Shown here: in pieces, positions 1 through 64,000 of the stretch
How positions within the stretch are numbered: the stretch's first letter is position 1
Layout of the letters: each line of letters opens with the position of its first letter
Assembly: GCA_041665545.1 (NCBI GenBank)
Contig: JBAYIQ010000001.1
Location: 137,911 to 201,910 of the forward strand
Source: Patescibacteria group bacterium
Lineage (GTDB): Bacteria > Patescibacteriota > Patescibacteriia > UBA1558 > GWA2-36-10
Length of the DNA stretch: 64,000 nucleotides
Reading direction: 5' to 3'
The notes under the pieces: generated by a model
Told to the model about the DNA's origin: nothing
Databases searched by the model: none
The model's input: the letters and a program-made list of their open reading frames with translations, nothing else
Translations under genes and position numbers: made by a program

Positions 1-4
1 ATAC

Positions 5-1024
5 GTGTCTTGGACAAAAAAATTGGAAATTTATTCTGGAGAAACTACTTTTGCTGAAGATATTGTTTTATTTTTGGACAACCGAGAAAAAACCCATCTA
101 TCAGCCGGCAGTAATACTTGGATTATCAACAAACAACAAAACCAATATGGCTTTTTTGACTCGGAAAATAATCTAAATATCACCGACATTGAGCAGGAAA
201 AATCCCAAGTGGCCTTCAAATTCACGGAAAAATACCAATTAGTTGATTGGTCGCCGAACAACCAAGAAATTTTGCTAAGTCTCAAAAATGTTTATTATTT
301 ATTTAACTTGGACCAAAAAAATCTGCGCCAGTTAAATATCATTGCTCCGGATAAAATAATTTGGGACAACAATGATGCTGGTTTAATCTGGTACCAAAAA
401 AATAAAAAAATATATCGTCACTACACTAATCAGCCCGATGCCAAAGACCAAGCAATAAGCGTTGATTTATCTTTTGTTGACTTTGATGTTGTTGGCGATT
501 ATTTATTGACTCTAAGCACTGATGACAAAACCTTTCAATTCCAAAAAATAAAAAAAACCGATTTCTCAATAGCTGATAAAATAGAAAATCTTAACAAAGG
601 CGCGCTCAAGGCCTGGCAAGCAGATGACAAATTAAGTATATTTGCTTTGGGTGCTGGATTATACATCAAAAAAGCTGACACCAACCCCACAATCATCCCC
701 CACACCGTGGCTGATATTCATGATGACCGGATTTTATTTACCAATGGCTATGAGACCAGTGTTTATAATTTTAAAGAAGACTGGTCAACGCTTATTGATC
801 GCTCTACCAAAATTGTCACTGATGTCCTCTGGCATCCCAATGGCAGTTATTTCTTGAGCGAGAGCAATGATCAGACATTTATTACCGAGATTGATGGCCG
901 TGACAAAAGAAATACTATTTCCATCTTAGAAAATCCTCTAAAGAAATTATACCTGTTCAACAATAAAGGTGATAAATTATTTATTCTGACACCTGACGAA
1001 AATTTTTATTTGACGATACAATAA
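5..1024 (+). CDS. hypothetical beta-propeller (PD40/TolB-like repeat) protein, probably 5'-truncated by window edge
   Basis: ORF open to window start; PD40-like blade motifs (DWSPNNQEILLS, VLWHPNGSYFLSES); hairpin plus T-run at 1041-1075. Confidence 0.55.
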   Translation: MSWTKKLEIYSGETTFAEDIVLFLDNREKTHLSAGSNTWIINKQQNQYGFFDSENNLNITDIEQEKSQVAFKFTEKYQLVDWSPNNQEILLSLKNVYYLFNLDQKNLRQLNIIAPDKIIWDNNDAGLIWYQKNKKIYRHYTNQPDAKDQAISVDLSFVDFDVVGDYLLTLSTDDKTFQFQKIKKTDFSIADKIENLNKGALKAWQADDKLSIFALGAGLYIKKADTNPTIIPHTVADIHDDRILFTNGYETSVYNFKEDWSTLIDRSTKIVTDVLWHPNGSYFLSESNDQTFITEIDGRDKRNTISILENPLKKLYLFNNKGDKLFILTPDENFYLTIQ

Positions 1025-1093
1025 AGTAAAAAAAATAACATTAAAGATCCACAAGTTAAAATGTGGATTTTTTAGTTATACACAGGCAAAGAC

Positions 1094-1123
1094 TTGACGT
1101 TCGCTTTTTGTTCGGTATATAAT
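1094..1123 (+). promoter_or_regulatory. putative lexA promoter (TTGACG ... TATAAT) with direct-repeat GTTC-N7-GTTC candidate SOS box in the spacer (1099-1113)
   Basis: TTGACG 1094-1099, TATAAT 1118-1123; GTTCgctttttGTTC lies between them; only sigma70-like promoter seen upstream of lexA. Confidence 0.45.
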
Positions 1124-1307
1124 ATAAGTACAAAGTAACAAGTAGAAAGTAGAAAGTTACGACGACCCCCCCCGCAAGCTTTATGGTATACACAGCTAGA
1201 TGTCATGTAATAAATCATAAGACACATACTACGCATATACTTTTAACTTTACCGCCCAAAGGGCGGTCGCCCTGTGGGCGATACTTTCTACTTTTAACTA
1301 AAAACAT

Positions 1308-1910
1308 ATGTCTCACATTACAAAAAAACAAAAATTGATGCTGGATTACATTACCGAGTTTATTCAGCTCAATGGCTATGCTCCTAGCTACCGAGAAATA
1401 GCCGAATACTTTGGCCTATCCTCTACGGCCACAGTCCATGACCATGTGCGCGCTTTAGAAGACAAGGGCTTAATCACCAGCACTCACAATGCTGCCCGCT
1501 CTCTCGAGCTAGTCAAATTCCGCTTTGGTAAGGCCATAGAATTGCCTCTAGTAGGCTTGATTGCCGCTGGTGAGCCAATTGAGGCCATTGAGCAAAACGA
1601 AACCATTACAGTGCCCCAAAGCATGGCTAGGGATGAAAACAGCTATGTCTTGAAAGTACGCGGTGATTCTATGATTGAAGATGGTATTTTGGATGGCGAC
1701 TATGTGATTGTCGAGCGTAGCTTTTACCCACAAAATGGCGATGTTGTGGTAGCCCTGCTGGATAACACCTATGCCACCCTAAAGCGTTATTACCGAGAAA
1801 AAGACCGCATCCGGCTACAGCCAGCCAATAGGACTATGCAACCCATTTATGACAAAAACCCAGCCATCCAAGGTATAGTCAGAGGCGTCTTAAGAACTTT
1901 CAACCAATAA
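1308..1910 (+). CDS. lexA: LexA repressor (S24 peptidase)
   Basis: N-terminal winged HTH (GYAPSYREIAEYFGLSS), Ala-Gly cleavage region (LIAAGEPIEA), GDSM serine and LKRY lysine motifs. Confidence 0.9.
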   Translation: MSHITKKQKLMLDYITEFIQLNGYAPSYREIAEYFGLSSTATVHDHVRALEDKGLITSTHNAARSLELVKFRFGKAIELPLVGLIAAGEPIEAIEQNETITVPQSMARDENSYVLKVRGDSMIEDGILDGDYVIVERSFYPQNGDVVVALLDNTYATLKRYYREKDRIRLQPANRTMQPIYDKNPAIQGIVRGVLRTFNQ

Positions 1911-2110
1911 TATGCCAAAAAGAAAACTAAAATTTTGGTACCGCAAAATGATGTTACATCAGGAAAATGAGCTGCTTAAAAAATATTCTCGTAAGATTAT
2001 GGTCCATCGCTATCTTAATTTTCTGCCAAAAAAACAGCTTTTAAAAATCATATAGTGCCTGCGAGTCAGGCCTACTGACTAGCGTCCAATCTGGAAACTA
2101 TTTAGTGGGC

Positions 2111-2139
2111 TTGACTTTTTTATATATTTCCATTATACT
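2111..2139 (+). promoter_or_regulatory. putative rpmA promoter TTGACT-N17-TATACT
   Basis: TTGACT 2111-2116, 17-nt spacer, TATACT 2134-2139, 35 nt upstream of rpmA ATG. Confidence 0.5.
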
Positions 2140-2174
2140 ATTTTTACATTTTTAACATCTAATTTAATAAAAGT

Positions 2175-2453
2175 ATGGCACATAAGAAATCCCAAGGATC
2201 TACAACTCTCGGCCGTGATTCCCAAGCCCAGCGTCTAGGAGTCAAGTTATTTGCTGGCCAAGTAGCCAAAGCTGGCTCTATTTTGGTACGCCAAAGAGGC
2301 ACCAAGTTTAAACCGGGCTTGAATGTAAAACGCGGTAAAGATGACACTTTGTTTGCTACAGTTGCTGGCGCAATTAAATTCCGCACAGTCAAAAAACCTC
2401 GTTTTGACAGTAGTCTAAAAAATATGCGCTATATTGATGTAGTCGCCAAATAA
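2175..2453 (+). CDS. rpmA: 50S ribosomal protein L27
   Basis: [24 protein letters not shown]... canonical L27 N-terminus. Confidence 0.95.
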
Positions 2454-2465
2454 TTTTTTATACTT

Positions 2466-2505
2466 AAAAACAGCCCCGCACCGTATGGTGTGGGGCTGTT
2501 TTTTT
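2466..2505. terminator. bidirectional intrinsic terminator (family shared with 8425-8462)
   Basis: A5-CAGCCCCGCACC-GTAT-GGTGTGGGGCTG-T7 between convergent rpmA and ftsX. Confidence 0.75.
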
Positions 2506-2516
2506 AAATAACTATT

Positions 2517-3437
2517 TTATTGAGATTTCAAATATTTTCTGACCGCAAAAATTGTACTTATGCTGTTTAAGAAAGCTAGAGCCAAAAACTGGCCACCAAA
2601 AATAACCCAGAACTTACTATGAAAATAATTGGTTAAATTAATAACCTCACTGCCCTGATAATAGACATTGAGTGAGGGCTGTAAAAAGTTAGCGGCTGTA
2701 AAGACAACCAAAACAACCAAGATCAGGGCTAACAAGGCATAAAGCAAACTCTCAATGATAAACGGTATTTGCACAAACCAATTGCTAGCGCCAACTAATT
2801 TAATTATTATAATCTCATCTTTCCGGGTATAAATACTCATGCGGATAGTGTTGAAAATCACAATAGCGGAAATAAGTATAAATATGCCAATGATATACCA
2901 GCTATAACGATTGACTGAATCGGAAATTTTATTGATCTGAGAAATAAATTGTTCATAATTATGAAAGGCACTACTCTCTACTATGGTTTTATACTTATCC
3001 TGCTGTATAAAAGTCAATATTGTTTGGTACTGATTCAAATCATAAGCGTTGACTGCTAGATTATAGGAAAAGGGGTTTTCATTCTCACCAAAAATATCCA
3101 AGGCCTTAAGTACCGAACTGTCGGCATTACGCTCTTGAAAAAGTTTTTTATTGTCCTCTGGTGTGATGATAGTAACTTTTTTTACCTCGGGCAAATACTT
3201 CAGATCATCGTATAGGGCATCAAGATTTTCCTTACTGACATTGGGCTTTAGTGACACCAAAATATCTACCTTCTGCTCGACGCCCTGTAAAGTAGCTTGC
3301 TTCAAATAATCAATGCCCAAAAGAAAAGTGACCGAAAATAAAGACAAAAACATCATGGTCACGGTGACTAGGGTCAGCCAAAAATTTCGAAAAAATCCCT
3401 GCAAAGCAAACTTGATGATTCTAAAAAAACTATACAT
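2517..3437 (-). CDS. ftsX: cell-division ABC permease FtsX
   Basis: 4-TM FtsX topology with large first loop; immediately downstream of ftsE. Confidence 0.8.
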   Translation of the reverse strand: MYSFFRIIKFALQGFFRNFWLTLVTVTMMFLSLFSVTFLLGIDYLKQATLQGVEQKVDILVSLKPNVSKENLDALYDDLKYLPEVKKVTIITPEDNKKLFQERNADSSVLKALDIFGENENPFSYNLAVNAYDLNQYQTILTFIQQDKYKTIVESSAFHNYEQFISQINKISDSVNRYSWYIIGIFILISAIVIFNTIRMSIYTRKDEIIIIKLVGASNWFVQIPFIIESLLYALLALILVVLVVFTAANFLQPSLNVYYQGSEVINLTNYFHSKFWVIFGGQFLALAFLNSISTIFAVRKYLKSQ

Positions 3438-3442
3438 ATTTT

Positions 3443-4123
3443 TTATAATAAATAACGACCGTGCGTTTGATCACTGATCACATAACCATGATCTAAGGTT
3501 ATGACGCGACTCTTTAAATTATTAACCACATCCCGATTGTGAGTCACCAGCAAAACAGTAGTGCCCATACTATTTATTTTTTTCAACAAGTCAATAATAT
3601 CTCGCGTATTGATAGAATCCAAATTTCCAGTCGGTTCATCGGCCACTAGTAGTTTTGGCTTGTGCACCAAGCTACGACCAATAGCTACTCTCTGCTGTTC
3701 ACCGCCAGATAATTGATGGGGATAGCGATCGCCCTTGTCTTTGAGGCCAACCAGGGAAAGCATCTGTTGGGCTGTTTTGATAATTTCTTTTGGCTTATAG
3801 CCACAAACCTCCAAAGCAAAGGCAATATTTTCATAGGCCGTTTTTTTCGGCAACAACTTATAATCTTGAAAAATTATTCCCAATTGCCTACGCAAGGTTG
3901 GTATCTCATAATCCTTAATATTAGTAATGTCCCAGCCCCCTATTATTATTTTGCCAGAAGTGACTTTTTCTTCAGCAATAATTAACTTAATCAGGGTGGA
4001 TTTTCCACTACCGCTTTGACCAACTACAGAAATAAACTCACCTGGCAATACTTTCAAACTAACATCCTTTAGGGCCTGAATATTTTTTTTGTAAATTTTC
4101 GATAAATTAGTTATTTCAATCAT
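3443..4123 (-). CDS. ftsE: cell-division ATP-binding protein FtsE
   Basis: Walker A GQSGSGKST, signature LSGGEQQR, Walker B LLVADEPTGNLD. Confidence 0.85.
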   Translation of the reverse strand: MIEITNLSKIYKKNIQALKDVSLKVLPGEFISVVGQSGSGKSTLIKLIIAEEKVTSGKIIIGGWDITNIKDYEIPTLRRQLGIIFQDYKLLPKKTAYENIAFALEVCGYKPKEIIKTAQQMLSLVGLKDKGDRYPHQLSGGEQQRVAIGRSLVHKPKLLVADEPTGNLDSINTRDIIDLLKKINSMGTTVLLVTHNRDVVNNLKSRVITLDHGYVISDQTHGRYLL

Positions 4124-5070
4124 ATTGGTTCAACTTTTACATATATTAAGCCTGCCCCCAAAGAAGCAATTTGTTTAAAAGCTGTTTTGTCCATATCAAT
4201 CAAACGATTGGTCTTGGACTCTGGCCCATAATCATTGACAGTGACAATAACTGATTTGCCACTCAACAAACGCGTAACTTTCAACTTAGTTCCTTTTGGA
4301 TATTGGCGCGAAGCAGCATAAAGACCATTTTTATACCCAAAGCTACGATACCTAGACTGGTCATAAAAACTAGCCACACCATCATTGGCTGTTTCATCTT
4401 CAAAAACCGCCAAATAAATCGGCCCTGTTAATTTACTGAATGTCTGTTTCAAAAATTTTTCTTCCACATTGTTGTAGGCCCCTAACTTTAACCAAGTTTG
4501 CAATGACGGATCATATTGAAAAATTTGTTTATGCCAATTACTAGTACTTTGATAATAAAATTTTATGGCCAAATCATTTTTTTGAGAATCTAACTGATAA
4601 ACTCTTGATATCAGTTTAATATTTTCTGGCAGTTGGTAATCAGAGTATTCTGCAATATTAACCAGCTCTTTATCTTTGTCAACTACAATTTCTACTGGTA
4701 AAGAAGAACTGTCGGTGTTCTTTTTTAAATAAATTTTGTTATTCTTTATAGTGCTATTATCCAAAACCTGCCAATTATTTTGATCCGGGCTATATAACCA
4801 GGATTCAGCTGAGCTCAAAGAAAAAGCTGGCGTGGAATTTGATGGATAAAGCCCTAACTCAAATACGTTATTTGACACTGGATGCCAATCCACCACCCAC
4901 TGTTTTATTTCCTTATCCCAATCAACTAAAGTCAAATTTATACTGCCGACCGATATTTTATGAAAAAAATCCGTGTTAATAACATCAACATCCGCCTGAG
5001 CTGATGAAGCCAAAATACCAAAAAAACTAAATAGTATTAAATATTTTAATTTGTGTTTTATTTGTACCAT
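4120..5070 (-). CDS. secreted protein with C-terminal RlpA-like double-psi beta-barrel domain
   Basis: Signal peptide; C-terminus GVASFYD...YAASRQYPKGTKLKVTRLLSGKSVIVTVNDYGP matches RlpA/DPBB pattern. Confidence 0.65.
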   Translation of the reverse strand: MVQIKHKLKYLILFSFFGILASSAQADVDVINTDFFHKISVGSINLTLVDWDKEIKQWVVDWHPVSNNVFELGLYPSNSTPAFSLSSAESWLYSPDQNNWQVLDNSTIKNNKIYLKKNTDSSSLPVEIVVDKDKELVNIAEYSDYQLPENIKLISRVYQLDSQKNDLAIKFYYQSTSNWHKQIFQYDPSLQTWLKLGAYNNVEEKFLKQTFSKLTGPIYLAVFEDETANDGVASFYDQSRYRSFGYKNGLYAASRQYPKGTKLKVTRLLSGKSVIVTVNDYGPESKTNRLIDMDKTAFKQIASLGAGLIYVKVEPI

Positions 5071-5978
5071 TGATTTATTTGGGAGTTATTTTTCCAATCG
5101 GAAAAAAATTCATCCATACTCTTGGCCTTGATAGCGATGCCTCTTAATTCTTTAACCTCTTGCTTGGTTTCTGGATCAATACTATTACCTTGCAAACGCC
5201 ATATTATGTAATAACTAGGATTGCCGGGTAAAGTCATAATTTTGGTATATTCTCCGGGTTGCAAATTTTTTATTGGTTCACCAAACTCTCCCAGTTGATC
5301 AGTATTGACAAACATACTATCTTCAACATAAGTCATATCATCAGAAAACTCTTTGGCCACTTCTCCAAAATCTTTTTTATTATCAACTAGAGCTTGGTAG
5401 GCATTTTGAGCTTTTTGCATACCAGCCAAATCATTAAAATTATCCAATAAATACTTGTAAACCCTGGCTTCCCTAATCGCTGGTCTAACTACAAAATTTT
5501 CATAATCAGAGACATTAATCTTGGCTTTTTGCAGGCCTTGTTGCAAATTATCCTTACCACCCATGCTTTCATAAAAATCAGCTATATCTTGATCATTGAT
5601 GGTGATTTTATTATTTTTGGCAATACTTGCAACCCAAGTCTGGCGCAGAATCTTGTCCCAAGCAATTTCTTTAACCTGTTGGTCACTGGTTGTAAATTCT
5701 TCGCCTTGAGCAGTTGCTTGTTTTTTTAAATAATCAAAAGCAAAATTTTCATCACTAATATAATCCGCTAAAGCAATATTTATATTACCACTAGAATTAA
5801 TAACATTTCCGGCTGATAAATGATAAATTCTAGCAAATAGCGTGGCCACATCGCCAGTAAATTTTTTGGCGTAAATCATCCGAATCGTCCACCACTGGCT
5901 AGCCACAATCAAAATAAGCGCTGCTACAAGCAAGATTACGGTCTTTTTTTTAAAACTTACAATATTAAACTTTTTCAT
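5058..5978 (-). CDS. membrane-anchored parvulin-type peptidyl-prolyl isomerase (PpiC/SurA-like)
   Basis: N-terminal TM; C-terminal FGEVAKEFSDD...GEFGEPI parvulin-like block. Confidence 0.5.
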   Translation of the reverse strand: MKKFNIVSFKKKTVILLVAALILIVASQWWTIRMIYAKKFTGDVATLFARIYHLSAGNVINSSGNINIALADYISDENFAFDYLKKQATAQGEEFTTSDQQVKEIAWDKILRQTWVASIAKNNKITINDQDIADFYESMGGKDNLQQGLQKAKINVSDYENFVVRPAIREARVYKYLLDNFNDLAGMQKAQNAYQALVDNKKDFGEVAKEFSDDMTYVEDSMFVNTDQLGEFGEPIKNLQPGEYTKIMTLPGNPSYYIIWRLQGNSIDPETKQEVKELRGIAIKAKSMDEFFSDWKNNSQINQWYK

Positions 5979-6367
5979 TTAAAAAAATAATTAAACCATT
6001 TAACATAATTTGGCGATGATTTGGCTAACTCTGTTTGAACTGAACCTGCAGTGCTAGAGACAAAATTTATCTGCTTTTCTCCGGGCTTTACTAAATTGAG
6101 CTTAGTCCTAGCTTCTTTTTCTATATACTGGTCAGTCTTAAGATAAGCTATCATATTTCCAATTTTATCGGACTTGCTTTCCAAATCATTGAGTTGATTT
6201 TCTAGGGTCCTGATTTCTTTATTGATTTCGTAGCGCACCATTGCTTCACGAAAAACTTTGACAACAGACAAAACTAATAATACAACTAAAATCAAATTAA
6301 CAAATCGGGACTCAAAAAAAGCCCTGACGGAATCTTTTTTTTTGCTTTGACCTATCATCTTCTGCAA
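5975..6367 (-). CDS. septum formation initiator (FtsB/DivIC family)
   Basis: Single TM followed by coiled coil and YIEKEARTKLNLVKPGE motif. Confidence 0.6.
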   Translation of the reverse strand: MQKMIGQSKKKDSVRAFFESRFVNLILVVLLVLSVVKVFREAMVRYEINKEIRTLENQLNDLESKSDKIGNMIAYLKTDQYIEKEARTKLNLVKPGEKQINFVSSTAGSVQTELAKSSPNYVKWFNYFFK

Positions 6368-6463
6368 AAAGCATTTATATAATTATAACACAAAAGGACT
6401 TTTTTTCAAAAGTTTCTTTGCTAGCACGAAAAAAAGTGCTATAATATAAACAAATAAAAATAA

Positions 6464-7384
6464 ATGCAAATTAACCAAATCAAAACAAAAAAAATGACTT
6501 GGCTGCATATCAGCAAGCCAACGCCAGCTGATATAGAATATCTGCGCACTGAATACCAGTTTCACCCACTTGACCTTGAGGATTGCATTGGTCGTATTCA
6601 ACGGCCACAAATCAGCGAATACCCTCACTATCTTTTCTTTATTTTAACTTTTCCTTTTTACGATCGAAAAAATAGAGTAATCGAATCCAGCGAAATGGAT
6701 TTTTTTATTGGACCAAAATATTTGATCACTATCAGTGACAGCCTGACCCAAGTGGTGGACAACTTTTTTCACGACATGCAAAAAAATGACTATAGTCAGG
6801 ATCAATACATGCAAGATCATCCTGTTTTTCTACTTTATGAAATACTGCACCGCCTGCAAAATTATACTATGCCCATGCTAGATCACGTCAATCATGATAT
6901 TGAAGAAATGGAACACAATATTTTTGCTGGCAAAGAAAAAATAGTGGCCAAAGAAATTCTCAACATCAAAAGAAACATTGTGAACTTACGCAAAATAATG
7001 CAGGCCCACAAAAATATAATAAAAAAACTGATGGCCAGCAACACCAAAGTTTTTATGCCTGACAACACTCAGATATATTTTTCTAACATTTTGGACCGCA
7101 CTAAGGATATTTGGGATATCTTAGAAACACAAAAAGAAAACATTTCCGCCTTTCAGGAAGCCAATGAATCACTGATGTCTTACAAGTTGAATGAAATAAT
7201 CCGCGTGCTAACTATAATCTCAGTGGTCTTGATGCCGGCCAATTTATTGGCTGTTATCTTTGGCATGAAGAGTGAGGCCACACCGATTGTCGGCGCACGC
7301 TTTGATTTTTATATTATTGTCTCTATAATGCTGGTAATAATGGTGGGACTACTCAGCTACTTCAAAAAAAAGGATTGGCTATGA
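6464..7384 (+). CDS. corA: CorA-family Mg2+/Co2+ transporter
   Basis: Two C-terminal TMs with GMK variant of the GMN motif (AVIFGMKSE); start may be the internal Met at 6494. Confidence 0.8.
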   Translation: MQINQIKTKKMTWLHISKPTPADIEYLRTEYQFHPLDLEDCIGRIQRPQISEYPHYLFFILTFPFYDRKNRVIESSEMDFFIGPKYLITISDSLTQVVDNFFHDMQKNDYSQDQYMQDHPVFLLYEILHRLQNYTMPMLDHVNHDIEEMEHNIFAGKEKIVAKEILNIKRNIVNLRKIMQAHKNIIKKLMASNTKVFMPDNTQIYFSNILDRTKDIWDILETQKENISAFQEANESLMSYKLNEIIRVLTIISVVLMPANLLAVIFGMKSEATPIVGARFDFYIIVSIMLVIMVGLLSYFKKKDWL

Positions 7385-7453
7385 TTCTTGCCAATACAGC
7401 TTTTATCTGCTATAAATAATCCCAACTTTCCAATTGGGATTTTTGAATAATTT

Positions 7454-8425
7454 ATGGATAATTTTTGGGAAAAACTTAAACCACCCATTCTGACCACCAC
7501 GCCAATGGCGGGAATTACTGACTCGGCCTGGCGCCAACTCTGCAAAAAATGGGGTGCTGATGTGGTTTATACTGAATTCGTGTCGGTCGATGCTCTGTTT
7601 TATGATAGCAAAAAAACCTTGCAAATGCTGGAGTACAAAGCTAGTGAACAGCCAATTGTTGCCCAAATCTTTGGCAAAAGAAGCGATTTGTACCCCAAGG
7701 CCGCTAAACTAATTGAAAAACTCGGTTTTACTGGCGTGGACATAAATTTCGGCTGTCCAGCCAAAAAAGTAGCTGGCCATGGCGGTGGTATATGCCTACT
7801 CCGCGATATGGATACTGTCAAAAAAATAGTAGCCAATACTATTGAAGCAGTGACAATTCCAGTTTCCATAAAAACTAGAATTAGCTTGAATGCTGTGTCT
7901 GGATCTCCAGAAAAGGGAAAAATTACGGCCGTAGATTTATTAGATGCCTTGCAGGATTGTCCCCTAGCCGCGATTATTGTCCATGGACGCACCTATGAAA
8001 CTCCTTTTGCTGGCCCTGTTGACTTAGAAATGTTAAAAAATTTGCGTGAAAAATTCACTAAAGGAATATTTTTAATCAATGGCTCTTTTCAAAGTGTAGA
8101 ATCAGTAGTCAGTGATTTACAATACACCCAAGCTGATGGCATTGCCTTGGCTAGATCGCTCTATGGTAGGCCATGGATATTCAAACAAATCAAAGATTAT
8201 TTATTGACTGGGCAGTATCAAGAAATTACTTGGCCGGAAATAAAAGCTACTGCTATTGAGCATGCTCACCTGCTCTACGAAAATAAAGGGCCAAAAGGTT
8301 TTCAAGAAATGCGTAAACATTTATTATTTTATGCCAAAGGCCATCCTCAGGCCAGCTCACTCCGATACAGTTTGGTAAGAGTAAACACTCCACAAGAAGT
8401 AGAAAAAATATTCTCGGAAATATAA
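7454..8425 (+). CDS. dus: tRNA-dihydrouridine synthase
   Basis: PMAGITDSAWR, INFGCPAKKV, catalytic Cys region GGGICLLRD. Confidence 0.85.
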   Translation: MDNFWEKLKPPILTTTPMAGITDSAWRQLCKKWGADVVYTEFVSVDALFYDSKKTLQMLEYKASEQPIVAQIFGKRSDLYPKAAKLIEKLGFTGVDINFGCPAKKVAGHGGGICLLRDMDTVKKIVANTIEAVTIPVSIKTRISLNAVSGSPEKGKITAVDLLDALQDCPLAAIIVHGRTYETPFAGPVDLEMLKNLREKFTKGIFLINGSFQSVESVVSDLQYTQADGIALARSLYGRPWIFKQIKDYLLTGQYQEITWPEIKATAIEHAHLLYENKGPKGFQEMRKHLLFYAKGHPQASSLRYSLVRVNTPQEVEKIFSEI

Positions 8426-8462
8426 AAAACAGCCCTGCACCGTACGGTGCAGGGCTGTTTTT
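8425..8462. terminator. bidirectional intrinsic terminator (family shared with 2466-2505)
   Basis: A6-CAGCCCTGCACC-GTAC-GGTGCAGGGCTG-T5 between convergent dus and the 1230-aa gene. Confidence 0.75.
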
Positions 8463-8469
8463 ATTTATA

Positions 8470-11400
8470 TTACATTGGCGATGGATGACTGCCAGGTGGA
8501 AACTTGTTAATAACACCCCTAACCGTGCTTTTAATAGACTCTGCTCCTTTTTTCAAAAAAGCTTGTCGCATAGCATTATCATCCAGCTTCAAAGCATCAA
8601 CCTTATGATCACCATCAGTATCAATCAAATAATGATCCGACCTTAAAGGCCAAACACCGGTATGATATTTCTGAACCAGAGCATACTCATCACCCATTTT
8701 CACTGGTACCCAATGACCAGATGGTATATCTTTGACTTTATCAAAACTATCAAGGGCCGAAGCTTCAAAGCCATGCATGTTTTCGGCAATAATTTGCGGA
8801 TTGCTTAAATCAAAATGTCCCGAACTTAAATCTATTTTATCACCACGCTTCAAAGCATTAATAAATAAATTAGTTTTCTCTTCAGACCAGCCGTGATCTC
8901 TAACATAATCATGTACTAATCCCGACAACTGTTCTTGATTACCACTGGCCACTACCTTAGCCACCAATTCATCTAGATGACCGGAGTTATTTGCCGCCTC
9001 ATATAGACCATGATTATAATCCCCGCCCTGTGTTAAAAATGTTTCCATTTGTTGTTGAGCAGCTGCTTGGGTAGCGGCCTCGGCAGCTTGAGCTGTGGCT
9101 GCTTCGGCGGCTGTTTTAGCTGCTATTTCAGTATCTACCAAATGCTGAGCACTTTCTTTAGCGTGATTTAATACATTGGCCAATTGATCTGAACTTATTG
9201 CTTGATGCGAATCAGCCAAGGTAAATGAACCATCAGCCAGTCTATCTACAGCCTGGCCATTGAATGTCCACTCATGCACAGAGCCATTAGGACTCAAAAA
9301 ATCTGTGCCAAAACTTCTAACCTCATGAGACACGACATCAACATTTTCTGTAGTTAAACGGACGCCAGCTTTGGCGGCTGCTTCTAAAGCGTCATTGTTG
9401 GCTAGTATGTTTGCCTCTCCACCGGCAGCAGCCATAGCATCAGCTCCGGCTTGTAAATGATCAATGGAATCCGAATGGCCAAGTACGCTGCTCAAATCGA
9501 TATTCTCACCAGGTATCAATTGATCAATATCGTGATGCAAACCAAATGCTTCTGGATGCGCGGCTGCGCTGTCTTTGACAGCGTCTATCATGTGAGTTTG
9601 TTTGGCCTCACCCAAGGCGCTCCATTTTTCATCACCCATTTGCTCGTGTACCTTGGCCTCAATAATTTTCCATAACGAATCACCTTTTTTTACTTTTACC
9701 ACAAAATCAATGTTTTTCGTATTCTGCTCAACTGCCTGTTCTGCTGCTACTTGAGTAGAATTAGTTGCGGCTTCATTAGCAGCATGAGCGGCTTGTTCAG
9801 CAGCATCAGCAACAGACTTAGCCATCATTTTTGCCGCCATTATATTAGAATAAATGCCAGCACCAACACCCAGACCAATAGATACGCCTTGCCTAATCAT
9901 TGACTTGGTACGATATTTATCAACCTCTGGTATCAGCTGTTCAGCACGTTCATCTTCAGTCTTTCCTTTGAGCACGTTCAACAAACGATTTGCGGTTTCT
10001 TGTTTTTTTTGTTCAGCTGAATCTTCTGTCCCCGCGACCTCTTCTTTCCCCTTTTCTTTTTGCCCGGCCTTTTCTTTGGTCTTATCTAAAACTGACTCTT
10101 TTAATTTTTCATAATAAATCTTTTCAAGAGTCTTTACTACTTCAGACTGAGCTGCTCCAAAGCGACCAGCTTCGGCCACTCCTACACCTTTTTCCAAGCC
10201 CATCCCCCTGAGGCGAGCCAACTCTACACCCAAATCTGATAATGATTTTTCCTTGAGGCTAGCTTCAAAAACATGTAACAATCTATCATGATTATTTTTA
10301 TCTTTCTCTTTATAAAAATTATACCCATGAACCTCGTCAATCAAACCTTTTTGTCCTAATCTCTTGGTTTTGGTATCCATCAATCCTTCGGCCGTCATAT
10401 AAGTACCACCACCAGAGGTAATGGTTCTACCAGCCACAAACGCTGAACTAGCAAAAACATTGGAAGCAACGGCATTTGTTAGACTACCCAATATACCACC
10501 GCTAGCAAAAGTAGCACCGGCACCAACGGCCATTAAGCCAATACCAGCTACCAGTCTGGCTTTACTATGTCTCTTCCACCATTCTTTAAACTTGTTCATG
10601 GTGTTTTTGTCGCCTGACTCTGCTAGAGCATCAACATTGGACTCCTCTTTTTGCAAATATTTAATATAAGCCTCGGCCAATACTTTTGGATCTAGTTCTC
10701 CACCAGCTTTCATGGCCTCAATTATCTCAATAATCTCGCCATGCTTTAATGATTCATATTTATCATGAGCTGAATCCAATTCATCTTGCGCCTCTTCTTT
10801 GTATCCACCAATCAAAAAATTACGATTCTTGCTAAATATTCTTTTTCTCTTTTTAACCAAATCAAAATATTTTGCTCGAGCATCATCAAAAGTAGCAATT
10901 TGCTCTGCTGTTCTTTCTGGTAAAATCACTGTTTTTTCCGGCTTTTGTCCAGACTCAGTCTTGGGACCTGGAACTGGTTCAGAAACAACTTCAGGGGGTG
11001 TTTCTGGACTCGTAGCTGCTGGTTTTATCGTTTCTGGCTCGGGATTAACAATCGGCTTTTTCTCAGCACCATTTTTTAATTTATTTATTTCGTCTTCAAT
11101 TTTTCTTATTCTGGCCTCAGCCAATAAGACTGCCTGCTCCAAAGCATCGGGTACTAATAAATCTTGTTCTTCTTTTGATTTCTGCAAAATAGCTGTGGCT
11201 AAGTCTGGCTTACCTAATAATTGAGCGGCTTCTTGCAAAGCACTTAATTTAGTTTCCCTAGTTTTGGCTGAATTAATTTCGGTAATCAAATCTTTCAATG
11301 GAGCTATCAATCTCTCCATTTGGGCTGTTTTTATTTCAACTTCCAAGTCTCTGATTTTATTTTCAACTGACAACTGGGCTTGCTCCAAGGTAGAGCTAAG

Positions 11401-12162
11401 TTCTGTGGATTGATCAGCAAATCTAGGATCATTAAGTAAAACAGCGGCTTGCTCAAGAGATCTTTGTTTCAATGTACGGTCACTTTTTTGTATGGCAATA
11501 TTTATTTCGTCAAGTAAGGCCTTCAGACGACTTATGCTGCCCTTAATCCTAGCATCCCTAATATCGTGCTTTGCTTCAAAAATTACTGGCTCATTCTCCA
11601 TTGTATCGGTCACAATTGCCTCGGACGATTTGATGTTATCTTGAACAGGAATTTCTAAGTTAATAACTGGCTCGCTGGGTTTTTCATTAATCAGTAAATC
11701 TCTATTATGTAATTTTAAAACCGCTTCCTTGAGATGTGATTCTAGGGTACCGGGTATTTCTTTTTCGTTTATCTTACCCCGACGAAAAGCATTTATCCTA
11801 TCCGTCACCATGTCCGCATCAATCTCCTTCATATGCTGACCAATCTGCGAGTACAATTCCAACCAATCATTGGCCCCTGAATAATCAAAATTTTCAAACT
11901 CTGGAATTTTAGGTGCTTCTGGTTTTCCATCTAAAACGAGTTTCACTTCTTTTTTACTAACATTTGCTAATACATCAACTTCCGCTGTCAAATCAGGCTC
12001 ATCAGAACCTTCTTCTGCTCGAAAATTGGTTGCCACACCATCAATCTTCTCTATAAATTGGTTACCCTCGGCTACCACCTCTTGGTTGGAGGGTTCTGGG
12101 GCCTGCTCCTGACCAGCGGTTTCGAACACAGGAGTAACTTCTGGAGATTTTTTATCTGTCAT
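8470..12162 (-). CDS. giant hypothetical membrane/coiled-coil protein with LysM-like motif (1230 aa)
   Basis: Acidic coiled-coil N-terminal part; Gly/Ala-rich TM-like segments (RLVAGIGLMAVGAGATFASGG, SIGLGVGAGIYSNIMAAKMM); KVKKGDSLWKIIEAKV LysM-like. Confidence 0.7.
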   Translation of the reverse strand: MTDKKSPEVTPVFETAGQEQAPEPSNQEVVAEGNQFIEKIDGVATNFRAEEGSDEPDLTAEVDVLANVSKKEVKLVLDGKPEAPKIPEFENFDYSGANDWLELYSQIGQHMKEIDADMVTDRINAFRRGKINEKEIPGTLESHLKEAVLKLHNRDLLINEKPSEPVINLEIPVQDNIKSSEAIVTDTMENEPVIFEAKHDIRDARIKGSISRLKALLDEINIAIQKSDRTLKQRSLEQAAVLLNDPRFADQSTELSSTLEQAQLSVENKIRDLEVEIKTAQMERLIAPLKDLITEINSAKTRETKLSALQEAAQLLGKPDLATAILQKSKEEQDLLVPDALEQAVLLAEARIRKIEDEINKLKNGAEKKPIVNPEPETIKPAATSPETPPEVVSEPVPGPKTESGQKPEKTVILPERTAEQIATFDDARAKYFDLVKKRKRIFSKNRNFLIGGYKEEAQDELDSAHDKYESLKHGEIIEIIEAMKAGGELDPKVLAEAYIKYLQKEESNVDALAESGDKNTMNKFKEWWKRHSKARLVAGIGLMAVGAGATFASGGILGSLTNAVASNVFASSAFVAGRTITSGGGTYMTAEGLMDTKTKRLGQKGLIDEVHGYNFYKEKDKNNHDRLLHVFEASLKEKSLSDLGVELARLRGMGLEKGVGVAEAGRFGAAQSEVVKTLEKIYYEKLKESVLDKTKEKAGQKEKGKEEVAGTEDSAEQKKQETANRLLNVLKGKTEDERAEQLIPEVDKYRTKSMIRQGVSIGLGVGAGIYSNIMAAKMMAKSVADAAEQAAHAANEAATNSTQVAAEQAVEQNTKNIDFVVKVKKGDSLWKIIEAKVHEQMGDEKWSALGEAKQTHMIDAVKDSAAAHPEAFGLHHDIDQLIPGENIDLSSVLGHSDSIDHLQAGADAMAAAGGEANILANNDALEAAAKAGVRLTTENVDVVSHEVRSFGTDFLSPNGSVHEWTFNGQAVDRLADGSFTLADSHQAISSDQLANVLNHAKESAQHLVDTEIAAKTAAEAATAQAAEAATQAAAQQQMETFLTQGGDYNHGLYEAANNSGHLDELVAKVVASGNQEQLSGLVHDYVRDHGWSEEKTNLFINALKRGDKIDLSSGHFDLSNPQIIAENMHGFEASALDSFDKVKDIPSGHWVPVKMGDEYALVQKYHTGVWPLRSDHYLIDTDGDHKVDALKLDDNAMRQAFLKKGAESIKSTVRGVINKFPPGSHPSPM

Positions 12163-12165
12163 ATA

Positions 12166-12333
12166 CTAAAAATTACTATTAATTTTATTTAATATGTCAT
12201 CAATTTCCGCTTTATTACTGGCCTCACTTTTCTTTTGACGTCGACTAATGGCTTCTTGTTTCAATTTATTTACAGCCAACAAAAAATTGTTATAAATCTC
12301 TTTAATTTTAGAAATCTTTTGGTTGTTATCCAT
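12166..12333 (-). CDS. small coiled-coil ORF (55 aa), not in ORF track
   Basis: ATG 12333; MDNNQKISKIKEIYNNFLLAVNKLKQEAISRRQKKSEASNKAEIDDILNKINSNF; stop 3 nt before the giant gene ATG. Confidence 0.35.
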   Translation of the reverse strand: MDNNQKISKIKEIYNNFLLAVNKLKQEAISRRQKKSEASNKAEIDDILNKINSNF

Positions 12334-12337
12334 AAAA

Positions 12338-12640
12338 TTAAACAATGGCCGTCTTGACTTTGCCCATTTCCACTTTCAAATCATCAATAATACTTTGATA
12401 AATTTCTTTATAATCCGACACTTTGGTAGCAATAAATTGATCGGCTTTTTCGGGATCATTGTCTCCTAATAATTTATCCAGGGCTTGTTTATCACCTTCT
12501 GACAAGCGAGTTAAAACCACACGGTTGAAACGAGTGGTTACTAATTCCATAATTTGCTCTTGAATTTCCTGCTTTTTTTCTTCAGGCAAGTCTTCTAGAC
12601 CAAATTCTTTAAAAAAATCTAATTGATTTGTGGAGTCCAT
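12338..12640 (-). CDS. hypothetical acidic protein (100 aa)
   Basis: Clean ORF, host-like composition, first gene of a 3-gene string ending in the giant gene. Confidence 0.6.
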   Translation of the reverse strand: MDSTNQLDFFKEFGLEDLPEEKKQEIQEQIMELVTTRFNRVVLTRLSEGDKQALDKLLGDNDPEKADQFIATKVSDYKEIYQSIIDDLKVEMGKVKTAIV

Positions 12641-12692
12641 AAAAATAAGTATTAGCTTAATAATAATACGACTTAATTATAAAATCTTTCGG

Positions 12693-12744
12693 CAAAAAAA
12701 ACAAGCCCCAACCTCTGCACGCGTTGTGCAAAAAAGGTTGGGGC
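12693..12744 (-). terminator. intrinsic terminator of high-GC cassette 1
   Basis: GCCCCAACC ... GGTTGGGGC stem followed by U-run on minus strand, 20 nt after stop. Confidence 0.7.
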
Positions 12745-12762
12745 CCGTACGAATCTTGGAAA

Positions 12763-14079
12763 CTAGGCGGCTTCCGCACCCTCGGCAATGTAGGGTGCGA
12801 TCGACCCGAGCTGTCTGTCCACCAGGACACGCAACTCGCTGCGACCAGCGAAATCGGTCTTAGCCACAGCATCGACGGCCAGTTTGACGGCCGAGCCGAT
12901 ATCGGGATTATTGAGAGCGGTGACCAGAGGCATCAGCTCAGCCAGACGAGCATCGCCCTTGCCCTCGGCAGTGATCACTGCGATCCTCTTGTCGAGGGCG
13001 GTCTTGACGACATCGATACGCTTGGCCGCCAGCTCGTTCAGTCGAGCCTGAACCTCTGGGCTGGGTGTCGGGTCCTCAATCAGAACACTCTTTACCTTAT
13101 AGCCCGAAACGCTTTCCAGCCGGGCAATGGCCTCATCCCAGTTCGCGTCTTCAAAGACGCCGCCGACTTGGATCTTCTCCAGAGTTTGACCCTTAAGGAG
13201 AACCCGAAAGTCAGCACCGAAGATTTCACTCGCATACTTGACCAAGCCGGCATCAGTCCGCACCTCGGGCGGAGCAGACCAATAGGCATTCAGATTCTCC
13301 GGCCCATCAAGAATGGGGATGAACTTAACATTTACATCTCCCCCGACCTCGATATCGGGTTCACCATCAAGACCTGGGATCTTGCCACCAAGAGTAGGTA
13401 TTTTCTCAGTGACACAAGAGAGTTGTAAACCACGTCTTTCCAGGACGACATTGAATTCGAGACCTGGGGCATTCCTAGGAATCTTCGTCCGGTGGAAACC
13501 GTTGTAGAAGACATACTTGTCGAACATCCACCAGGCGTGAAAGCAACGGCGTCCGAACAGTTTCGGCGTCCATAGTTCCTGCTCCGGAACCTGAATGTTC
13601 ATGATGGCCATCGTAGATCCCGTGGCCAACGACCAAAAAATCACGGTCACCATGTGACCAAATGTCAGGATACCCAAGGTCAGGCACACGCCAGTCACAA
13701 TTGTCGAATAGAATGCCCAGGTGTCTCGCTTGTTGCCAAGCCACGGCCGCGGTTTGTAGGTGTAGTAGGCCTGTAGCGCCGTAATAGCCGCAACGAGCAG
13801 TGCCAACACCACACGAAACCACGGGAAATTGTGGGAGACCTCCTTACCAGCTGTCTTTCCAACTGTCACAGCTGTCTTTACGTCCTCAACTACAGCCGAC
13901 GGCGCAAAAAACAGCCAGTGATGGTTCCAGGAAGCGGCCAGCACTCCCACAGCCAGCAAGGCCGTGGTAATGATCGCTCTCCACCCCACCTTCAGCTTTG
14001 TGCTGTTATTGACCAGCGCGGCAACAACGGACACGATGATCGCAATCACCGCATCAAGGACGAACTTGTTCTGAAACAT
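12763..14079 (-). CDS. high-GC membrane protein with C-terminal SPFH (band-7/prohibitin)-like domain (438 aa)
   Basis: AAAGGAGGGG RBS 2 nt before ATG; 4-5 N-terminal TMs; SPFH-like core (FGRR...PGLEFNVV...) and Ala/Glu-rich tail (AVITAEGKGDARLAEL); G+C-rich vs flanks. Confidence 0.75.
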   Translation of the reverse strand: MFQNKFVLDAVIAIIVSVVAALVNNSTKLKVGWRAIITTALLAVGVLAASWNHHWLFFAPSAVVEDVKTAVTVGKTAGKEVSHNFPWFRVVLALLVAAITALQAYYTYKPRPWLGNKRDTWAFYSTIVTGVCLTLGILTFGHMVTVIFWSLATGSTMAIMNIQVPEQELWTPKLFGRRCFHAWWMFDKYVFYNGFHRTKIPRNAPGLEFNVVLERRGLQLSCVTEKIPTLGGKIPGLDGEPDIEVGGDVNVKFIPILDGPENLNAYWSAPPEVRTDAGLVKYASEIFGADFRVLLKGQTLEKIQVGGVFEDANWDEAIARLESVSGYKVKSVLIEDPTPSPEVQARLNELAAKRIDVVKTALDKRIAVITAEGKGDARLAELMPLVTALNNPDIGSAVKLAVDAVAKTDFAGRSELRVLVDRQLGSIAPYIAEGAEAA

Positions 14080-14112
14080 GACCCCTCCTTTGGGGTAATA
14101 GGTTAACGATTG

Positions 14113-14141
14113 ACTATCTATACATTTCCAAGACTTGTCAA
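14113..14141 (-). promoter_or_regulatory. putative promoter of cassette 1 (TTGACA-N17-GATAGT)
   Basis: tgtcaa 14136-14141 and actatc 14113-14118 on plus strand, 17-nt spacer. Confidence 0.45.
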
Positions 14142-14388
14142 CGAACTTGCCAAAAACCTATGTTTTGTGACAATATATTATTATATCACTTTTTTCTATT
14201 TTAGTCAAGAAATAGCTGCTCCCCAATATTTGACACCAGGGCTTGTCAATTTAATACTAAAGTTTGATGTAACTACGTCTCGCACGCCAAAGCAAACTTT
14301 AATTAATAAATTAAATTTTTTTATAGGCCACTATCCCTCCTTAAGTGTCAAGCATTGGATTTTAACGCGACGGCGTGTCAATATTTTT

Positions 14389-15249
14389 CTACTTCTGACA
14401 AATTGGACAAAAATGTGTGCCTCTACCAGCTATTTTGTGTTTTTTTATTTCGGTTTTTTTACACTTTAGGCAGAGTTGTTTAGCGCGACCATAAACTTTC
14501 AAATATTTTACATAGGCCCCCCCGTTGCCATCTGCAGTCCGATAATCACTGAAAGTAGTGCCACCAAATTTTACTGCTTTGTTCATGATATAGTGACAAG
14601 CCTGGAAAATCTTTTTCTTATCTTGATCCCCAAGTGTGCTAACTCGCCTATCAGGCCTGACACTAGCCCGAAAACAAATTTCATCAGCATAGATATTGCC
14701 AATGCCGGAAAAAATCTGCTGATTCAATAAAACGCTTTTTAAGACACCACTTTTTTTATTTATGGCTGACAAAAAATTCGGTAACGTAAAATTTTTAGTC
14801 AATGGCTCGAGTCCATATTTTTTTCTAATTTCTTCTTTAGCCAAATGACTGACTATTTTGAAATAACCAAATTGCCGCAGATCATTGTAAAACAAAATAG
14901 ATTTATCAGAAAAATATAATATAATATGAGAATATTTATTGGGCAACTCTTGACTGATTGGCAAATTATGACCACCAGCCACAATATTTTTTTTATTTTT
15001 ATAGATCAATTGACCGGTCATTTTCAAATGCACCAGCAAATAATCATTACCTTTTTTTAATTTAAAAATTAAGAGCTTACCAACTCGATCTACCTTGGAA
15101 AAACTATTGCCTACTAATTTTTTTCTAAACTCAAAAATATCACCATGAATCTGTTTGATTTTGTGGATCTCTATTTTTACAATCTTTTTATTAACAATTT
15201 TGGCTTGCAAACCACGCCTAATTGTCTCAACTTCTGGTAGTTCTGGCAT
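14389..15249 (-). CDS. mutM: formamidopyrimidine-DNA glycosylase
   Basis: MPELPEVETIRRGL N-terminus, H2TH, C-terminal zinc finger CLKC...CPICQ. Confidence 0.9.
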   Translation of the reverse strand: MPELPEVETIRRGLQAKIVNKKIVKIEIHKIKQIHGDIFEFRKKLVGNSFSKVDRVGKLLIFKLKKGNDYLLVHLKMTGQLIYKNKKNIVAGGHNLPISQELPNKYSHIILYFSDKSILFYNDLRQFGYFKIVSHLAKEEIRKKYGLEPLTKNFTLPNFLSAINKKSGVLKSVLLNQQIFSGIGNIYADEICFRASVRPDRRVSTLGDQDKKKIFQACHYIMNKAVKFGGTTFSDYRTADGNGGAYVKYLKVYGRAKQLCLKCKKTEIKKHKIAGRGTHFCPICQK

Positions 15250-15337
15250 ATTTTTGTATTTTGCTCACCCCGTGAAATATAGCACATCAACCAAAAAATA
15301 AAAACGCCCCACAAGTGGGACGCTTTTATTCAATTTC

Positions 15338-17557
15338 TTAATATTGGTTTAGTACTGTATCTGTCACATTATAAATCTTATTTCCAGAATATTTTTTCAA
15401 TTCTTCCAAACTGACTATATGGACTTTTTTACCATTTATGATGACATATATTTTGCCATCATTGGCTTTTAACAAAGCGCCGTCGGAATAAAGCTTTATA
15501 CCATATATTTTACTAATTTTTCCTTGAGCGGCTTTATTATCAATTTTGGTTTCAACATATTGAGCTATTACTTCATCTGTCACATTGTATATTCTTTGAG
15601 CAAAATAGTTGTCATATAGATATTGCCAATTTGGTATATGATAAATCTGGTTACCAAGTACGTGATAAACTTCTGGTCCACAACCACGCACAAGAGATCC
15701 GGTAATAAATTCCATTACGCCTTTGATGTCACCATCGATATCTGGTTTACAGACGACTTCTTTGATACCCAAAACTTGTGGGGGTAATTGACCCAAGGTG
15801 TTTGGCGTAGTGAAGGTGCGATCAATGTCATAAGATGTACTGTTACCGCTATCTTTGGCTCTTATTTGATAATGATATGTGGTACTAGGCAACAAATCAG
15901 TTAGCGCCATAGTATGAGTAGCGTGATAATTGGTGCCTTGGTATTCGGAGCCATAAGAAGTGGAAGTACCATACAGCATCCAAGTCAGAGATTGACGAGT
16001 AGTTTCCCAAGTAATGTTGGCTGAATTAGTAGTTACGCTACTTTGAACATTAAATATATTGATGGGAATAAATCCGCCACCACCGCCACCACCACCGCCA
16101 GACGGTCCTGGCTGAGGATTAGGAGGCGTTATGGCAGTACACCTAGTACTACATACATCTGATCCATTGGGACCAGCGTCGCATTCTTCAGTACCAGTCA
16201 CTTCTCCATCACCACAAAATTGATCTACTGGAGCTGGGCACTGTAGCATTGGCGGTACAAAGTGGGCATAGCAAGCAACTTGATTATTTGGGATAACTAT
16301 TTGAGCGGCTAAGCTTACATCAGTCTGGTCAATAACTTCATCGTTATTTAAATCATAAAGAATATTATAATTACTATCGCCTGCTTGAGACCCGTCTGAA
16401 TCCTTTATACCCTGCCATAATCCCTGACACCAACCAATGTTGGTATAATTTTCGCAACTAAAGTGAAACTGGTCATTGGGATCTTCAAACTGCTGGTAAC
16501 ACTGGGCATCATCACCAGTGCCATGCATCAATGTCACAAAGGCCAAATCACTTAAATTAATAACTTCGTCGTTATTAATATCAGCTACATCATTATATAC
16601 TAAATGTGTTGAAGAGTTGGGATCAAAATAAGCTTTCAAAATGCCTAAAAGTGCACTGCACCAAGGAGCATAAGGTTTTGGCTCAGGTTCTTTTATTTTA
16701 CAAAGACGAACATCGTCAAGAAAAGTGCCATAACTATCACTTGGCCCAATGTCCTTAAAAGCTATTTCTGTATTTGTGCCATCAGCAGTAAATACGTAAT
16801 CAGAAGCGACCCAATTACTTTGAGCAAGTGGCGCAATACCAGTAGCCGGACCATTGGTAGCTACCTGATTACCATTAACTTCTACTGCTAGATTATTTTG
16901 CTCAGCAGCAATATCATGGCGGGCAGCAAATGACCAAAATAATTTATATTGTGCACCTACTTCTGTGACTATATTTTGTATTACACGTGTTGACTGGTCA
17001 CCATCAAGCTCAGAATATTGTAAGCCATCAGCTGCTATATTAGCACTCCATCCTCTGTGAAGCTCTAAAGTAGTAAGTGAATTATCAGAAACCTTTTCAA
17101 TTACCCAACCAGACACGGAGCTCATTATCTGCCACAAAGAACTATCTGTCACCATTGGCTCTTCAAAACTACCGTTTACAAAGAGATTGCTTTCTCCAGA
17201 ACATTCTTCTATCTCAATGAGTGTGCAGTTGGCCGTACAGGTAGCGGACCCACTTGGACCATCATCACATTGCTCACCTGGATCCAAAACTCCATTTCCA
17301 CACACTGGAGGAGGTACGGAACATTGTCCAGCTGTATCACCATGCTCTAAATGACCAGGAACGGCCTCTGGAGCCACCTTTATTTCCACCGCGCCTTCAC
17401 TAGTAGTGTGGCAAATGGAAACCAAAGTAATGTTTTCACTAATTAATTGATCACTAGTATCAATAGGCTGTTCAGCAAAGGCCGTTGCCCCACCTGACCA
17501 AACTATTACTGACAAGACGGCAAAACTAACAAAAATATTTTTTAATAATTTTTTCAT
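15338..17557 (-). CDS. secreted multidomain surface protein (Cys-rich repeats, dockerin-like Ca-binding loops, Gly9 linker, FN3-like domain)
   Basis: Signal peptide; two CGNGV/CGDGE..EQCD/EECD repeats; DINNDEVINLSD and DLNNDEVIDQTD; GGGGGGGGG; FN3-like ANITWETT...YHYQIRA. Confidence 0.7.
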   Translation of the reverse strand: MKKLLKNIFVSFAVLSVIVWSGGATAFAEQPIDTSDQLISENITLVSICHTTSEGAVEIKVAPEAVPGHLEHGDTAGQCSVPPPVCGNGVLDPGEQCDDGPSGSATCTANCTLIEIEECSGESNLFVNGSFEEPMVTDSSLWQIMSSVSGWVIEKVSDNSLTTLELHRGWSANIAADGLQYSELDGDQSTRVIQNIVTEVGAQYKLFWSFAARHDIAAEQNNLAVEVNGNQVATNGPATGIAPLAQSNWVASDYVFTADGTNTEIAFKDIGPSDSYGTFLDDVRLCKIKEPEPKPYAPWCSALLGILKAYFDPNSSTHLVYNDVADINNDEVINLSDLAFVTLMHGTGDDAQCYQQFEDPNDQFHFSCENYTNIGWCQGLWQGIKDSDGSQAGDSNYNILYDLNNDEVIDQTDVSLAAQIVIPNNQVACYAHFVPPMLQCPAPVDQFCGDGEVTGTEECDAGPNGSDVCSTRCTAITPPNPQPGPSGGGGGGGGGFIPINIFNVQSSVTTNSANITWETTRQSLTWMLYGTSTSYGSEYQGTNYHATHTMALTDLLPSTTYHYQIRAKDSGNSTSYDIDRTFTTPNTLGQLPPQVLGIKEVVCKPDIDGDIKGVMEFITGSLVRGCGPEVYHVLGNQIYHIPNWQYLYDNYFAQRIYNVTDEVIAQYVETKIDNKAAQGKISKIYGIKLYSDGALLKANDGKIYVIINGKKVHIVSLEELKKYSGNKIYNVTDTVLNQY

Positions 17558-17726
17558 AAGTGTAATTACTTAATTTAATTAAAATATATAAAAATAAAAA
17601 TTATTTTTTATTTTATAATAGCTATCGACTGATAAATATTATTAGAGTATTTTTATCGCTTTTAGTCAATGACAATAAAACGACCATCTACCATTTCTTC
17701 TTACCACAAATCACAGCTGGAGTCAA

Positions 17727-26370: not shown

Positions 26371-26377
26371 TAAAATA

Positions 26378-27772
26378 CTACGCTTTTTTTAATTTCAATT
26401 CGTCAAGTTGTTCCTTGCTAACTTCCGATGGCGAATCCATAAGCGGATCCCTATTATCCGTAGTTTTCGGGAAAGCAATGACTTCTTTGATACTCTGTTC
26501 GCCAGCCAAAATCATCAGCAATCTATCCAAACCAAAGGCAATACCGCCATGCGGAGGCACGCCATACTTAAAGGCCTCCATCAAATGTCCAAATTGATTT
26601 TGAATTTCTTTATCGCTATGTCCCAGAGCTTTGAATACTTTTTTCAAAACTTCAGGATCATGAGTACGGATGCTACCGCCAGCCACCTCCGAGCCATTGA
26701 GTACCAAGTCATACTGAAAAGCTTTAATGTCTTTCAAATCACCTTTTTCCACAACCGCTATTTTGTTTGGATCAAAAGCGGTAAAGGGATGATGCACTGC
26801 CCCCCAACGCTTATCACCTTCTTTGTATTCAAACATTGGAAAATCCACAACCCAAGCAAAGGCCAATTCATTATTATCATTTTTGTCTTTACGCAAATCT
26901 GGTTTATCGGAATTATATTTAGATATTGCTTCTTGAAAACTAATACGCGGAAAAGGCGTTTGCTGAATTTTTTTATTTGGTAAAATTTCTTTAACCAAAT
27001 CAATCATTAATTTTTCTGTCAAAACCAAAATGTCTTCTTGTTCCACAAAACTTTGCTCGATATCCAGTTGAGTAAACTCCGCTTGCCTATCTCCTCGCTG
27101 ATCTTCATCGCGGAAACAGCGCACAATCTGGCAATATTTGTCAAAACCAGCCACCATCAACATTTGTTTGTATTGTTGTGGTGATTGAGGTAAAGCATAA
27201 AATTTACCAGGATAATTACGGGATGGCACCAAAAAGTCGCGAGCACCTTCGGGCGTGCTTTTGGAAATGTATGGTGTTTCAATCTCAAGAAAATCCTGTT
27301 TATAAAGTTCATTTCTCAAAAAATTTATTACCTTGTGTCGTAATATAATATTATTTTGCAAACGCTCATGACGCAAATCTAAATAACGATATTTTAAACG
27401 CAATTCTTCATTGGCTTGACGTTCTTCATTGTCAATCTCAAAAGGCGGAGTTTCAGCCGAAGACAAAATTTCTATTTTTTTGGCCAACAACTCTACCCCA
27501 CCAGTAGGCATGTCCTTATTTATCTGTTTAACGCCTCTGGCCTGAACAATACCAGTAATCGCCAAAACAAACTCGGTCCTAACACCAGCCAAAATTGCTT
27601 GGGAAGCTTCATCTAACTCGGCGGGCACAGCTACAACCTGAACAATGCCCCAGCGATCTCGCAGGTCCAAAAAGGCAATTTTGCCCATATTGCGACGAAC
27701 ATTGACCCAACCCTTGAGTAATACTTCTTGGCCAACTAAATTGCTTGTTTCTATTGTTTTTGTTCTTGTCAT
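26378..27772 (-). CDS. aspS: aspartyl-tRNA synthetase, bacterial type lacking the GAD insertion domain
   Basis: OB fold N-terminus; motif 2 FRDEDQRGDRQAEFTQLDIE; SDKPDLRKDKNDNNELAFAWVVDFPMFE joins directly; 464 aa. Confidence 0.85.
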   Translation of the reverse strand: MTRTKTIETSNLVGQEVLLKGWVNVRRNMGKIAFLDLRDRWGIVQVVAVPAELDEASQAILAGVRTEFVLAITGIVQARGVKQINKDMPTGGVELLAKKIEILSSAETPPFEIDNEERQANEELRLKYRYLDLRHERLQNNIILRHKVINFLRNELYKQDFLEIETPYISKSTPEGARDFLVPSRNYPGKFYALPQSPQQYKQMLMVAGFDKYCQIVRCFRDEDQRGDRQAEFTQLDIEQSFVEQEDILVLTEKLMIDLVKEILPNKKIQQTPFPRISFQEAISKYNSDKPDLRKDKNDNNELAFAWVVDFPMFEYKEGDKRWGAVHHPFTAFDPNKIAVVEKGDLKDIKAFQYDLVLNGSEVAGGSIRTHDPEVLKKVFKALGHSDKEIQNQFGHLMEAFKYGVPPHGGIAFGLDRLLMILAGEQSIKEVIAFPKTTDNRDPLMDSPSEVSKEQLDELKLKKA

Positions 27773-27780
27773 AAAATATA

Positions 27781-28083
27781 TTATTTACTATCAGTTTTTA
27801 ACAAAGACCAAATATCACTATTTATGTTTGAAAATAAAGCATGAGCTTCCATTTGATCCTTATCTGCCCTATAAGCATCTACCAACCCATGGCTGGTAAA
27901 ATAAATAGCATCTTGAATGGACTTATAGTGGCTAGACCAATTTTTAAATTTTTCCAAAAGCTCTTTAAAGGCAACTTTTGTTTTATCTTCCACCGCTGAT
28001 TCGTCAATCAAAGAACACCAAAGTAAAAATTTTTCTTCGATATGGCTGTCTGGGGCTTTAAAAATTTTATTTTCTGATAACAT
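27781..28083 (-). CDS. hypothetical protein (100 aa)
   Basis: Clean ORF, host-like composition. Confidence 0.5.
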   Translation of the reverse strand: MLSENKIFKAPDSHIEEKFLLWCSLIDESAVEDKTKVAFKELLEKFKNWSSHYKSIQDAIYFTSHGLVDAYRADKDQMEAHALFSNINSDIWSLLKTDSK

Positions 28084-28094
28084 ATTAATTTTAA

Positions 28095-28170
28095 TGGAGC
28101 CACCCGTCGGAATTGAACCGACAACCTATGGTTTACGATACCATTGCTCTGCCAGTTGAGCTAGGGTGGC
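28095..28170 (-). tRNA. tRNA-Thr (anticodon CGT), CCA encoded
   Basis: GCCACCC/GGGTGGC acceptor, loop ATCGTAA, T arm GTCGGTTCAATTCCGAC. Confidence 0.95.
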
Positions 28171-28192
28171 AAATTTATAACTTTAATTATAA

Positions 28193-28271
28193 GGTTTATC
28201 GCCCAGAGGGCGACCCCGTCCCGCAACGCGAGATGGCGACACCACTGCTCTACCAATTGAGCCCGCCCGGC
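28193..28271 (-). pseudogene. tRNA-Thr-like 5' fragment with GC-rich hairpin inserted in the anticodon loop
   Basis: GCCGGGCGGGCTCAATTGGTAGAGCAGTGGTGTCG + 38-nt insert (contains TCGCCCTCTGGGCGA hairpin) + TAAACC; no T arm; 22 nt upstream of intact tRNA-Thr. Confidence 0.6.
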
Positions 28272-28322
28272 ACGCCGATGGCGTAGCCATGGCGGAAGGG
28301 CTATCTCGGCCCAAGGCCGTCT

Positions 28323-29618
28323 TTATGGCCTTAATCTATAAATCGTCCTAGGAAACGGTATGGTCTCCCGGACATGTTCCAAGCCGCAAACCCAAGCCAC
28401 AATACGCTCTAAGCCAAAGCCAAAACCACCGTGTGGGACCGAACCATATTTTCGCAAATCCAAATACCACTCAAATTCTTTGAAGGGCAATTTATGCTCT
28501 TTGATGCTTTTTAGTATTGTGTCATAGTCATCTTCTCTTTGTGAACCACCGATTATTTCACCATAACCCTCAGGTGCCAACAAATCACTGCAGGCCGCCT
28601 TGTCTTTATCTTTCTGATCACGCTTCATGTAAAAAGCTTTTATCCGGCTTGGATAGTTATTTATAAAAATTGGATTGTCGTATTCTTTGGTCAGCATGGT
28701 TTCATCATCAGCCCCAAAATCATCACCATCTTTGATATCTGAGCCAAGCTTTTGTAATTTTTTTATGGCTTCAGAATAAGTCAAATGATAAAATGGCTTA
28801 TCAATATTTTGCAAAATCTTAACATCACGTTCTAATATTTCAAGTTCTGTTTTATTTTTTTCCAAAACTCGTTTGACCATGTGTCTGATCAATGCCTCTT
28901 GAGTGCCCATATTCTGTGTTAAGTCTACAAAAGCCATTTCAGCGTCCATCATCCAAAATTCTGTTAAGTGGCGTCTGGTCTTGGACTTTTCTGCTCTGAA
29001 AGTCGGACCAAAATCAAAAACGCGTCCATGAGCATAAATAGCTGCCTCTAAATAAAGCTGGCCACTCTGTGACAAATAAGCAGTTTCATCAAAATATTTT
29101 ACCGAAAATAAATCAGTTGTCCCTTCACAAGCACTAGGCGTCAAAATTGGTGAATCAATTTTAATAAAATTATTTTGCGCCATGAATTCATAAGTGGCCT
29201 GAATCAAAGTATTGCGTACGCGCTGGATAGCCCACTGCTTTTTGGAGCGCAACCACAAATGACGATTGTCCAGCAAAAAATCAATGCCATGATCTTTTTT
29301 GCTAATCGGATATTCTTCGGCAATCTGAAAAAAATCAAAATCTTTTACCAAAATTTCATATTCCTCTTTTTTGGGATGCTTGTTAACTAGGCCAATTATT
29401 TTCACCGAAGATTCTAGAGATGCTTTTTGGGCTAGCTCCCATTTGTCTTTTGGCAAATCATCGGCATTGACAATAGCTTGAGAAAAATCCGAGCCATCCC
29501 TAAGTTGCCAAAACATAATTTTGCCAGAAGAACGAAAATTATAAATCCAACAGCGAATCTCTACTTCTTGGCCGACAAATTGAGCTAAATCTTTTAATAA
29601 TATTGCTTGCATAATCAT
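28323..29618 (-). CDS. asnS: asparaginyl-tRNA synthetase
   Basis: FRAEKSKTRRHLTEFWMMDAEMAF motif 2, GGFGFGLERI motif 3; start trimmed to MIMQAILLKD (tracked N-terminus is AT-rich leader). Confidence 0.85.
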   Translation of the reverse strand: MIMQAILLKDLAQFVGQEVEIRCWIYNFRSSGKIMFWQLRDGSDFSQAIVNADDLPKDKWELAQKASLESSVKIIGLVNKHPKKEEYEILVKDFDFFQIAEEYPISKKDHGIDFLLDNRHLWLRSKKQWAIQRVRNTLIQATYEFMAQNNFIKIDSPILTPSACEGTTDLFSVKYFDETAYLSQSGQLYLEAAIYAHGRVFDFGPTFRAEKSKTRRHLTEFWMMDAEMAFVDLTQNMGTQEALIRHMVKRVLEKNKTELEILERDVKILQNIDKPFYHLTYSEAIKKLQKLGSDIKDGDDFGADDETMLTKEYDNPIFINNYPSRIKAFYMKRDQKDKDKAACSDLLAPEGYGEIIGGSQREDDYDTILKSIKEHKLPFKEFEWYLDLRKYGSVPHGGFGFGLERIVAWVCGLEHVRETIPFPRTIYRLRP

Positions 29619-29712
29619 TATTTTTATATGTAAATAATACCTAAAAATACGCTTTATTACAAGTAAGATAACTAAATAAAAAATGCTCAAAAATACCAAC
29701 AAAACATACCCC

Positions 29713-29741
29713 TTGACAGGTTTTTAATTATATGCTATCAT
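29713..29741 (+). promoter_or_regulatory. rnpB promoter TTGACA-N17-TATCAT (TGc extended -10)
   Basis: TTGACA 29713-29718, TATCAT 29736-29741. Confidence 0.55.
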
Positions 29742-29769
29742 ATTTTATTGATCTTCGAAATAACGAGTT

Positions 29770-30103
29770 GGGGGGTGTTGGGACGCTCGAGAAGTCCTGG
29801 GGACACCTGCTAGTTGTGGTCAGGGCCCGAACTGTTTGGGCTCGCTGTAATCCCGCAAAGGTTAGCGGGTGCAGTTTATCAGACCACGGATGGCAATCCT
29901 GATCCTTGTCTGTTGGGACAATGGGGATGGACCCGTCTTATCGTCGTCCCGAGGCCTCGGGCGACCAGCTGGCAGTGCCGATTTTTGAAAAACGTTCCCC
30001 ACAGACGGTGACGTGAAGCGCTCACGTTTCCTAGCGGGGATATCCTTGGCCAGGAGAGAATACAGGCCTCGGCTTACCTTCAGGACTTGTCCTGGCACCC
30101 CCC
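29770..30103 (+). ncRNA. rnpB: RNase P RNA (bacterial type)
   Basis: P1 pairing GGGGGGTGTTGGGAC / GTCCTGGCACCCCCC; CR-I-like CGAGAAGUCCUGGGG; CR-V-like GAGAAUACAGGCCUCGGCUUAC. Confidence 0.75.
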
Positions 30104-30119
30104 GTGTTCCTACCGATGA

Positions 30120-30160
30120 GGAGTCTTTGTCTACACCATGGCAAGACTCCTTTTCTTTTT
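30120..30160 (+). terminator. rnpB terminator
   Basis: GGAGTCTT ... AAGACTCC stem followed by TTTTCTTTTT. Confidence 0.7.
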
Positions 30161-30220
30161 GTTTAAAATAAAGAAATACCGCCGTCGAACCAGTGGGTTC
30201 GATGGCGGTACGAAATGTCC

Positions 30221-30412
30221 CTACACCTTCATGCAGGGAGCGTGAGGTGTGTCGCGATGCAAGCGCAGCTTCTCGGGAGTGATGTTGTTCCCGCACTCCG
30301 CCATACTGCACTTGACGCAATGCTCGCTCTTGAGGTGCCGAAGCCCCCTTTCCGAACGCGGAAGCGTTCTCCTGTTCGCATTGTTCCCCTTGGTGACCTG
30401 CTTCTTGCCCAT
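30221..30412 (-). CDS. high-GC small basic Cys/His-rich protein (63 aa)
   Basis: CAAGGAGGGA RBS 3 nt before ATG 30412; MGKKQVTKGNNANRR...HCVKCSMAEC...HAPC; own promoter and hairpin terminator (30180-30213). Confidence 0.55.
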   Translation of the reverse strand: MGKKQVTKGNNANRRTLPRSERGLRHLKSEHCVKCSMAECGNNITPEKLRLHRDTPHAPCMKV

Positions 30413-30460
30413 GGGTCCCTCCTTGAGATACATGATCACCAACGAAAGAGCAGTCTATAT

Positions 30461-30489
30461 ATTATGTATAGAAATTATTCTTTTGTCAA
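30461..30489 (-). promoter_or_regulatory. promoter of cassette 2 (TTGACA-N17-CATAAT)
   Basis: tgtcaa 30484-30489, attatg 30461-30466 on plus strand. Confidence 0.5.
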
Positions 30490-30547
30490 ACAAACAACCC
30501 GCCCGCCACCGCATTGCGGGGCGAAACGGGTTGAAATTAAAAATAAT

Positions 30548-31720
30548 TTATACTGTAACGGTTGCTCTTTGTTTGCGCCGACCAAAAAATACTACAAAAA
30601 AAGCAATTAAACAAAATAAAGCACTAACAAAAAATGGCAGATGTAAATGAGTCTGAAATAAAAAGCCAGCAATCAGTGGCCCAAAAATTGAAGCCATATC
30701 AGATAAGGCGGTTAAAGTACCCAAAACTTCACCGCGTCTTTGTGGATCGGCACTACCGACAGTAATGCTATTCATTATGGCGCGCAAAACACCTTGAGAA
30801 AAAGTGGTTATGAATACGCCCAAGAAAAAAATAATTGGAAACCATGATCCCATAAAAATAAAACCAACTACACACAACAATAACAACCAGAGCTCTAATT
30901 GAAGCACCTTAAATCTTTTTAACCAAAAATGCTTTAGGGCTAGGCCTTGGTTAATGACTAAAACAACACCCATTATAGTGATGACCATACCACTCAAAAA
31001 GGAACTAAAGTGCAAAACATCTTTGAAATAGATGGCCAAAATTGATTGCATGCCAAAAGCCGCCATTCCAAAGAAAAACCAAGAAGCAAATGATGGCCAC
31101 AGCGGTTTATTTAGCACGGCCCGCTTGAGTGGCACAAAAGGATTGATACTGATCTTACCTGATGTGCGATGATTGATATTTGATTCGGGCAAATATTTCC
31201 AAGAAATAATGGCATTAACTAAAGCCAAAAAACCCACAAATAGAAAAGGAAAATTTGGTGAAATGGCGCTTAGCACACCACCAATGAAGGGGCCGATCAC
31301 AAAACCTAAACCAAAAAGAGCGCCAATATAACCAAGATTGGTGGTTCTTTCTTTTTCATCTTTAGCCAAATCAACTAAATAGCCCTGGGCTGTAGATATA
31401 TTACCAGCGGCCAGACCATCGATCACTCTACCCAAAAATAATTGGAACACATTGTGAGCAGAGGCAAAGACAAACCAGCCAATGGAAGTGCTCAACAGTG
31501 ACAAAAATAAAACCGGCTTGCGACCATAGCGATCAGAAATTGCGCCTAAAACTGGATTGCTAAAAAACGAACAAAAAGCGTATACCGCAATCAAAGAAGT
31601 GATGGTCAAGGGCGAAATTCCAAAAGAACTAACAAAAAAAGGCAGGACTGGTATGATGATACCCAGTCCAACAACATCTATTAAGACCGTGAATAATATT
31701 AACGATTTCGCTCTTGGCAT
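30548..31720 (-). CDS. MFS transporter (drug/H+ antiporter-like)
   Basis: 12 TM pattern; GAISDRYGRKPVL motif A. Confidence 0.8.
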   Translation of the reverse strand: MPRAKSLILFTVLIDVVGLGIIIPVLPFFVSSFGISPLTITSLIAVYAFCSFFSNPVLGAISDRYGRKPVLFLSLLSTSIGWFVFASAHNVFQLFLGRVIDGLAAGNISTAQGYLVDLAKDEKERTTNLGYIGALFGLGFVIGPFIGGVLSAISPNFPFLFVGFLALVNAIISWKYLPESNINHRTSGKISINPFVPLKRAVLNKPLWPSFASWFFFGMAAFGMQSILAIYFKDVLHFSSFLSGMVITIMGVVLVINQGLALKHFWLKRFKVLQLELWLLLLCVVGFIFMGSWFPIIFFLGVFITTFSQGVLRAIMNSITVGSADPQRRGEVLGTLTALSDMASIFGPLIAGFLFQTHLHLPFFVSALFCLIAFFVVFFGRRKQRATVTV

Positions 31721-31721
31721 A

Positions 31722-32237
31722 TCAGATACGCTTGATTGATTTCAAAAAAATCCAAGCAATGATGCCACCCAAAAGGGCATTGAGTAATTGCTGATAGCTC
31801 ATCATACTACTAACCAGATTGGCTAGAGAGGTAGTTTTGATTATTTTAGAAACAAGTATACTAGCCAGAGAATAAATAAAAATATATTTAGCAAAACTAG
31901 CCACAGCCACAGCCAGCCAAAAATTTTTTTCTTTGAAATAATTAAAAAATAAGACTAATAAAATATTGCCAATAATAATCACTGGAATCAAGGGCAACAT
32001 GATGGCTGGCAAGAGTCCAGTACTAAAAGCAATCACGCTGGGTAAAAAACAAATTAACAAAGCATTGTTTGCTCCCAACATTATTACCGCAATATACAAC
32101 AAGGCGTTGACCAAAGGGCCAGTGATTTGCTGTAAAGGAAAAAGTGGCAACAAAGCAGCCAAACTCATCATGGCCAAAAGTTGTGTGACTACAACTATTT
32201 TTTTATCACTAATTGCTTCTGCTTTTGCTTCAGCCAT
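31722..32237 (-). CDS. small polytopic membrane protein (function unknown; possibly ECF S-component-like)
   Basis: 5 hydrophobic helices; tightly packed between hydA and MFS genes. Confidence 0.55.
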   Translation of the reverse strand: MAEAKAEAISDKKIVVVTQLLAMMSLAALLPLFPLQQITGPLVNALLYIAVIMLGANNALLICFLPSVIAFSTGLLPAIMLPLIPVIIIGNILLVLFFNYFKEKNFWLAVAVASFAKYIFIYSLASILVSKIIKTTSLANLVSSMMSYQQLLNALLGGIIAWIFLKSIKRI

Positions 32238-32239
32238 AT

Positions 32240-33958
32240 TTATATTTTGACCTGCCTGCTAGTTTTATTAAAATGCGTATGACAAATTTTGTGAATTATT
32301 TTTTTGTCAGTAAAATACTCGGCGTAAAGTTTTTTCATTTCCGGACTATCTTGAGCAGCTTTTAATTTAGAAGCAATGTCAATATTAAATAAACTCTTGG
32401 CTCTTTTGGCTCTAATTTTTTGATTAGTAGGCACTGGTTGTCCGCCACCGCCAATACAACCACCCGGACAAGCCATGACTTCCACATAATCATACTTAAC
32501 TTGTTTTTTCTTTAATTTTTTTAATAATTTTTCAGCTGAACCAGAACCACTGACAAAAGCCACTTTATATTCTTGGCCTTTTATTTTCAAAGTCGCTTCC
32601 CGCAAACCTGCTATGTCACTAGAATTTTGCCAGCAAATATTTGGTAATTTCTGGCCAGTCAGTTGAAAATATACTGTCCGCAAAGCTGACTCCATCACAC
32701 CACCTACGGCACCGTAAATAACTCCCGAGCCAGTCGGCCGACCCAGCGGGTCGTCTAGAGCTTTGGGCTTCAAATTTGGCAAATCAATTTTGTGTTTTTT
32801 AAATAAATAAGCTAATTCGCGTGTTGTCAGAACATAGTCAACTGGCTTTAGGCCATTTATTTTCAACTCCGATCTATTCATTTCCCATTTTTTGGCCACA
32901 CAAGGCATGACTGAAACCACAACTATATTTTTGGGATCTATTTTTTTGCTCTGAGCCCAATAAGTTTTTATTAATCCACCCAAATTTATCTGCGGAGAGC
33001 GAACCGTGGTCAGATTGGGAATAAACTCTGGATAAAAAAATTCAATGTATTTTACCCAAGATGGGCAACAAGAGGTGAACATTGGCAATGTACCTTTGGC
33101 TTCAACGCGCTCAATGAATTCCTTGGCTTCCTCAATAGTAGTCACATCAGAACCAACTGCTACATCAAAAACATAGTCAGCACCCAGCATCTTCAAGCCA
33201 GCTGAGAGCTTTTCGGTCACAATAGCGCCTGGTTCCAAGCCAAACTCCTCACCAATACTGACCCTGACACTAGGCGCAAATTGGAAAACCACTACTTTAT
33301 TTTTGTCTAACAAGGGCTTTTCTACACCTTCAAACTCGCCAGCGCCCTCAAAAGCACCCACCGGACAATGCACTAAACACTGACCGCAATAGATGCAGTC
33401 AATATTTTTATCTTTAGTGGGTACCACATTGAAAAAAGTATTGTCTTGCTCGTAAGTCAAAAAATCAACTCCCTGCTTATGACAAATCTCCACACAGTTA
33501 CCGCAATCAATGCACTTGGAACTGTCGTATTGCAAAGCCGTACTAAAAGGATAAGTGGGAAATTTATTTTTTCTATCTGGAAAACGAGTAATAGTAGAAT
33601 TAAATTTTTTGGCCAAATCTTTGATCTGGCACTTATACATATAGACACAGTCGTTGCACTCTTCACGGTGCTGAGCAAAAATCAATTCCATATTTACTTG
33701 CCGCGCCTTGGCAATCTCTTCTGACTCAGTGAAGACTTCCATACCCGGTGAAACATAAGTACTGCAAGAAGTAGGCAAACCTTTTTGGCCTTTAATCTCC
33801 ACCACACAAATACGACAATTTGGTTTGATTTCTAAATCCGGATGCCAACAAAGAGTTGGTATGTAAATACCATTGGCTTCAGCCGCTTGCAAGACGGCCT
33901 GGCCTTCTTCGGCGATTATTTTTTTATTATTTATTTTTATTTCAATTTTTTTGGCCAT
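32240..33958 (-). CDS. hydA: [FeFe]-hydrogenase catalytic subunit (HydA/HndD-like)
   Basis: N-terminal 2Fe-2S and two CxxCxxCxxxC clusters; H-cluster motifs TSCCPSW, MPCVAKKWE, EVMACPGGCIGGGGQP. Confidence 0.9.
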   Translation of the reverse strand: MAKKIEIKINNKKIIAEEGQAVLQAAEANGIYIPTLCWHPDLEIKPNCRICVVEIKGQKGLPTSCSTYVSPGMEVFTESEEIAKARQVNMELIFAQHREECNDCVYMYKCQIKDLAKKFNSTITRFPDRKNKFPTYPFSTALQYDSSKCIDCGNCVEICHKQGVDFLTYEQDNTFFNVVPTKDKNIDCIYCGQCLVHCPVGAFEGAGEFEGVEKPLLDKNKVVVFQFAPSVRVSIGEEFGLEPGAIVTEKLSAGLKMLGADYVFDVAVGSDVTTIEEAKEFIERVEAKGTLPMFTSCCPSWVKYIEFFYPEFIPNLTTVRSPQINLGGLIKTYWAQSKKIDPKNIVVVSVMPCVAKKWEMNRSELKINGLKPVDYVLTTRELAYLFKKHKIDLPNLKPKALDDPLGRPTGSGVIYGAVGGVMESALRTVYFQLTGQKLPNICWQNSSDIAGLREATLKIKGQEYKVAFVSGSGSAEKLLKKLKKKQVKYDYVEVMACPGGCIGGGGQPVPTNQKIRAKRAKSLFNIDIASKLKAAQDSPEMKKLYAEYFTDKKIIHKICHTHFNKTSRQVKI

Positions 33959-34946
33959 TTTTTTCAGGTGTAATAATTTTATAAATCAAACTACGAAATG
34001 GTCCGGGCACGCTCTTACCCAAGGCGCAAAAGCTAGTATTTTCCATAACCAAAAATAAATCATTCAAAATCGCTTGGTCAATCATGCGTTTGTGCACCAT
34101 TTCAGCCAGACGATAAACTCCCTCGCGACAAGGCGTGCATTTATCACAATTGGCTTCCATAAAAAACTTGGCCCAGCGATAAAGTAATAAATAGGGGTCA
34201 GTTTTTTGCTTGTCATAGACTACAATGGCGCCAGATCCGCCCACTGGGCGATCAAGCTCACTGCTTAAAAAAATCTCCCTGCTAGCGCCCCCACCAGCTT
34301 GCACAAAAAAATCTTTTTTGGGCCAAGAGCCAGTTTTTTCCAAAACATCTTTGATGGTCAAGTCCAAAGCCATTTCATGAACGCCTGATTTTTTGACATC
34401 ACCAGAAATCGTATAAAATCTGGTCTGCTGATAATCATCGTGCGCTATTTTGGAAACACAATAAAAAGTTTCAATATTATTTATCAGTGTAGGGTAGCCG
34501 TAAATACCTTTTTGACCGGGAAAAGGCGGTCTGATTCTTGGGCGCGCTAATTTATTTTCTATTTCCTCACAGACAACAGTTTCTTCGCCAGACAAATATC
34601 CACCCTTTTCTTCAAAGACCGTAATTGGCGCTTTGCCAATTATTTTTTCCAAGGGTTTTTTGAAACGGCGATAATATTTTTTGTTTAAATAAATTATACC
34701 CACACTTCCAGGGATACAAGCCAGAGCTTGCTTAACTCCATCAACTAAAATATTAGCGTGATGTTGTAAAATAAAAAAATCTTTGTGGACATTGGGTTCA
34801 CCTTCTGAACCATTAGCCACAATATATTTTTTGCTCCCACTGGCATCAAGCACCATTTGCCACTTCAAATAAGTAGGATAGGCGGCTCCGCCACGCCCTA
34901 GTAAATTACTTTGTTTTAATTTTTGTATTAAATCTTTTTTAGCCAT
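33942..34946 (-). CDS. NuoF/HndC-like NAD(P)H-binding flavoprotein subunit
   Basis: GRGGAAYPTYLKW, ANGSEGEPNVHKD, C-terminal CDKCTPCREG cluster. Confidence 0.8.
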   Translation of the reverse strand: MAKKDLIQKLKQSNLLGRGGAAYPTYLKWQMVLDASGSKKYIVANGSEGEPNVHKDFFILQHHANILVDGVKQALACIPGSVGIIYLNKKYYRRFKKPLEKIIGKAPITVFEEKGGYLSGEETVVCEEIENKLARPRIRPPFPGQKGIYGYPTLINNIETFYCVSKIAHDDYQQTRFYTISGDVKKSGVHEMALDLTIKDVLEKTGSWPKKDFFVQAGGGASREIFLSSELDRPVGGSGAIVVYDKQKTDPYLLLYRWAKFFMEANCDKCTPCREGVYRLAEMVHKRMIDQAILNDLFLVMENTSFCALGKSVPGPFRSLIYKIITPEKNGQKN

Positions 34947-34994
34947 AATTAAATATTATTTTACCATATTTTGGCCTTAAAGAAAAATTTGACA

Positions 34995-35368
34995 AAAAGA
35001 AAACAGGGAGGACTTTGCCTGATGGCGCGATCCTCCCTGTGCGTGGTACAAGCGGCCATTCGGCCGCGCGGCGTTCGGGCTTGGCCAAACATCCAGACTG
35101 CACCTGTCCAGACCCACTTGTAGACAACGGCGAATTCCGCTGTAGACGAATGGTCGTTGACCTTAGGGCTCCTAGCCGCAATACCCGATATCGGTGGGCT
35201 CCGCTGGCTCGGTATCAGCCAGAACAACGACTATGGCGTTGTTATGAGAAATATGTGGAGGCCCAAGCGCTTGGTATTTGGCCAGCTGACCAGCCGAACC
35301 CGCCAAGGGAAGAGCCGAACAGCGGTCTAGCCGTGGCTTTGGGCCCCCTTGAAAAAAGAGCGTACTAA
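34995..35368 (-). ncRNA. GC-rich structured RNA of unknown class (about 375 nt)
   Basis: Own promoter (35375-35403) and terminator CAGGGAGGA...UCCUCCCUG+U-run (35004-35039); many local hairpins; no ORF with RBS. Confidence 0.6.
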
Positions 35369-35374
35369 GGGGAA

Positions 35375-35403
35375 ATAGTAGCATAATATCTAATTTGTGT
35401 CAA
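35375..35403 (-). promoter_or_regulatory. promoter TTGACA-N17-TACTAT (TGc extended -10) of the 35-kb RNA
   Basis: tgtcaa 35398-35403, atagta 35375-35380 on plus strand. Confidence 0.55.
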
Positions 35404-35457
35404 TAACAACAAAAAACTGCCAAAATTAGCAGTTTTTTAGATGACAACCAATATTTA

Positions 35458-36114
35458 CTATTTTTTATCAAGATTTTTACTAGCTTCTTGATAAATTAAA
35501 CTTAATCGATCATACCAAGTATTAAAAAACATTTCAAACTCTGCCCTAACTTTTACCAAATCCTCCTTATGTTCATAAGTATTGACCTCTTGCTGAAACT
35601 CGTTATAATCCATATCCCACTGATGAATTTGGCTGATAATTATTTTTTTTACTTCGCCGGCAATTTTAGGAACTATATTCAGTACTAATTCTCGCCGCAA
35701 ATCAACTATTTTCTTTGATTTTTCTCTTATATATTTAGCGGCCTCACTAATTTGCTCACCGGCATCAGGGGTTTTTTGTTCTGTTTCCGGGCTATCAACT
35801 TCTCTAAGGGCGTGCTCAACTAATTTATCAGTGTCATCAGCGGATGATGGGGCCGCAATACTTTCTGTTTCACCACCATCATTAAAGGGAGATGCTAAAA
35901 TGCTTTCTAGTTCTCTAAACTTTTGAGCGGCTCCTGGAGCGGTCAATTCAGTCAAACGCTGACTCAGTATCAAAATTCTTTTATCATCATCTGCTACTCC
36001 TTGGGCGATCAATTTTTGACGCTCGTCATATAATTTATTTATTTCCTCCTGCCTCGCATCTTCAACTCTATGTCGTGGTGTATCCTCAACAAAGCCTGAT
36101 AATTTTTCAGTCAT
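35458..36114 (-). CDS. hypothetical acidic coiled-coil protein (218 aa)
   Basis: Clean ORF, host-like composition. Confidence 0.55.
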   Translation of the reverse strand: MTEKLSGFVEDTPRHRVEDARQEEINKLYDERQKLIAQGVADDDKRILILSQRLTELTAPGAAQKFRELESILASPFNDGGETESIAAPSSADDTDKLVEHALREVDSPETEQKTPDAGEQISEAAKYIREKSKKIVDLRRELVLNIVPKIAGEVKKIIISQIHQWDMDYNEFQQEVNTYEHKEDLVKVRAEFEMFFNTWYDRLSLIYQEASKNLDKK

Positions 36115-36165
36115 ATTTTTTTAATTAAATTTTAAATAAAATAGATGTTTATAATAACAAAAAAA

Positions 36166-36906
36166 CTATTGGGCTGTCCAACCGCCATCCACATGCAAAA
36201 TCTGCCCCGTCACATAACTAGAAGCATCGCTAGCCAGATACAAAGCCGCATCAGCAATATTTTCTGGCTGTCCGACATGCCCCAGGGGCGTCATATTGGC
36301 GACCAGTTGCTGAAATCCAGAATCAGCTAAATATGACTTAGTCATATTGGTGTCAATGACTCCTGGAGCAATACCATTGACTCTAATCTTAGCTTTAGCC
36401 AAATCTACAGCGGCCGCTCTAGTCAATTGAGTAATGCCACCTTTAGAAGCACAATAAGCCAGAGAACCAGCAAAACCAACTGTGCCAGCAATTGAGGTCA
36501 TGTTAATAATAACTCCAGGGCTTTTTTGAGCCAACATAATTTTGGCTGCCGCTCGCAAGCCATAAAAAACTCCCGACAGATTGACTTCAATAGTTTTGTG
36601 CCAAATTTCATCACTGGTGTCCTGTGCTGTACCACTAGTAGCAATGCCAGCATTATTTACCATGATATCCAAACGACCAAATTTTTTCACTGTCTGTTCC
36701 ACCAAAGCATCAACTTCCGTTGATTTAGAAACGTCACACTTTATAAACATAGCTTGCTCGCCATATTTATTAGCGATTTCTTGCCCTGATTCATTAATAT
36801 CTGATAGCACTACTTTAGCGCCTGCGCTCAAAAACTTTTCGACTATGGCCAAGCCAATGCCAGAAGAGGCACCGGTCACAATGGCTATTTTATTTGCTAA
36901 TTGCAT
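36166..36906 (-). CDS. short-chain dehydrogenase/reductase (FabG/glucose dehydrogenase-like)
   Basis: TGASSGIGLA cofactor motif, NNAG, YCASKGG catalytic motif. Confidence 0.85.
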   Translation of the reverse strand: MQLANKIAIVTGASSGIGLAIVEKFLSAGAKVVLSDINESGQEIANKYGEQAMFIKCDVSKSTEVDALVEQTVKKFGRLDIMVNNAGIATSGTAQDTSDEIWHKTIEVNLSGVFYGLRAAAKIMLAQKSPGVIINMTSIAGTVGFAGSLAYCASKGGITQLTRAAAVDLAKAKIRVNGIAPGVIDTNMTKSYLADSGFQQLVANMTPLGHVGQPENIADAALYLASDASSYVTGQILHVDGGWTAQ

Positions 36907-36939
36907 ATATTTTTATATTAATTATTAAATATTTTAAAA

Positions 36940-37266
36940 TTATTCACTGCTTATTTGGCAAACCGTATCCACGCATTTTATCTGATCCTTATTTATTTGT
37001 GGACAAGGACCACAGACACTGCTTGGGGGATTTTTAAACGGACAATAGGGTTGCCAACGAACATTAGCCACAACACCGCAGGCACAAAGAGTACAATCCG
37101 ACGCCACTAGATGACACTCAGTATCAGCGGTACAAGTTACTCTTGGCTTATTATTTATTAGATTATTAAGATACTGATTATAAGTATGAAAACTGCCCTG
37201 ATTATTCAAATAAATAAAGCCATAAATCAGACCAGCCAATACTAAAATAAATAATATTAATTTCAT
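36940..37266 (-). CDS. small secreted Cys-rich protein (108 aa)
   Basis: N-terminal TM/signal, 11 Cys in mature part. Confidence 0.55.
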   Translation of the reverse strand: MKLILFILVLAGLIYGFIYLNNQGSFHTYNQYLNNLINNKPRVTCTADTECHLVASDCTLCACGVVANVRWQPYCPFKNPPSSVCGPCPQINKDQIKCVDTVCQISSE

Positions 37267-37308
37267 GGATTAATATTACCATTTTATTGAATTTTTTGGT
37301 ATGGCTAC

Positions 37309-37480
37309 AAAAAAACTGACCCTAGTCTGTCATTCCCGCGCCCCTCGGTCTTGAGCTCGGGGTCGAGAGAAAGGCGGGAATCTACCATGGTTATGCCTTA
37401 GGGCAAATCAATGGTAGATCCCGGATCACCTGTCCGCCTCTGGCGGAAGTCCGGGATGACAGTGTGAGGTCAGTTTTTTA
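37309..37480. other. cloverleaf-shaped GC-rich structured element (possible ncRNA and compound terminator)
   Basis: A-run, CTGACC/GGTCAG and CTGTCAT/ATGACAG outer stems enclosing three hairpins (TCCCGC/GCGGGA, ATCTACCAT/ATGGTAGAT, CCCGGA/TCCGGG), T-run. Confidence 0.6.
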
Positions 37481-37500
37481 TAATTACTTTTAAAAAAATA

Positions 37501-38118
37501 TTATTTTTTCTTGGCTGTTTTCTTTTTGACAACTTTGGCCTTAGCTTTTTCTTTAACAGCTACTTTAGCTGCGACTTTGCTTTCAATTTTTGGTTTGACT
37601 GCTTTTTCTACAACAGCGTTAGGAGTCAATATTTTGATCAATTGATCCATCTTGGTGTTTAACAGCTTAATCTGTTGCATGACTTCTCCTGAATCTTTCG
37701 TATCATTCCCACCTTTACCAAAACAATTATCGCAAAAAATTGGCTTACCAGCAGTCGGCCTAAATGGCACCTGACAATCTTTGCCGCATTTAGCGCAAAC
37801 AGCGTTATGCATTTGTTTATCTTCAAAGTTAAAACGATCACGTCTGTCGCCACCAAAATTACTTGGTCCTTGCTTGGAAGAACCACCATTTTTCTTTTCA
37901 AAACATTTACTGCAAAAAATTGGTCTGTCGCCACTTGGTCTAAAAGGAATTTCGCAAGCTTGACCACATTCACTGCAAGTTGCTTGATGCATGGCTGGTC
38001 TGGCGCCATCTCGGCCACCTGACCTGCGATTTCCACCAAATGATTTATTGCGGTCAAATCCACGACTAAAACTGCCACTGGAGGGCCTTCTATTATTGTC
38101 TCTATCAAAATTTCCCAT
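37501..38118 (-). CDS. RG-rich protein with two CxxC...CxxC zinc ribbons and Lys-rich tail
   Basis: CSECGQACEIPFRPSGDRPIFCSKC and CAKCGKDCQVPFRPTAGKPIFCDNC repeats; KAKAKVVKKKTAKKK tail. Confidence 0.65.
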   Translation of the reverse strand: MGNFDRDNNRRPSSGSFSRGFDRNKSFGGNRRSGGRDGARPAMHQATCSECGQACEIPFRPSGDRPIFCSKCFEKKNGGSSKQGPSNFGGDRRDRFNFEDKQMHNAVCAKCGKDCQVPFRPTAGKPIFCDNCFGKGGNDTKDSGEVMQQIKLLNTKMDQLIKILTPNAVVEKAVKPKIESKVAAKVAVKEKAKAKVVKKKTAKKK

Positions 38119-38199
38119 TATTTATGCTTAATTACTTAATAATAAGCGACTATAACACATTTTTAGATAAAAATCAATGGGCAGAGGAAACACCACTAA

Positions 38200-39303
38200 T
38201 TACAAACTTATTCTTCCTTCTACAATTTCTGATTTTTTTTCAAGGGGCACAGTAGACCAAGAATAAAATTGCTCCAAAAATTTCTTTTTATCATTATCCA
38301 AAATTAAACTAACTTGAGAGCCCTGACTTTGCAAGGGAAATAAATAAATAGACCCTTTTTTTGTTTGAACATCTATATTCAATCCCAAGCCCAAGCCAGT
38401 TTGGGTATCAGCGGAAAAATATTGATCAAAGATAAAATTGCCTAAAGAGTAAAAAATTGGCTTATTATTATAAATTTCTAAACCCTGAACCACGTGCGGA
38501 TGATGACCAATGATGATGTCAGCGCCGCTATCTGACAGAGCGTGGGCGCTTATACTTTGTGTCGTATTATATTCATGCTCGTACTCTGTGCCCCAGTGAA
38601 TATTCACAACTACTAAATCTGCTTGCTTTTTATACTCCCCAATTATTTTTTTTGCTTCCTCTAGATCAAAGCTGTGATAAACCATACTAAAACCAAGCAT
38701 GGCAACTTTTACACCATTAATCTCTACTACTTTACCGGTGCACTCCCCTACTTCGGCATCTGCACAGCCAGAAAAATTAATACCCAGATTTTTTAAATTT
38801 ACTCTAGTCTCCTGTACACCACTAACACCTTGATCAGTCAGGTGATTATTGGCAATATTAAAAAAATTAAAATTATATTTTTTAAATTCACTGACTACTT
38901 CTGGACTAAAAGCAAAATCATTGCTAGCCACTGGCGGATAATGCTGACCATTGTCAGTCACTGCTCCTTCCAAATTGGCCGAAATTATATCACTGCCCAT
39001 AAAAAATCTTTTTTCTTCACCAGCCAATTGGTCAAGCAATGGTGCTACTCCATTTTTAGCAATCTTGACACCGACATTTCTATCTAGCATGATGTCACCA
39101 AAAAACAAAAAAACCACCGACTTTTCAATCGGTGCTTGGTTTATTTTTTCATCGTCTAACAATTCTTTGTACTGCTGATTGACCATAATCGCTGGTTTGA
39201 TAGTAGAGACTACCGCATCTAGACTTTTATTATAATAATCTACTACCAAAAAATGTCCGGCAATGGCCAAGGCAATGATAATAATGGCAAGTTTTTGATT
39301 CAT
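38200..39303 (-). CDS. CapA-family metallophosphatase (poly-gamma-glutamate capsule synthesis-like)
   Basis: FFGDIMLDR, NNH, VVNIHWGTEY, IIGHHPHVVQG. Confidence 0.75.
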   Translation of the reverse strand: MNQKLAIIIIALAIAGHFLVVDYYNKSLDAVVSTIKPAIMVNQQYKELLDDEKINQAPIEKSVVFLFFGDIMLDRNVGVKIAKNGVAPLLDQLAGEEKRFFMGSDIISANLEGAVTDNGQHYPPVASNDFAFSPEVVSEFKKYNFNFFNIANNHLTDQGVSGVQETRVNLKNLGINFSGCADAEVGECTGKVVEINGVKVAMLGFSMVYHSFDLEEAKKIIGEYKKQADLVVVNIHWGTEYEHEYNTTQSISAHALSDSGADIIIGHHPHVVQGLEIYNNKPIFYSLGNFIFDQYFSADTQTGLGLGLNIDVQTKKGSIYLFPLQSQGSQVSLILDNDKKKFLEQFYSWSTVPLEKKSEIVEGRISL

Positions 39304-39355
39304 TAGTTGTTTTCTATATTATTATAATACTGGTGACACTGGCTTTTGTAAATAG

Positions 39356-41092
39356 CTAACCCATTTGTTCGCGCCACAAAGCAGCGTAAAGACCAGATTT
39401 TTCTAAGAGCTGCTGATGAGTACCACTTTCTACTAAACTGCCTTTTTCTAAGACAAATATTTTATCAGCATGCAAGATAGTTGATAAACGATGAGCAATA
39501 ACAACTGTAATCAAGTCTGGTCTTATTTTTTCGATATTCTTTATAGTCTCGGTAATTTCTTTTTCAGTCAGTGAGTCTAGACTACTAGTGGCTTCATCAA
39601 AAATAATAATATCAGGATTACGCAACAAAGCCCTAGCAATAGCTAATCTTTGTCTCTCGCCACCAGATAATTTCAAACCACCTTCGCCTATTTTGGTGTC
39701 TAAACCCTTTTCCGCGCGACTCAAAATATTATCAGCCGCCGCTTGGTGTAAAACTTCTAGACACTCAGCATCAGAGGCACTAGATCTTACAAACAATAAA
39801 TTTTCCCTGATAGAACCTGCGAAAAGCTGAGTCTCTTGGGCCACCAAACCAATGCGCTGACGAAACTTATCAAAATCAATTTGGGTACTGAGATGATTAT
39901 TGAATCTCAATTCGCCACTGGCTGGTTGGTACAAACCGACAATGAGTTTTATTAAAGTAGTCTTACCAGAGCCAGAAGGTCCTACAAAAGCCACATTTTC
40001 CCCAGATTTTATAACAGCATTTAAATTTTTTATAGTCTCAAATTCAGCGCTGTTATATTTGAAACCAACGTTAACAAAACTAATTTCTTTAAGATCATCC
40101 AAAATGATAGCGTGCTCTGGCTTCTTGGCTGGTTCTTGCTTCAATATCTCATCGAGGCGACTCATGCTAGCGGATGTCTCTTGATACTTGGCCACCACCT
40201 GTCCAAACTGAGCTAGGGGTGTAAAAATAAAAAATGAATAAATAAACAAAGTAAAAAATTGACCCAAAGAAATATTTTGTGTAAAGATCAAATACATCAT
40301 CACGCCAATCAAAATAGTGCGCATAGTATTTAATAATGTCCCTTGCCAGAAACTAAAAGTCCTTACTATCCGTACTTTTTTTAATTCCAAAACCAAAATA
40401 TCGTCATTTACTTTATTTAATCTATTAATTTCCTGTTGGTCCAAGCCGAGTGATTTTACTAATTGCACATTACGCAAAGTTTCGGTAGTGGATCCAGCTA
40501 ACTCAGCTTGTTGGGTGATAATTAATTTTTGCGCCTCTCTAATTTTTTTACTCAAAAAATAAGTACCAAAACCCAAAATTGGTAAAAGTAAAAAATAAAT
40601 CAAACCAATCAACCAGTGTACTATAAAAGCATAAACCAAAACAAAAATAATACCGATCAATGATACAAATACCATGTTTATCAATTGACCGATTAATTCT
40701 TGAGCGTCATTTCTGGCCTTTTGTAATTTCTGCAACAATTCACCGGACTGTTGGTCTTCAAAATTTATATAAGGCAAGGAAAATGAATGTTTAACGCTGT
40801 TAGAATACAGGGTAGTACCTACTCGCTGCGTAATAACATTGACATAATAATCCTGAAAATTCTTGGCAATCCTAGAAATTAGTGCTACGCCCATGAAAGC
40901 CAACAAGAGCCAGCCAATGCCCATAAAAAATTGGCCTTGAGTCAAAGTGTCAAACTTAGAAGCATAATTATCAATCATTAACCTAAACACTTGGGGATCA
41001 AGTAAAGAAAAAAGCTGGTTGATACTAGCCAAAATCAAGGCATAAACTAAATGTTTTCTATACCCCAATAAATAATTCCATAATAATTTCAT
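39356..41092 (-). CDS. ABC exporter, fused permease/ATPase (MsbA-like)
   Basis: 6 TM N-terminal half; [26 protein letters not shown]. Confidence 0.85.
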
Positions 41093-41096
41093 ATGT

Positions 41097-41300
41097 TTAC
41101 ATTACTTCGTGACCTTGGGCTTTGATTATTTTTTTTATTTCGGCCAAGCTTATTTTATGCTCATCAAACTTAAGTTTTGTTTCCTGCTTAGCAAAATTTG
41201 TTCTAGCTTCTTTGACACCAGCATCTTCCAAGGCACCATCAATATTCATGGCGCAAGAGCTGCAGTGCATACCATTTATTTTTAATATAGTCTCTGTCAT
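41097..41300 (-). CDS. copZ: heavy-metal-associated copper chaperone
   Basis: [11 protein letters not shown] MxCxxC motif, 67 aa. Confidence 0.85.
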
Positions 41301-41301
41301 A

Positions 41302-42308
41302 TTATTTTATTACATTAATTACTCCCCGATACATACCCATACTACAAGTAAAGGCAATTTTTCCAGATTCAGACGGAGCCGTAAACTGTATTATTTCTTC
41401 TGTGCCAGGACTCACTACTTTTTCTATATTTAATTTTGGTATAGTAAAGGCCTGAGCGCAACTATAGGCATTGTTATTTTTTAAAGTCAAGGTTACTAAG
41501 TCGCCGGCTTAACATTGATACTTTTTGGCTCATAGCCATTGTTGCTTATGTTGATAGTGATTTTATCTTCTGTGACGACTTGGTCATCAATATTTTGGTT
41601 AGAAATATTCTTGGTCAAATTGGAAAAATTCCAAGTGCTACCAGACAAGGCAATAGCGCTGTTTATTGAAAATAATGACAAGCCAATAATTAAAACAGCG
41701 GCCACTCGATAAAAATTCTTCTGCCATTTGGCACTCAAACTGTTGGCCGTATAACCCAAGATAAAAAATAAAGGAATGGTGCCTAATATAAAAGAAAACA
41801 TAATTAGCGTGCCGGCTAAGCTTGAACCCGTAGAAATGGCCAAGGCCATCATAGCTTGTGTAGTGCCACAGGGTATAAATATGGTCATAAGTCCAAGCAG
41901 AGCTGGCGTAAAAATATCCGCGCTCTTGGCTTTGTTACGCACCATCTTGGTCAAAAAGCGTGGCGGCTGGATCACAAAATATCGAAATATTGGATGGACA
42001 TTCAACAAGCTCAAGGCCGTCCCAATCATAAACAAAGCAATCAAAATCTGTAAAATAACCCGCACTGTAAATGACAGTGTAAAAAATGAACCTAGCCAAC
42101 CTAGAATAAAACCTAAAATAGTATAGGCAATAAGTTTGGCCACCAAGAAAGCCACGATTGGCAAAGCTTTGTTTGGCTTAGATTCTTGTTCTCCCTCATG
42201 ACGCTGAGCAATGGCTGTGGCTAGTAATCCACCTTGGACTGCTAGACAAGTGAGCCCACCCGTCAATAAACCAGTCAAAAATATGGTTAACAAATTTGTT
42301 TCTGACAT
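41302..42308 (-). pseudogene. metal-efflux permease fused to cupredoxin-like domain, interrupted by a 1-nt frameshift near 41508-41510
   Basis: Frame 1 ends ...YEPKSINVKPAT*; shifted frame continues AGDLVTLTLKNNNAYSCAQAF...FTCSMGMYRG, one continuous cupredoxin-like domain. Confidence 0.6.
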
Positions 42309-42314
42309 AAAAAA

Positions 42315-44534
42315 TTAATTAATTTTTACTTTTTTTAAACGCAAGGAATTCAAAACTACCGAAACTGAACTCAAGGCCATGGCCGCTGACGCCAAGATAG
42401 GATTCAACAAAACACCAAACCAAGGATAAAGTGCGCCCATAGCTACCGGAATCAAAATAATATTATAAGCAAAAGCCCAAAATAAATTCATTCTGATGGT
42501 GCTGATAGTTTTTTTGGAAAGATTCAAGGCCAGGGCTACAGAGTGCAAATCTTTGTTCACCAAGGTAATGCTAGCCGACTCCATGGCTACATCAGTACCC
42601 GATGACATAGCAATACCGACATCAGCTACAGCTAAAGCTGGTGCATCATTGACACCATCGCCAACCATAGCCACTACTTTGTGCTTGGCTTGCCAGCTTT
42701 TTACAACTTTAGCTTTATCATCGGGCAACACTTCGGCCACTACTTCATCAATGCCCAGGGTTTTAGCAATGGAACTGGCTGCCAATTTATTATCACCAGT
42801 CAACATGACAGTGGTAATACCCTGCGCCTGTAAAGCAGCGATCGCACTTTTGGCACTATCTTTGACTACATCGGCTACAGCCAAATATGCTAAGACTTGT
42901 TTATCCCTAGCCAGTAGCATGACGGTCTTGCCCTGACTTTCTAAATTAGCAATTTTATCTTCTGGATAAGACAAAGAATTTTCTTGCATCAAAGCGCGAT
43001 TACCAAAAAATAATTTACTGTTTTTTATTTCTCCTTTGATACCCTTACCAGGTATCGCTTGCCAATTATCTATATTTAAAAATTCTAATTTCTGATCTAA
43101 AGCGGCCTGCACTATACAAGTAGCCAAGGCATGCTCAGAATTATTTTCCAAACTAGCAGCCATTTGCAAAATATCTTTATCCGACATATCCACCAAAGGA
43201 ACAATGTCGGTAATTTGTGGCCTTCCTTGAGTCAAAGTGCCAGTTTTATCAAAAATCACTACCTGCACTTTGTGAGCTAATTCTAAACTCGCGGCATCTT
43301 TAATCAAAATACCATTTTGCGCGGCTCGGCCAGTGGCTACCATGATAGCCGTCGGTGTCGCCAGACCCATGGCGCAAGGACAAGCAATAATCAAAACTGC
43401 CACCATATTGAGCAATGCTCTAGTCAAAGCTGGCTCTGGTCCAAAAATAAACCAAATCACAAAAGTCGCCGCCGCCAACACCAAAACAATTGGCACAAAA
43501 TAAGCGGCAATCAAATCAGCCAATCTCTGAATGGGAGCTTTTGATCCTTGGGCTTGGGCTACCAGCTTAATAATCTGCGCCAACATAGTATCAGCGCCAA
43601 CCTTGCTGGTCTGAAAATTGAAACTACCAGTTTTATTGATAGTAGCACCAATCACTCGATCGCCAACTTTTTTATCCAAAGGCAAACTCTCACCAGTAAT
43701 CATTGACTCGTCAACCGCTGACTGACCACTGACAATCACGCCGTCAACGGGAATTTTTTCACCCGGCCTGACTCTAATGATATCTCCGACTTTGACCTGC
43801 TCAATCGGCAAATCAATTTCTTTATCGTTTTTTACTACGCGAGCCGTCTTGGCTTGCAAGCCAATTAATTTTTTGATAGCGGTAGAAGTGTTGAGTTTGG
43901 CTTTGGCCTCTAAATAGCGACCTAATAAAATCAAAGCAATGATCAAGACCGAAGCATCAAAATAAGGCATGACTTCAATGCCTAGAGACATGACGAGGTC
44001 AGGCAATAAAGTAACTACTACTGAATATACAAAAGCTACGGTTGTGCCAATAACTACTAATGTATCCATGTTGGCTCGCCTTTTTTTCAAAGCCTGCCAA
44101 GCCGAGTGATACAAAGCAGCGGCTGCCCAAAGTTGTATTGGTATAGCCAAAATCAGTTGGACATAAAAATTTTTAAGCAAAGTGGGAGCAAACATATCTA
44201 GCCCCGGAAAAGTACCCCACAGCAACAAGGCGCCAAAAAACAAAGAAACAATTACTTTGGTCTGTAATTTTTTTAAAGCAATATTTTTATCCAACTGCTG
44301 TTGATCCCAAGTATAGTTTTCGGTAACAATTGCCTGATAGCCAACAGCGGCTACGGCGGCTGACAAATCAGCTGGCGATATTTCTTTTTCTAAGGTTATA
44401 GTCGCTGACTCGGTAGCCAGATTAACATTGGCCTCCAAAACTCCGGGTAATTTTTTTAAAGCGCGCTCCACAACACGCACGCATGAAGCACAATGCATAC
44501 CAACTATTGGTATGTCTTTTGTATATTTGGCCAT
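42315..44534 (-). CDS. copA: copper-translocating P1B-type ATPase
   Basis: N-terminal [11 protein letters not shown] motif ([11 protein letters not shown]), [17 protein letters not shown]. Confidence 0.9.
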
Positions 44535-44559
44535 AATAAATTATTAATTTTTTTGAAAA

Positions 44560-44829
44560 TTAAGACCAACGCTTGATGATGGCCATCACTTCGGCGACAG
44601 CTGTATTGGCCTTACCTTTTTTGATATCACGGGCCGTACAGGTCTTCAAATGATTTTCTAAAATCAGATGATCAGTCTGTTTCAAAGCGCGTTGAACGGC
44701 TTGGGACTGATGGATAACGTCTAAACAATAAGCGCCTTTGGAGACCATGTCTTCTACTTTTTGTAGTTGACCAATAGAAATACGCAAGCGATGTAAAATT
44801 TTCTCGTGAGTGTTTTTTGGTTTATACAT
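44560..44829 (-). CDS. csoR: CsoR-family metal-sensing repressor
   Basis: 89 aa; C..(x)..H..C pattern (YCLDVIHQSQAV...LKTC). Confidence 0.8.
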   Translation of the reverse strand: MYKPKNTHEKILHRLRISIGQLQKVEDMVSKGAYCLDVIHQSQAVQRALKQTDHLILENHLKTCTARDIKKGKANTAVAEVMAIIKRWS

Positions 44830-44849
44830 ATGGTTATAATATTAAATCC

Positions 44850-44870
44850 ATATCCCCCCCCTAGGGATAT
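44850..44870. promoter_or_regulatory. candidate CsoR operator ATATCCC-N7-GGGATAT overlapping the csoR promoter
   Basis: Inverted repeat around a C/G tract; a TATTAT -10 ends 6 nt before the csoR ATG (possibly leaderless mRNA). Confidence 0.5.
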
Positions 44871-44900
44871 AGTAACACATAGAATAAAATAGCACAATGT

Positions 44901-47585
44901 TTATTTAGAGTGATGACGATTATGATAATGAATAAAGACCATTTTGATAAGCTCTAACAGAACAAACAATGCTACAGTCATCAAAATAATCGCCTGCCAA
45001 TGCCACCAATTCAATGGCACGGTCTTAATAAAATGATTTAAGAAAGGCACATAGACAGCCGCTATTTGTAATAGCACTCCTATCACTACGGCTAAGTTTA
45101 ATAAATGATTCTTAAAAGGATTGGATTTGAATATATTTTTTTCCAAATTTTTTATACTATAAATATACAGCAGAGTACTAATACCTAAAGAAGCAAAGGC
45201 AATGGTCCTAGCCAAAGCTAAATCACCTGTGCTTTTCCAAAAATAATAATACAAGCCCAAAGAGCCCAAAGTAGTCAGTACGCTAATTATAAATATTAAA
45301 AACTTGCCTTCAAAGTCGAGCAGCGAATTACCAGGACGCTCCCGATGCTCCATGATGTCTTTGTCTTCTGGCTCTTGAGTCAAAGCCAAACTAGGCAAAC
45401 CATCGGTAATCAAATTGATCCATAAAATATGCGTAGTCAAAATAGGCAAAGGATAACCCAGCAACATAGCCACGGCAATAATAGTTATTTCTGAAAAACT
45501 ATCGGACAAGAGATATAAAATTACTTTTTTCAAGTTAGCAAATATCAATCTCCCCTCTTTGATAGCCATGACAATGGTCCGAAAATTATTGTCCAACAAA
45601 ATCAAATCAGCCACTTCTTTGGCAATGTCTGATCCCGTGCTGACTGTCACTCCCACATCAGCGGCTTTGAGCGCTGGTGCATCATTGACACCATCGCCAG
45701 TCATGGCTACTACTTCTCCTCGCGCTTTCCAAGCTTGAATAATCCTTAATTTGTCTGATGGCGTAACTCGCGCATAAACTTTTATCTGTTCTACTCTGTC
45801 GTTGAGTTGTTTGTCGGACATTTTTATCAACTCATCACCAGTCACTACTTGATCGTTGTCTGTCGCCAGCTTTAAGCTTTGTGCAATATGAAAGGCCGTG
45901 AACTTACTATCGCCAGTAATCATAACAGTTTTGATGCCAGCTTTTTTGGTCTGTTCTAGGGTTTCCAACATTTCTGGTCGAAGAGGATCTGACAAACCCC
46001 ACAAGCCAACCATTACTAAATCTGTTAATTCTTTTTTAACACTAATATCTAAGGGATAATTTTTTGGCACTAGACGATAGGCGCCAGCCAAAACACGCAG
46101 CCCCCTCTTGGAAAGATGCTCTAATTCTTCGTGCCAAATTTTCTTACTACGTTCATCTTGTAATAAAACTTGGCCGTTATCGGTGTACTTAATACTATTA
46201 GGAATAATTATTTCTGGCGCTCCTTTGATATAGATAATATCTTTTTCAGCATCATGGGAATAACGTGTAACCATAAACTTATAACTAGAGTCAAAAGGTA
46301 TTTCTTCCAAACGAGCTTTTTTTTGTTGTAAATTATAATCGCCATAAGTCATGGCAAAAAACAACAGAGCTTTTTCAGTTGGCGTGCCAAAAATTTCCCA
46401 GCGCTTATCTGGATCATCGGGATTTTGGACAACAGCGTCATTACACAAAATAGCAATATCAATAAGCTGTGACATATCTTTGTCCCATTTTATTTCTCGT
46501 ATGGCTTGGGACTGAAAATCAATATGACGTTTGATAGTCAAAAGCTCGGTCACTCGCATCTCGCCTTCGGTCAAAGTACCGGTCTTGTCAGCACAAATTA
46601 CAGTCGTAGCTCCCAAAGTCTCGGCTGACACCAGCTGACGCACTAAGCCCTGTTTTTTCAAAATGCGTTGCATACCCACAGTCAGAATCACCGTCAAACT
46701 AATCAGCAAACCCTCGGGTATAGCAGATACGGCCAAAGCCACAGCTACGGTAAATATTTGCGCCCAATGATAGCCCTGCACCAGACCCAAAATCATGACT
46801 ACAAAAGCCACGCTGACAATAATAGTAGAAATTGTTTTGGCAAATTTGTCCAGCTTTATCTGTAGAGGTGTAAAATCGTTTTCCACTTCATTTAGCAATT
46901 TAGCAATTTTGCCCAACTCTGTTTGCAAACCAATGGCCATGACCACTCCTTCGCCTCGCCCCTCGGCTACCACTGTACCCATATAAGCCATATTCTGGCG
47001 CTCAGCCAAAACAGTGCCAATGGGCAAGGAGGTAACTATTTTTTTTATAGGCCAAGACTCACCAGTCAGAGCCGACTCGCTAATAGTTAAATTATTAACT
47101 TGTAATAATCTAAGGTCAGCTGGCACTTTATCACCAGCGCGTAAAATAACTATGTCACCCGGCACCAAAAACTTGGCGTCAATCATTTGTTGGTGATTAT
47201 CCCGCCGGACTATGGCTTGTTGCTTGATGACTTGGCTCAATTTGGCCAAAGAATTATTGGCCTTGTACTCTTGCAAAAATCCAATGACCACATTCAAAAC
47301 AACCGCCAAAATTATCACATAAGCATCAACTACTTCTTTGAATAAAAAACTAATCACCGCGCCAACTAACAAAACATAAACCAAAGCACTTTTGAATTGG
47401 GAAACAAATATTTTCCAAGCTGGCAAACTTTTCTTTTGAAGCAAAATATTATATCCGTAATTTTTGCTTCTTTTTTTTATTTCTTGGGCATCTAAGCCCC
47501 GAATATCTGAACTAAGCTCTTTTATAGCTTGATGCTCTTTAAGATGATGCCATTCAATTTGTTTTTTTGCCATTTTATTTATCAA
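44901..47585 (-). CDS. cation-transporting P-type ATPase (type II, Ca2+/Mg2+-like)
   Basis: [31 protein letters not shown], 10 TM layout. Confidence 0.85.
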   Translation of the reverse strand: MINKMAKKQIEWHHLKEHQAIKELSSDIRGLDAQEIKKRSKNYGYNILLQKKSLPAWKIFVSQFKSALVYVLLVGAVISFLFKEVVDAYVIILAVVLNVVIGFLQEYKANNSLAKLSQVIKQQAIVRRDNHQQMIDAKFLVPGDIVILRAGDKVPADLRLLQVNNLTISESALTGESWPIKKIVTSLPIGTVLAERQNMAYMGTVVAEGRGEGVVMAIGLQTELGKIAKLLNEVENDFTPLQIKLDKFAKTISTIIVSVAFVVMILGLVQGYHWAQIFTVAVALAVSAIPEGLLISLTVILTVGMQRILKKQGLVRQLVSAETLGATTVICADKTGTLTEGEMRVTELLTIKRHIDFQSQAIREIKWDKDMSQLIDIAILCNDAVVQNPDDPDKRWEIFGTPTEKALLFFAMTYGDYNLQQKKARLEEIPFDSSYKFMVTRYSHDAEKDIIYIKGAPEIIIPNSIKYTDNGQVLLQDERSKKIWHEELEHLSKRGLRVLAGAYRLVPKNYPLDISVKKELTDLVMVGLWGLSDPLRPEMLETLEQTKKAGIKTVMITGDSKFTAFHIAQSLKLATDNDQVVTGDELIKMSDKQLNDRVEQIKVYARVTPSDKLRIIQAWKARGEVVAMTGDGVNDAPALKAADVGVTVSTGSDIAKEVADLILLDNNFRTIVMAIKEGRLIFANLKKVILYLLSDSFSEITIIAVAMLLGYPLPILTTHILWINLITDGLPSLALTQEPEDKDIMEHRERPGNSLLDFEGKFLIFIISVLTTLGSLGLYYYFWKSTGDLALARTIAFASLGISTLLYIYSIKNLEKNIFKSNPFKNHLLNLAVVIGVLLQIAAVYVPFLNHFIKTVPLNWWHWQAIILMTVALFVLLELIKMVFIHYHNRHHSK

Positions 47586-47710
47586 AAATTTTCTAAAGTC
47601 CAGTATTTTACTGTTGTCTAGCTATTTATTATACCAAAAAAACCTGTTTTGAGCGAAAATTTTGCTCTCCTCTTGAAACTTGCCGGCTTTTTCAGTATTA
47701 TTAACTCACT

Positions 47711-49525
47711 ATGGATATACAAAAACAGCTAATTGACCAGCTGGCTAAGACCATTGGCACTATATTGGAGCAAGCTGTCACCAGCGACGATCTTAAATTA
47801 TCAACTCCGCCACAAGAAAATTTAGGCGACTATGCTTTGGCTTGTTTTGTCTTGGCCAAAAAGAATAATATTTCTGCTCCTGAGCTAGCTAAAAAACTAG
47901 CTATAGCTTGGCCAAAGAATAATTTGTTTGCCACAGCGCAAGCTATGGGGCCCTATCTTAATATCAAAATGGACGCCAACAATTTTAGCAAGTTGGCCCT
48001 TGACGAAATTTTGAGCAATAAAAAATTTGGGCAAAACAACTCTGGTAAAAATAAAAAAGTTCTAATAGAATTTTCTAGCCCCAACACCAATAAGCCCCAA
48101 CACATTGGTCATATACGCAATAATCTTTTGGGGCAAAGTTTAGTAAATATTTATAGGACTTGTGGTTATAAAGTGACTAGTATGGTCAACATGAATGACC
48201 GTGGTATTCATATTGTCAAAAGCATGTTGGCTTGGCAGGAATTCGGGCAAAACGAGACACCACAAAGTACTGGTATCAAGGGCGACCACTTGGTCGGCAA
48301 ATATTATGTAAAATTTAGCCAACTACTAAAAGAAGAGGAAAAAGTATACCTGCTCAAAAATAATATTGATTTATCAAAGATCAATGATTTGGCCAAAAGA
48401 AAAATCAATGATGATTTTTTAAAACAATCTATTTGGATGCAGAAAGCTCATAAAATGCTTATCCTATGGGAAAAAAATGACCCCCAAATAAAAAAACTTT
48501 GGCAGACCATGAACTCTTGGGTTTATGAGGGCTATAAAAAAACCTATGATGATTTAGGTGTAAAATTTGACCACACTGATTATGAAAGCGAAAATTATCT
48601 ATTAGGTAAAGATATTGTTGACTTTGGTTTAAAAAATAAAGTTTTTTATAAAAAAGAAGATGGCTCTGTCTGGATTGATCTGACTAAAGAGGGCTTAGAT
48701 GAAAAGATAGTCTTGCGTAGTGATGGCACCTCTGTTTATATGACTCAAGACATGGGCACAGCTAAACGACGCTATGATAAGTTCAAATTTGACCAAGCAA
48801 TTTATGTAGTAGCTTCCGAGCAAGACTACCATTTTAAAGTATTATTTTTGATCTTAGCCAAACTTGGTTTTGCTTGGGCCAAAAACTTATATCATTTATC
48901 TTATGGCATGATTTCTACGCCTGACGGTAAAATAAAATCTCGCGAAGGCAAAACTGCTGATGCTGACGCTATTATTGAGGAGACAATCGCCCGTTCCAAA
49001 ACCATGATGGCTCAAGCCGAAAAAAAGAACCTAAAACAAAATGATCAGGAAGCTATTGCCAAAGACGTAGCTATGGCGGCTATCAAATTCTGCATGCTTG
49101 GTACCAATCCGCAAAAAAATATTGTTTATGATGCCCAAAGCTCTATCACGCTTGATGGCTACACTGGACCATTTGTCCAATATACTCATGCTCGTATTTC
49201 TAGCATCCTAAACAAAGCTGAAAAAGTAAAAAAAATTAACTGGTCTACCTTACAAATAAACGCCGAGGAAATAAAATTAATCAAACAATTGGTACTTTAT
49301 CCGGAAATCATCAAACAAGCCGCTCTAGAATATAATCCAGCCGTACTGACTCACTATCTTTTTGACTTGGCTAAAATATTTAATAATTTTTATCAGCAAC
49401 ACTCAGTATTATCAGCTGACAATGAAGCTCAGAAAAATTTTAGATTAAATATTTGCCTGAGTTGCCGACAAATCATAGCCGCTGGTTTGGAAATTTGCGG
49501 TATCAAGGCCCCAAAAATAATGTAG
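47711..49525 (+). CDS. argS: arginyl-tRNA synthetase
   Basis: SSPNTNKPQHIGHIRN (HIGH), class I core, DALR-type C-terminus. Confidence 0.9.
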   Translation: MDIQKQLIDQLAKTIGTILEQAVTSDDLKLSTPPQENLGDYALACFVLAKKNNISAPELAKKLAIAWPKNNLFATAQAMGPYLNIKMDANNFSKLALDEILSNKKFGQNNSGKNKKVLIEFSSPNTNKPQHIGHIRNNLLGQSLVNIYRTCGYKVTSMVNMNDRGIHIVKSMLAWQEFGQNETPQSTGIKGDHLVGKYYVKFSQLLKEEEKVYLLKNNIDLSKINDLAKRKINDDFLKQSIWMQKAHKMLILWEKNDPQIKKLWQTMNSWVYEGYKKTYDDLGVKFDHTDYESENYLLGKDIVDFGLKNKVFYKKEDGSVWIDLTKEGLDEKIVLRSDGTSVYMTQDMGTAKRRYDKFKFDQAIYVVASEQDYHFKVLFLILAKLGFAWAKNLYHLSYGMISTPDGKIKSREGKTADADAIIEETIARSKTMMAQAEKKNLKQNDQEAIAKDVAMAAIKFCMLGTNPQKNIVYDAQSSITLDGYTGPFVQYTHARISSILNKAEKVKKINWSTLQINAEEIKLIKQLVLYPEIIKQAALEYNPAVLTHYLFDLAKIFNNFYQQHSVLSADNEAQKNFRLNICLSCRQIIAAGLEICGIKAPKIM

Positions 49526-49562
49526 TTAATTATTAATTTTTAAAAAGAAAGTTTTACAAAAA

Positions 49563-50735
49563 ATGGACAAAAAATTATACAAGTATTGGAGCGAGGAAGA
49601 ATTTAAAAAAGCCAAGGACTTTGCCGCCAACAAGCAAACTCCTTTTTTATTAATTGATCCTAAGCGCGTTGCTAAAAAATACAAAAGTTTAAAGGCCAAC
49701 CTACCCTTGGCCAAAATATACTACGCCATGAAGGCCAACCCGCACGATGAAATCATCAGGACTTTGGCTGACTTGGGCTCAAATTTTGATGTGGCTTCTA
49801 TTTTTGAAATACAAAACTTGATGGACTTGGGTATTGCTGGCGACCGCATGAGCTTTGGCAATCCAGCCAAAAAAGAATCAGATATTATATTTGCCTACCA
49901 ACATGGCATCAGGATATTTGTCACTGATTCCATGGATGATGTGCACAAATTAGCCAAAAATGCTCCTGGCGCCAAAGTTTTTTTCCGCTTACTATTTGAA
50001 GGCAATGGCGCTGTCTGGCCATTATCCAAAAAATTTGGTGCTCATCCTGATATGTTGTACAAACTTATCTTGGAAGCCAAAAATCTAGGTCTAGAGCCCT
50101 GTGGCATTTCCTTTCATGTTGGCTCCCAACAAAAAGATATTGGTCAATGGGATCACGCTCTTTCTTTGTGCAAATACATGTTTGACACTATGAAATCCGA
50201 GGGCTTGGAGCTCAAAGCTATCAACTTGGGTGGTGGCCTACCAACCAAATATGTCGGACCAATACCCAGTCTAAAAAAATACACTGACGTTATCAACCGT
50301 TTGCTTAGTGAAAATTTTGGCGACAATATGCCAGAAATAATGATTGAACCCGGCAGATATATTGCTGGCGACTGCGGTATGATCATCAGTGAAATAATTT
50401 TGATTTCCAAAAAATCCGAGACCTCTGAACATCGCTGGGTTTATATTGATGTCGGAAACTTTACTGGCTTGTGTGAAACCGAAGAAGTGATTTTTCCGAT
50501 CTACGCTGACCCAGAAATTTATCTTCCAGGACAAACCTCGGAAAGCGAAGTAATATTGGCTGGACCAACTTGCGATTCCTCGGATATTATTTACCAAAAC
50601 TACAAGCATAAATTGCCCGATGATCTCAAAGAGGGTGATCGACTGTATGTCATGAGCACTGGCGCTTACACCTATGCTTACAGCGCTGTTTGTTTCAATG
50701 GCTTTCCAGTTTTGAAAACTTATATCCTAAGATAA
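49563..50735 (+). CDS. PLP-dependent decarboxylase, ornithine/DAP/arginine decarboxylase family 2
   Basis: IYYAMKANP PLP-lysine motif, GGGLP, C-terminal beta-barrel. Confidence 0.8.
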   Translation: MDKKLYKYWSEEEFKKAKDFAANKQTPFLLIDPKRVAKKYKSLKANLPLAKIYYAMKANPHDEIIRTLADLGSNFDVASIFEIQNLMDLGIAGDRMSFGNPAKKESDIIFAYQHGIRIFVTDSMDDVHKLAKNAPGAKVFFRLLFEGNGAVWPLSKKFGAHPDMLYKLILEAKNLGLEPCGISFHVGSQQKDIGQWDHALSLCKYMFDTMKSEGLELKAINLGGGLPTKYVGPIPSLKKYTDVINRLLSENFGDNMPEIMIEPGRYIAGDCGMIISEIILISKKSETSEHRWVYIDVGNFTGLCETEEVIFPIYADPEIYLPGQTSESEVILAGPTCDSSDIIYQNYKHKLPDDLKEGDRLYVMSTGAYTYAYSAVCFNGFPVLKTYILR

Positions 50736-50836
50736 ACAAAAAAACGCCCTGCAATTTCTGTGGGGTGTTTTTTATTTTAAACAAAATTAAGAACGCGTCC
50801 CCGAAGAAACGCGTTCTGGAAAGAACAGGCCTACTT

Positions 50837-51253
50837 TCACTTGCTCACACTGGGAAAATGCGGGTCACGGTACTCGTCATTGTCGTCTTTGACAACGAAA
50901 GGAGAAACATCCTCCAAGCGCAACTCGGTGGTGCAGATGAAGGGTGACGACTCGACGACACGCGGTGGTTGAAACAGATTGGCCTCAGGAGTCAGCTTAG
51001 AGGCCAAAAAGTCCCGAATCCTCCTATGCCAGAGCAAGCCCAATGGCTTCTTGTTCTTCCTTTGCCAGACCAACTCCAAGCGCCAAGGCCTTTCCTCAGC
51101 CGTGATCGACACCTCCAAGCCACGATGGCTGATGTACTTCATAATCTCCGGCAACAGTAGCCCAAGCTGCTGACCCAGATGCCTCCTGACAGCCAAGGTG
51201 TTGACATGACGACCGTTAGCGAACTTAATGTCAGCTCTTTTCTTACCGACCAT
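50837..51253 (-). CDS. high-GC hypothetical protein (138 aa)
   Basis: CAAGGAGGAA RBS 6 nt before ATG; own promoter; hairpin AGAACGCGT...ACGCGTTCT terminator (50790-50818). Confidence 0.6.
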   Translation of the reverse strand: MVGKKRADIKFANGRHVNTLAVRRHLGQQLGLLLPEIMKYISHRGLEVSITAEERPWRLELVWQRKNKKPLGLLWHRRIRDFLASKLTPEANLFQPPRVVESSPFICTTELRLEDVSPFVVKDDNDEYRDPHFPSVSK

Positions 51254-51303
51254 GAGCTATTCCTCCTTGAAGGTTCAAGTGCCCCAAAAAATGGGAATAT
51301 GAT

Positions 51304-51332
51304 AACATATAATATTTATCCCCTCTTGTCAA
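51304..51332 (-). promoter_or_regulatory. promoter of cassette 3 (TTGACA-N17-TATGTT)
   Basis: tgtcaa 51327-51332 on plus strand. Confidence 0.45.
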
Positions 51333-51382
51333 TGGCAAAACAAAAAAACAACCCAGTGGGTTGATTATTAATAATGCATGCT

Positions 51383-51507
51383 CTCGTGTCCCTCGACTCA
51401 CTCCGTTCGCTCGGGACACTCGATTCGCAGGAATGAGAATGGTCGGAGGTGCGATAAAGCACCGTAGACCACGAGTGAGTCTTTTGCAAAGCAAAAGGCG
51501 AATCGAG
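51383..51507 (-). repeat. tRNA-trailer structured element, copy E3 (fused to CCA of tRNA-Lys)
   Basis: 125 nt; near-identical to E1 over the tRNA-proximal ~70 nt; followed by AACCCACUGGGUU+U7 terminator (51347-51372). Confidence 0.7.
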
Positions 51508-51584
51508 TGGTGCGCCCAGTAGGATTCGAACCTACGACCGTTTGCTTAAAAGGCAACTGCTCTACCAGGCTGAGCTATAGGCGC
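51508..51584 (-). tRNA. tRNA-Lys (anticodon TTT), CCA encoded
   Basis: GCGCCTA/TGGGCGC acceptor, loop CTTTTAA, T arm GTAGGTTCGAATCCTAC. Confidence 0.9.
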
Positions 51585-51607
51585 ATAAATATAAAAATAC
51601 GCAAATT

Positions 51608-51636
51608 ATTATAGATTAATTATTGGGTATTGTCAA
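51608..51636 (-). promoter_or_regulatory. tRNA-Lys promoter TTGACA-N17-TATAAT
   Basis: tgtcaa 51631-51636, attata 51608-51613 on plus strand. Confidence 0.6.
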
Positions 51637-51666
51637 TTTTGCTTTAATACACCTTTAGCGCTGTTA

Positions 51667-51695
51667 TTGACAAAAATAAATAAATATGATATAGT
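51667..51695 (+). promoter_or_regulatory. promoter of cassette 4 (TTGACA-N17-TATAGT, TGa extended -10)
   Basis: TTGACA 51667-51672, TATAGT 51690-51695; 5' UTR hairpin TCCTAATCAGA/TCTGATTAGGA. Confidence 0.55.
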
Positions 51696-51800
51696 AACGA
51701 ACTTGTTCTTTATAAACTCCTAATCAGAATTTTGTCCAGCAAATTGCCTGATAAAGCTCTGATTAGGAAACTATCACTTCTCTGAACTGGAGGACTTACC

Positions 51801-52700
51801 ATGGATTACCCGCGGAACTCGGTCTGCATCTATCACAGTGCGGACAATGACGGCGCTTGCAGTGCGGCCATCGCCAAGTTGGCGGCTCGTGTCAGACTGA
51901 TCCCCTGGAATTATGGACACCCCATACCCTGGGAGAGAATACCCGTCGGCGCTACGATCTTTGTGGTCGATCTGCTGCTCACCAGCCAGAACGACAACAG
52001 TGGTTTCCAGGACATGGAGCGCCTGCGCAAGATCGGTAAGCTCGTCTGGATTGACCATCACGACAAGGCCATCAACGACGCCAAAGTGTTGGGTTTGGCC
52101 TATGATGGCATCCAGCGAGTTGGTCAGGGCGCTTGCGCTTTGACCTGGGAATATTTCTTCCCCAACAAGCCCATGCCCGAAGCAGTCCGGCTGATCAGTA
52201 ACTTCGATGTCTTTGACCATAGGGAGGTAAAGACAGTCCATTTCCAGTACGGCTTGCGTGCTTGCAATGCCAAGCCCTGGATGGACATTTGGAAAGATCT
52301 TCTTAAGCCACCCTTCCAAAGCGATGCTCTGGTCAACCAGCTGGTCAGTGATGGTATCCCCATCACCAAGTACCTGACCTTGGAATTCGCCCGCTACATG
52401 CGAGTCTGTGGCTTCGAGACTATTCTCGACGGGCACCGTGCCATTGCGGTGAATCGTGCTCTGGTCAACAGCCAGATCTTCGAATCTGTACACAACCTCG
52501 AAGACTATCCGTTGCAGATGTACTTTTACTGGAGCTCTGACGGCTCATGGAAGGTGAGCATGCGTTCGCCCGACGGTCGCGTGAACTGTGCAGAACTCGC
52601 AGCCAAGTACGGTGGTGGCGGACACAGCCGAGCAGCCAGTTTCGTGTGCCAGGAACTGCGCTTTGAACTCAAAGGGCGACCTGACGCCGATCCTGACTGA
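51801..52700 (+). CDS. high-GC DHH/DHHA1-family phosphoesterase (NrnA-like, 299 aa)
   Basis: YHSADNDGACS (DHH motifs I-II), WIDHHDK (DHH), YGGGGHSRAAS (DHHA1 GGGH); CTGGAGGAC RBS. Confidence 0.85.
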   Translation: MDYPRNSVCIYHSADNDGACSAAIAKLAARVRLIPWNYGHPIPWERIPVGATIFVVDLLLTSQNDNSGFQDMERLRKIGKLVWIDHHDKAINDAKVLGLAYDGIQRVGQGACALTWEYFFPNKPMPEAVRLISNFDVFDHREVKTVHFQYGLRACNAKPWMDIWKDLLKPPFQSDALVNQLVSDGIPITKYLTLEFARYMRVCGFETILDGHRAIAVNRALVNSQIFESVHNLEDYPLQMYFYWSSDGSWKVSMRSPDGRVNCAELAAKYGGGGHSRAASFVCQELRFELKGRPDADPD

Positions 52701-52719
52701 GTAACGAGAAGTTGATCCT

Positions 52720-52762
52720 GACCCCGGCTAGTGGCAACACTGGTCGGGGTCTTAAATTTGTT
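52720..52762 (+). terminator. terminator of cassette 4
   Basis: GACCCCG ... CGGGGTC stem then TTAAATTTGTTT. Confidence 0.6.
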
Positions 52763-52855
52763 TATAATTTATAAATATTGGGTATAAATTGTATATAAAC
52801 CCGGCTTGAAAAAAGCCGGGAAATGGGTTAAGCTAATCCTACATTAAGCAAACCC

Positions 52856-54301
52856 ATGCTAAAAATACCTCCGCAAAACATAGAGGCTGAAGCCAGTATT
52901 TTAGGCGCTTTATTGATAGACAAAGAAGCCATCATCAAAGTAGCCGATGTTTTACGTTCTGATGATTTTTATAAAGACAGCCATGGCTTGATTTACCAAG
53001 CCATTCTTGATTTGTTTGAAAAGCATGAGCCAATTGATATTTTATCAATGGCCAATCGCTTGAGCGAAAAAAAACAACTGGAAGCAATTGGTGGCAAATC
53101 ATACTTAGCCGAACTGACAGCGTCTGTACCCAATGCTTCACATGTGGCCAACTATGCCAGCATTATCCGTAAAAAAGCCACCTTGCGCAAACTAGAACAA
53201 GCGGCCTCAGAAATCAGCGAATTTAGTTTTTCGGAAGATCAGGATGTGGAAAAATTATTGGATCGTGCTGAACAAAAACTTTTTGCTATTTCCCAGTCTT
53301 CGCTGAAAAGAAACTTTATACCCATCAAAAATGTTTTAAATGATGCCTTTGCTCGTATTGATGAATTACACAAAACTGGTGGCCAAGGCACCAGAGGCAT
53401 ACCTACTGGCTATACTGGTCTAGACAAAATCCTATCCGGTTTACAAAAATCCGATCTCATCATTTTGGCCGCTCGCCCATCTTTGGGCAAAACCACTTTG
53501 GCTTTGGACTTAGTGCGTCATGTGGCTATTCGTGCCAAAGTACCGGTCGGCATCTTTTCTTTGGAAATGTCCAAAGAACAATTGGTTGACAAACTGCTAG
53601 CGGCCGAGGCGCAAGTAGATCTGTGGCGCATGCGCACTGGCAAATTATCCGATCGTGAGGAAGATGATGATTTTCCCCGCATTGGCAAAGCCATGGGTGT
53701 GCTATCTGAAGCACCAATTTTTATTGACGACTCTCCTAACATCAGCATCATGGAAATCCGCACCAAAGCTCGTCGCCTCAAAATGGAACATAATTTGGGC
53801 TTTTTGGTAGTTGACTATTTACAACTCATGGACTCTGGTGGTCGCCAAGAAAACCGCGTCCAAGAAATATCAGAAATATCTAGAGCTTTAAAACAAATTG
53901 CCAGAGAGCTTGATATACCGGTCATGGCGCTATCTCAATTATCCAGAGCCGTGGAAAGCCGCTCGCCAGCCATACCAAAATTGGCTGACTTGAGAGAATC
54001 TGGCTCCATTGAACAAGATGCTGATATTGTTATGTTTATTTATCGCCGAGCCAAAGACAAAAGTCGCGGTGAGTGCCCTGAAGAAGAAAAATTTGTAGCC
54101 GAAATTCACATTGATAAACACCGCAATGGCCCGACTGGCTTGACCCGCTTATTCTTTGACGAAAACAAAGTAACCTTCAAAAACTTGGACACTGACAAAT
54201 CAGAAATACAAGATCAGACCGGCTCCGGCCAAGGCAATATCCAAGAGCCAATATCCAGCGAAGAATTCCCCGTGGCTGGCGGCTGGCAAAATATACCCTA
54301 A
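52856..54301 (+). CDS. dnaB: replicative DNA helicase
   Basis: PPQNIEAEASILGALL N-terminus, Walker A ARPSLGKTT, DYLQLM, RecA-like core. Confidence 0.9.
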   Translation: MLKIPPQNIEAEASILGALLIDKEAIIKVADVLRSDDFYKDSHGLIYQAILDLFEKHEPIDILSMANRLSEKKQLEAIGGKSYLAELTASVPNASHVANYASIIRKKATLRKLEQAASEISEFSFSEDQDVEKLLDRAEQKLFAISQSSLKRNFIPIKNVLNDAFARIDELHKTGGQGTRGIPTGYTGLDKILSGLQKSDLIILAARPSLGKTTLALDLVRHVAIRAKVPVGIFSLEMSKEQLVDKLLAAEAQVDLWRMRTGKLSDREEDDDFPRIGKAMGVLSEAPIFIDDSPNISIMEIRTKARRLKMEHNLGFLVVDYLQLMDSGGRQENRVQEISEISRALKQIARELDIPVMALSQLSRAVESRSPAIPKLADLRESGSIEQDADIVMFIYRRAKDKSRGECPEEEKFVAEIHIDKHRNGPTGLTRLFFDENKVTFKNLDTDKSEIQDQTGSGQGNIQEPISSEEFPVAGGWQNIP

Positions 54302-54310
54302 TTAGTAAAA

Positions 54311-54329
54311 AGTATCGCCCACAGGGCGA
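54311..54329. repeat. GC hairpin repeat AGTATCGCCCACAGGGCGA (copies at 1267-1285 inverted and 28197-28213)
   Basis: 19-nt identity between 54311-54329 and reverse complement of 1267-1285; 28197-28213 differs at 1-2 positions. Confidence 0.8.
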
Positions 54330-54459
54330 TAAAGTTTCAAGGTTAGAAAGTAAAAACATCCCTTAAATAAAAACTGATCCTTGAAACTTCAAACAAACAC
54401 ATATATAATACGGCTGTAACTTTTAAACTTTCGACTTTAATAACTTTTAACTAAATTTT

Positions 54460-54753
54460 ATGTTTAATAAACTAAAACAATTCAACGATTTGAGAAAACA
54501 AGCTGGCGTTCTAAAAAATGCCTTGGCTGGAGAAATTGTTGAAGTAGAAAATAAAGCTGTTAAAATAACTATGGATGGCAACCAAGAAATAAAAAGCTTG
54601 GAAATAAAACCAGAATTCATGCACACTGAAAAGAAAACTGAGCTAGAACAAGAGCTTAAAAATGCTTTTGCAGAAAGCATCAAAAAAGTCCAACGCAAAA
54701 TGGCCATGAAAATGCAATCTATGGGTGGTTTTGACATGCCGGGATTAAAATAA
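54460..54753 (+). CDS. ybaB: nucleoid-associated protein YbaB/EbfC
   Basis: 97 aa, LKQ...AG.G.V.V...G...I.S..I pattern; upstream of recR as usual. Confidence 0.8.
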   Translation: MFNKLKQFNDLRKQAGVLKNALAGEIVEVENKAVKITMDGNQEIKSLEIKPEFMHTEKKTELEQELKNAFAESIKKVQRKMAMKMQSMGGFDMPGLK

Positions 54754-54835
54754 TGCGCCCCGTTAAAAATTCACGAAAAAAACTATTTTTTATTTACGAA
54801 ATCTGCACTAGCTAAATACATAAATTTTTAACGAG

Positions 54836-55426
54836 GTGAAACATCTACCAGATTTTATCCAAAAATTAATCAATGAATTTGATAAACTGCCGGGCATTGG
54901 GCCAAAAACATCCACTCGGTTGGTTTTTGATTTACTGCATCGTCGCGAGGACATCCAGGAATTTGCCAAAAGTTTGAACGAGGCCTATGAAAAAGTTCAT
55001 TTCTGTCCCCAGTGCTTCAATCTGACAGATACGGGACTCTGCAATATCTGTCGTGATCCCCAGCGGGACCAAAGTATTATTTGCGTTATTGCTCACAACC
55101 AAGATATTGAAGCTATTGAAAGAACCAATGAATTCACTGGCACCTACCATTTGCTTAATGGACTCTTGGGACCACTAGAAGGCATCACGCCTGATAAACT
55201 AAAAATTAAAGAACTGCTCGAGAGAGTCAAAAAAAATAACATCAAAGAAATTATTCTGGCGCTTGACCAAAGTATGGAAGGCGGAGCCACCACTATGTAT
55301 CTTTTGAAAATTCTGGCTGACAAAAATGTTGTGGTCAGTCAGCTAGCCCGTGGCATACCCATGGGCGCCAATATAGAATACACGGACGAAGTCACACTGT
55401 CTTCGGCCTTAAAAAATAGAAAATAA
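54836..55426 (+). CDS. recR: recombination protein RecR
   Basis: LPGIGPKTSTRL HhH, Cys4 zinc finger CPQC...CNIC, Toprim domain; GTG start. Confidence 0.9.
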   Translation: MKHLPDFIQKLINEFDKLPGIGPKTSTRLVFDLLHRREDIQEFAKSLNEAYEKVHFCPQCFNLTDTGLCNICRDPQRDQSIICVIAHNQDIEAIERTNEFTGTYHLLNGLLGPLEGITPDKLKIKELLERVKKNNIKEIILALDQSMEGGATTMYLLKILADKNVVVSQLARGIPMGANIEYTDEVTLSSALKNRK

Positions 55427-55453
55427 AATACCCCGCAGCTAGCGGGGATTTTT

Positions 55454-55774
55454 TTATTTAGTAACAATCTTTTCGATGTTTACTTCTTCTTTGATTTGTC
55501 TGTGACCGTATCTTTTTCGATAACGAGTTTTGTTGTGGTATTTGAAAACATCAATTTTCTTCTCTTTGAATTCTTTGACCAAGGTAGCTTCAACTTTAGC
55601 ACCTTTGACCAAAGGAGCACCAACCGTAATATTTTCTTTATCATCGATTATAGCCAACACTTCTTCAAAAACAACAGTTTGACCTGCTGTAGTGCCTTTT
55701 ATTCTTTCGACGCTTAATTTTTGCCCAGTGGCAATCAAATATTGTTTACCACCAGTTCTGATTATTGCTTTCAT
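55454..55774 (-). CDS. rplU: 50S ribosomal protein L21
   Basis: MKAIIRTGGKQY... and C-terminal GHRQ motif. Confidence 0.9.
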   Translation of the reverse strand: MKAIIRTGGKQYLIATGQKLSVERIKGTTAGQTVVFEEVLAIIDDKENITVGAPLVKGAKVEATLVKEFKEKKIDVFKYHNKTRYRKRYGHRQIKEEVNIEKIVTK

Positions 55775-55805
55775 AAAATCTATAGCTATTTTTAATACGG
55801 GTTAA

Positions 55806-55834
55806 ATATTAACAAAGATTAGCAATTGTGTCAA
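55806..55834 (-). promoter_or_regulatory. rplU promoter TTGACA-N17-TAATAT
   Basis: tgtcaa 55829-55834, atatta 55806-55811 on plus strand. Confidence 0.5.
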
Positions 55835-55853
55835 TAATACTGAATACACGCCA

Positions 55854-55882
55854 TTGACAAGATATGAAATGTGTGATATAAT
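55854..55882 (+). promoter_or_regulatory. promoter of cassette 5 (TTGACA-N17-TATAAT, TGa extended -10)
   Basis: TTGACA 55854-55859, TATAAT 55877-55882; 5' UTR hairpin CGTGGT/ACCACG. Confidence 0.6.
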
Positions 55883-55958
55883 ATAAAATCGTGGTTAATT
55901 TCTACCACGTGCACCTTAGCAAGACACAAGGTAAATATGGCCAATGGAGGTCCTTGAA

Positions 55959-56693
55959 ATGGAAAAGACCGAAAAGACCGCCTTTGCTGTTCTGCACATG
56001 AGCCGTCACGAATCCAGCTCGCCCCAAGCCAACTATGGCCTGGGAACACTGGGTCCCATGGACTACCGCGGAATCCCGGTTCGCTACCACCCCAATTCCT
56101 TCATGCGTGACTCCGGTTACCGCATGCTGGAAATCCAGCTCCCGAAGAACCAGAACGAAGCGGGAGTCGCGATGGCTGTCATGCACGCAGGTCAGATTCG
56201 GGGAGCCATCAGTTCCCTGCAGGATCAGCTCAACAGTCTGACACCGGAAAAGATCTCCCACTACAACCTGATGATCAACGAACTGCTTCGCAAGGGCTAC
56301 CTGATGCACAGCCAAGTCCTCTACTTCAAACCCTGGCAATCCGGTCTCGTGGCCAAGTACGGCTGGGGCATCAATGGCTCTGGTGGCATGGTCATGTTCG
56401 GACAGAACAACTTCGGACAGAGCTTCGGAGTACAGGCCGGACACCAGCTGGTGCAGGTGGTCTTCCGACCCACTCCGTACGCCGACGGACTGATCTGTCG
56501 CTACGGCTGGGGCATCACCGTATGCCAGCCGGAAAGCATCAAACGTGTGCTGAGTGGTCTGCGCAAGCAGCTCGACAACGCCGTGTTCTTCCAGGAGCAC
56601 GGCTGTCTACTCGAAGACTTCGATCGGCCGAGTCTGGCATGCCGACTGATCGCCCGTCAGGCGACCCACGCGTGCCAGCAAACCACCGCATAG
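55959..56693 (+). CDS. high-GC hypothetical protein (244 aa) with duplicated YGWGI motif
   Basis: GGAGG 8 nt before ATG 55959 (tracked ORF starts 55944); VAKYGWGINGSGG and ICRYGWGITVCQ; no family recognised. Confidence 0.65.
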   Translation: MEKTEKTAFAVLHMSRHESSSPQANYGLGTLGPMDYRGIPVRYHPNSFMRDSGYRMLEIQLPKNQNEAGVAMAVMHAGQIRGAISSLQDQLNSLTPEKISHYNLMINELLRKGYLMHSQVLYFKPWQSGLVAKYGWGINGSGGMVMFGQNNFGQSFGVQAGHQLVQVVFRPTPYADGLICRYGWGITVCQPESIKRVLSGLRKQLDNAVFFQEHGCLLEDFDRPSLACRLIARQATHACQQTTA

Positions 56694-56721
56694 CGAGCAA
56701 CTGCTTGCTACGGTGACAACG

Positions 56722-56768
56722 ACAGGACATTTTCTGACGCCAAGCGTCTGAAGGTGTCCTGTTTTCTT
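56722..56768 (+). terminator. terminator of cassette 5
   Basis: ACAGGACA ... TGTCCTGT stem then TTTTCTT. Confidence 0.7.
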
Positions 56769-56771
56769 ATA

Positions 56772-56800
56772 TTGACAATAGCTATATTATATGCTATAAT
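56772..56800 (+). promoter_or_regulatory. promoter of cassette 6 (TTGACA-N17-TATAAT, TGc extended -10)
   Basis: TTGACA 56772-56777, TATAAT 56795-56800. Confidence 0.6.
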
Positions 56801-56858
56801 ATTAAATGTACCCCAGGATTCTAGTCTCGGGTTGTTCATTTCCAAGGAGGGATTTCTC

Positions 56859-57257
56859 ATGAGTCCGAAACAGCTTGCTGCCATCCCGTTCTGCATTTTG
56901 ACCGTAGTTGCCATGTTCTTATGGGTTGCCGGTCGTCCCACTGGCAAGCCCGACACAACGCGACTCTTCTCAATTGGGACTGATGCCCATCAGGTTCCGT
57001 GTGGTGACATCGGCTACGATGCCACCTTCCGCTACTATGCCGGAAACGACACGGCGGGCGTGACGGTAGCCAATCTCAATCCCGGGCTCGTAACGATCCA
57101 TCTCATGGATCGCCTGAGCAGGGATATCTACGGACGCAAACCCGTGCGGATCAACGGTGATCAGGCCAACCTGGAGATCATCAACAACGCCACCAATGAG
57201 GTGATTTGCCGCTGGCAGATCACCATCGATCGTCAGGTCGGTGTTGCCACCCGCTGA
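56859..57257 (+). CDS. high-GC small membrane-anchored/secreted protein (132 aa)
   Basis: CAAGGAGGGA RBS 7 nt before ATG 56859; N-terminal hydrophobic helix AAIPFCILTVVAMFLWVAG. Confidence 0.65.
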   Translation: MSPKQLAAIPFCILTVVAMFLWVAGRPTGKPDTTRLFSIGTDAHQVPCGDIGYDATFRYYAGNDTAGVTVANLNPGLVTIHLMDRLSRDIYGRKPVRINGDQANLEIINNATNEVICRWQITIDRQVGVATR

Positions 57258-57297
57258 GTACGCCCTCCTCCGGTCAGGCCACAAATGCCCGACCAAA

Positions 57298-57342
57298 ACT
57301 CGTCGTCCATATCTTTTGGATCAAGCGACGAGTTTTCTTTTT
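57298..57342 (+). terminator. terminator of cassette 6
   Basis: ACTCGTCG ... CGACGAGT stem then TTTTCTTTTT. Confidence 0.7.
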
Positions 57343-57399
57343 ACAAAAAAACCACTAAATAAATTAGTGGCTCTATAAACAAATTATTTCTAGATTTAG

Positions 57400-57990
57400 C
57401 TAAGATTTAACTATTATACAACGACCAGTAAAACCGGCCTTAAATTTTTCTAGTTCTATAAATTTATATTGCCAATTATAGTCAGGGATTATAGAAGTAT
57501 GATTAACATAAAACCCTTTTATATTTTCTATATTACCCTCAAATCCTACAATAAGAGCTAAATGGCCTCCAAATCTTTTCCAGAAAAAAATTCTTTCCCT
57601 GAGTGGTTTATAATCTTCGAAAGCCCATTTGATTGAAATAATTGGTAGACAATTTTGCTTTAATGCCTCGCCTAGTTGAACAGAATCTACATTGCACTGG
57701 GTCGTTGCCTGAAAACCATACTCTTGAGCCAAACGAACTAACCCGCCATGACTCCACCCGGAAGAATCTTTATAGGCACCAAACTCAATACCTTTTTTAA
57801 TATATTCTATTATTGATGGTGAAAGGGGTTTAGCTTGCATTGCGAGAAATCCATCTATTGCCATTTTAAGGCACAAAATACCACACGAAGATTTTTCCTA
57901 ATATTCAGCGTCCTTAGAACTCTTAAAACCGAGCTCCTGCCATTTAGACAAATCCCACTTTTGTGAATAAAATGGCACTTCTATTTTCAC
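57400..57990 (-). pseudogene. C39-like cysteine peptidase with an in-frame TAG (57898-57900)
   Basis: GTG 57990: VKIEVPFYSQKWDLSKWQELGFKSSKDAEY*EKSSCGILCLKMAIDGF...; both halves in one frame; stop lies just before the catalytic SCG motif. Confidence 0.6.
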
Positions 57991-58087
57991 GGAATTTATT
58001 TCTTTTCTTATTATATAAAAACTGGCCGTCGCACCTGCCTGTCTGCCGATAGGCGGGCACTTGACCCAATAGCATATATTTACTATC

Positions 58088-58139
58088 GAATGGTCGTAGA
58101 CCACGAGTGAGTCTTTTGCGAAGCAAAAGGCGAATCGAG
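58088..58139 (-). repeat. truncated tRNA-trailer element, copy E4
   Basis: GAATGGTCGTAGACCACGAGTGAGTCTTTTGCGAAGCAAAAGGCGAATCGAG = E1/E3 proximal module with its internal hairpin deleted. Confidence 0.65.
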
Positions 58140-58211
58140 TGGTGGGCATAAGAGGACTTCCGCCTCCGCCCCTCACTTTGTTCGGGGCTATGGCGGACAG
58201 GCGAACCTCTG
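58140..58211 (-). pseudogene. orphan tRNA 3' fragment (T arm + acceptor + CCA) with GC-rich hairpin inserted in the T loop
   Basis: AGAGGTTCG + 42-nt insert (CCTGTCCGCC...GGAGGCGG) + AAGTCCTCT TATGCCCA CCA; no D or anticodon arm upstream. Confidence 0.55.
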
Positions 58212-58224
58212 ATTATTTTAGAAA

Positions 58225-58301
58225 TGGTGGTCGCACCTGGACTCGAACCAGGGACCTTCGCAATGTGAATGCGACGCTCTAACCAACTGAGCCATGCGAC
58301 C
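58225..58301 (-). tRNA. tRNA-Val (anticodon CAC), CCA encoded
   Basis: GGTCGCA/TGCGACC acceptor, loop TTCACAT, T arm CCTGGTTCGAGTCCAGG. Confidence 0.95.
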
Positions 58302-58531
58302 ATATTAATAACCAACTGCTTGTCCGCCAAAGCTCCAAGGGAGCGACGGCGGAAGCTATATGCCCTTAAATAATAAACTACCGAAAATGGCTTAGCCATC
58401 CGTAGCTCCAAATAAAAATAACTATACTTTATACGTTTTGTCATCCTACTCCGCCAGCTGGCGGATATGGATGACATCCTTCGCACCGCGAAGGATGGTA
58501 AAAACCCTTAGCATTCAAAGCTATTTTCTTT

Positions 58532-58606
58532 TGGTGACCTCTAGGGGAATCGAACCCCTGTTGCCAGGATGAGAACCTAGTGTCCTAACCACTAGACGAA
58601 GAGGCC
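58532..58606 (-). tRNA. tRNA-Glu (anticodon CTC), CCA encoded
   Basis: GGCCTCT/AGAGGTC acceptor, loop TTCTCAT, T arm AGGGGTTCGATTCCCCT; flanked by 15-nt inverted repeat (58517-58531 / 58613-58628). Confidence 0.9.
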
Positions 58607-58637
58607 AGAACCAAAAGAAAATAGCTTTTAGAATAAA

Positions 58638-58747
58638 GGTTGCCTGCCCGCCGAAGCTTTGAGCGTAGCGAGGAGCGAAGGCGGGAGAACCTGATGTCCT
58701 AACCGCTCGCCTCGCTTCGCGAGCGAAGCGGGTTAGACGATGGGGCC
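58638..58747 (-). pseudogene. tRNA-Glu-like 5' fragment with GC-rich hairpins in D loop and after the anticodon
   Basis: GGCCCCATCGTCTAAC + 27-nt insert + GGTTAGGACATCAGGTTCTC + 38-nt insert + CAGGCAACC; no T arm; TTGACT-N17-TTTAAT promoter just upstream (about 58760-58790). Confidence 0.6.
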
Positions 58748-58795
58748 AAAACACTGGATATTAAATCAAAAATTTAGCTAAAAGTCAAAGTTATA

Positions 58796-60076
58796 CTATT
58801 TTTTCACAGACCCCACCAAATATTCCCCTGCCTCCCAAGGTCGAGCCATAAGTTCATAAACTATCTGCTCCATTTTCATGCCCCGTGAACCTTTGACCAA
58901 AATAACATCACCAATCTTTATCCTCTCTTGCAAAAAAATACCAGCTTCAAGGGTTTTGGGAAAATGAAAAATTTTATCTTCACTCAGGCCGGCCTGTATA
59001 GCGCCTCTAGCAATGTCCCTGGATCGCTCACCAACGACAAACAAATAATCTATTTTCAAATCATAAACCATTTTGCCAACCCTTCGGTGATCATTTTCAC
59101 TCTCAGCGCCTAGCTCCAGCATATCGCCAAAAACAGCAATTTTTCTACCCTGACTGGGTAACTCGCTTAAGATTTGCAAAGCCACCTTGGAAGACTGCGG
59201 AGAAGAATTGTAGCTATCATCAATCAACCAGCTATTTTTCACACCAGGCAAAAGCTTGGTGCGCCCTGACGCTGACTGATAATTTTGAATATTTTCCGCT
59301 GTCTCTACTAGGTTGAGACCCATAACCAGAGCCACTGTACAGGCAGAAGCTGCGGCTAGAGCATGCTGACTGCCTAAAACATTTGGCAAAAACACTGGCA
59401 ATTCTGCGCCTTGATAATGTATCTTGAAATTGGTGCCATATGTTTCATCATGGAAAGTAAGATGTATATTAGAAATTTTGACATCACAAGTATCGCTCAA
59501 ACCAAATGTTTTGACTGGTGCTGGGCTATTTTTTTTCAAACTTTGTAAAAATGGATCGTCGCCATTGAAGATTATCCAATCATGACTGCCCAGACGCTTA
59601 GTAATACTAATTTTTTCTTTGGCAATATTTTCTATTGAACCAAAATATTCCAAGTGACTTTGGCCGATAGCAGTAATGACGGCAATGTTTGGCTTAGCCA
59701 AACTAGTCAAATATTGTATATCTTGCGGCCGGTCAGCGCCCATTTCCAAAATCAATACTTGTGGATATTTTTTATTCTTAAACAAAAGCAAACGCCAGGC
59801 CTTAAAAATTATACTAAGCCAAGAAAAAATATTCTTGCCACCGCTCTTAGCCGAACCCAAAATAGCCAAGGGCAAACCCAATTCATTGTTAAAATTTTTA
59901 GCGCTACGCCCCACTTTATATTTATTTTTTAAAACCGCAAAAACTGCCTCTTTAGCTGAGGTTTTGCCCACAGAGCCGGTAATACCAATAATACGCGGCT
60001 GGTATTTTTTAATTACTGCCTTGATTAATGGCTTCAAAAGCCAAGAAATAAACTTACGATACTGTCTTTTGTTCAT
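58796..60076 (-). CDS. murF: UDP-MurNAc-tripeptide--D-Ala-D-Ala ligase
   Basis: GITGSVGKTSAKE, Mur ligase middle and C-terminal domains; dcw context. Confidence 0.85.
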   Translation of the reverse strand: MNKRQYRKFISWLLKPLIKAVIKKYQPRIIGITGSVGKTSAKEAVFAVLKNKYKVGRSAKNFNNELGLPLAILGSAKSGGKNIFSWLSIIFKAWRLLLFKNKKYPQVLILEMGADRPQDIQYLTSLAKPNIAVITAIGQSHLEYFGSIENIAKEKISITKRLGSHDWIIFNGDDPFLQSLKKNSPAPVKTFGLSDTCDVKISNIHLTFHDETYGTNFKIHYQGAELPVFLPNVLGSQHALAAASACTVALVMGLNLVETAENIQNYQSASGRTKLLPGVKNSWLIDDSYNSSPQSSKVALQILSELPSQGRKIAVFGDMLELGAESENDHRRVGKMVYDLKIDYLFVVGERSRDIARGAIQAGLSEDKIFHFPKTLEAGIFLQERIKIGDVILVKGSRGMKMEQIVYELMARPWEAGEYLVGSVKK

Positions 60077-60077
60077 A

Positions 60078-61886
60078 TTAGCGTTCTGGTGCTATCTTAT
60101 AATATTGTATTAAAAATTGGGCAATTTCACCAAACAAAGGAATGGCCGTGCCTTCAGAGTATTGTGCTGTCTTCGGATTGTCAAGTTTGGTCAGTAGCGT
60201 GAACTTTGGCTTACTAGCCGGAGCAAAACCAATGAAGCTATGGATAGTCACGGTACTATCATATTTTTTGGCGCCAATATTGGCGACCTGCGCTGTGCCT
60301 GATTTACCAGCTACATAATAACCCGACACACGAGCACCTACGGCATGTTCACTATCAACCACATTGACCAGCATAGCGGAAATTTGCGAAGCCGTACTGG
60401 CACTGATCACATTTTGTCTAATTATTTTTGGCTGATAACTTTCTATCACCTGATCATTATACCTCAATTCCTTAATAACGTAGGGTTGCATTAGATTACC
60501 ACGATTAGCCAAGACATTAAAGGCGTTAATCATCTGCAATGGCGTGACCGTAATGCCCTGACCATAAGAAGCCGTGGCTTTGTAAATATCGCCTTTTTTT
60601 TCTAAAGAGCTAATATCACCCTCTGATTCCTGACTCAATAAAATATTACTTGTTTTACCAAAGCCAAAATTACTCATGTAATCATGAAAAATTTTATTAG
60701 GCACATCTTGAGTAGCAAAAATAATACCAGTATTGATAGAATAGGCCAATACTTTTTTCATATCTGACCAGCCATACTCTTTTTTGCCAGCATTGCGAAT
60801 CACTTGGCCAAAAGCAAACTTTACTTCGCCAGTATCCTCATAGCTAGTCTCGGGTGTCACCTTTCCTTCATTGATAGCAATGGCCATACTAATGGCCTTC
60901 ATCACTGATCCGGGCTCATAATTTTGAAATACGGCCAAATTATTATAAACCTCTGGACTATCTACCTTCCCATAGTCATTGGGATCAAAACTAGGATAAT
61001 CGCACATGGCCCGAATAGCCCCAGTAGCTGTTTCCATAACAATTACTGTGCCACTATCAGCCATGTTTTTTTCAACGGCTTTTTGCAAAGCTTGGCAAGC
61101 TTTGTATTGCACAGTGTGATCAATAGTCAAGACCACATCCACTCCTGGCCTGGCTTGTTCGCCTTGGCTATCGGCAAGCAGTACTCCTTTTTGATCTTGC
61201 TCACCAACAATCTTTCCGGACAGACCGGATAATTCATTATTCAAATATCCTTCCAATCCATATTTACCCTCTCGACTTATACCGTCTTCATTAAAACCCA
61301 AAAAACCTAAAATGTGAGCCCCCACTTCTTTGTCAGGATAAAAACGTAAAACTGATTTTTTAAGACTAATACCCAAGTCTTGGATAGCGATTAATTTTTT
61401 TGACCCAGACAGCCCCTTATTTACATCATCCAACAAAATATTTAGTTCGTCTTTGATACGGTCAACTTTATCTTCACTGACGTTTTTGGCTATCACTTCA
61501 TAACGCTTGTCAGTGAGATTGGCTTTTTCTTTAATTACATTAACATCTATTTCTAAATTCTTAGCCAAAATATCCGCAATATTTTGAGGCCGGGTGATCA
61601 TTTTGGGGTCAAGGGCTACTTCATAAAAAACTTTGTTTACAGCCAATGGATATAGCTCGCCATCTTCACTTTGACTAGCCAAGGCAAAAATCCGACCCCT
61701 TTCAGGAATCACTTCTTCATCAACTGTTCGCTGGTTTAAGCCCAACTGCACATAGTAATCATGCTTGATAATTTGCAAATAAAACAAACGACCAATAATT
61801 ATCAAGACAAACAAAAAAATAATCCCTTGTAAAACATTGATCCTTGAAGCAATGGTCTGTTCTTGATTATTACGGCCGATATTCAT
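60078..61886 (-). CDS. ftsI: penicillin-binding protein 2/FtsI-type transpeptidase
   Basis: N-terminal TM, SVMK (SxxK), SIN (SxN), KSGTA (KTG-like). Confidence 0.85.
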   Translation of the reverse strand: MNIGRNNQEQTIASRINVLQGIIFLFVLIIIGRLFYLQIIKHDYYVQLGLNQRTVDEEVIPERGRIFALASQSEDGELYPLAVNKVFYEVALDPKMITRPQNIADILAKNLEIDVNVIKEKANLTDKRYEVIAKNVSEDKVDRIKDELNILLDDVNKGLSGSKKLIAIQDLGISLKKSVLRFYPDKEVGAHILGFLGFNEDGISREGKYGLEGYLNNELSGLSGKIVGEQDQKGVLLADSQGEQARPGVDVVLTIDHTVQYKACQALQKAVEKNMADSGTVIVMETATGAIRAMCDYPSFDPNDYGKVDSPEVYNNLAVFQNYEPGSVMKAISMAIAINEGKVTPETSYEDTGEVKFAFGQVIRNAGKKEYGWSDMKKVLAYSINTGIIFATQDVPNKIFHDYMSNFGFGKTSNILLSQESEGDISSLEKKGDIYKATASYGQGITVTPLQMINAFNVLANRGNLMQPYVIKELRYNDQVIESYQPKIIRQNVISASTASQISAMLVNVVDSEHAVGARVSGYYVAGKSGTAQVANIGAKKYDSTVTIHSFIGFAPASKPKFTLLTKLDNPKTAQYSEGTAIPLFGEIAQFLIQYYKIAPER

Positions 61887-61908
61887 AATCTATGCGGCAC
61901 TTTTGGGA

Positions 61909-62229
61909 TTATTTTAAAGCCACTTTGTCTATGGCTGTACTCAAATAAATTATATTAGCATTATCAACTTTTACCAAATTTAATCTCTGACTTTCCTGCT
62001 CAACCCGCTCAATTGACTGCAAAGTACCAATCTCTGCATTCAACAAACGCAGTTTGTCTTCGGTCTGCCGAATATTATCGCTCAGCTCACTGCGCTGCAA
62101 ATTTTGAGCATTGCTGTAATTGGTCAAAAACAGGCCAGCCATCCAAAAAACTATGGTCAAGATTAGAAATAAATGACTAAACTTCTTCATGTTTTCCCAA
62201 AGTGATAACTTGTTAATTTTGTAAGACAT
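61909..62229 (-). CDS. ftsL: cell-division protein FtsL-like
   Basis: Single TM plus coiled coil; position between rsmH and ftsI. Confidence 0.6.
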   Translation of the reverse strand: MSYKINKLSLWENMKKFSHLFLILTIVFWMAGLFLTNYSNAQNLQRSELSDNIRQTEDKLRLLNAEIGTLQSIERVEQESQRLNLVKVDNANIIYLSTAIDKVALK

Positions 62230-62250
62230 ATTTTTATTTTTGTTTTTTGC

Positions 62251-63222
62251 TTAAAAGGCGATTTTTTGAGCGACGCGGAGTTGTGCGCTACGACAACGCG
62301 GATTAGCTTTTATTTCCTGTTCGCTTGGCTTGATCGGCTTCTTGGTCAAAACTTTCAAGCTAGCCTGGCTGTCACAGGTGCAGATAGGTGAGTCGGGCGG
62401 GCACTGGCAGAGCCCAGTTTGCTCCTTAAAAAAATTCTTTACTATTCTGTCTTCTAGCGAATGGAAACTGACCACTGCCAGGTGCCCGCCCGGGGCCAAG
62501 ATATCAACTGCCTGTGGCAAAGCTAATTGTAAATTTGCTAATTCCTGATTTACCTCTAGGCGCAAAGCTTGAAATACTAAGGTCGCTGGATGGCGTCTAA
62601 ATTTTGGCAAATCTGTTTCTTTTATATTCAATATTCGGAGTATGACGGAGACAAGCATGGAAGTTTTTACAAATTTTTGTTTTTGTTTATTGAGTTGTCG
62701 CCAGGCAACTAGCCCAGTGGCAATCTTTTTGGACTTCACTTCTTCGCCATACTCCCGCAATATTTTTTCAATTTGTTTTTCTGGATAGTTCAAAACAACG
62801 TCCGAAGCAGTCAATTTTTGGTTTTGAGTATCAAAACGCATGTCTAGATCCGCGCTGTCTTTGAAAGAAAATCCTCGTCCAGCTTGATCCAGCTGATCAG
62901 AAGACAGCCCTAAGTCAAATACTATCCCAGAAATTTTATCTAATTTATCGCGGTTTTTTTCAACCGCTGACTTTAAATGTACAAAATTATCATGAACTAT
63001 TATTAAACGATTTTTATACTTTTTTAACTTTTGCACGCTGTGCAGTATGGCTCGCTCATCAAGCTCTAGAGCCAAAACCTTGCCGTGCGGACCATTTTTT
63101 TGCAATATTGCTTCACTGTATCCTCCGCCTCCCAAAGTACAATCAATGTAATTCTGATTCTTCTGTGGCGCCAATTGCTGAATCACCTCTTGGAGCAAAA
63201 CACTGCGGTGCTGATAATCCAT
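62251..63222 (-). CDS. rsmH: 16S rRNA (cytosine1402-N4)-methyltransferase
   Basis: HRSVLLQEV, DCTLGGGGYS, DLGLSSDQLD, SFHSLEDRIVK. Confidence 0.9.
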   Translation of the reverse strand: MDYQHRSVLLQEVIQQLAPQKNQNYIDCTLGGGGYSEAILQKNGPHGKVLALELDERAILHSVQKLKKYKNRLIIVHDNFVHLKSAVEKNRDKLDKISGIVFDLGLSSDQLDQAGRGFSFKDSADLDMRFDTQNQKLTASDVVLNYPEKQIEKILREYGEEVKSKKIATGLVAWRQLNKQKQKFVKTSMLVSVILRILNIKETDLPKFRRHPATLVFQALRLEVNQELANLQLALPQAVDILAPGGHLAVVSFHSLEDRIVKNFFKEQTGLCQCPPDSPICTCDSQASLKVLTKKPIKPSEQEIKANPRCRSAQLRVAQKIAF

Positions 63223-63223
63223 A

Positions 63224-63664
63224 CTAAATGCCTAGGTCAACAAGCCCTTCGGAAATCTGATTGCTATCTTTTTCAGAAACACGTTGATATTTGGACCAAG
63301 CTTTTTCATCCCAAACTTCCAGTCTGTTGTATAAGCCAGCCAAAACGACCTGCTTGTTGAGATCGGCAAATTGCTTCAAATAATCGGGCAAAATAATACG
63401 GCCTTGTTTGTCCAAGACCACATCCATGGCTCCAGCCAACATCATTCTAGAAAAAGCTCTAGACTTGGCTTGAGAAATTGGCAAATTACTTAGCTTGTCC
63501 ACTAATTTTTGCCATTCTTTAGCAGTATAGATGAAAAGACAATTGTCCAAGCCCTTGGTAATGACAGCGCCATCCGGAAAAAGATTCCTAAATTTGCTAG
63601 GAATTGCCAAGCGGTTTTTGTCATCTAAATTATATTTGTACTCGCCAATAAACATAGAGCCCAA
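63224..63664 (-). CDS. mraZ: transcriptional regulator MraZ
   Basis: Two SpoVT/AbrB-like halves (DDKNRLAIPSKFR, DKQGRIILPDYLK). Confidence 0.85.
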   Translation of the reverse strand: MGSMFIGEYKYNLDDKNRLAIPSKFRNLFPDGAVITKGLDNCLFIYTAKEWQKLVDKLSNLPISQAKSRAFSRMMLAGAMDVVLDKQGRIILPDYLKQFADLNKQVVLAGLYNRLEVWDEKAWSKYQRVSEKDSNQISEGLVDLGI

Positions 63665-63666
63665 TG

Positions 63667-63835
63667 TTATCCACAGCTTTAATAATTAATCCCCCACTTT
63701 TCACCACTTTTTTCTATATTATTTACATTATACCCCACCGAAGCATTTTAAGCAATAAAAAAAGACCTTATTTATCCACAGATCAAGGTCTTATTACAAC
63801 ATAAATTATTAAAATGCGTATAGAACTTATCCACA
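63667..63835 (+). promoter_or_regulatory. three perfect DnaA boxes TTATCCACA (63667-63675, 63772-63780, 63827-63835), same orientation
   Basis: Exact 9-mers read in sequence, in the AT-rich region upstream of mraZ. Confidence 0.6.
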
Positions 63836-64000
63836 CCCACACAGTTCGCCATACTTCTTGGGTAATAAATTGTTGCGTAAAATCGAATTTTCTAGAGATT
63901 TTTTTTAGAAAAAAAAGACCCTATTCTAACCCGGGTCTTGTGAGGGGTTTTACTGGCCTTAAGCCAGCAGCACAGGAAGGAGAATGATCACAAACTCCGT

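Follow-up and report, generated by a model that had tools for sequence, protein, structure and literature searches.

Six GC-rich, Shine-Dalgarno-led single-gene cassettes in intergenic slots of an AT-rich Patescibacteria chromosome

Phage morons, reportedly described by Hendrix, Juhala and co-workers, are said to be autonomous promoter-ORF-terminator units that are inserted between neighbouring genes in phages of the lambdoid and other groups. Hypervariable genomic islets, or flexible-genome hot spots beside tRNA genes, are a general concept in bacterial pangenomics. Integron cassettes are promoterless and possess a structurally common 3' attC site, with an IntI integrase nearby. Further precedents concern translation initiation. 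[quoted passage not shown] In this type of lineage, bS21, bS18 and bS6 sequester the anti-SD of the 16S rRNA, and SD-led mRNAs are translated by ribosomes without bS21. Roughly half of the 16S genes of Parcubacteria are reported to have no anti-SD motif (PMC9297842).

The window, by which we mean the whole stretch of 64,000 nucleotides that was analysed (GC 0.397), belongs to a contig that is listed by JGI as Ga0376277_0000288 (295,640 bp; metagenome, taxon Patescibacteria). The initial annotation described six GC-rich ORFs with GC-ending codons among A+T-rich neighbours, and GC3 values and codon counts confirm this. The six cassette ORFs, called C1 to C6 here, have a GC content of 0.53-0.58 and a GC3 of 0.64-0.80, with no overlap with the 52 other genes in the window (GC3 0.25-0.48). 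Codon usage is inverted in cassettes as compared to core genes (AAG 81 vs 23%, CTG 43 vs 10%, ATC 66 vs 17%, TTC 69 vs 12%), and A at the third position drops to 0.10 versus 0.28. GC1 and GC2 are also raised and the amino acid composition is shifted too. As was proposed, the step in GC is confined to the ORF, the promoters and leaders of the cassettes being AT-rich and typical of the clade. The neighbours of the cassettes are the core genes mutM, dnaB, recR, rplU, murE and argS; rplU (L21) is the gene which had been named rpmA.

Each of the six units consists of its own promoter, one ORF and its own terminator. The window contains 14 sites that match TTGACA-N16-18-TATAAT at at least 11 of 12 positions; five of these are cassette promoters and three others precede tRNA-Lys, the probable rnpB gene and one further GC-rich unit (26341). 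The C3 promoter matches at 10 of 12 positions, and a TGn extended -10 element is found in C1, C4, C5 and C6. The proposal that every cassette has a strong promoter of its own thus stands, except that the C1 promoter is TTGACT at 14208, which is conserved in relatives, and not a TTGACA within the leader. The promoters also look native, as suggested, since their type is that of the host clade itself. All six end in a private terminator, a stable hairpin with a U tract behind it (z -3.0 to -6.8). Leader hairpins, on the other hand, are not usual: only C4 has a significant one (z -4.5), C1 is borderline at -1.9 and the rest show no significance. Flank repeats common to the cassettes, beyond the -35, -10 and SD motifs, were not detected.

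The sequence GGAGG is located 4-8 nt upstream of the ATG in all six cassettes, as AGGAGG in C1, C2, C3 and C6 and as TGGAGG in C4 and C5, so a strong box is indeed universal but the canonical AGGAGG is not. Predicted pairing energies are -9.3 to -12.3 kcal/mol with the canonical anti-SD as partner, which may not be that of the host; neither the window nor any other locus retrieved contains a 16S rRNA gene or rpsU. For 51 other genes predicted pairing is -7.5 or weaker, with a mean of -0.66 that is weaker than for random 20-mers (-1.72), and even a 4-mer SD core is present in just one of the 51, in line with the earlier impression that host genes are SD-less. The core genes in the window lie behind A-rich leaders, with 53-61% A and 4-8% G at positions -7 to -2 and 67% T at -1. 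Seven relatives show the same dichotomy of composition and SD: with few exceptions, their strong SDs belong to GC-rich ORFs in the slots. Core genes would start translation without SD pairing, on their A-rich, G-poor leaders, and since the cassette mRNAs are GC-rich and have no such leaders, they presumably depend on SD/anti-SD pairing in vivo.

C1 occupies the slot between mutM and a DUF5663 gene (12701..14208, minus strand). It has the promoter TTGACT-N17-TGaTATAAT (14208-14180), a leader of ca. 94 nt with the conserved box GTTCGTTGACAAGTCTTGGAA, the SD AAAGGAGGGG (GGAGG at 14088-14084), an ORF of 438 amino acids (14079-12763) and a terminator hairpin at 12748-12701. The protein has N-terminal TM helices and a C-terminal, possibly SPFH-like domain. 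Proteins of the SPFH (stomatin/flotillin) kind are membrane-anchored and have an alpha/beta core with a long helical region behind it. C1 gives no Pfam match, and the SPFH-like product foreseen by the initial annotation is suggested by an AF2 model (pLDDT 70-89 over residues 220-430): SPFH proteins make up all of the top 24 PDB matches found by Foldseek (prob 0.57-1.0, best E 4e-3), albeit with low TM-scores. All three expression elements of C1, promoter, leader and terminator, recur in conserved form in L083 and L180. In L180 the identity profile is a mosaic with breakpoints: mutM is ca. 90% identical at the nucleotide level, and the promoter with its leader reaches 93-98%. Within the ORF, identity is 85-93% over the initial 180 nt and at random level from there on; it is 80% for the terminator and 22% for the DUF5663 protein.

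C2 (30176..30489, minus strand) has the promoter TTGACA-N17-CATAAT at 30489-30461, the SD AAGGAGGG at 30422-30418 and a terminator at 30211-30176. The ORF (30412-30221, GC3 0.80) encodes a basic, Cys/His-rich polypeptide of 63 amino acids. C2 converges on the probable RNase P RNA gene, a candidate rnpB in which P4-like motifs are visible by eye and for which Rfam gives no match; the proposed proximity of cassettes to stable-RNA genes holds for C2 to this extent, but C1 adjoins none. JGI has no gene call at C2, neither the protein nor any relative appeared in a search of 1.84 billion representative proteins, and GenBank phages yielded none. C2 is the least certain of the cassettes. Its omission by JGI, together with the long chance ORFs expected in GC-rich DNA and the antisense ORFs of >230 amino acids inside C1, C4 and C5, is what could be said for an artefact, either chimeric assembly or non-coding GC-rich DNA with chance open frames. 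We regard this as scarcely credible. C1 is not chimeric, since its neighbours and junctions are identical in the independent Logan assembly SRR6484324, which provides a junction check for C1 only; the same architecture is found in relatives from other samples. The cassettes show the order GC3 > GC1 > GC2 that is typical of coding sequence, family alignments contain conserved motifs, C3 has a dN/dS of 0.11, C4 has DHH/DHHA1 domains, and the models of C3 and of the C-terminal part of C1 are confident.

C3 and C4 are located in the slot of the ODC-family gene, tRNA-Lys and dnaB. C3 (50790..51332, minus strand) is composed of the promoter TTGACA-N17-TATGTT (51332-51304), the SD CAAGGAGGA (51266-51262), an ORF for a small alpha/beta protein of 138 amino acids (51253-50837; structure model with pLDDT 80) and a terminator (50817-50790). 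Members of its family are present in the same slot of L173 (68-70% amino acid identity, by BLAST / global alignment), L089, L003 and L176 (34%), all GC-rich and SD-led. Between the window and L173 the dN/dS of 0.11 is accompanied by a dS of ca. 2, and C3 is under purifying selection. C4 (51667..52763, plus strand) has the promoter TTGACA-N17-TGaTATAGT (51667-51695), a 50-nt leader hairpin (51718-51768), the SD TGGAGG (51789-51793), an ORF of 299 amino acids (51801-52700) and a terminator (52720-52751). The segment 51678-52763 is missing with clean junctions from L173, L089, L003 and L176. The DHH/DHHA1 phosphoesterase assignment made earlier is backed by Pfam DHHA1 (26.6 bits, cut-off 25.9), by the phage DHH family PHROG 4771 (E 5e-37) and by the motifs VWIDHHDK and YGGGGHS, which contain DHH and GGGH; the Pfam DHH score of 23.4 bits is under the cut-off of 28.1. 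Two C4 homologues that were looked up (41-44% identity) are both encoded by phage genomes (contig GC 0.44-0.51), SD-led and beside ERF/YqaJ or terminase/portal/Acb2-Tad1 genes. C4 is therefore likely to derive from a phage DHH-phosphoesterase family.

C5 and C6 lie in tandem in the slot of rplU, tRNA-Val/Glu and murE, on the plus strand. C5 (55854..56770) is composed of the promoter TTGACA-N17-TGaTATAAT (55854-55882), the SD TGGAGG (55946-55950), an ORF (55959-56693) for a protein of 244 amino acids with an internal YGWG repeat and no recognised family, and a terminator (56721-56763). It is bounded by a repeated extended -35 motif, ATTGACAA, at 55853-55860 and 56771-56778. L173 and L087 lack the whole unit, again with clean junctions, and distant relatives of C5 (27-31% amino acid identity, GC3 0.75) are found in the same slot of L084-L086. 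C6 (56772..57345) has the promoter TTGACA-N17-TGcTATAAT (56772-56800), the SD CAAGGAGGG (56846-56850), an ORF of 132 amino acids (56859-57257) that encodes an N-terminal TM anchor and a small domain, and two 3' hairpins (57272-57294 and 57295-57336) followed by a U tract. In L173 and L087 the promoter, leader and terminator of C6 are 82-91% identical, and the encoded proteins are 32-38% identical (32% in L173) with a saturated pS of 0.76.

C1 and C3 to C6 fall into two groups with respect to the relatives. Core proteins of L173 are mostly 92-99% identical to those of the window (dS 0.35-0.67; argS is an outlier with 82% and a dS of 1.11). One relative, with a DnaB of 98% identity, has neither C4 nor C5, and the missing block extends from promoter through terminator. 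The slots of C1, C3 and C6 are filled by their own families in all relatives examined (L083, L180, L173, L176, L003, L087), with promoter, leader, SD and terminator mostly 80-98% identical and with ORFs that are deeply divergent alleles (32-70% amino acid identity, synonymous sites saturated), every one of them GC-rich and preceded by an SD. Recombinational exchange of alleles is suggested by mosaic patterns of identity in a small number of contigs; dS could be inflated by locally faster mutation as well. Insertion between genes that are adjacent in relatives accordingly characterises C4 and C5, and not C1, C3 and C6, which bears on the proposal that the units are foreign morons. The whole-unit indels and the phage homologues of C4 agree with it, and the architecture equals that of a moron. 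Recent import, however, does not fit C1, C3 and C6: they are syntenic in relatives, together with conserved promoter, leader and terminator, a finding that goes part of the way to what the initial annotation had considered to speak against its own reading. Phage morons or prophage remnants, brought in by the clade's phages and then kept, with GC-richness and SD reflecting a phage gene pool, are therefore an improbable explanation of the six units as a whole. Pfam scans of the window ORFs gave no phage structural, integrase or repressor genes, relatives were found neither in IMG/VR (C1, C4, C5, C6) nor in GenBank phages (C1, C2, C3, C5, C6), and the promoters are of the host stable-RNA type and conserved in relatives.

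The composition and codon usage resemble those of a 55-60% GC genome, as would be expected for recent block transfer from a GC-rich bacterium, such as the host cell of this episymbiont, followed by amelioration. Less GC-rich versions in two relatives could be ameliorated copies: the SD-led slot genes of L090 have a GC3 of 0.44 versus 0.36, and the C3 homologue of L088 has a GC3 of 0.36. Slot genes are thus not GC-rich everywhere, and their composition may owe something to origin and amelioration. Still, we rate such transfer as very improbable. In agreement with the initial annotation, the simple form of this scenario does not fit because the AT-rich, clade-typical promoter and leader travel with the ORF as part of the inserted unit. 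The search of 1.84 billion representatives yielded ca. 20 members of the cassette families, and all nine contexts examined (9/9) were the same chromosomal slots in Patescibacteria. Where dS is saturated, alleles in these AT-rich genomes still have a GC3 of 0.55-0.75, which suggests that GC-richness and inverted codons are held in place. We infer that selection or some biased process keeps the cassettes GC-rich and that their composition is not the fading trace of a recent import. Given the raised GC1 and GC2, compositional pressure fits equally well as selection. A compositional genomic island was rejected as well: only the ORFs are GC-rich, no GC-rich donor was found among the 1.84 billion representatives, and the nearest C4 relatives looked up are phage genes.

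The persistence of GC-richness across such alleles, the strong constraint on promoter, leader and terminator and the identity of promoter type with tRNA and probable rnpB genes would also suit native genes, forming a small highly expressed or specially regulated class in which selection acts jointly on GC-rich codons, SD, strong promoter and hairpin ends, for example for long-lived mRNA or a ribosome sub-population. The bS21-masked anti-SD of Bacteroidia, where core leaders are likewise A-rich and G-poor (PMC7797042, PMC9976891) and an SD-led gene is translated selectively, would be the model. We consider this unlikely, since genomes that are nearly identical differ in whether they carry C4 and C5, C4 is probably of phage origin and the shift extends to amino acid composition. 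Moreover, cassettes and core genes have similar z-scores when their mRNA folding is compared with codon shuffles, so there is no structure beyond that given by composition, and none of the ribosomal protein genes in the window is GC-rich.

Our preferred interpretation, to which we attach moderate confidence, is that the six units belong to a gene pool that is confined to one clade and recombines, its members being autonomous cassettes that depend on SD and are carried by conserved expression platforms. It builds on the observed anatomy, the composition/SD dichotomy, the conservation of slots, the indels, the allele divergence and the purifying selection on C3. The less GC-rich slot genes of L088 and L090 and the unremarkable mRNA folding of the cassettes weigh against it. 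Each unit comprises a strong sigma-70 promoter, a leader with a consensus SD box, a GC-rich ORF and an intrinsic terminator that would shield it from its neighbours, and together they would represent a flexible gene set of one Patescibacteria clade. At a few conserved intergenic hot spots (mutM/DUF5663, ODC/tRNA-Lys/dnaB and rplU/tRNA-Val/Glu/murE), whole units may be gained or lost, or an ORF may be swapped by recombination for a deeply divergent allele while the expression signals are kept. The cassettes other than C4 would be clade-restricted orphans, among them a possibly SPFH-like membrane protein, a small protein anchored in the membrane and small ones that are soluble. A more far-reaching and doubtful possibility is that two expression regimes coexist in the clade, an SD-independent AT-rich core and a small, hypervariable SD-led accessory set on conserved expression platforms, with ORFs exchanged among lineages and with high GC and inverted codon usage actively held. 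If so, composition and SD would constitute an orthogonal translation channel, operating for instance only with unmasked anti-SD or by a specialised ribosome pool; in a lineage without anti-SD, translation would be by something other than the standard ribosome.

Similar to integron cassettes, the units are single-gene modules, and they can accumulate one behind the other at a fixed site, as with C5 and C6 here and likewise in L086 and L090, but an integron is rejected in view of their own promoters, the lack of a common attC-like 3' repeat and the absence of an integrase from the scanned ORFs. Hypervariable islets share with the cassettes the fixed slots, some beside tRNA genes, the content that varies between close relatives and the mosaic recombination of flanks. 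The cassettes differ from these in being single genes with individually conserved expression platforms, with no integrase or transposase in the scanned window ORFs, and in a GC-rich composition and SD use that are strikingly uniform across unrelated cargo. As in Bacteroidia, an SD-less core with A-rich leaders is combined with a very small set of strong-SD genes; here, however, the phylum is another one and the SD-led genes are hypervariable, accessory and compositionally distinct rather than rpsU. The resemblance to phage morons lies in the own promoter, single ORF and own terminator with differing composition, in the insertion of C4 and C5 between genes that are adjacent in relatives, and in the phage-family cargo of C4. 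Unlike morons, the cassettes have core genes (dnaB, rplU, mutM) as neighbours on a bacterial chromosome and are not part of a phage or prophage, three of them have long occupied fixed slots in which the regulatory flanks are conserved and the ORF alleles hyper-divergent, and they would differ from their host in the mode of translation initiation.

The window has a GC content of 0.397 and harbors six GC-rich single-gene cassettes, C1 (12701-14208, minus strand), C2 (30176-30489, minus), C3 (50790-51332, minus), C4 (51667-52763, plus), C5 (55854-56770, plus) and C6 (56772-57345, plus), each composed of a promoter, a leader with a Shine-Dalgarno (SD) sequence, a GC-rich ORF and a terminator. In three of these (C1, C3 and C6), the alleles are hypervariable and the expression platforms conserved, at fixed chromosomal slots in one Patescibacteria clade. 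In agreement with the initial annotation, the six ORFs are compositionally distinct, with GC of 0.53-0.58 and GC3 of 0.64-0.80, whereas GC3 is 0.25-0.48 in all 52 other genes. Codon usage is also distinct, being inverted relative to these core genes: AAG accounts for 81% in the cassettes and 23% in the core, CTG for 43% and 10%, ATC for 66% and 17%, and TTC for 69% and 12%, with third-position A at 0.10 and 0.28, respectively. GC1 and GC2 are raised too, and the proteins are richer in Arg and Pro and poorer in Lys and Ile. Folding of the mRNAs against codon shuffles gives z −0.4 to −3.9 for the cassettes and z −0.8 to −2.3 for core genes and does not set the two groups apart.

The window is part of a 295,640-bp JGI metagenome contig (Ga0376277_0000288) of a MAG labelled 'Patescibacteria group bacterium' at NCBI; according to DnaB relatives it lies near Uhrbacteria, Magasanikbacteria and Moranbacteria. 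Chimeric assembly was checked for C1, the neighbours of which are identical in an independent Logan assembly, so that at least this junction is no chimera. Loci of related genomes were obtained via DnaB and via the genomic contexts of the few cassette homologues.

All six cassettes possess a GGAGG motif 4-8 nt upstream of the ATG, with a predicted pairing of −9.3 to −12.3 kcal/mol to a canonical anti-SD sequence. For 51 other genes the predicted pairing does not exceed −7.5 kcal/mol in strength and averages −0.66, weaker than for random 20-mers from the window (−1.72), and the proposed opposition of strong SD sequences at cassettes to SD-poor host genes is thus confirmed. The core leaders instead contain 53-61% A and 4-8% G at positions −7 to −2 and 67% T at −1, which resembles the Kozak-like start context described for Bacteroidia (PMC13000457). 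Fourteen promoter-like sites in the window match at 11/12 positions or better; five are cassette promoters and three more lie upstream of tRNA-Lys, the probable rnpB and a GC-rich unit (26341). The cassettes were correctly described as having their own promoters, with the position of the C1 promoter now corrected to 14208, and as ending in a private terminator, a strong 3' hairpin followed by a U tract being present in 6/6 (z −3.0 to −6.8). Of the leader hairpins, only that of C4 is clearly non-random (z −4.5) and that of C1 is marginal.

Several GC-rich units of the window are RNA-like. The gene initially named rpmA is in fact rplU, and the proposed rnpB (29713-30180, plus) is a GC-rich RNA, about 430 nt long and preceded by an 11/12 promoter with TGn, that is not recognized by Rfam at E≤1; motifs resembling P4 of RNase P (GAGAAGTCCTGGGG and ACAGGCCTCGGCTTACC) are visible by eye, and if this is rnpB it is highly divergent. 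A unit of about 300 nt just upstream of scpA (26000-26341, minus), with an 11/12 promoter (TTGACA-N17-TATAAG, with TGn), contains no plausible ORF, is not matched by Rfam and is possibly an unrecognised stable RNA. The unit at 35000-35400 (minus, about 370 nt), with its own promoter and a hairpin and U terminator, contains no long ORF and gives Rfam matches at noise level only; it is a candidate for a divergent tmRNA, 6S or SRP RNA, or a novel RNA. Additionally, a GC-rich repeat of 50-130 nt with copies 84-96% identical (51387-51513, 19552-19669, 19754-19798 and 58095-58147) is found directly 3' of tRNA-Lys, tRNA-Thr, tRNA-Tyr and tRNA-Val, and several copies follow tRNAs in the related locus L173.

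C4 encodes a DHH/DHHA1 phosphoesterase, as indicated by Pfam, PHROG 4771 (E 5e-37) and the DHH and GGGH motifs. An SPFH/stomatin-like domain was modelled in the C-terminal half of C1, behind several TM helices, and C6 has a membrane anchor at the N-terminus. C3 was modelled with confidence (pLDDT 80) as a small alpha/beta protein with no convincing structural match, the fold search giving no more than a weak match to a generic, YajQ-like alpha/beta fold. When 1.84 billion representative proteins were searched exhaustively by HMMER with C1, C2, C3, C5 and C6, only 20 proteins were returned in total, none of them for C2. PADLOC and NCBIfam gave nothing useful, PDB profile searches no significant match, and Pfam and PHROGs no match for eight slot ORFs of relatives. 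Conserved motifs are visible in the cassette family alignments and C3 is under purifying selection (dN/dS 0.11), from which the cassette ORFs appear to be real genes.

The slot between mutM and a DUF5663 gene, which holds C1, can be followed in the close relative L180, whose mutM is 92% identical to that of the window. Identity is 93-98% over the promoter and leader of C1 and 85-93% over the initial 180 nt of the ORF, beyond which it is at random level up to the terminator (80%); the gene after DUF5663 shows 90-95% nucleotide identity. Judged by this alternation, the C1 region of L180 is most readily described as a recombination mosaic. In the more distant locus L083, this slot holds a C1 of 43% identity; its promoter is the same, the leader box is conserved and the terminator stem shows compensatory changes. 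The adjacent DUF5663 gene (12338-12640, minus), two genes away from mutM, is AT-rich, SD-less and also hypervariable (22-25% identical in the relatives L180 and L083; 22% for the L180 protein). The stretch upstream of C1 (14210-14376) is missing from L180 and contains an orphan TTGACA, a AAGGAGGG box and no more than a 6-codon ORF; possibly it is the remnant of a decayed cassette.

Most core proteins of L173 are 92-99% identical to those of the window, with core dS values of 0.35-0.67. In the slot ODC-tRNA-Lys-dnaB, its C3 is 68-70% identical (BLAST/global alignment) with a dS of about 2, and L003 and L176 carry a C3-family gene of 34% identity. C4 is missing from L173, the gap (51678-52763) extending from the promoter spacer to just beyond the terminator, and the same block is missing from L089, L003 and L176. 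In the slot rplU-tRNA-Val/Glu-murE, L173 lacks C5 and harbors at the C6 position a family member of 32% identity with saturated synonymous sites (pS 0.76), despite which promoter, leader, SD and terminator of C6 are 82-91% identical. This slot contains a C5-family gene (27-31% identical) in L084-86 and unrelated small ORFs, several of them membrane-anchored, in L004, L005, L176, L086 and L090. The slot ORFs of relatives are nearly all SD-led and mostly GC-rich (GC3 0.55-0.75), and strong SDs in seven relatives are almost confined to them. Exceptions are three SD-led slot ORFs of L090, which are mildly GC3-enriched (0.44 vs 0.36), and the C3 homologue of L088, which retains GGAGG without enrichment (0.36). 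In more distant Patescibacteria the SD/GC-rich pattern is absent at this locus.

Variation is also seen outside the cassettes. The argS gene (47711-49525, plus) is an outlier against L173 (82% identity, dS 1.11), which suggests a recombination mosaic reaching beyond the cassettes. An AT-rich stretch (57356-58222) with a 158-aa ORF (57400-57876; TTG start, no SD, no Pfam match) is missing from L173, and the rplU-tRNA-Val slot therefore turns over AT-rich content too. Downstream of the C6-like gene, L173 (10416-10559) and L087 (about 1010-1150) share a conserved 47-aa ORF with a GAAAGGA box; it is missing from the window, and the terminator downstream of it is conserved. Free-standing, very AT-rich GIY-YIG nuclease genes of 80-85 aa adjoin tRNA genes in the window (19980-20222, minus) and lie within the variable rplU-murE slot in L084 (1666-1923).

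The initial annotation viewed the cassettes as autonomous, moron-like and foreign, yet not explained by simple block transfer; it stands as to autonomy, moron-like character and block transfer, whereas for three cassettes at least the label 'foreign' is wrong or incomplete. Two C4 homologues among the best matches (41-44% identity) were looked up, and since both are SD-led genes in phage genomes, C4 is a phage-derived, recently inserted unit, for which 'works like a moron' is a fair description. These phages carry ERF/YqaJ/tail genes, or terminase, portal and an Acb2/Tad1-like gene, on contigs with GC of 0.44-0.51. A bL12 homologue is found on one such contig (L170, 288-632), and the Acb2/Tad1-like hairpin protein of L171 (13343-13561) and L172 is encoded 2.5 kb from the DHH gene, which hints that the phage DHH enzyme is part of an anti-defence or nucleotide-signal region. 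For C1, C2, C3, C5 and C6 no viral relatives were found by tblastn against GenBank phages or in IMG/VR, where C1, C4 and the family alignments of C5 and C6 gave no relatives (the C3 alignment was too variable for this search), and no GC-rich bacterial donors of these five were found among the 1.84 billion representative proteins. The window contains no recognizable mobility genes, and the cassette flanks share no repeats beyond the promoter and SD motifs. An 8-bp direct repeat bounding C5 (ATTGACAA) was rejected as a target-site duplication, as it is the extended −35 motif of all cassette promoters. An integron was dismissed in view of the own promoters and the lack of attC and integrase, and a diversity-generating retroelement because whole ORFs diverge with indels, instead of changing specifically at the adenines of a short variable repeat. 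Promoter and leader, both AT-rich, belong to the gained or lost unit and are of the clade's own type; any donors must therefore lie within the same clade or among its mobile elements.

The alleles of C1, C3 and C6 have reached saturation of synonymous divergence between near-identical regulatory flanks, all in AT-rich genomes, and their shared GC-richness is therefore no decaying relic of one recent import. This raises the question what keeps the GC3 of a gene class 20-35 points above that of its genome after synonymous saturation. One option is maintenance in place, through some biased process or because mRNA, codons or translation regime are under selection; the other is that the alleles mostly reside in an unseen GC-richer reservoir with the same flanks. 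GC-biased gene conversion is unlikely to be the only cause, as the flanks, which are conserved and recombine, are AT-rich and the GC-rich part is the ORF cores, which cannot be aligned.

Little is known about translation start in candidate-phyla-radiation bacteria. The genome offers a clean natural contrast between about 50 SD-less core genes and a handful of accessory genes whose near-perfect SDs are kept across deeply divergent alleles. Many Parcubacteria were reported to lack the anti-SD motif, which is missing from about half of their 16S genes (PMC9297842); a 16S 3' end was sought in all 180 loci and none was found. A simple mechanistic reading of SD and GC-rich ORF together is that a cassette mRNA, without the A-rich unstructured leader of core genes, would depend on SD pairing for 30S recruitment, which presupposes an anti-SD. 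Whether SD pairing still works in this lineage and serves as a channel of regulation could be addressed with existing MAGs, metatranscriptomes and proteomes. The products are candidate surface/host-interaction and nucleotide-signalling proteins at fixed hot spots (an SPFH-like membrane protein, membrane-anchored small proteins and a phage-type DHH phosphoesterase), with fast turnover in an episymbiotic lineage. No description of this pattern was found in full-text literature searches. The cassettes are akin to known flexible-genome cassettes or morons, with a maintained compositional and translational dichotomy as a potentially important twist, and the closest mechanistic precedent comes from Bacteroidia, in which the ribosome is SD-blind and rpsU is SD-led (PMC7797042, PMC9976891).

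Follow-up and report, generated by a model that had tools for sequence, protein, structure and literature searches.

A clade-restricted, GC-rich SPFH-family gene in a fixed chromosomal slot of a Parcubacteria clade, with recombining allele classes and a predicted folded transcript

The gene characterized here encodes a putative SPFH-family membrane protein and lies in a 64-kb window (the whole stretch of DNA that was analysed, 64,000 nt). With a probability of roughly 60%, we consider it to be a lineage-restricted gene that resides in one chromosomal slot, occurs as recombining allele classes and owes its high GC content to selection on a folded transcript. An anomalous base composition is normally read as a sign of recent horizontal transfer, and this locus is a counter-case, where some force keeps the GC3 of a single gene 15-50 points higher than that of its genome. 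The features of the locus are collected in Table 1.

Table 1. Features of the SPFH-family gene and its transcription unit (positions in the window)
Feature	Position	Strand	Basis or remarks
Sigma-70-type promoter, TTGACT-17 nt-TATAAT, extended TG	14180..14208	minus	consensus match 11/12
5'-end hairpin, TTGTCACAAAAC-ATAG-GTTTTTGGCAA	14147..14173	minus	predicted transcript 5' end; start site inferred from the -10 box
Clamp 5' arm, GTCTTGGAAA	14125..14134	minus	in the ~95-nt leader, just downstream of TTGACA (14136-14141); inverted repeat I8
Shine-Dalgarno sequence, AAAGGAGGGG	14082..14091	minus	read from sequence; CCCC/GGGG on either side
SPFH-family gene (CDS)	12763..14079	minus	438 aa, ATG start, GC3 0.64
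N-terminal membrane domain, residues 4-159, five TM helices	13603..14070	minus	AlphaFold2 and hydropathy
SPFH (Band 7) alpha/beta domain, residues ~161-335	13075..13599	minus	predicted structure, Foldseek
Long C-terminal helices, residues 341-390 and 395-413	12841..13059	minus	AlphaFold2 secondary structure; counterparts of the CC1/CC2 helices of SPFH cages
Clamp 3' arm, stop codon TAG plus TTTCCAAGAT	12753..12765	minus	inverted repeat I8, duplex energies, covariation
Intrinsic terminator, outer stem GCCCCAACC/GGTTGGGGC, T8 run after	12694..12746	minus	predicted fold

The initial annotation had described the ORF as a GC-rich, stand-alone cassette of foreign composition between a hypothetical operon and mutM, and its length, GC content and position were borne out. 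The gene has a GC content of 0.549 and a GC3 of 0.636, compared with a window mean GC of 0.397 and GC3 values of 0.28-0.33 in the adjoining genes, and the rise in GC runs from codon 1 to the stop codon. At third positions of the coding strand G3 approximates C3, with no marked excess of G over C. With a promoter and a terminator of its own, the gene forms a monocistronic unit, situated between mutM (14389-15249) and an operon containing DUF5663, 59-aa and 1230-aa genes (8470-12640). Its surroundings contain no direct or inverted repeats such as bound a mobile element, no tandem repeats and no integrase or mobility genes, and no second copy, fragment, silent cassette or paralogue was found within the 64-kb window. 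A 150-bp insert specific to the window is not a duplicate of the leader.

A family member is present in 14 loci from independent assemblies of one Parcubacteria clade. The flanking genes of the slot are on the contig in 13 of these loci, the order being mutM, SPFH gene, DUF5663, an ORF of approximately 55 aa (p55) and a giant protein; in the remaining locus (L010), the only neighbour visible is a short unannotated ORF upstream. The slot is filled in all 13 over MutM identities ranging from 53% to 93%. The GC3 of family members is 0.47-0.73 compared with 0.19-0.40 in adjoining genes, 15-50 points above the flanks for every allele; the elevation extends throughout the CDS in 40-codon blocks, and in all but one of the 14 loci the 100-nt flanks are AT-rich. 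The family comprises only 17 clusters among 1.84 billion representatives, and all members retrieved with flanking genes occupy this slot. No relatives were found beyond the clade: tblastn searches of 50,697 phage records and 72,556 plasmids and a search of IMG/VR viral contigs with a 6-sequence alignment gave no family member, and neither a close homologue in a GC-rich genome or element nor a sister genome with an empty slot was found. A metagenome scan anchored on MutM yielded only three loci, which were distant and lacked the SPFH gene.

While the slot is constant, its content is not. Among the window, L003, L004, L011 and L012, MutM is 91-93% identical and the SPFH gene only 56-58% or 31-32% identical; for L001, L013 and L018, the corresponding values are 85-88% and 23-29%. 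Synonymous divergence between the window and L003 is 1.43 for the SPFH gene and 0.36 for mutM, and between classes dS is 1.4-1.5 compared with 0.36-0.39 for mutM. Inside one class, dS is 0.24-0.38 for the SPFH gene (dN/dS 0.14-0.21) and 0.29-0.38 for mutM; the gene evolves there at a mutM-like synonymous rate under purifying selection. Breakpoints fall inside the CDS: based on blastn and sliding identity, the L004 allele is chimeric, with a 5' part resembling that of the window and a remainder resembling L008. The locus accordingly has the conserved flanks, over-diverged centre, incongruent alleles and mosaic breakpoints of hypervariable allele replacement, and what behaves as a cassette is the coding region, whose deep allele classes replace one another while the regulatory flanks stay conserved. 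The adjoining DUF5663 gene is also dimorphic, incongruent with mutM and swapped between deep classes, yet it is AT-rich (GC3 approximately 0.19-0.40). Because this swapped neighbour is AT-rich, hypervariability is separable from GC richness, and recombination alone does not explain the latter.

The initial annotation had assigned the gene a TTGACA promoter; this hexamer exists and scores 10/12, but it is situated inside the conserved leader of approximately 95 nt, and the conserved promoter is the TTGACT-17-TATAAT element upstream, which is near-invariant in 12 of 13 aligned loci (including the distant L008, L013 and L010) and unrecognisable in L019. Because this promoter is further upstream, the transcription unit extends approximately 67 nt past the upper limit that had been given. 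The predicted 5'-end hairpin has an RNAalifold consensus of 8 pairs, 2 of them with compensatory changes. The ribosome binding site and terminator proposed earlier were both confirmed. The Shine-Dalgarno region is conserved (in L001, L013 and L018 as an ACCCT...AGGGT variant), and its CCCC and GGGG surroundings could form a small hairpin. The terminator has a predicted fold energy of -35.7 kcal/mol (z -4.83); its outer stem covaries between loci (GCCCCGAC/GTCGGGGC, GCCCCGG/CCGGGGC and CTCCCGATCC/GGTCGGGAG), while an inner hairpin, TGCAC-AACGC-GTGCA, is kept among loci with proteins only approximately 25% identical. An Rfam search of positions 12600-14400 at E ≤ 5 gave no match.

These results bear on the reading first suggested by the composition, that a donor of higher GC recently supplied the gene as a cassette, which entered between mutM and the operon downstream and has yet to ameliorate. 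The difference in composition (GC 0.55 compared with 0.40 for the window, GC3 0.64 compared with approximately 0.30) and the possession of its own promoter and terminator are what such a cassette would show, and the genome contains other GC-rich stand-alone ORFs, one of which encodes a phage-type DHH phosphoesterase beside a tRNA gene. We nevertheless consider recent acquisition highly improbable for several reasons. First, the slot is occupied in every related locus with flanking genes on the contig. Second, the promoter, leader and terminator are conserved. Third, the dS of the SPFH gene equals that of mutM inside an allele class. Fourth, the few clusters retrieved with flanks are all from this slot, and the phage, plasmid and viral contig collections searched contain no relative. 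Fifth, mobile-element repeats and an integrase are lacking. Of the hallmarks of recently acquired genomic islands and horizontally transferred cassettes (patchy presence, relatives in distant taxa or mobile elements, and flanking repeats, a tRNA gene or an integrase), none was found; anomalous composition is the only trait in common. The foreign composition described initially is therefore real as a GC anomaly but fails as a sign of recent transfer, because the anomaly is common to every positional orthologue in the clade and is confined to the coding sequence. The refuting condition set initially, orthologues with both the same context and host-like GC in all related genomes, came out divided: orthologues have an identical context wherever flanking genes are on the contig, but none has host-like GC. 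Taken together, the gene appears to be a resident of a fixed chromosomal slot and not a foreign insert.

Folding of the predicted transcript offers a different source for the GC content. An inverted repeat pairs the leader with the stop codon region, forming a predicted long-range duplex (the clamp) with energies of -12.6 to -19.8 kcal/mol; its sequences fall into three covarying classes, between which pairing is weak, and the clamps of L001 and L011 contain G.U replacements. The clamp is found in the MFE fold of the full-length mRNA in 10 of 11 loci. To our knowledge, a covarying duplex closing a 1.4-kb mRNA is unusual in bacteria other than in small toxin mRNAs. The alternative that the flanking inverted repeat marks an invertible DNA segment was set aside, as a single orientation is found in 14/14 loci and pairing is kept via G.U changes, which matter only in RNA. 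The coding region was also compared with synonymous shuffles, made inside 150-nt windows instead of over the whole gene to control for local composition. Twelve alleles had a mean z of -3.94, compared with -1.01 in a control set of 31 genes (Mann-Whitney p 7e-7), although a similar z was seen in 2 of the 31 control genes and two other GC-rich ORFs were intermediate (z approximately -2). More structure is predicted in the sense strand (z -4.49) than in the antisense strand (z -3.29), and the excess of RNA structure is moderate, approximately 8-15% of the MFE.

Because all alleles are GC3-rich and the mRNA is predicted to carry the 5' hairpin and the covarying duplex and to fold more stably than synonymous recodings, selection on the transcript is the most likely cause of the GC content. 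High-expression codon usage was rejected as a cause: the gene for ribosomal protein L21 has a GC3 of 0.28, which means that high expression in this genome does not go with GC-ending codons. A further explanation is GC-biased gene conversion at a recombination hotspot, in which case the GC enrichment would be passive and the RNA features incidental. The evidence for repeated homologous exchange and intragenic mosaicism is strong, and the per-site synonymous W>S rate is approximately 2.4 times that of mutM with a similar S>W rate. Higher GC3 has been described in recombining bacterial genes (PMC4450053), and the recombining vls cassettes of Borrelia have 49% GC in a genome of 28.6% GC (PMC11499132). 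On the other hand, a shift of 15-50 GC3 points looks, in our judgement, very large for a recombination effect such as that in PMC4450053. The enrichment stops at the start and stop codons, yet recombination joints lie in the flanks as well as inside the CDS; DUF5663 is also swapped but has no such GC3; and the third-position G-over-C excess of vls is not marked here. Nor would gene conversion lead one to expect folding in excess of composition-matched synonymous shuffles, or a covarying duplex between the two ends. We regard it as possible but rather unlikely as the whole explanation. Synonymous changes polarised within one allele class gave 32 W>S and 58 S>W for the SPFH gene (equilibrium GC3 approximately 0.47) and 25 W>S and 29 S>W for mutM (equilibrium GC3 approximately 0.27). 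The higher equilibrium of the SPFH gene is in keeping with maintained GC, but the counts are small, come from three sequences and could include imported tracts. By these counts the SPFH gene is now losing GC, and part of its high GC may have another source.

The gene is not the only one of its kind in the window. A 63-aa peptide gene, o138, the DHH gene and o249 are likewise GC3-rich and stand-alone, and they share a TTGACA promoter whose -10 is extended, together with a long leader and a strong Shine-Dalgarno sequence and terminator. Such units resemble morons (promoter, gene and terminator), and the slot might be repeatedly refilled from a pool of them on an unsampled GC-rich phage or element. 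In keeping with this, the DHH protein matches the phage family phrog_4771 (E 5e-37), Band-7 proteins are encoded by phages (BFVD matches at E 2e-9), three family members match phrog_200, and codon usage is correlated between the SPFH gene and the other GC-rich ORFs (r 0.61), although this RSCU correlation is largely expected from shared GC3. The conserved flanks are chromosomal, however, and the family is absent from the phage, plasmid and IMG/VR collections searched. In a second genome, o249 and o138 have orthologues that are equally GC-rich and occupy conserved positions, so these two genes look resident too. We therefore find refilling from such a pool improbable. A bolder proposal extends selection on mRNA folding to a class of stand-alone genes, of which the SPFH gene would be the best-sampled member and o249 a candidate: their GC-enriched transcripts, with a 5'-3' duplex and a 5' hairpin, would escape ribonucleases directed at AU, or await processing before they are translated, and the SPFH cassette would be swapped at the population level through involvement of the scaffold in a phage or host conflict. 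This extension is speculative and we hold it to be doubtful; if true, it would give SPFH proteins a role in recognition or something like defence, which they have not been assigned before.

Four or five N-terminal TM helices and a C-terminal SPFH-like core had been proposed for the protein. Hydropathy and AlphaFold2 place five helices at residues 4-24, 31-52, 87-108, 120-138 and 143-159, with pLDDT 80-92 over TM3-5, and positive-inside counts over 18 family members suggest that the N-terminus is outside and the C-terminus inside. The SPFH domain and the long helices that follow it would then probably face the cytoplasm; the tail beyond these helices is modelled with low confidence. The SPFH core has fold and profile support but is remote. 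The window protein does not match Pfam Band_7 (PF01145) even at E ≤ 10, searches of NCBIfam and PADLOC gave no match, and PHROGs gave a marginal match that is not significant. Among relatives, P0017 matches Band_7 at E 6.6e-11 (43 bits, cut-off 23.6), while the homologous region of P0010, P0012 and P0021 matches below the threshold (E 1e-3 to 1e-2). A family profile of 17 sequences searched against the PDB gave nine SPFH chains as top matches (E 1.5e-4 to 4e-3); matches from a shallow 6-sequence profile were to helical-repeat proteins only and were judged spurious. AlphaFold2 models reached pLDDT 58 with the 6-sequence alignment and 74.5 with 17 sequences, and in Foldseek against the PDB every one of the best 17 matches is an SPFH protein (E 3e-8 to 9e-5), with alignments covering 280-340 columns of full-length stomatin, HflK/C and prohibitin at 11-18% identity to solved structures. 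Support for the SPFH assignment comes from the profile of the family, a single relative and structure predictions whose mean pLDDT is 58-75. The order of membrane anchor, SPFH domain and coiled-coil helices is that expected for SPFH proteins, but the anchor consists of five TM helices and not one helix or hairpin. As stated initially, there is no NfeD partner: none is annotated in any related locus, NfeD (PF01957) is absent from the precomputed Pfam lists of neighbouring genes in those loci, and none was found in the protein itself at E ≤ 10.

In the model that we favour, in which a resident gene is shaped by selection on its transcript, homologous recombination would swap all or part of the deep coding-region classes between genomes that are nearly identical elsewhere. 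Maintained selection on the mRNA as a folded molecule would keep GC high, for stability and/or throttled translation, and recombination-associated GC bias may contribute additionally. The protein, with its five-helix membrane domain fused to an SPFH domain and long helices, should by analogy with other SPFH proteins assemble as a membrane ring or cage. Frequency-dependent selection, perhaps from phage or host interaction, is suggested by the depth and shuffling of the allele classes, and in a CPR core-genome slot these classes hint at an unrecognised conflict or recognition function. The locus offers a way to separate biased gene conversion from mRNA-structure selection in bacteria, and the SPFH superfamily would gain a five-TM, NfeD-less, clade-specific branch.

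The best profile and fold matches of the protein are to E. coli QmcA, which is accompanied by the NfeD protein YbbJ (PDB 8z5g), and Pyrococcus PH1511 (PDB 3bk6, 8gn9), in both of which the SPFH domain is followed by long helices. These stomatin-type proteins have one TM hairpin or helix, whereas the window protein has five TM helices, no nearby NfeD gene and no Pfam Band_7 match; its SPFH domain is probably on the cytoplasmic side, as in theirs. HflK/HflC (PDB 7vhq, 7wi3), flotillins and prohibitins share the fold over 280-310 Foldseek columns including the coiled-coil helices. HflK and HflC, however, are paired paralogues with one TM helix each, a periplasmic SPFH domain and FtsH as client, while the SPFH gene is single, with no paralogue in the 64-kb window. 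Phage Band-7/SPFH proteins such as that of Streptomyces phage StarPlatinum (A0A345M8S3, E 1.8e-9) also match the predicted fold, but phage collections contain no sequence-level relative, and the SPFH gene is chromosomal and fixed in position.

Two known systems resemble the locus in other respects. The vls locus of Borrelia is a recombining hypervariable locus approximately 20 GC points above its AT-rich genome in every strain (PMC11499132), and the SPFH locus is also recombining, hypervariable and raised in GC above an AT-rich genome. Unlike vls, which has silent cassettes, a G-rich coding-strand skew and a surface lipoprotein product, the SPFH gene has no silent copies in the 64-kb window and G3 close to C3, and its variation is between genomes and not within a cell. 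In hok, long-distance pairing of the 5' and 3' UTRs (tac/fbi) stabilises the mRNA and blocks translation until 3' processing (PMC9841398). The SPFH transcript is predicted to have a similar conserved duplex closing the whole mRNA. The hok mRNA, however, is approximately 400 nt in length, encodes a small toxin and is paired with an antisense RNA, while the SPFH duplex would span approximately 1.4 kb and close an mRNA for a 438-aa scaffold protein, which is not known to have an antisense RNA or to be processed and whose locus has no Rfam match.

Capsule/O-antigen, pilin and pherotype loci combine conserved flanks with deep central alleles, tree incongruence and mosaic alleles. The SPFH slot has the same traits, and differs from these loci in that it holds a single inner-membrane scaffold gene, probably cytoplasm-facing, with an anomalous composition.

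The window is AT-rich (GC 0.397) and matches Patescibacteria MAG protein record WCV69_00785. Its SPFH gene, confirmed as a 438-aa ORF with an ATG start, has a GC content of 0.549 and a GC3 of 0.636, compared with a GC3 of 0.28-0.33 in the adjacent genes, and the initial annotation had described it as a cassette of foreign composition. Fourteen related loci were retrieved from independent assemblies (Logan, ENA, JGI, NCBI and GTDB representatives), and each carries a family member. In all 13 with flanking genes, this lies between mutM and an operon of DUF5663, a ~55-aa ORF and a ~900-1550-aa protein, the upstream side comprising mutM plus an SdpI-like gene in three cases; the L010 contig has only a short unannotated upstream ORF beside the family member. 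The same slot is kept even by members ~25% identical to the window protein. GC3 is 0.47-0.73 for the SPFH gene in 14/14 loci versus 0.19-0.40 for neighbouring genes. The GC anomaly is therefore real and lineage-wide, but with its slot shared in this way the gene is resident in the chromosome and not a foreign insert. Orthologues of identical context and host-like GC had been proposed as a check: the context is the same, but host-like GC occurs at none of the loci. The elevation spans the entire CDS from first codon to stop (40-codon blocks), and the 100-nt flanks are AT-rich in 13/14 loci. The strongest depletion at third positions is that of A (0.07-0.15 vs 0.26-0.41); G and C are both raised with no marked excess of G over C.

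In the more distant members L005, L006, L007 and L019, mutM and the SPFH gene are separated by an SdpI/DUF1648 membrane protein gene. The GTDB/NCBI records of L011 and L013 (CAZILH01 and CAYRIU01) bear the title "uncultured Gammaproteobacteria bacterium"; L021 belongs to the assembly of L011. All three contigs have a locus of Parcubacteria type, their MutM being 78-93% identical to that of the window, and the taxonomy under which they were deposited is probably wrong.

The SPFH coding region has undergone allele replacement and mosaicism, while its regulatory flanks are conserved. MutM identity and SPFH gene identity are uncoupled across loci: five genomes with MutM 91-93% identical hold three allele types (deeply diverged versions of the CDS), namely the window's own, that of L003, L011 and L012 (88-90% mutual identity, 56-58% to the window) and that of L004 (31-32% identity). 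In L001, L013 and L018, MutM is 85-88% identical and the SPFH gene only 23-29%. The L004 allele is nearest to that of L008 (47%), though MutM of L008 is only 69% identical. By blastn, the window and L004 share 91% identity in mutM and again from the promoter through the leader to ~210 nt into the CDS, no similarity across the CDS body, and 89% at the terminator. Sliding identity shows the L004 allele to be a chimera, with ~70 window-like codons and an L008-like remainder. Between allele types dS is saturated (1.4-1.5, versus 0.36-0.39 for mutM), whereas within the L003/L011/L012 type it is 0.24-0.38, matching mutM (0.29-0.38), with a dN/dS of 0.14-0.21. Hence the alleles are old and functional, were exchanged by recombination, and did not arise by runaway point mutation. 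The classes may reflect frequency-dependent selection.

Like the SPFH gene, the DUF5663 gene is incongruent with mutM, yet it is AT-rich. It forms at least two deep classes (window, L008 and L005 versus L001, L002, L004 and L019) with 21-29% identity between them, and the window and L004, whose MutM proteins are 92% identical, differ in class. The giant protein encoded downstream is fast-evolving (39.5% identity where MutM has 79%).

An RBS (AAAGGAGGGG) and a terminator (GCCCCAACC/GGTTGGGGC followed by T8) were found where the initial annotation had placed them. The predicted fold of the terminator has an energy of -35.7 kcal/mol (z -4.8); across loci the outer stem covaries and encloses a conserved inner hairpin. 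The TTGACA proposed as the promoter (14141) is present, with a 10/12 match, but sits within a conserved ~95-nt leader; a promoter with a better score is located 67 nt further upstream and is the conserved one. The spacer between mutM and the SPFH gene also contains ~150 bp unique to the window genome, with two copies of TTGACAC, the palindrome TTGACAAGCCCTGGTGTCAA, and a 6-codon ORF preceded by the RBS-like TAAGGAGGG. In eight related loci aligned across the spacer, the mutM stop runs straight to the promoter without this insert, which does not duplicate the leader. In the leader (14125-14173 and aligned related leaders), TTGACAAGT-like words recur: at a spacing of 12 nt they form a near-direct repeat, which is exact in L003, L004 and L011, and the 5' end bears an inverted TTGTCA. 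A DNA-binding regulator might use these repeats as its operator, instead of or besides their being an RNA element.

Coordinates of features in the window and in the SPFH gene product
Feature	Position	Strand	Remarks
Giant protein gene	8470-12162		
DUF5663 gene	12338-12640		
Stop codon and following bases, TAGTTTCCAAGA	12753-12765		clamp arm
SPFH gene	14079-12763	minus	438 aa
Leader segment, GTCTTGGAAA	14125-14134		clamp arm
Promoter TTGACT-17-TATAAT, extended TG	14208-14180	minus	score 11/12; conserved in 12/13 aligned related loci
Spacer insert	14221-14376		
GC-rich stretch, ~370 nt	~29760-30130		
63-aa ORF	30221-30412	minus	
Second GC-rich island	50837-52700		
138-aa ORF	second GC-rich island	minus	GC3 0.67
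tRNA gene	51511-51584		
299-aa DHH/DHHA1 phosphoesterase	51801-52700		GC3 0.68
Five TM helices	residues 4-24, 31-52, 87-108, 120-138, 143-159		AlphaFold2 model
SPFH domain	residues ~161-335		AlphaFold2 model
C-terminal helices	residues 341-390 and 395-413		AlphaFold2 model

The 5' and 3' ends of the transcript show covarying complementarity. A leader segment can pair with the stop codon and the bases that follow it, and this duplex (the clamp) is found in 11 loci at predicted energies of -12.6 to -19.8 kcal/mol. There are three sequence classes (TCTTGGAAA/TTTCCAAGA; GGAAACC..GGGT/ACCC..GGTTTCC in L008; CTCCCAAAAAGTCA/TGACTTTAGGGAG in L010), whose arms pair strongly with the partner of their own class and poorly across classes; in L001 and L011, pairing is maintained via G.U changes. 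The clamp appears in the predicted MFE fold of the full 1.36-1.58-kb transcript in 10/11 loci, and the predicted 5' end would form a hairpin, with some compensatory change. When synonymous codons were shuffled within 150-nt windows, the CDS was predicted to fold more stably than its shuffles in 12/12 alleles (mean z -3.94, range -5.45 to -2.41), compared with a mean z of -1.01 (sd 1.08, minimum -3.45) for 31 other window genes (Mann-Whitney p 7e-7) and ~-2 for two other GC-rich ORFs. This excess stability is distributed over the length of the gene and is larger on the sense strand (z -4.49 vs -3.29 for the antisense strand).

Synonymous changes were polarised among L003, L011 and L012. On small counts, the SPFH gene has 58 changes from G/C to A/T and 32 in reverse, which at a GC3 of ~0.62 implies an equilibrium near 0.47 and net GC loss at present; mutM has 29 and 25 (equilibrium GC3 near 0.27). 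The per-site rate towards G/C in the SPFH gene is ~2.4 times that of mutM. Biased gene conversion (PMC4450053) is a serious partial rival as the source of the GC excess. GC-ending codons are not the high-expression usage of this genome, because L21 has a GC3 of 0.28.

Other GC-rich islands occur in the window. In the second, a 138-aa ORF and a DHH gene lie on either side of a tRNA gene. The DHH protein scores much better against phage family phrog_4771 (E 5e-37) than against Pfam DHH, and is the main support for a weaker rival explanation, a GC-rich mobile gene pool. For the SPFH gene, no relatives were found in phage, plasmid and viral collections, no boundary repeats around it and no second copy within the 64-kb window. 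L021 (MutM 93% identical) also keeps the 138-aa ORF, with GC just as high, but has no DHH gene; that interval holds a small DUF5698 ORF and a 43-aa ORF. Two further GC3-rich ORFs, of 249 aa (GC3 0.74) and 167 aa (GC3 0.61), are present at 55944-57257 of the window. In the 249-aa gene, a TTGACA-17-TGnTATAAT promoter precedes a leader with a hairpin and a 12-nt segment (CACCTTAGCAAG) complementary at 11/12 positions to the sequence directly 3' of the stop codon, a design shared with the SPFH gene. Among 5.8 billion proteins its product has a single homologue, of 87% identity, whose gene occupies the equivalent position in L021 (10001-10750; GC3 0.77). Finally, a GC-rich, stand-alone, Cys-rich 63-aa ORF with its own TTGACA promoter and terminator is followed by a GC-rich stretch (29760-30412 in all, minus strand). 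The 801-nt region here has a whole-fold z of -6.5; neither an Rfam match (E<=1) nor a tRNA or tmRNA was found in it, and it may be an undescribed structured RNA.

Several kinds of evidence assign the protein to the SPFH superfamily, as the initial annotation had suggested from its core. In direct scans it had no match in Pfam, NCBIfam or PADLOC and only a marginal one in PHROGs. A word-indexed search of 5.8 billion proteins gave six relatives, and when 1.84 billion representatives were searched exhaustively by HMM the family came to 17 clusters, of 410-514 aa except for two that are fragmentary and two that are long and repetitive. Among the relatives, P0017 clears the Pfam Band_7 threshold (E 6.6e-11) and three others score slightly under it. 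With the 17-sequence family profile, only SPFH chains lead the list of a PDB sequence search (QmcA 1.5e-4, PH stomatin 3e-4, then stomatin and HflK). An AlphaFold2 model from the 17-sequence alignment has a pLDDT of 74.5 (80-92 over residues 87-350). For this model, each of the best 17 Foldseek PDB matches is a stomatin, HflK/C, QmcA, prohibitin or flotillin (E 3e-8 to 9e-5), and in BFVD there are matches to phage Band-7 proteins (E 2e-9). Five TM helices were modelled where four or five had been expected. Positive-inside counts over 18 family members favour an outside N-terminus and a cytoplasmic SPFH domain, and the product would probably assemble into a cage. No family member has an NfeD gene annotated in its vicinity, in agreement with the earlier reading of a protein without a partner. 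The protein represents a new and very narrow branch within a known superfamily; its membrane anchor is unusual, and NfeD is lacking.

We found no description in the literature of such behaviour at the gene level, in which a compositional anomaly persists across positional orthologues, alleles are exchanged like cassettes, and the mRNA is predicted to be closed and over-structured. The Borrelia vls cassettes, at 49% GC in a 28.6% GC genome (PMC11499132), are a precedent for a recombining locus held GC-rich, but the SPFH locus has neither the GC skew nor the silent cassettes of vls. For the closed mRNA, the analogue is the hok tac/fbi fold-back (PMC9841398), and by this analogy the GC excess may serve the folding, stability or translational throttling of the SPFH mRNA.

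Follow-up and report, generated by a model that had tools for sequence, protein, structure and literature searches.

The 152-nt spacer between asnS and the intact tRNA-Thr(CGT) gene of the 64-kb window (by which we mean the whole stretch of DNA analyzed) was shown by comparison with related loci to hold what appears to be the dead 5′ part of a GCCGAGA-type tRNA-Thr(CGT) gene that originally resided after asnS. The intact gene that follows, which is of the GCCACCC type, is by the same comparisons evidently the newcomer, a second complete tRNA-Thr(CGT) allele now in service. The relic, referred to here as the stump, corresponds as a whole to nt 1-41 of a tRNA-Thr(CGT), laid out as three collinear pieces between 28310 and 28193 on the minus strand. 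We consider it the non-functional footprint of serial tRNA-gene replacement, probably through nuclease-bearing cassettes, and put the probability of this reading at roughly 70%; the driver of the replacement is the part that we infer.

Organization of the asnS–tRNA-Thr Locus

The features of the locus are as follows:

28323..29612, minus strand, asnS (asparaginyl-tRNA synthetase) coding sequence, from ATG at 29612 to the stop TAA at 28325-28323
28313..28332, minus strand, hairpin AAGGCC-ataaagac-GGCCTT overlapping the asnS stop (from folding; at the same position in L003, L004, L005, L006, and L128)
28300..28310, minus strand, stump segment 1, tRNA-Thr nt 1-11, GCCGAGATAGC (11/11 against the GCCGAGA-type tRNA-Thr of L004 and L128)
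28261..28299, minus strand, insert 1, a GC-rich hairpin of 39 nt that separates nt 11 from nt 12 in the D stem (from alignment with the L004 and L008 stumps)
28237..28260, minus strand, stump segment 2, tRNA-Thr nt 12-35, TCAATTGGTAGAGCAGTGGTGTCG (from BLAST to the L004 tRNA-Thr)
28199..28236, minus strand, insert 2, a GC-rich double hairpin of 38 nt that separates anticodon base G35 from T36 (from folding)
28193..28198, minus strand, stump segment 3, tRNA-Thr nt 36-41, TAAACC, at the end of which tRNA homology stops
28171..28192, minus strand, AT-rich spacer of 22 nt (GC 0.05) from the stump to the intact gene
28095..28170, minus strand, intact tRNA-Thr(CGT), GCCACCC allele (ARAGORN; Rfam tRNA, 64.1 bits)

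The asnS product has homologs at 63-90% identity in Patescibacteria MAGs and a match to Pfam tRNA-synt_2; the mechanically called ORF extends further, to a TTG at 29702. A previous sequence-only reading of this DNA had noted GC-rich hairpins after the asnS stop and these are present, with the AAGGCC..GGCCTT hairpin (28332-28313) lying over the stop itself, where it is kept in relatives whose tRNA comes directly after. The GC content of the 152-nt spacer (28322-28171) is 0.58, and that of its relic part 0.67, relative to 0.40 for the window.

Segment 1 comprises the acceptor 5′ strand, nt 8-9 and the first two D-stem bases. Segment 2 comprises the remaining D arm (GCTCAATTGGTAGAGC), which folds, nt 26, the 5′ strand of the anticodon stem, and the loop through G35. 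The D arm and the 5′ strand of the anticodon arm (A-GTGGT-GTCG) had been recognized from the letters alone, as had the splitting of the anticodon loop by a 38-nt insert (28236-28199) with the hairpin TCGCCCTCTGGGCGA at its end and TAAACC directly after it, and the start of the intact tRNA-Thr(CGT) (28170-28095) exactly 22 nt beyond. Two details of that description required revision. The string GCCGGGC-GG, taken for the acceptor 5′ strand, is the 3′ end of insert 1 according to alignment with the L004 and L008 stumps, the true nt 1-11 being at 28310-28300, and a second insert, the 39 nt within the D stem (28299-28261), had been overlooked.

The stumps of L001, L004, and L131 have the same end point as that of the window. 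The intact gene is 98.7% identical to the tRNA of L005. An independent assembly, L126 (SRR6484324), is identical in sequence to the window locus, its contig terminating within the intact tRNA-Thr gene. No consensus promoter was called between the stump and the intact gene. The similarity of the 22-nt spacer to the asnS 3′ end was no higher than that of shuffles (p = 0.53, window), and the proposal that the spacers of the window, L131, L004, and L001 are copies of the asnS 3′ end, left at a tandem duplication or import junction, was rejected as their similarity did not exceed that of shuffles. A 100-aa ORF beside the intact gene (27781-28083) had no match in Pfam, PHROG, or NCBIfam. Pfam scans of ten other ORFs, GC-rich blocks included, identified no transposase, integrase, or RAYT-like gene, and the Thr locus holds no nuclease, transposase, or integrase gene.

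Ancestry of the Stump

With its inserts removed, the stump is identical to the GCCGAGA allele of L004 at 39 of 41 positions and to the adjacent intact gene at 33 of 41. In a BLAST search of the window with the L004 tRNA-Thr, 28262-28241 matched at 21/22 (E = 5e-5) and, collinear with this match, 28310-28300 matched at 11/11. These identities bear out the tRNA-Thr ancestry that had been proposed for the fragment. The description "decayed tRNA-Thr copy" holds insofar as it is the 5′ part of a dead tRNA-Thr(CGT), but not in making it a copy of its neighbor: since the stump is closer to the GCCGAGA allele than to the adjacent gene, it is better regarded as the displaced resident.

Nucleotide 1 of the stump lies 12 nt past the asnS stop, and in relatives the intact tRNA begins 7-20 nt past it. 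Inspection of the locus in related MAGs, which had been suggested as a check, revealed both relatives that carry a tRNA at the stump position and homologous stumps in L004 and L008. An intact tRNA stands alone at the ancestral position in relatives that include L003, L005, L006, L013, L026, L027, L128, and L133. GCCGAGA is the sole allele among more distant relatives and is intact in the closer relatives L127 and L128. The complementary half is found in L005, in which an intact GCCACCC gene is followed by the 3′ remainder of a GCCGAGA-type gene. The stump thus has both the collinear identity and the orthologous position of a tRNA-Thr(CGT) remnant.

Comparison of the window with L004 gave 87-95% identity for the stump and insert 1, even though asnS is saturated at its four-fold sites (0.42); similarity at the 3′ end of asnS is not out of the ordinary. 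This conservation exceeds the expectation for a long-dead relic. Events that were recent, site-specific, and parallel, or an exchange of modules, are our explanation, with selection on the stump as the alternative (considered below). Recent co-transfer was rejected, as the identity of asnS between the window and L004 does not rise towards its 3′ end and displays general mosaicism only. In L004 and L131, asnS is 93% identical and yet the stump-plus-gene modules are wholly different.

Inserts in the Stump

Insert 1 has a GC content of 0.77 and a DNA fold of -13.9 kcal/mol (z = -3.2), with a 2-nt ambiguity at its boundary that stems from a GC repeat. It shares 87.5% identity with the insert that L004 has at this site, and L008 has the insert as well. 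Insert 2 (GC 0.74) has the architecture CCAYC, hairpin, GGGG, T, hairpin, A, its 3′ hairpin being the one noted above. Its architecture and its site are those of the CCACCGCC-type element found in L001, L004, L131, L036, and the Tyr stump of the window; the resemblance to this widespread element is one of architecture and site, the sequence itself being unmatched among those compared. With respect to copies elsewhere, insert 1 had one homolog, at the same site in L004, and insert 2 had none by sequence. Both inserts fold with z-scores of -2.2 to -3.2 and, at a GC content of 0.74-0.77, stand apart from the window as a whole; the z-score of the entire spacer is -2.2. Neither insert had an Rfam match at E<=10 or a group I core.

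Other Stumps in the Window

A dead upstream stump was identified at four of the six tRNA genes in the 64-kb window (Thr, Tyr, Glu, and Val), so that the pattern previously noted at the Tyr and Glu loci is confirmed and extends to tRNA-Val. The additional features are:

20234..20311, minus strand, tRNA-Tyr stump (GGGTCGG allele, nt 1-34), then a 36-nt element CCACCGCCGGCGGGCGGGGTGCCGCCCGAGGCGGCA at 20276-20241, then TAAATCT
19983..20222, minus strand, GIY-YIG nuclease ORF of 80 aa (Pfam PF01541, E = 2.7e-12)
58638..58747, minus strand, tRNA-Glu stump (GGCCCCA allele) with a 30-nt D-loop hairpin and a GC-rich insert of ~40 nt after the anticodon
58309..58365, minus strand, tRNA-Val stump (GGGCATA allele), which stops in the D loop and contains a hairpin insert of 31 nt

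The Tyr stump matches the tRNA-Tyr of L082 at 31/35 (E = 1.5e-5). The Glu stump gave a partial BLAST match (18/20) and precedes an intact tRNA-Glu(CTC) at 58532-58606; the 3′ end of its insert is similar to the insert that the L001 Thr stump has in the D loop. The Val stump lies 8 nt before the intact tRNA-Val (58225-58301) and its hairpin folds at -10.8 kcal/mol (z = -3.9), although its assignment is the weakest of the four (a 10-nt exact match only).

The GIY-YIG ORF is flanked by the Tyr stump and the intact tRNA-Tyr (19880-19965), and such an ORF between stump and intact gene is also seen at L118 (Ser). Related bacteria have stumps at many of their tRNA genes, and a GIY-YIG gene frequently separates stump from intact tRNA. 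The encoded 80-aa protein consists of the catalytic domain alone and had no match in PHROG or NCBIfam. Among GIY-YIG homologs chosen on protein similarity alone (16 loci fetched, in three protein clusters), a tRNA-Tyr was found just downstream of the nuclease gene in all 14 loci that were scanned for tRNAs, and a Tyr stump with a hairpin element was found just upstream of it in the one representative read from each of the three clusters. The GIY-YIG adjacency expected of a SegB-like cassette is therefore seen at the Tyr locus of the window and in the three homolog clusters, but not at the Thr locus. In L141 and L142 the cassette is near-identical from the hairpin element rightwards, while the 5′ halves of the stumps differ and the upstream DNA is unrelated (97% identity over the whole 1,055-nt BLAST piece, differing stump halves included). 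This placement of one cassette in different resident contexts, as expected of mobility, was observed for the Tyr cassette only. The window and L155 possess the same two tRNA-Tyr alleles (GGGTCGG and GGGTGGA) with the roles of stump and intact gene exchanged.

Hairpin Elements and Nested tRNA Genes across Parcubacteria

Copies of the 36-nt CCACCGCC-type element that are identical or differ by 1 nt occur in the Thr stumps of L001 and L131 and in the Tyr stump of the window. Its contexts in low-GC metagenome contigs include tRNAs for Thr(TGT), Tyr, Ser, and Leu, the target always being ..G|(T/A)A.., and one copy, in L123, is reversed relative to its tRNA. One pair of the element hairpin has undergone compensatory changes (GC 6, CG 5, UA 1). 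Examples of the element were picked by a fixed 20-nt pattern, and MAFFT mis-registered their second hairpin. Clean differences in presence and absence were seen for the D-loop palindrome of L004 relative to the window and for L001 relative to L131. The inserts are short, GC-rich, and hairpin-forming, as palindromic elements are, and the CCACCGCC-type and D-loop palindromes also display presence/absence differences and near-identical copies. Matches to the element pattern in high-GC metagenomes were set aside as chance matches in coding DNA. A phage origin was rejected, as scans of viral contigs found one chance match to the 36-nt element, in a contig of 72% GC, and none to the GCCACCC allele. 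The element also has contexts other than tRNA genes; in ten element-bearing loci, the only matches to Rfam were tRNAs.

Nearly every stump that retains the anticodon loop has an insert within it, and the end points of stumps are clustered, at nt 41/42 or within the D loop. From these comparisons, the inserts of the Thr stump appear to belong to families of GC-rich palindromes that recur in dead tRNA copies across Parcubacteria and are not products of random decay. The window itself has 11 perfect GC hairpins, nine of them intergenic, where 2.3 would be expected.

Other loci present a more elaborate arrangement, in which an intact tRNA-Thr lies within the D loop of a dead tRNA-Thr (L008, L017, and L036). 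The nesting orders observed are acyclic. The outer genes of L008 and L036 have acceptor strands that are perfectly complementary, some outer copies (L017, L005, and L036) have a hairpin in place of the T loop, and in L118 and L100 the anticodon arm is directly duplicated on both sides of the inner gene.

The Stump as a tRNA

The absence of a T arm after the fragment, as claimed previously, was confirmed by a T-arm motif search: the stump has neither a T arm nor an acceptor 3′ strand, the T-arm motifs of the 64-kb window belong to its six intact tRNAs only, and no orphan 3′ half was found. The region 27700-28700 was searched with ARAGORN, introns being allowed and thresholds lowered, and with Rfam at E<=10. 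ARAGORN made no call on 28193-28310 in its default or intron modes, its loosest threshold returning one unassigned call, and the Rfam tRNA model RF00005 made none at E<=10. We attribute the silence of these tools to the missing 3′ half. Lack of support from tRNA search tools and alignments had been put forward as what would speak against tRNA ancestry; the finders were silent, but the alignments were clear. The T arm, acceptor 3′ strand, and recognition by finders that characterize a functional bacterial tRNA gene are all missing from the stump, and every tRNA-associated, insert-bearing copy that we read has an intact gene for the same isoacceptor within a few hundred nucleotides. The stump therefore probably yields nothing as a tRNA now. 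At most, it may be transcribed as a structured leader or as the 3′ tail of asnS, to be removed by RNase P at the 5′ end of the intact tRNA.

Origin of the Stump

Under serial replacement, the incoming cassette would consist of a replacement tRNA, often with a GIY-YIG endonuclease gene, bordered by a GC-rich hairpin element. Its entry into the resident gene, through the anticodon arm or D loop, would be by a homing-like process of break and repair. Such an event would be tolerated because the cassette, while killing the resident gene, brings a working copy. Successive rounds would then produce nested dead genes and a fast turnover of alleles. At the Thr locus the nuclease gene would have been lost or never have been there, while the tRNA-Tyr locus of the window retains one; as the Thr locus has no such gene, the nuclease-driven origin of its stump is argued by analogy. 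One point against this mechanism is that the replacement gene has an unchanged anticodon-loop sequence, and immunity of the cassette would require allele-specific recognition by the nuclease.

More tentatively, and with the odds somewhat against it, the Thr stump could be one footprint of an undescribed class of selfish tRNA-gene cassettes in Parcubacteria, each made up of a GC-rich hairpin element and an entire substitute tRNA, in many cases with a minimal GIY-YIG gene as well. Such a cassette would home into a resident gene for the same tRNA and become indispensable as the sole working copy, with rival variants replacing each other. Competition between cassettes would fit the reciprocal replacement of Tyr alleles (window and L155), the nested tRNA genes, and the rapid turnover of alleles. 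In a bolder variant, stumps would be kept as silent cassettes for nuclease-triggered allele switching.

A simpler history would be tandem duplication of the neighboring tRNA-Thr followed by decay of the upstream copy (deletion of its 3′ half and random insertions), with no incoming allele and no nuclease. Duplication has some precedent among the loci compared, as stump and intact gene are of one allele in L004, L101, and L142, and in L151 a segment has been genuinely duplicated in tandem, along with 85 nt of the flank upstream. For the window, we judge it unlikely: the stump sides with the other allele (39/41, relative to 33/41 for its neighbor), that allele is still intact in the closer relatives L127 and L128, and the spacer is no copy of the DNA upstream of the tRNA. 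Nor would random insertion and deletion lead one to expect inserts from common families repeatedly at the same sites, present in nearly all retained anticodon loops, or the clustering of stump ends.

Also improbable, in our estimation, is that the stump has been retained for a function, whether as a structured RNA (a protector of the asnS 3′ end or a tRNA leader) or as a silent partial cassette for gene conversion after a nuclease cut. Such a role would account for the stump and insert 1 being far more conserved than neutral sites in the window, L004, and L008, for the compensatory changes that preserve hairpins, and for the swapped roles of the tRNA-Tyr alleles in the window and L155. However, the stump is absent from many relatives, either half is freely lost (as the window and L005 illustrate), the fold of the spacer has a z-score of only -2.2, and compensation within palindromes is equally expected of a mobile element acting at the DNA level.

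The stump could alternatively be the remnant of an attachment site, left by an integrase-mediated element that entered the anticodon-loop region and was later mostly deleted. The Thr(CGT), Thr(TGT), and Tyr stumps all stop where the anticodon stem has its 3′ side (nt 41-42), and this region of tRNA genes is a classical place of crossover for the attB sites of tyrosine integrases; the directly duplicated anticodon arms around the inner genes of L118 and L100 would also be in keeping with it. We nonetheless regard this origin as very unlikely, since integrated elements usually restore the 3′ part of the gene and leave a 3′ remnant, whereas here the 5′ part remains, only 22 nt separate stump and gene, no integrase was found at the loci read or in the scanned ORFs, and the intact gene is complete, belongs to another allele, and has a 3′ strand that matches.

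That the stump belongs to a working tRNA gene interrupted by small introns, or to a split tRNA with its 3′ half elsewhere as in some archaea, is close to refuted: its inserts do lie in the D-arm and anticodon-loop regions, in which introns are sited in archaea, the 35/36 site also hosts group I introns in Patescibacteria (PMC13011429), and the outer genes of L008 and L036 have perfectly paired acceptor strands, but the 64 kb contain no 3′ half, T arm, or 3′ exon for it, an intact gene with the same anticodon is always adjacent (22 nt away in the window), the inserts are of 38-39 nt with no group I core or Rfam match, the base before insert 2 is G35 and not U, the L123 element copy is reversed relative to its tRNA, and hairpins have replaced the T loop in L017, L005, and L036.

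Significance

Literature searches on nested or fragmentary tRNA genes, tRNA pseudogenes, and palindromic elements in Patescibacteria returned only work on group I introns. For annotation, it is of consequence that Patescibacteria genomes are tiny and yet, in this window, stumps precede four of six tRNA genes. Such stumps, like nested genes, escape tRNA finders, and they also break assemblies at tRNA loci, as at the end of the L126 contig. That strains with 93% identical asnS have different tRNA-Thr modules, while asnS itself is mosaic, suggests that tRNA loci of this clade are recombination junctions with rapid replacement of alleles. If the cassette model is true, it would represent a homing element that has no need of splicing, supplies a substitute for the gene it destroys, and is aimed at cellular tRNA genes. 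It would also provide a testable system with an 80-aa nuclease, in which both the hairpin element (36 nt) and the target sites are defined.

Comparison with Known Systems

Group I introns are present at position 35/36 of tRNA genes in Patescibacteria (PMC13011429). Insert 2 shares with them the phylum, the same unusual site in the anticodon loop, and the fact that tRNA finders miss both. Those introns, however, are self-splicing, hundreds of nucleotides long, and reside in complete, needed genes, whereas insert 2 is a 38-nt hairpin in a gene without its 3′ half.

At the insertion sites of prophages and genomic islands, tRNA remnants are of the 3′ type and lie kilobases away, with an integrase between. 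The Thr locus resembles such sites in having a partial tRNA duplicate adjoining an intact gene, but differs in that its remnant is 5′, is 22 nt away, and has no integrase.

Bacterial REP/MITE-like palindromes are comparable small palindromic units. Similar elements in AT-rich mitochondrial genomes include GC clusters and double-hairpin or repetitive hairpin-forming elements (PMC4478555, PMC2800124). Like both of these groups, the elements described here are non-coding, GC-rich palindromes of 30-50 nt in an AT-rich genome, with compensatory changes in their hairpins and, for the CCACCGCC-type and D-loop palindromes, near-identical copies at unrelated sites and presence/absence differences. In contrast to these groups, their copy number in the window is low, and they are concentrated in dead tRNA copies, where they occupy three or four set positions, rather than being scattered among spacers; no mobilizing enzyme was seen in the ORFs scanned here.

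Some mobile endonuclease ORFs bring with them a replacement for the piece of the gene that they interrupt, the resident piece being left as a pseudogene, as in the insertion into the mitochondrial atp6 of Allomyces. The logic at the tRNA loci is the same, in that a destroyed essential gene is substituted and the remnant of the resident remains beside a functional hybrid or a new copy. Here, however, the target is a tRNA, a whole tRNA is supplied rather than a gene end, and repeated rounds give rise to nested remnants.

A further parallel is to SegB, a free-standing GIY-YIG homing endonuclease of phages. It cleaves DNA within tRNA genes and so brings about the segmental duplication of tRNA-Tyr together with segB (PMC13096335). 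As in the SegB-type arrangement of T-even phage tRNA clusters, the Tyr locus of the window has a small GIY-YIG gene beside tRNA-Tyr, and its series of partial tRNA-Tyr, GIY-YIG gene, and intact tRNA-Tyr has the appearance of having been produced by SegB-type events, as do the tandem copies of L151 and L155. The system of the window differs in being cellular (Patescibacteria) rather than phage, in having a predicted nuclease that is an 80-aa catalytic domain only, and in the Thr stump having no nuclease gene. It differs further in that copies here are inactivated by GC-rich hairpin elements and take part in serial allele replacement and nesting.

Anatomy of the tRNA-Thr remnant

The window derives from a Parcubacteria-type member of the Patescibacteria, its asnS product being 63-90% identical to those of Patescibacteria MAGs. 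On the minus strand, the asnS stop codon (TAA, 28325-28323) and the intact tRNA-Thr(CGT) gene (28170-28095) are separated by a 152-nt spacer with a GC content of 0.58 (0.67 in its relic part, against 0.40 for the genome). Sequence L126, an independent assembly from another read set, matches the window base for base across this spacer, which is therefore no assembly artefact. Parsing by alignment to the homologous spacers of relatives shows it to be the 5' remnant (stump) of an ancestral tRNA-Thr gene that carries two GC-rich palindromic inserts and adjoins a replacement allele. A hairpin overlaps the asnS stop, and five pieces then follow it, ahead of an AT-rich spacer.

Pieces of the asnS to tRNA-Thr(CGT) spacer (inserts delimited by alignment with relatives' spacers)
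28310-28300, minus: tRNA nt 1-11, GCCGAGATAGC
28299-28261, minus: insert 1, a 39-nt GC-rich hairpin
28260-28237, minus: tRNA nt 12-35, TCAATTGGTAGAGCAGTGGTGTCG
28236-28199, minus: insert 2, a 38-nt double hairpin
28198-28193, minus: tRNA nt 36-41, TAAACC
between TAAACC and the intact tRNA-Thr, minus: AT-rich spacer, 22 nt

With the inserts removed, the 41-nt stump matches the GCCGAGA-type tRNA-Thr(CGT) genes (alleles are named by their acceptor 5' strand) of two database sequences, L004 (39/41) and L002 (38/41), but only 33/41 positions of the window's own intact tRNA-Thr. The tRNA ancestry proposed in the sequence-only reading is borne out by these alignments and by collinear BLAST pieces of 21/22 (E = 5e-5) and 11/11; the search programs gave it no support, ARAGORN and Rfam leaving the fragment uncalled. 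That reading had correctly placed the D arm, the anticodon-arm strand, the loop insert, the absence of a T arm and the 22-nt distance to the intact gene. It had also taken GCCGGGC for the acceptor strand; alignment with relatives' spacers identifies this motif as the end of insert 1, which was overlooked as a consequence. The window holds no T-arm motifs beyond those of its six intact tRNAs, and we infer that the remnant is non-functional. The partial copies that had been reported at the Tyr and Glu loci do share this architecture, as probably does Val, and it occurs widely in relatives.

The asnS-tRNA-Thr locus in relatives

The order asnS, then tRNA-Thr(CGT), is conserved among relatives, with the tRNA starting 7-20 nt past the asnS stop in L003, L005, L006, L013, L026, L027, L128 and L133. 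The window's stump starts 12 nt past the stop, at the ancestral place of the tRNA. All more distant relatives carry the GCCGAGA allele, and thus the stump represents the original resident and the GCCACCC gene a later arrival. The complementary half of the event in the window is seen in L005, where an intact GCCACCC gene precedes what is left of the 3' part of a GCCGAGA-type gene. Stumps like that of the window (nt 1-41, with an insert at 35/36) are present in L001, L004, L131 and L135, each with a short AT-rich spacer separating it from an intact gene downstream.

In L008, L017 and L036 a complete, intact tRNA-Thr lies within the D loop of a dead one, flanked by complementary GC-rich arms, and in L036 the nesting has three layers. 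GAGA (GCCGAGA) genes contain ACCC (GCCACCC), GACT or GATG; ACCC contains GACT; and GACT contains GATG, GACG or GGAA. These orders form no cycle, in agreement with the expectation for serial replacement. Similar arms, with no outer tRNA, flank the sole tRNA-Thr(CGT) of a Komeilibacteria MAG (L010, ~4310-4440), where they may be a processing stem or the last trace of an outer gene. In L017, L005 and L036, whose 3' remainders downstream of tRNA-Thr are dead copies of differing alleles, a short GC hairpin (GTC-CCGC-nnn-GCGG-GAC) has taken the place of the T loop, a fourth recurrent site of hairpin substitution.

The asnS-tRNA-Thr locus is a recombination junction. L004 and L131 are 93% identical in asnS, yet differ in stump allele, inserts, spacer and intact allele, and their identity falls to 81% on the aspS side. 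The window's asnS (28323-29612) is a mosaic relative to L001 and L003, its first half being ~90% identical to both and its second half 67-82% identical to L001 and 71-87% to L003, which indicates recombination breakpoints inside the gene.

The hairpin inserts

Judged by their sequences, the inserts are small non-coding GC-rich palindromes that seem to behave like DNA-level mobile units, and they are similar to the GC clusters and double-hairpin elements of mitochondria. A 36-nt element, CCACCGCC(A/G)GCGGGCGGGGTGCCGCCCGAGGCGGCA, sits at 35/36 in the Thr stumps of L001 and L131 and, base for base, at 34/35 of the window's tRNA-Tyr stump. A metagenome scan with its first 20 nt returned 45 loci. 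The high-GC loci were set aside as coding DNA matching by chance; of the low-GC loci, about two thirds lie in tRNA-derived DNA (Thr(TGT), Tyr, Ser and, in reverse orientation, the Leu T loop). Each of the latter adjoins an intact gene for the same tRNA, and the insertion point is always ..G|(T/A)A... The second hairpin of the element is maintained through compensatory changes.

Clean presence/absence differences were also found: the D loop of the L004 stump holds a perfect palindrome of 20 nt that the window lacks, and a D-loop insert present in L001 is missing from L131. A second family, CCGCC-TTCGCT...AGCTTCGGCGG-CAGG, is common to the window's Glu stump, the L001 D-loop insert and the L002 stump. 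Insert 2 shares site and architecture (CCAYC, hairpin, GGGG, T, hairpin, A) with the 36-nt element, but not sequence, and the single homologue of insert 1 occupies the same site in L004 (87.5% identity). Perfect GC hairpins are few in the window (11 observed, 2.3 expected), and 9 of the 11 are intergenic. A scan of ORFs found no enzyme moving these elements.

Link to GIY-YIG nucleases

At the window's tRNA-Tyr locus an 80-aa GIY-YIG ORF (Pfam E = 2.7e-12) lies between stump and intact gene. The same order, stump with element, GIY-YIG and intact tRNA, recurs at the tRNA-Ser locus of L118, and L082 and L100 show related arrangements; in L003 and L036 the Thr clusters are followed by GIY-YIG ORFs. 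For an unbiased test, homologues of the window protein were chosen solely on sequence; 16 loci were retrieved, falling into three clusters at 62-88% identity. An intact tRNA-Tyr was located 3-250 nt downstream of the GIY-YIG ORF in 14/14 loci scanned for tRNAs. In the cluster representatives (L141/L142, L151/L152 and L155) a Tyr stump lies directly upstream of the ORF, its GC-rich insert ending TGCCGCC-nnn-GGCGGCA. L141 and L142 are near-identical from the element rightwards; their stump 5' halves differ and their upstream DNA is unrelated. The window and L155 share the same two tRNA-Tyr alleles with stump and intact roles swapped, and partial copies are tandemly repeated in L151 and L155. A precedent has been published for phage, in which the GIY-YIG endonuclease SegB cleaves within tRNA genes and causes the stretch carrying tRNA-Tyr and segB to be duplicated through recombination (PMC13096335).

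In L100 (2105-2345, minus) a tRNA-Tyr adjoining the preceding GIY-YIG ORF carries, after its anticodon, ~210 nt of inserted sequence resembling a group I intron; neither ARAGORN nor Rfam at gathering threshold reported this region.

Proposed origin of the stumps

We infer that the stump arose by homing-type entry of a cassette: one bearing a replacement tRNA would enter a resident tRNA gene by break-and-repair, with the hairpin element marking the cassette border or the inactivation. At the Thr locus the nuclease gene would since have been lost, or the nuclease would have acted in trans. Several facts support the anticodon-loop insertion being part of this event, not later decay: nearly every loop-retaining stump has an insert in that loop, stump ends cluster at nt 41/42 or after the D-loop GGTA, and in both L118 and L100 directly duplicated copies of anticodon arm and element border the inner gene.

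Two points sit less easily with homing-type entry. Between the window and L004, identity across stump and insert 1 is 87-95%, while asnS is saturated at its four-fold sites (0.42); this conservation might stem from recent parallel events, from exchange of the module or from selection acting on the stump. The replacement gene also keeps the sequence presumed to be the target, so allele-specific recognition would be required for immunity.

Other GC-rich and repeat features

A 51-nt repeat, CTCGATTCGCCTTTTGCTTCGCAAAAGTCTCACTCGTGGTCTACGGTGCTT, has three copies (96-100% identity):

19613-19663, minus: 51-nt repeat
51457-51507, minus: 51-nt repeat
58095-58139, minus: 51-nt repeat

Two copies begin right after the CCA of tRNA-Thr(GGT) and tRNA-Lys, and the third lies ~85 nt after tRNA-Val. 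Related GC-rich trailers starting CTCGA follow tRNA-Thr in L002 and L003. The repeat may act as a trailer or terminator, or be another small element. A similar motif occurs in the tRNA-Tyr/tRNA-Thr(GGT) spacer (19745-19880, minus; ~135 nt), which is GC-rich and highly self-complementary, ATTCGACTCC...GGAGTCGAAT enclosing several hairpins.

A ~340-nt GC-rich non-coding stretch between two genes (35015-35355, minus) contains several strong hairpins and matches nothing in Rfam at gathering threshold; it may represent a structured RNA not yet recognised. An intergenic GC-rich element of nested hairpins (37330-37460, minus), CATCCCGGA...TCCGCCagaGGCGGA...TCCGGGATC plus a second block, likewise lacks an Rfam match. 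Upstream of asnS, 29760-30540 (minus) is GC-rich relative to the genome, with several palindromes and only short ORFs, one of which (29862-30320) lacks a Pfam match. An intergenic spacer with no adjoining tRNA holds a neighbouring pair of perfect GC hairpins, TCGCCCacaGGGCGA and CCGCCCtttGGGCGG (1249-1284, minus), of the same unit type as those of the tRNA stumps. Blocks at 12760-14080 and 55900-57300 (GC 0.54-0.56 in the 0.40 genome), whose long ORFs have no Pfam match, may be foreign DNA.

Comparison with known systems

A single stump is of modest interest; what matters is the recurring pattern behind it. A full-text literature search found work on group I introns in Patescibacteria tRNAs, and no description of tRNA stumps, of nested tRNA genes or of hairpin elements of this kind from the phylum. 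Considered as a working tRNA, the feature fails for want of a T arm and of any call by ARAGORN or Rfam, nor, judged by the window, does it belong with group I introns, split or multi-intron tRNAs, or integrase remnants. It shares a self-compensating logic with some mitochondrial endonuclease insertions. By analogy, it would work most like two systems combined: the free-standing GIY-YIG endonuclease cassettes of T-even phages, which duplicate tRNA segments, and the GC-rich hairpin elements of AT-rich organelle genomes.

What the first reader, a model, noticed from the sequence alone, without database searches (positions are those of the whole stretch)
34995..35403. Roughly 375-nt GC-rich structured RNA of unknown class with its own consensus promoter and terminator
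A GC-rich block lies between the hydrogenase operon and a hypothetical gene. It is preceded on the minus strand by TTGACA-N17-TACTAT (35375-35403). It ends in a strong terminator (CAGGGAGGA...UCCUCCCUG plus a U-run, 34995-35039). The transcript is packed with local helices: CCCCUU/AAGGGG, GGCCCAA/UUGGGCC, AACAACG/CGUUGUU, CUGGCU/AGCCAG and GCGGCC/GGCCGC. Every ORF in it is Arg/Pro-rich and lacks an RBS. I could not match it to tmRNA, SRP RNA, 6S RNA, RNase P (found elsewhere) or a riboswitch. Its size and independent expression place it among large orphan ncRNAs.
Basis: partly seen in the sequence, partly recalled or inferred. Interest (0 to 1): 0.7.

Follow-up and report, generated by a model that had tools for sequence, protein, structure and literature searches.

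The report
Orphan structured RNA gene in Patescibacteria
A roughly 370-base gene in a tiny-genome (Patescibacteria) bacterium makes a highly folded RNA instead of a protein; the fold is conserved in relatives, it matches no known RNA family, and its job is unknown.

Summary
On the minus strand, window 35403..34993 carries a near-consensus promoter (TTGACA-N14-TGC-TACTAT), a GC-rich body (0.57 against 0.40 for the window), and a 9-bp GC hairpin followed by a U-run.

I found 11 further distinct versions, 12 with the window's own. All sit at the same locus, upstream of the NuoF-like/[FeFe]-hydrogenase operon, and only in close relatives (NuoF at least 78% identical). Every one keeps the promoter and terminator.

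RNA identity falls to about 51%, yet the helices persist through compensatory changes. The 5' half is 98.5% paired, against 26-47% when partners are slid, with 0/500 shuffles as good. Many G·U pairs fix the minus strand as the transcript. There is no coding signal: no 3-base periodicity, frequent 1-2 nt indels, no shared ORF.

Rfam 15 finds nothing at E<=10 in the window or in 8 homologous loci. ARAGORN finds no tmRNA. RNase P, SRP, 6S and tmRNA hallmarks are absent.

The hydrogenase operon has its own promoter-like site, which relatives lacking the RNA also have. So the RNA looks like a separate gene, not a leader.

Best reading: a new, lineage-restricted, trans-acting structured RNA. A protein-binding scaffold or RNA-only assembly role is inferred; function is untested.

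The parts
35411..35438 (-). Intrinsic terminator of the upstream 218-aa hypothetical gene. It isolates the RNA unit from upstream transcription.
   Evidence: An equivalent terminator precedes the RNA promoter in every homologous locus.
35375..35403 (-). Promoter-like site: -35 TTGACA (35403-35398) and extended -10 TGC-TACTAT (35383-35375).
   Evidence: 10/12 matches, TG present. TTGACA-N14-TGn-TAnnnT is conserved in all 12 distinct homologues.
34993..35366 (-). Predicted RNA, about 374 nt. The 5' end is inferred at the conserved UAG about 9 nt after the -10 box. The 3' end is in the U-run.
   Evidence: The ends are inferred from the promoter and terminator, not measured.
35257..35348 (-). Domain 1, closed by helix P1: GGGGGCCCAA (35348-35339) pairs with UUGGGCCUCC (35266-35257).
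   Evidence: The seven tested core pairs of P1 are 100% paired in 12 sequences. One position shows GU, UA, CG, GC and UG.
35315..35338 (-). Two small hairpins inside domain 1: AGC-CACG-GCU (35338-35329) and CCG-CUGUU-CGG (35325-35315).
   Evidence: CCG/CGG changes to CCA/UGG in L006, L040 and L038, read directly from the sequences. B-type homologues have different hairpins here.
35298..35304 (-). GGCGGGU, the longest stretch invariant in all 12 homologues. Its partner is unresolved; it could be single-stranded, paired with CGCU, or a tertiary or ligand site.
   Evidence: Alignment A3.
35284..35295 (-). Hairpin H4a: GGCU-GGUC-AGCU.
   Evidence: 97.9% paired, with 2 pairs changed on both sides. 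In B-type RNAs its loop (AAGCG) can also pair with a downstream CGCUU as a pseudoknot, 100% paired with 1 compensatory change.
35223..35243 (-). Hairpin Pa: AACAACG-CCAUAGU-CGUUGUU.
   Evidence: 97.2% paired, with 2 pairs changed on both sides.
35204..35222 (-). Hairpin Pb: CUGGCU-GAUACCG-AGCCAG.
   Evidence: G-C changes to A-U at the fourth pair (5 against 4 sequences). The hairpin is absent from the short forms L005 and L038.
35183..35194 (-). Hairpin Pc (CCG-AUAU-CGG). It overlaps UCGGGU (35188-35183), which can instead pair with GCCCGA (35080-35075) to close the 3' domain.
   Evidence: Pc is invariant, so it is untested. The long-range helix in the same position in B-type RNAs and L017 (CGGGUUC/GGRCCUG, CGGAGCC/GGCUCUG) shows compensatory changes. 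Which pairing the window RNA uses is unresolved.
35160..35169 (-). Hairpin Pd: GCC-CUAA-GGU.
   Evidence: Paired in 11/11 sequences with one-sided changes only.
35093..35158 (-). Three-way-junction region. It has a closing helix (AACG 35158-35155 with UGUU about 35091-35088), the arm Pf (ACC...GGU, 35154-35112, with a lineage-specific inserted hairpin), and the arm Pg (CUGGAC-AGGUGCA-GUCUGG, 35111-35093).
   Evidence: Pg has 4 of 5 positions with compensatory changes in 10 sequences. The closing helix and Pf also have compensatory changes.
35052..35067 (-). Hairpin Ph: GCGGCC-GAAU-GGCCGC.
   Evidence: 4 of 6 positions have compensatory changes (GCGACU/AGUCGC, GUGACU/AGUCAC, GCAGCU/AGCUGC).
35045..35050 (-). 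3' tail UGUACC, the candidate pseudoknot partner of the Pg loop GGUGCA (35104-35099).
   Evidence: Pairing is possible in 9 of 10 long forms and partial in L022. Loop and tail are both missing in the two short forms. There are no compensatory changes, so the pairing is inferred.
34993..35039 (-). Intrinsic terminator: a 9-bp GC-rich stem (35039-35004) and the U-run UUUUCUUUUUG (35003-34993).
   Evidence: A stem plus U-run is present in all homologues, 98% paired with compensatory changes.
34958..34966 (-). Context, not part of the RNA: extended -10-like TGGTAAAAT of the NuoF/HydA operon, downstream of the RNA terminator.
   Evidence: Read. The same AAAATATGnTAAAAT-type motif stands before NuoF in the RNA-containing loci, and a related TGnTAnAAT-type motif in loci that lack the RNA (L010, L011, L012, L023, L045).

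Best explanation
This is a real, independently transcribed gene for a structured non-coding RNA of about 370 nt. It belongs to a previously undescribed family confined to a shallow clade of Patescibacteria (Parcubacteria-like MAGs).

**Shown**
- It has its own strong promoter and its own strong intrinsic terminator.
- The sense strand is the minus strand.
- The architecture is conserved across many helices: domain 1 closed by P1, two conserved hairpins Pa and Pb, and a 3' domain with a long-range closing helix, a three-way junction and hairpin Ph.
- Peripheral hairpins come and go between lineages.
- It does not code for protein.

**Inferred**
- It acts in trans through its folded shape, most likely as a protein-binding scaffold (RNP) or an RNA-only assembly. 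It is probably not a leader of the adjacent hydrogenase operon and probably not an antisense regulator.
- The invariant GGCGGGU and the conserved loops (GAUACCG, NGGURCA) are the likely contact sites.
- The NGGURCA loop probably pairs with the 3' tail UGURCC to compact the 3' domain.
For: - **Promoter, terminator and GC island:**
- **Homologues:** there are 12 distinct versions at the same locus, and each keeps the promoter and terminator.
- **Covariation in the 5' half:** 23 pairs, 98.5% paired against 26-47% when slid, 7 pairs changed on both sides, 0/500 shuffles as good.
- **Covariation in full-length B-type RNAs:** 81 pairs, 90.3% paired against 34-45% when slid, 12 pairs changed on both sides, 0/500 shuffles.
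- **RNAalifold:** 27 of 49 pairs carry compensatory changes.
- **Hand-segmented 3' helices:** 98% paired, with compensatory changes in five helices.
- **Strand:** many G·U pairs occur in conserved helices. The sense strand folds better than the antisense strand in all 12 homologues, with z from -3.3 to -6.7.
- **No coding signal:**
- **No known family:**. The Rfam search behaves as expected on controls, finding tRNAs and a SAM riboswitch in L011.
- **Separate hydrogenase promoter:** it is also present in relatives that lack the RNA. The spacing between the RNA terminator and that promoter varies, with roughly 100-130 extra nt in L016, L022 and L038.
Against: - There are no expression data, so the transcript, its ends and its abundance are all inferred.
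- All homologues come from one narrow clade and one genomic position. Sequence relatedness therefore inflates the covariation statistics, and synteny cannot separate 'independent gene' from 'linked to the hydrogenase operon'.
- The interior of domain 1 and the central junction (Pc against the long-range helix in the window RNA) are not resolved.
- No partner protein, ligand or target is identified.
- The scaffold/RNP mechanism rests only on analogy with other large structured RNAs.
Confidence: 0.6

Rival explanations
1. It is a cis-acting leader (a riboswitch- or attenuator-like element) of the NuoF-like/[FeFe]-hydrogenase operon. The strong upstream promoter would drive the operon, and the terminator would be read through on some signal.
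For: In all 12 genomes the RNA is immediately upstream of the operon and in the same orientation. It ends in a terminator 47 nt before the NuoF start codon in the window.
Against: - An extended -10-like promoter motif lies between the terminator and NuoF in the RNA-containing loci, and a similar motif precedes NuoF in relatives without the RNA.
- About 100-130 nt of unrelated AT-rich sequence separate the terminator from that promoter in L016, L022 and L038.
- By inspection, no sequence overlaps the 5' arm of the terminator in an alternative pairing.
- At about 330 nt before the terminator, the RNA is 2-3 times larger than known aptamer-plus-platform leaders.
- No riboswitch or T-box model scores at E<=10.
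Confidence: 0.12
2. It is a very divergent member of a known housekeeping RNA family (RNase P RNA, tmRNA, SRP RNA or 6S RNA) that covariance models fail to recognise in this lineage.
For: CPR RNase P RNAs are known to be diverged; 10 of 35 were missed at standard Rfam thresholds (PMC8172020). The size and the stand-alone gene organisation fit RNase P or tmRNA.
Against: - There is no P4/CR-I/CR-V-like sequence. The only AAAGUCC lies in the terminator of the window copy and is not conserved.
- There is no tRNA-like domain, T-arm or CCA end, and ARAGORN is negative.
- There is no SRP domain IV motif.
- The branched fold is twice the size of 6S RNA.
- No sub-threshold Rfam hits to these families appear in the window or in 8 homologous loci.
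- A better RNase P candidate exists in the same window at 29745-30160.
- The RNA is absent from relatives whose NuoF is only 60-65% identical, which does not fit a universal RNA at a fixed locus. This last point is weak.
Confidence: 0.05
3. It is a ribozyme, or an RNA derived from a mobile or selfish element, that was inserted into this intergenic region in the ancestor of the clade.
For: - Its distribution is narrow and patchy, and the locus lacks it in the next relatives.
- Its GC content is foreign to the genome.
- The same intergenic region also gained and lost other small hairpin elements.
- Large pseudoknotted folds are typical of ribozymes.
Against: - No transposase, reverse transcriptase, integrase, repeats or second copy lies within 10 kb, and there is no second copy in the 64-kb window.
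- There is no match in phage, plasmid or viral collections.
- No known ribozyme or intron model scores.
- The structure has been kept by compensatory change while sequence identity fell to about 51%, which argues for selection on the host copy.
Confidence: 0.1
4. It is a base-pairing small-RNA-type regulator that acts on mRNAs through its U-rich 5' leader or its conserved loops.
For: It is a stand-alone unit with a Rho-independent terminator, and it has a conserved U-rich single-stranded 5' segment.
Against: - It is much larger and more structured than typical base-pairing sRNAs.
- The one plausible target match I found, leader UCUUUUUU against NuoF codons AAAAAAGA in the window, is not conserved in B-type genomes (read).
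Confidence: 0.08
5. It is a protein-coding gene or a decaying pseudogene of GC-rich foreign origin. Other GC-rich blocks in the window are of this kind.
For: Other GC-rich islands in the window are protein genes with perfect promoters. Stop-free stretches of up to 124 codons exist here.
Against: - The stop-free stretches differ in strand and frame between homologues.
- Substitutions show no 3-base periodicity.
- Indels of 1 or 2 nt are common.
- There is no ribosome-binding site and no Pfam hit.
- The variation is compensatory within helices.
Confidence: 0.02

Closest known systems
Large 'ornate' orphan bacterial RNAs (OLE, ROOL, GOLLD, raiA, HEARO)
   Same: - It is hundreds of nucleotides long, with many conserved helices and candidate pseudoknots.
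- It is GC-rich relative to its genome.
- It is a stand-alone transcription unit.
- Its distribution is limited to one lineage, and its function was unknown at discovery.
- Peripheral helices vary around a fixed core.

Several of these RNAs form RNA-only homo-oligomers (PMC12286853). The self-complementary GUAC/UGCA in the conserved Pg loop would allow a kissing contact, but this is speculation.
   Different: - None of their Rfam models gives a hit.
- It is shorter than OLE, ROOL and GOLLD.
- There are no OapA/OapB-type partner genes and no phage or prophage context.
- It occurs in Patescibacteria, not in Firmicutes or phages.
Bacterial RNase P RNA (including the diverged CPR forms)
   Same: - It is 350-420 nt long and GC-rich in an AT-rich genome.
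- It is a stand-alone gene with a promoter and terminator.
- It has long-range helices.
- Peripheral helices are lost or gained between lineages.
- CPR versions of RNase P RNA escape Rfam thresholds (PMC8172020).
   Different: - It has no P4 pseudoknot sequences (CR-I GNAAAGUCC, CR-V ACAG..GGCUUA).
- It has no P1/P2/P3 order.
- A separate RNA with those motifs lies at 29745-30160 in the same window.
tmRNA
   Same: The size is similar (about 350-400 nt), pseudoknots are likely, and it is a stand-alone gene.
   Different: It has no tRNA-like domain, no T-arm, no 3' CCA and no tag reading frame. ARAGORN and Rfam are both negative.
6S RNA / Ms1 (RNA-polymerase-binding RNAs)
   Same: Under the best explanation it would be an abundant, trans-acting, protein-binding structured RNA expressed from its own promoter. 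That similarity is inferred, not shown.
   Different: 6S RNA is a rod of about 180 nt with a central bubble. This RNA is branched, has at least two domains, and is twice as long. No Rfam 6S or Ms1 hit was found.
Riboswitch and T-box leaders
   Same: It lies upstream of an operon, in the same orientation, and ends in an intrinsic terminator. Short look-alike strings occur, such as GGGUGGUAC in L016 (T-box-like) and GACAGGUGCAGUCUGGAUG in the window (FMN-element-like). I recognised these strings from memory.
   Different: - The look-alike strings are not conserved across the family.
- No riboswitch or T-box model scores at E<=10.
- The downstream operon keeps its own promoter.
- No alternative antiterminator is evident.

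Membership tests
RNase P RNA (bacterial type A/B) | P4 pseudoknot formed by CR-I (..GGAAAGUCC..) near the 5' end and CR-V (ACAG..GGCUUA) near the 3' end | tested here: not met
   No such strings are conserved in the 12 homologues. AAAGUCC occurs only in the window's terminator loop.
RNase P RNA (bacterial type A/B) | A score against the Rfam RNase P covariance models | tested here: not met
   No RNase P hit at E<=10 in 34800-35600 or in 8 homologous loci. Caveat: diverged CPR forms can score very low (PMC8172020).
tmRNA | A tRNA-like domain (acceptor stem, T-arm, 3' CCA) plus a tag reading frame | tested here: not met
   ARAGORN finds no tmRNA in the window. Rfam gives no hit. No GGUUCGA-type T-loop with a closing stem is seen in the sequences.
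SRP RNA (4.5S or large bacterial) | A domain IV hairpin with a GNAR loop and the conserved GGAA/AGCA internal loops | tested here: not met
   No Rfam SRP hit at E<=10. The motif is absent on inspection of the 12 sequences.
6S RNA | A rod of about 180 nt with a large central bubble that mimics an open promoter | tested here: not met
   The conserved structure is branched, with at least 12 helices over about 330 nt. No Rfam hit was found.
Riboswitch or attenuator leader | The downstream genes depend on the leader's promoter, and the terminator competes with a conserved alternative (antiterminator) pairing | tested here: inconclusive
   A separate conserved promoter-like site precedes NuoF, also in relatives without the RNA. 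No overlapping alternative pairing was seen by inspection. Read-through cannot be tested without RNA data.
Riboswitch or attenuator leader | A match to a known aptamer class | tested here: not met
   No riboswitch or T-box family scores at E<=10. The search does find a SAM riboswitch in L011, which serves as a control.
Ornate large RNAs (OLE, ROOL, GOLLD, HEARO, raiA) | A match to the family covariance model, and the typical gene neighbourhood (OapA/B, phage, IS605-type) | tested here: not met
   No Rfam hit. The neighbours are an SDR, a hypothetical gene, NuoF-like, HydA and an MFS transporter. No phage or plasmid match was found.
Structured non-coding RNA gene (generic) | A conserved secondary structure supported by compensatory base changes above controls | tested here: met
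   98.5% and 90.3% paired against 26-47% when slid, 7 and 12 pairs changed on both sides, and 0/500 shuffles reaching the observed values.
Structured non-coding RNA gene (generic) | Its own promoter and intrinsic terminator, conserved in homologues | tested here: met
   These are consensus matches only; transcription itself is not testable with these tools.
Protein-coding gene | A conserved ORF, 3-base periodicity of substitutions, and indels in multiples of three | tested here: not met
   no periodicity, many 1-2 nt indels, stop-free stretches differ in frame and strand; no Pfam hit.

The most novel reading that the evidence does not exclude
This is the founding member of a new class of large, tertiary-structured RNA specific to ultra-small Patescibacteria. 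It would carry out a biochemical job of its own, as a ribozyme, an RNP machine or an RNA-only assembly comparable to OLE, ROOL or GOLLD, rather than a simple regulatory one. Such a genome would then be spending about 370 nt and a near-consensus promoter on an RNA function not yet known in biology.
Probability: 0.3. Interest if true: 0.8.

Novelty: categorically new. Interest (0 to 1): 0.62.

Why it matters
Patescibacteria (CPR) have genomes of roughly 0.5-1 Mb and have lost many 'essential' functions. A GC-rich RNA gene of about 370 nt, with a near-consensus promoter, that has kept its fold by compensatory change while its sequence diverged to about 51% identity, is therefore very unlikely to be idle.

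Large structured RNAs without a known function are rare. In the past they have turned out to be ribozymes, RNP cores or, most recently, RNA-only cages.

This one gives a compact and well-delimited target for several experiments: structure probing, cryo-EM, pull-down and metatranscriptome mapping.

The case also shows that standard Rfam annotation leaves structured RNAs undetected in CPR genomes. A second one, probably the RNase P RNA, sits 5 kb away and is also missed.

The main limit on its importance is its narrow known distribution: one shallow clade and one locus.

Tried and rejected
1. **Known families.** I ran Rfam at the gathering threshold and at E<=0.1 on the whole window, and at E<=10 on the region and on 8 homologous loci. 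Only terminator-like chance hits appeared at the flanks. ARAGORN found no tmRNA.
2. **Metagenome scan.** I searched JGI metagenome contigs with TGGCGGGT-N65-95-CTGRCTG-N4-7-AGYCAGCGG. All 14 hits were chance matches, 13 of them in contigs of 58-72% GC, with no nhmmer similarity. A similar pattern (GGCGGGT...) gave 0 hits in viral contigs. blastn against phages and plasmids found nothing.
3. **Other GC-rich islands in the window.** They are not related to this RNA (blastn and nhmmer). Several are protein genes with ribosome-binding sites.
4. **Look-alike strings recalled from memory.** These were the T-box GGGUGGUAC, the FMN element GACAG..AGUCUGGAUG, the B12 box and GCCACUG. Each occurs in only some homologues and none has CM support, so I rejected them.
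It is not conserved and lies mostly upstream of the predicted start.
6. **Pairing between the 5' leader (GUACGC) and the 3' tail.** L005 looks compensatory (UUACGC/GCGUAA), but L038 lacks the partner, and the pairing overlaps hairpin Ph. I left it unresolved.
7. **Helix UUCGCC/GGCGGG in B-type RNAs.** It has no equivalent in A-type RNAs, so I left it unresolved.
8. **MAFFT alignments of the 3' half.** They misalign several helices across subfamilies, so I segmented those helices by hand. I built no covariance model. A full-length model would probably exceed the calibration time limit, and there was no further collection to search with it.
9. **Antisense target in the NuoF 5' end.** The match is not conserved.
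Full report
**Observation**

- The upstream 218-aa hypothetical gene (35458-36114) ends with its own terminator at 35438-35411.
- Next comes TTGACA (35403-35398), a 17-nt spacer whose last bases are TGC, and TACTAT (35380-35375). This scores 10/12 with an extended -10.
- The body is a GC island: 0.52-0.60 in 200-nt windows, against 0.397 for the window.
- It ends in the hairpin CAGGGAGGA...UCCUCCCUG (35039-35004), followed by UUUUCUUUUUG.
- The NuoF-like gene starts at 34946 and the [FeFe]-hydrogenase gene follows it.
- The minus strand folds to -156 kcal/mol, with z = -3.55, or -4.7 in my own shuffles.

**Known families**

- Rfam 15 gives only six tRNAs at the gathering threshold for the window.
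- At E<=10 it gives nothing in the RNA body. At E<=0.1 it gives no RNase P, SRP, tmRNA or 6S RNA anywhere in the window.
- ARAGORN finds no tmRNA.
- The search behaves as expected on controls: it finds tRNAs and a SAM riboswitch in locus L011.
- A caveat from the literature: RNase P RNAs of CPR bacteria are diverged, and 10 of 35 were missed at normal thresholds (PMC8172020). A negative Rfam result alone is therefore not decisive, so I also checked the hallmarks by eye (see 'What it is not').

**Homologues**

The source is a 295-kb contig of a 'Patescibacteria group bacterium' MAG. I fetched loci that encode relatives of the NuoF-like protein.
- This gave 11 further distinct versions of the RNA, always between a fast-evolving hypothetical gene and NuoF. 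They are L040 (the same as L041-44), L006, L005, L038 and L017 (A-type, like the window), and L008, L019, L009, L016, L039 and L022 (B-type).
- Their NuoF proteins are 78-96% identical to the window's.
- All keep TTGACA-N14-TGn-TAnnnT and a GC hairpin plus U-run.
- Loci whose NuoF is only 60-65% identical (L010, L011, L012, L023, L045) have no such RNA. Four of them have an intergenic space of only about 100 nt.
- There is one copy per locus and none elsewhere in the window.
- A degenerate-pattern scan of metagenome contigs returned only chance hits, nearly all in high-GC contigs. Viral contigs, phages and plasmids gave nothing.
- The known range is therefore one shallow clade. That may partly reflect the limits of the searches I could run.

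**Structure**

RNA identity is 88-93% within subgroups and about 51% between A-type and B-type.
- RNAalifold on nine sequences predicts 49 pairs, 27 of them with compensatory changes.
- On the 12-sequence alignment of the 5' half, I named four helices: P1, H4a, Pa and Pb. They are 98.5% paired, against 26-47% when the partners are slid. Seven pairs are changed on both sides, and 0/500 shuffles reach the observed pairing or covariation.
- One P1 position alone shows GU, UA, CG, GC and UG.
- On the full-length B-type alignment, a 15-helix model (81 pairs) is 90.3% paired, against 34-45% when slid. Twelve pairs are changed on both sides, and 0/500 shuffles match it. The helices that score poorly (Pa, Pe, Pf) are ones MAFFT visibly misaligned there.
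- I segmented the 3' helices by hand from the printed sequences. They are 98% paired and show compensatory changes in the long-range helix (CGGGUUC/GGRCCUG against CGGAGCC/GGCUCUG), the junction-closing helix, Pf, Pg (four of five positions) and Ph (four of six positions).
- Frequent G·U pairs in conserved helices fix the minus strand as the transcript. The sense strand is also the more stable one in all 12 homologues.
- These sequences are closely related, so the shuffle statistics overstate independence. The slid controls and the number of distinct pair types are the more reliable evidence.

**Architecture, from 5' to 3' in the window RNA**

- A U-rich leader.
- Domain 1, closed by P1 (35348-35339 with 35266-35257). 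It contains small hairpins and the only long invariant stretch, GGCGGGU (35304-35298).
- Hairpins Pa (35243-35223) and Pb (35222-35204).
- A 3' domain with hairpins Pc and Pd, a three-way junction whose arm Pg (35111-35093) carries the conserved loop NGGURCA, and hairpin Ph (35067-35052).
- The tail UGUACC (35050-35045), then the terminator.

The Pg loop can pair with the tail in nine of ten long forms, and partially in L022. The two short forms (L005, L038) lack Pb, the junction, the loop and the tail together. That co-absence fits a loop-tail pseudoknot, but no compensatory change proves it.

Peripheral parts are modular. L008, L019 and L022 have an extra hairpin, the window type has an inserted hairpin in Pf, and the short forms lack a whole sub-domain.

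Two things remain unresolved: the pairing inside domain 1, and whether the window RNA uses Pc or the long-range pairing UCGGGU/GCCCGA.

**Not coding**

- Stop-free stretches differ in strand and frame between homologues.
- Substitutions are spread evenly over the three codon positions (chi-square p from 0.08 to 0.96).
- Indels of 1 and 2 nt are common.
- There is no Pfam hit.

**What it is not**

- *RNase P.* No conserved CR-I, CR-V or P4 strings are present. A much better candidate lies at 29745-30160 (+): a second GC-rich RNA of about 415 nt with its own promoter and terminator. It carries GAGAAGUCC and ACAGGCCUCGGCUUA in the expected order, and a P4-like pairing is kept in the L009 homologue. 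Rfam does not score it even at E<=10.
- *tmRNA.* There is no tRNA-like domain.
- *SRP RNA.* There is no domain IV motif.
- *6S RNA.* The fold is branched and twice the size.
- *T-box, FMN and cobalamin elements.* Short strings that reminded me of these occur only in some homologues and have no model support.

**Leader or separate gene?**

The RNA always sits before the hydrogenase operon, but within so shallow a clade that says little. Four points argue against a leader.
- An extended -10-like motif (window TGGTAAAAT, 34966-34958) lies between the terminator and NuoF in the RNA-containing loci, and a similar motif precedes NuoF in the relatives that lack the RNA.
- About 100-130 nt of unrelated sequence is inserted between the terminator and that motif in L016, L022 and L038.
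- The terminator is long and strong, and I saw no overlapping alternative pairing.
- The RNA is far larger than known leaders.

I give the leader model about 0.12.

**Mechanism**

What is shown is an independent, non-coding unit whose structure is under selection. What is inferred is how it works.
- The size, the long-range helices, the candidate pseudoknots, the fixed core with variable periphery, and the few invariant unpaired bases are the signature of RNAs that act through a three-dimensional fold. Examples are RNase P, OLE, ROOL and GOLLD (PMC12286853).
- My best guess is a trans-acting protein-binding scaffold or RNA-only assembly. GGCGGGU and the GAUACCG and NGGURCA loops would be the contact sites.
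- For the separate claims I put the probabilities at about 0.9 that it is a genuine structured RNA gene, about 0.8 that it belongs to no described family, and about 0.4 for the scaffold/RNP mechanism.

**Verdict**

The literature searches found no description of this RNA. I score interest at 0.62: it is a clean new large structured RNA in a reduced genome, held back by a narrow known distribution and an unknown function.

Noticed in passing
window 29713-30162 (+): This is a second GC-rich RNA of about 415 nt, with its own promoter (TTGACA-N17-TG-TATCAT, 29713-29741) and a terminator ending in UUUUCUUUUUG. Its MFE z-score is -5.7. It has an RNase P-like CR-I (GAGAAGUCC), a CR-V (ACAGGCCUCGGCUUA) and a P1 helix GGGGGGUG/CACCCCCC. 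The L009 homologue keeps a P4-like pairing (GAGUC/GACUU). Rfam does not report it even at E<=10.
   Followed up: partly
window 55854-56693 and 56772-57257 (+): Two GC-rich (0.55-0.61) protein-coding genes. Each has a perfect 12/12 promoter (TTGACA-N17-TG-TATAAT), a GGAGG ribosome-binding site and a terminator, and neither has a Pfam hit. The second has an N-terminal hydrophobic segment. They look like foreign or unusual genes in a 0.40-GC genome.
   Followed up: partly
window 30250-30489 (-): A small GC-rich ORF of about 63 aa (MGKKQVTKGNNANRR...) with the promoter TTGACA-N17-CATAAT, the ribosome-binding site AAGGAGGG and a terminator. It converges on the RNase P-like RNA.
   Followed up: no
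window 12676-14104 (-): A GC-rich block (0.54) holding a 438-aa ORF (12763-14079) with no Pfam family. The block at 51801-52700 (+) is a GC-rich DHH/DHHA1-family gene.
   Followed up: partly
L006:3936-3998, L005:1240-1303, L040:1436-1498, L017:1455-1497, L008:3960-3998, L022:1440-1498: A long palindromic hairpin (ACCCUGUUAAAU...AUUUAACAGGGU enclosing a variable GC hairpin) lies between the hydrogenase promoter and the NuoF start codon in some relatives. It is absent from the window, L009, L016, L038 and L039. It could be a regulatory 5'-UTR hairpin or a small inserted repeat.
   Followed up: no
L023:1110-1400 (minus strand of the locus): In a relative whose NuoF is 63% identical, the space upstream of NuoF holds a different GC-richer block of about 270 nt on the opposite strand. 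It ends in a clear terminator hairpin. It has no Rfam family and no similarity to the target RNA. It may be another unannotated RNA.
   Followed up: partly
MAG records for L006-L009 (CAZILH01, CAYVXP01, CAYUER01, CAYRIU01): MAGs that carry this Patescibacteria-type locus are titled 'uncultured Gammaproteobacteria bacterium' in their public records. That is probably a mislabel.
   Followed up: no
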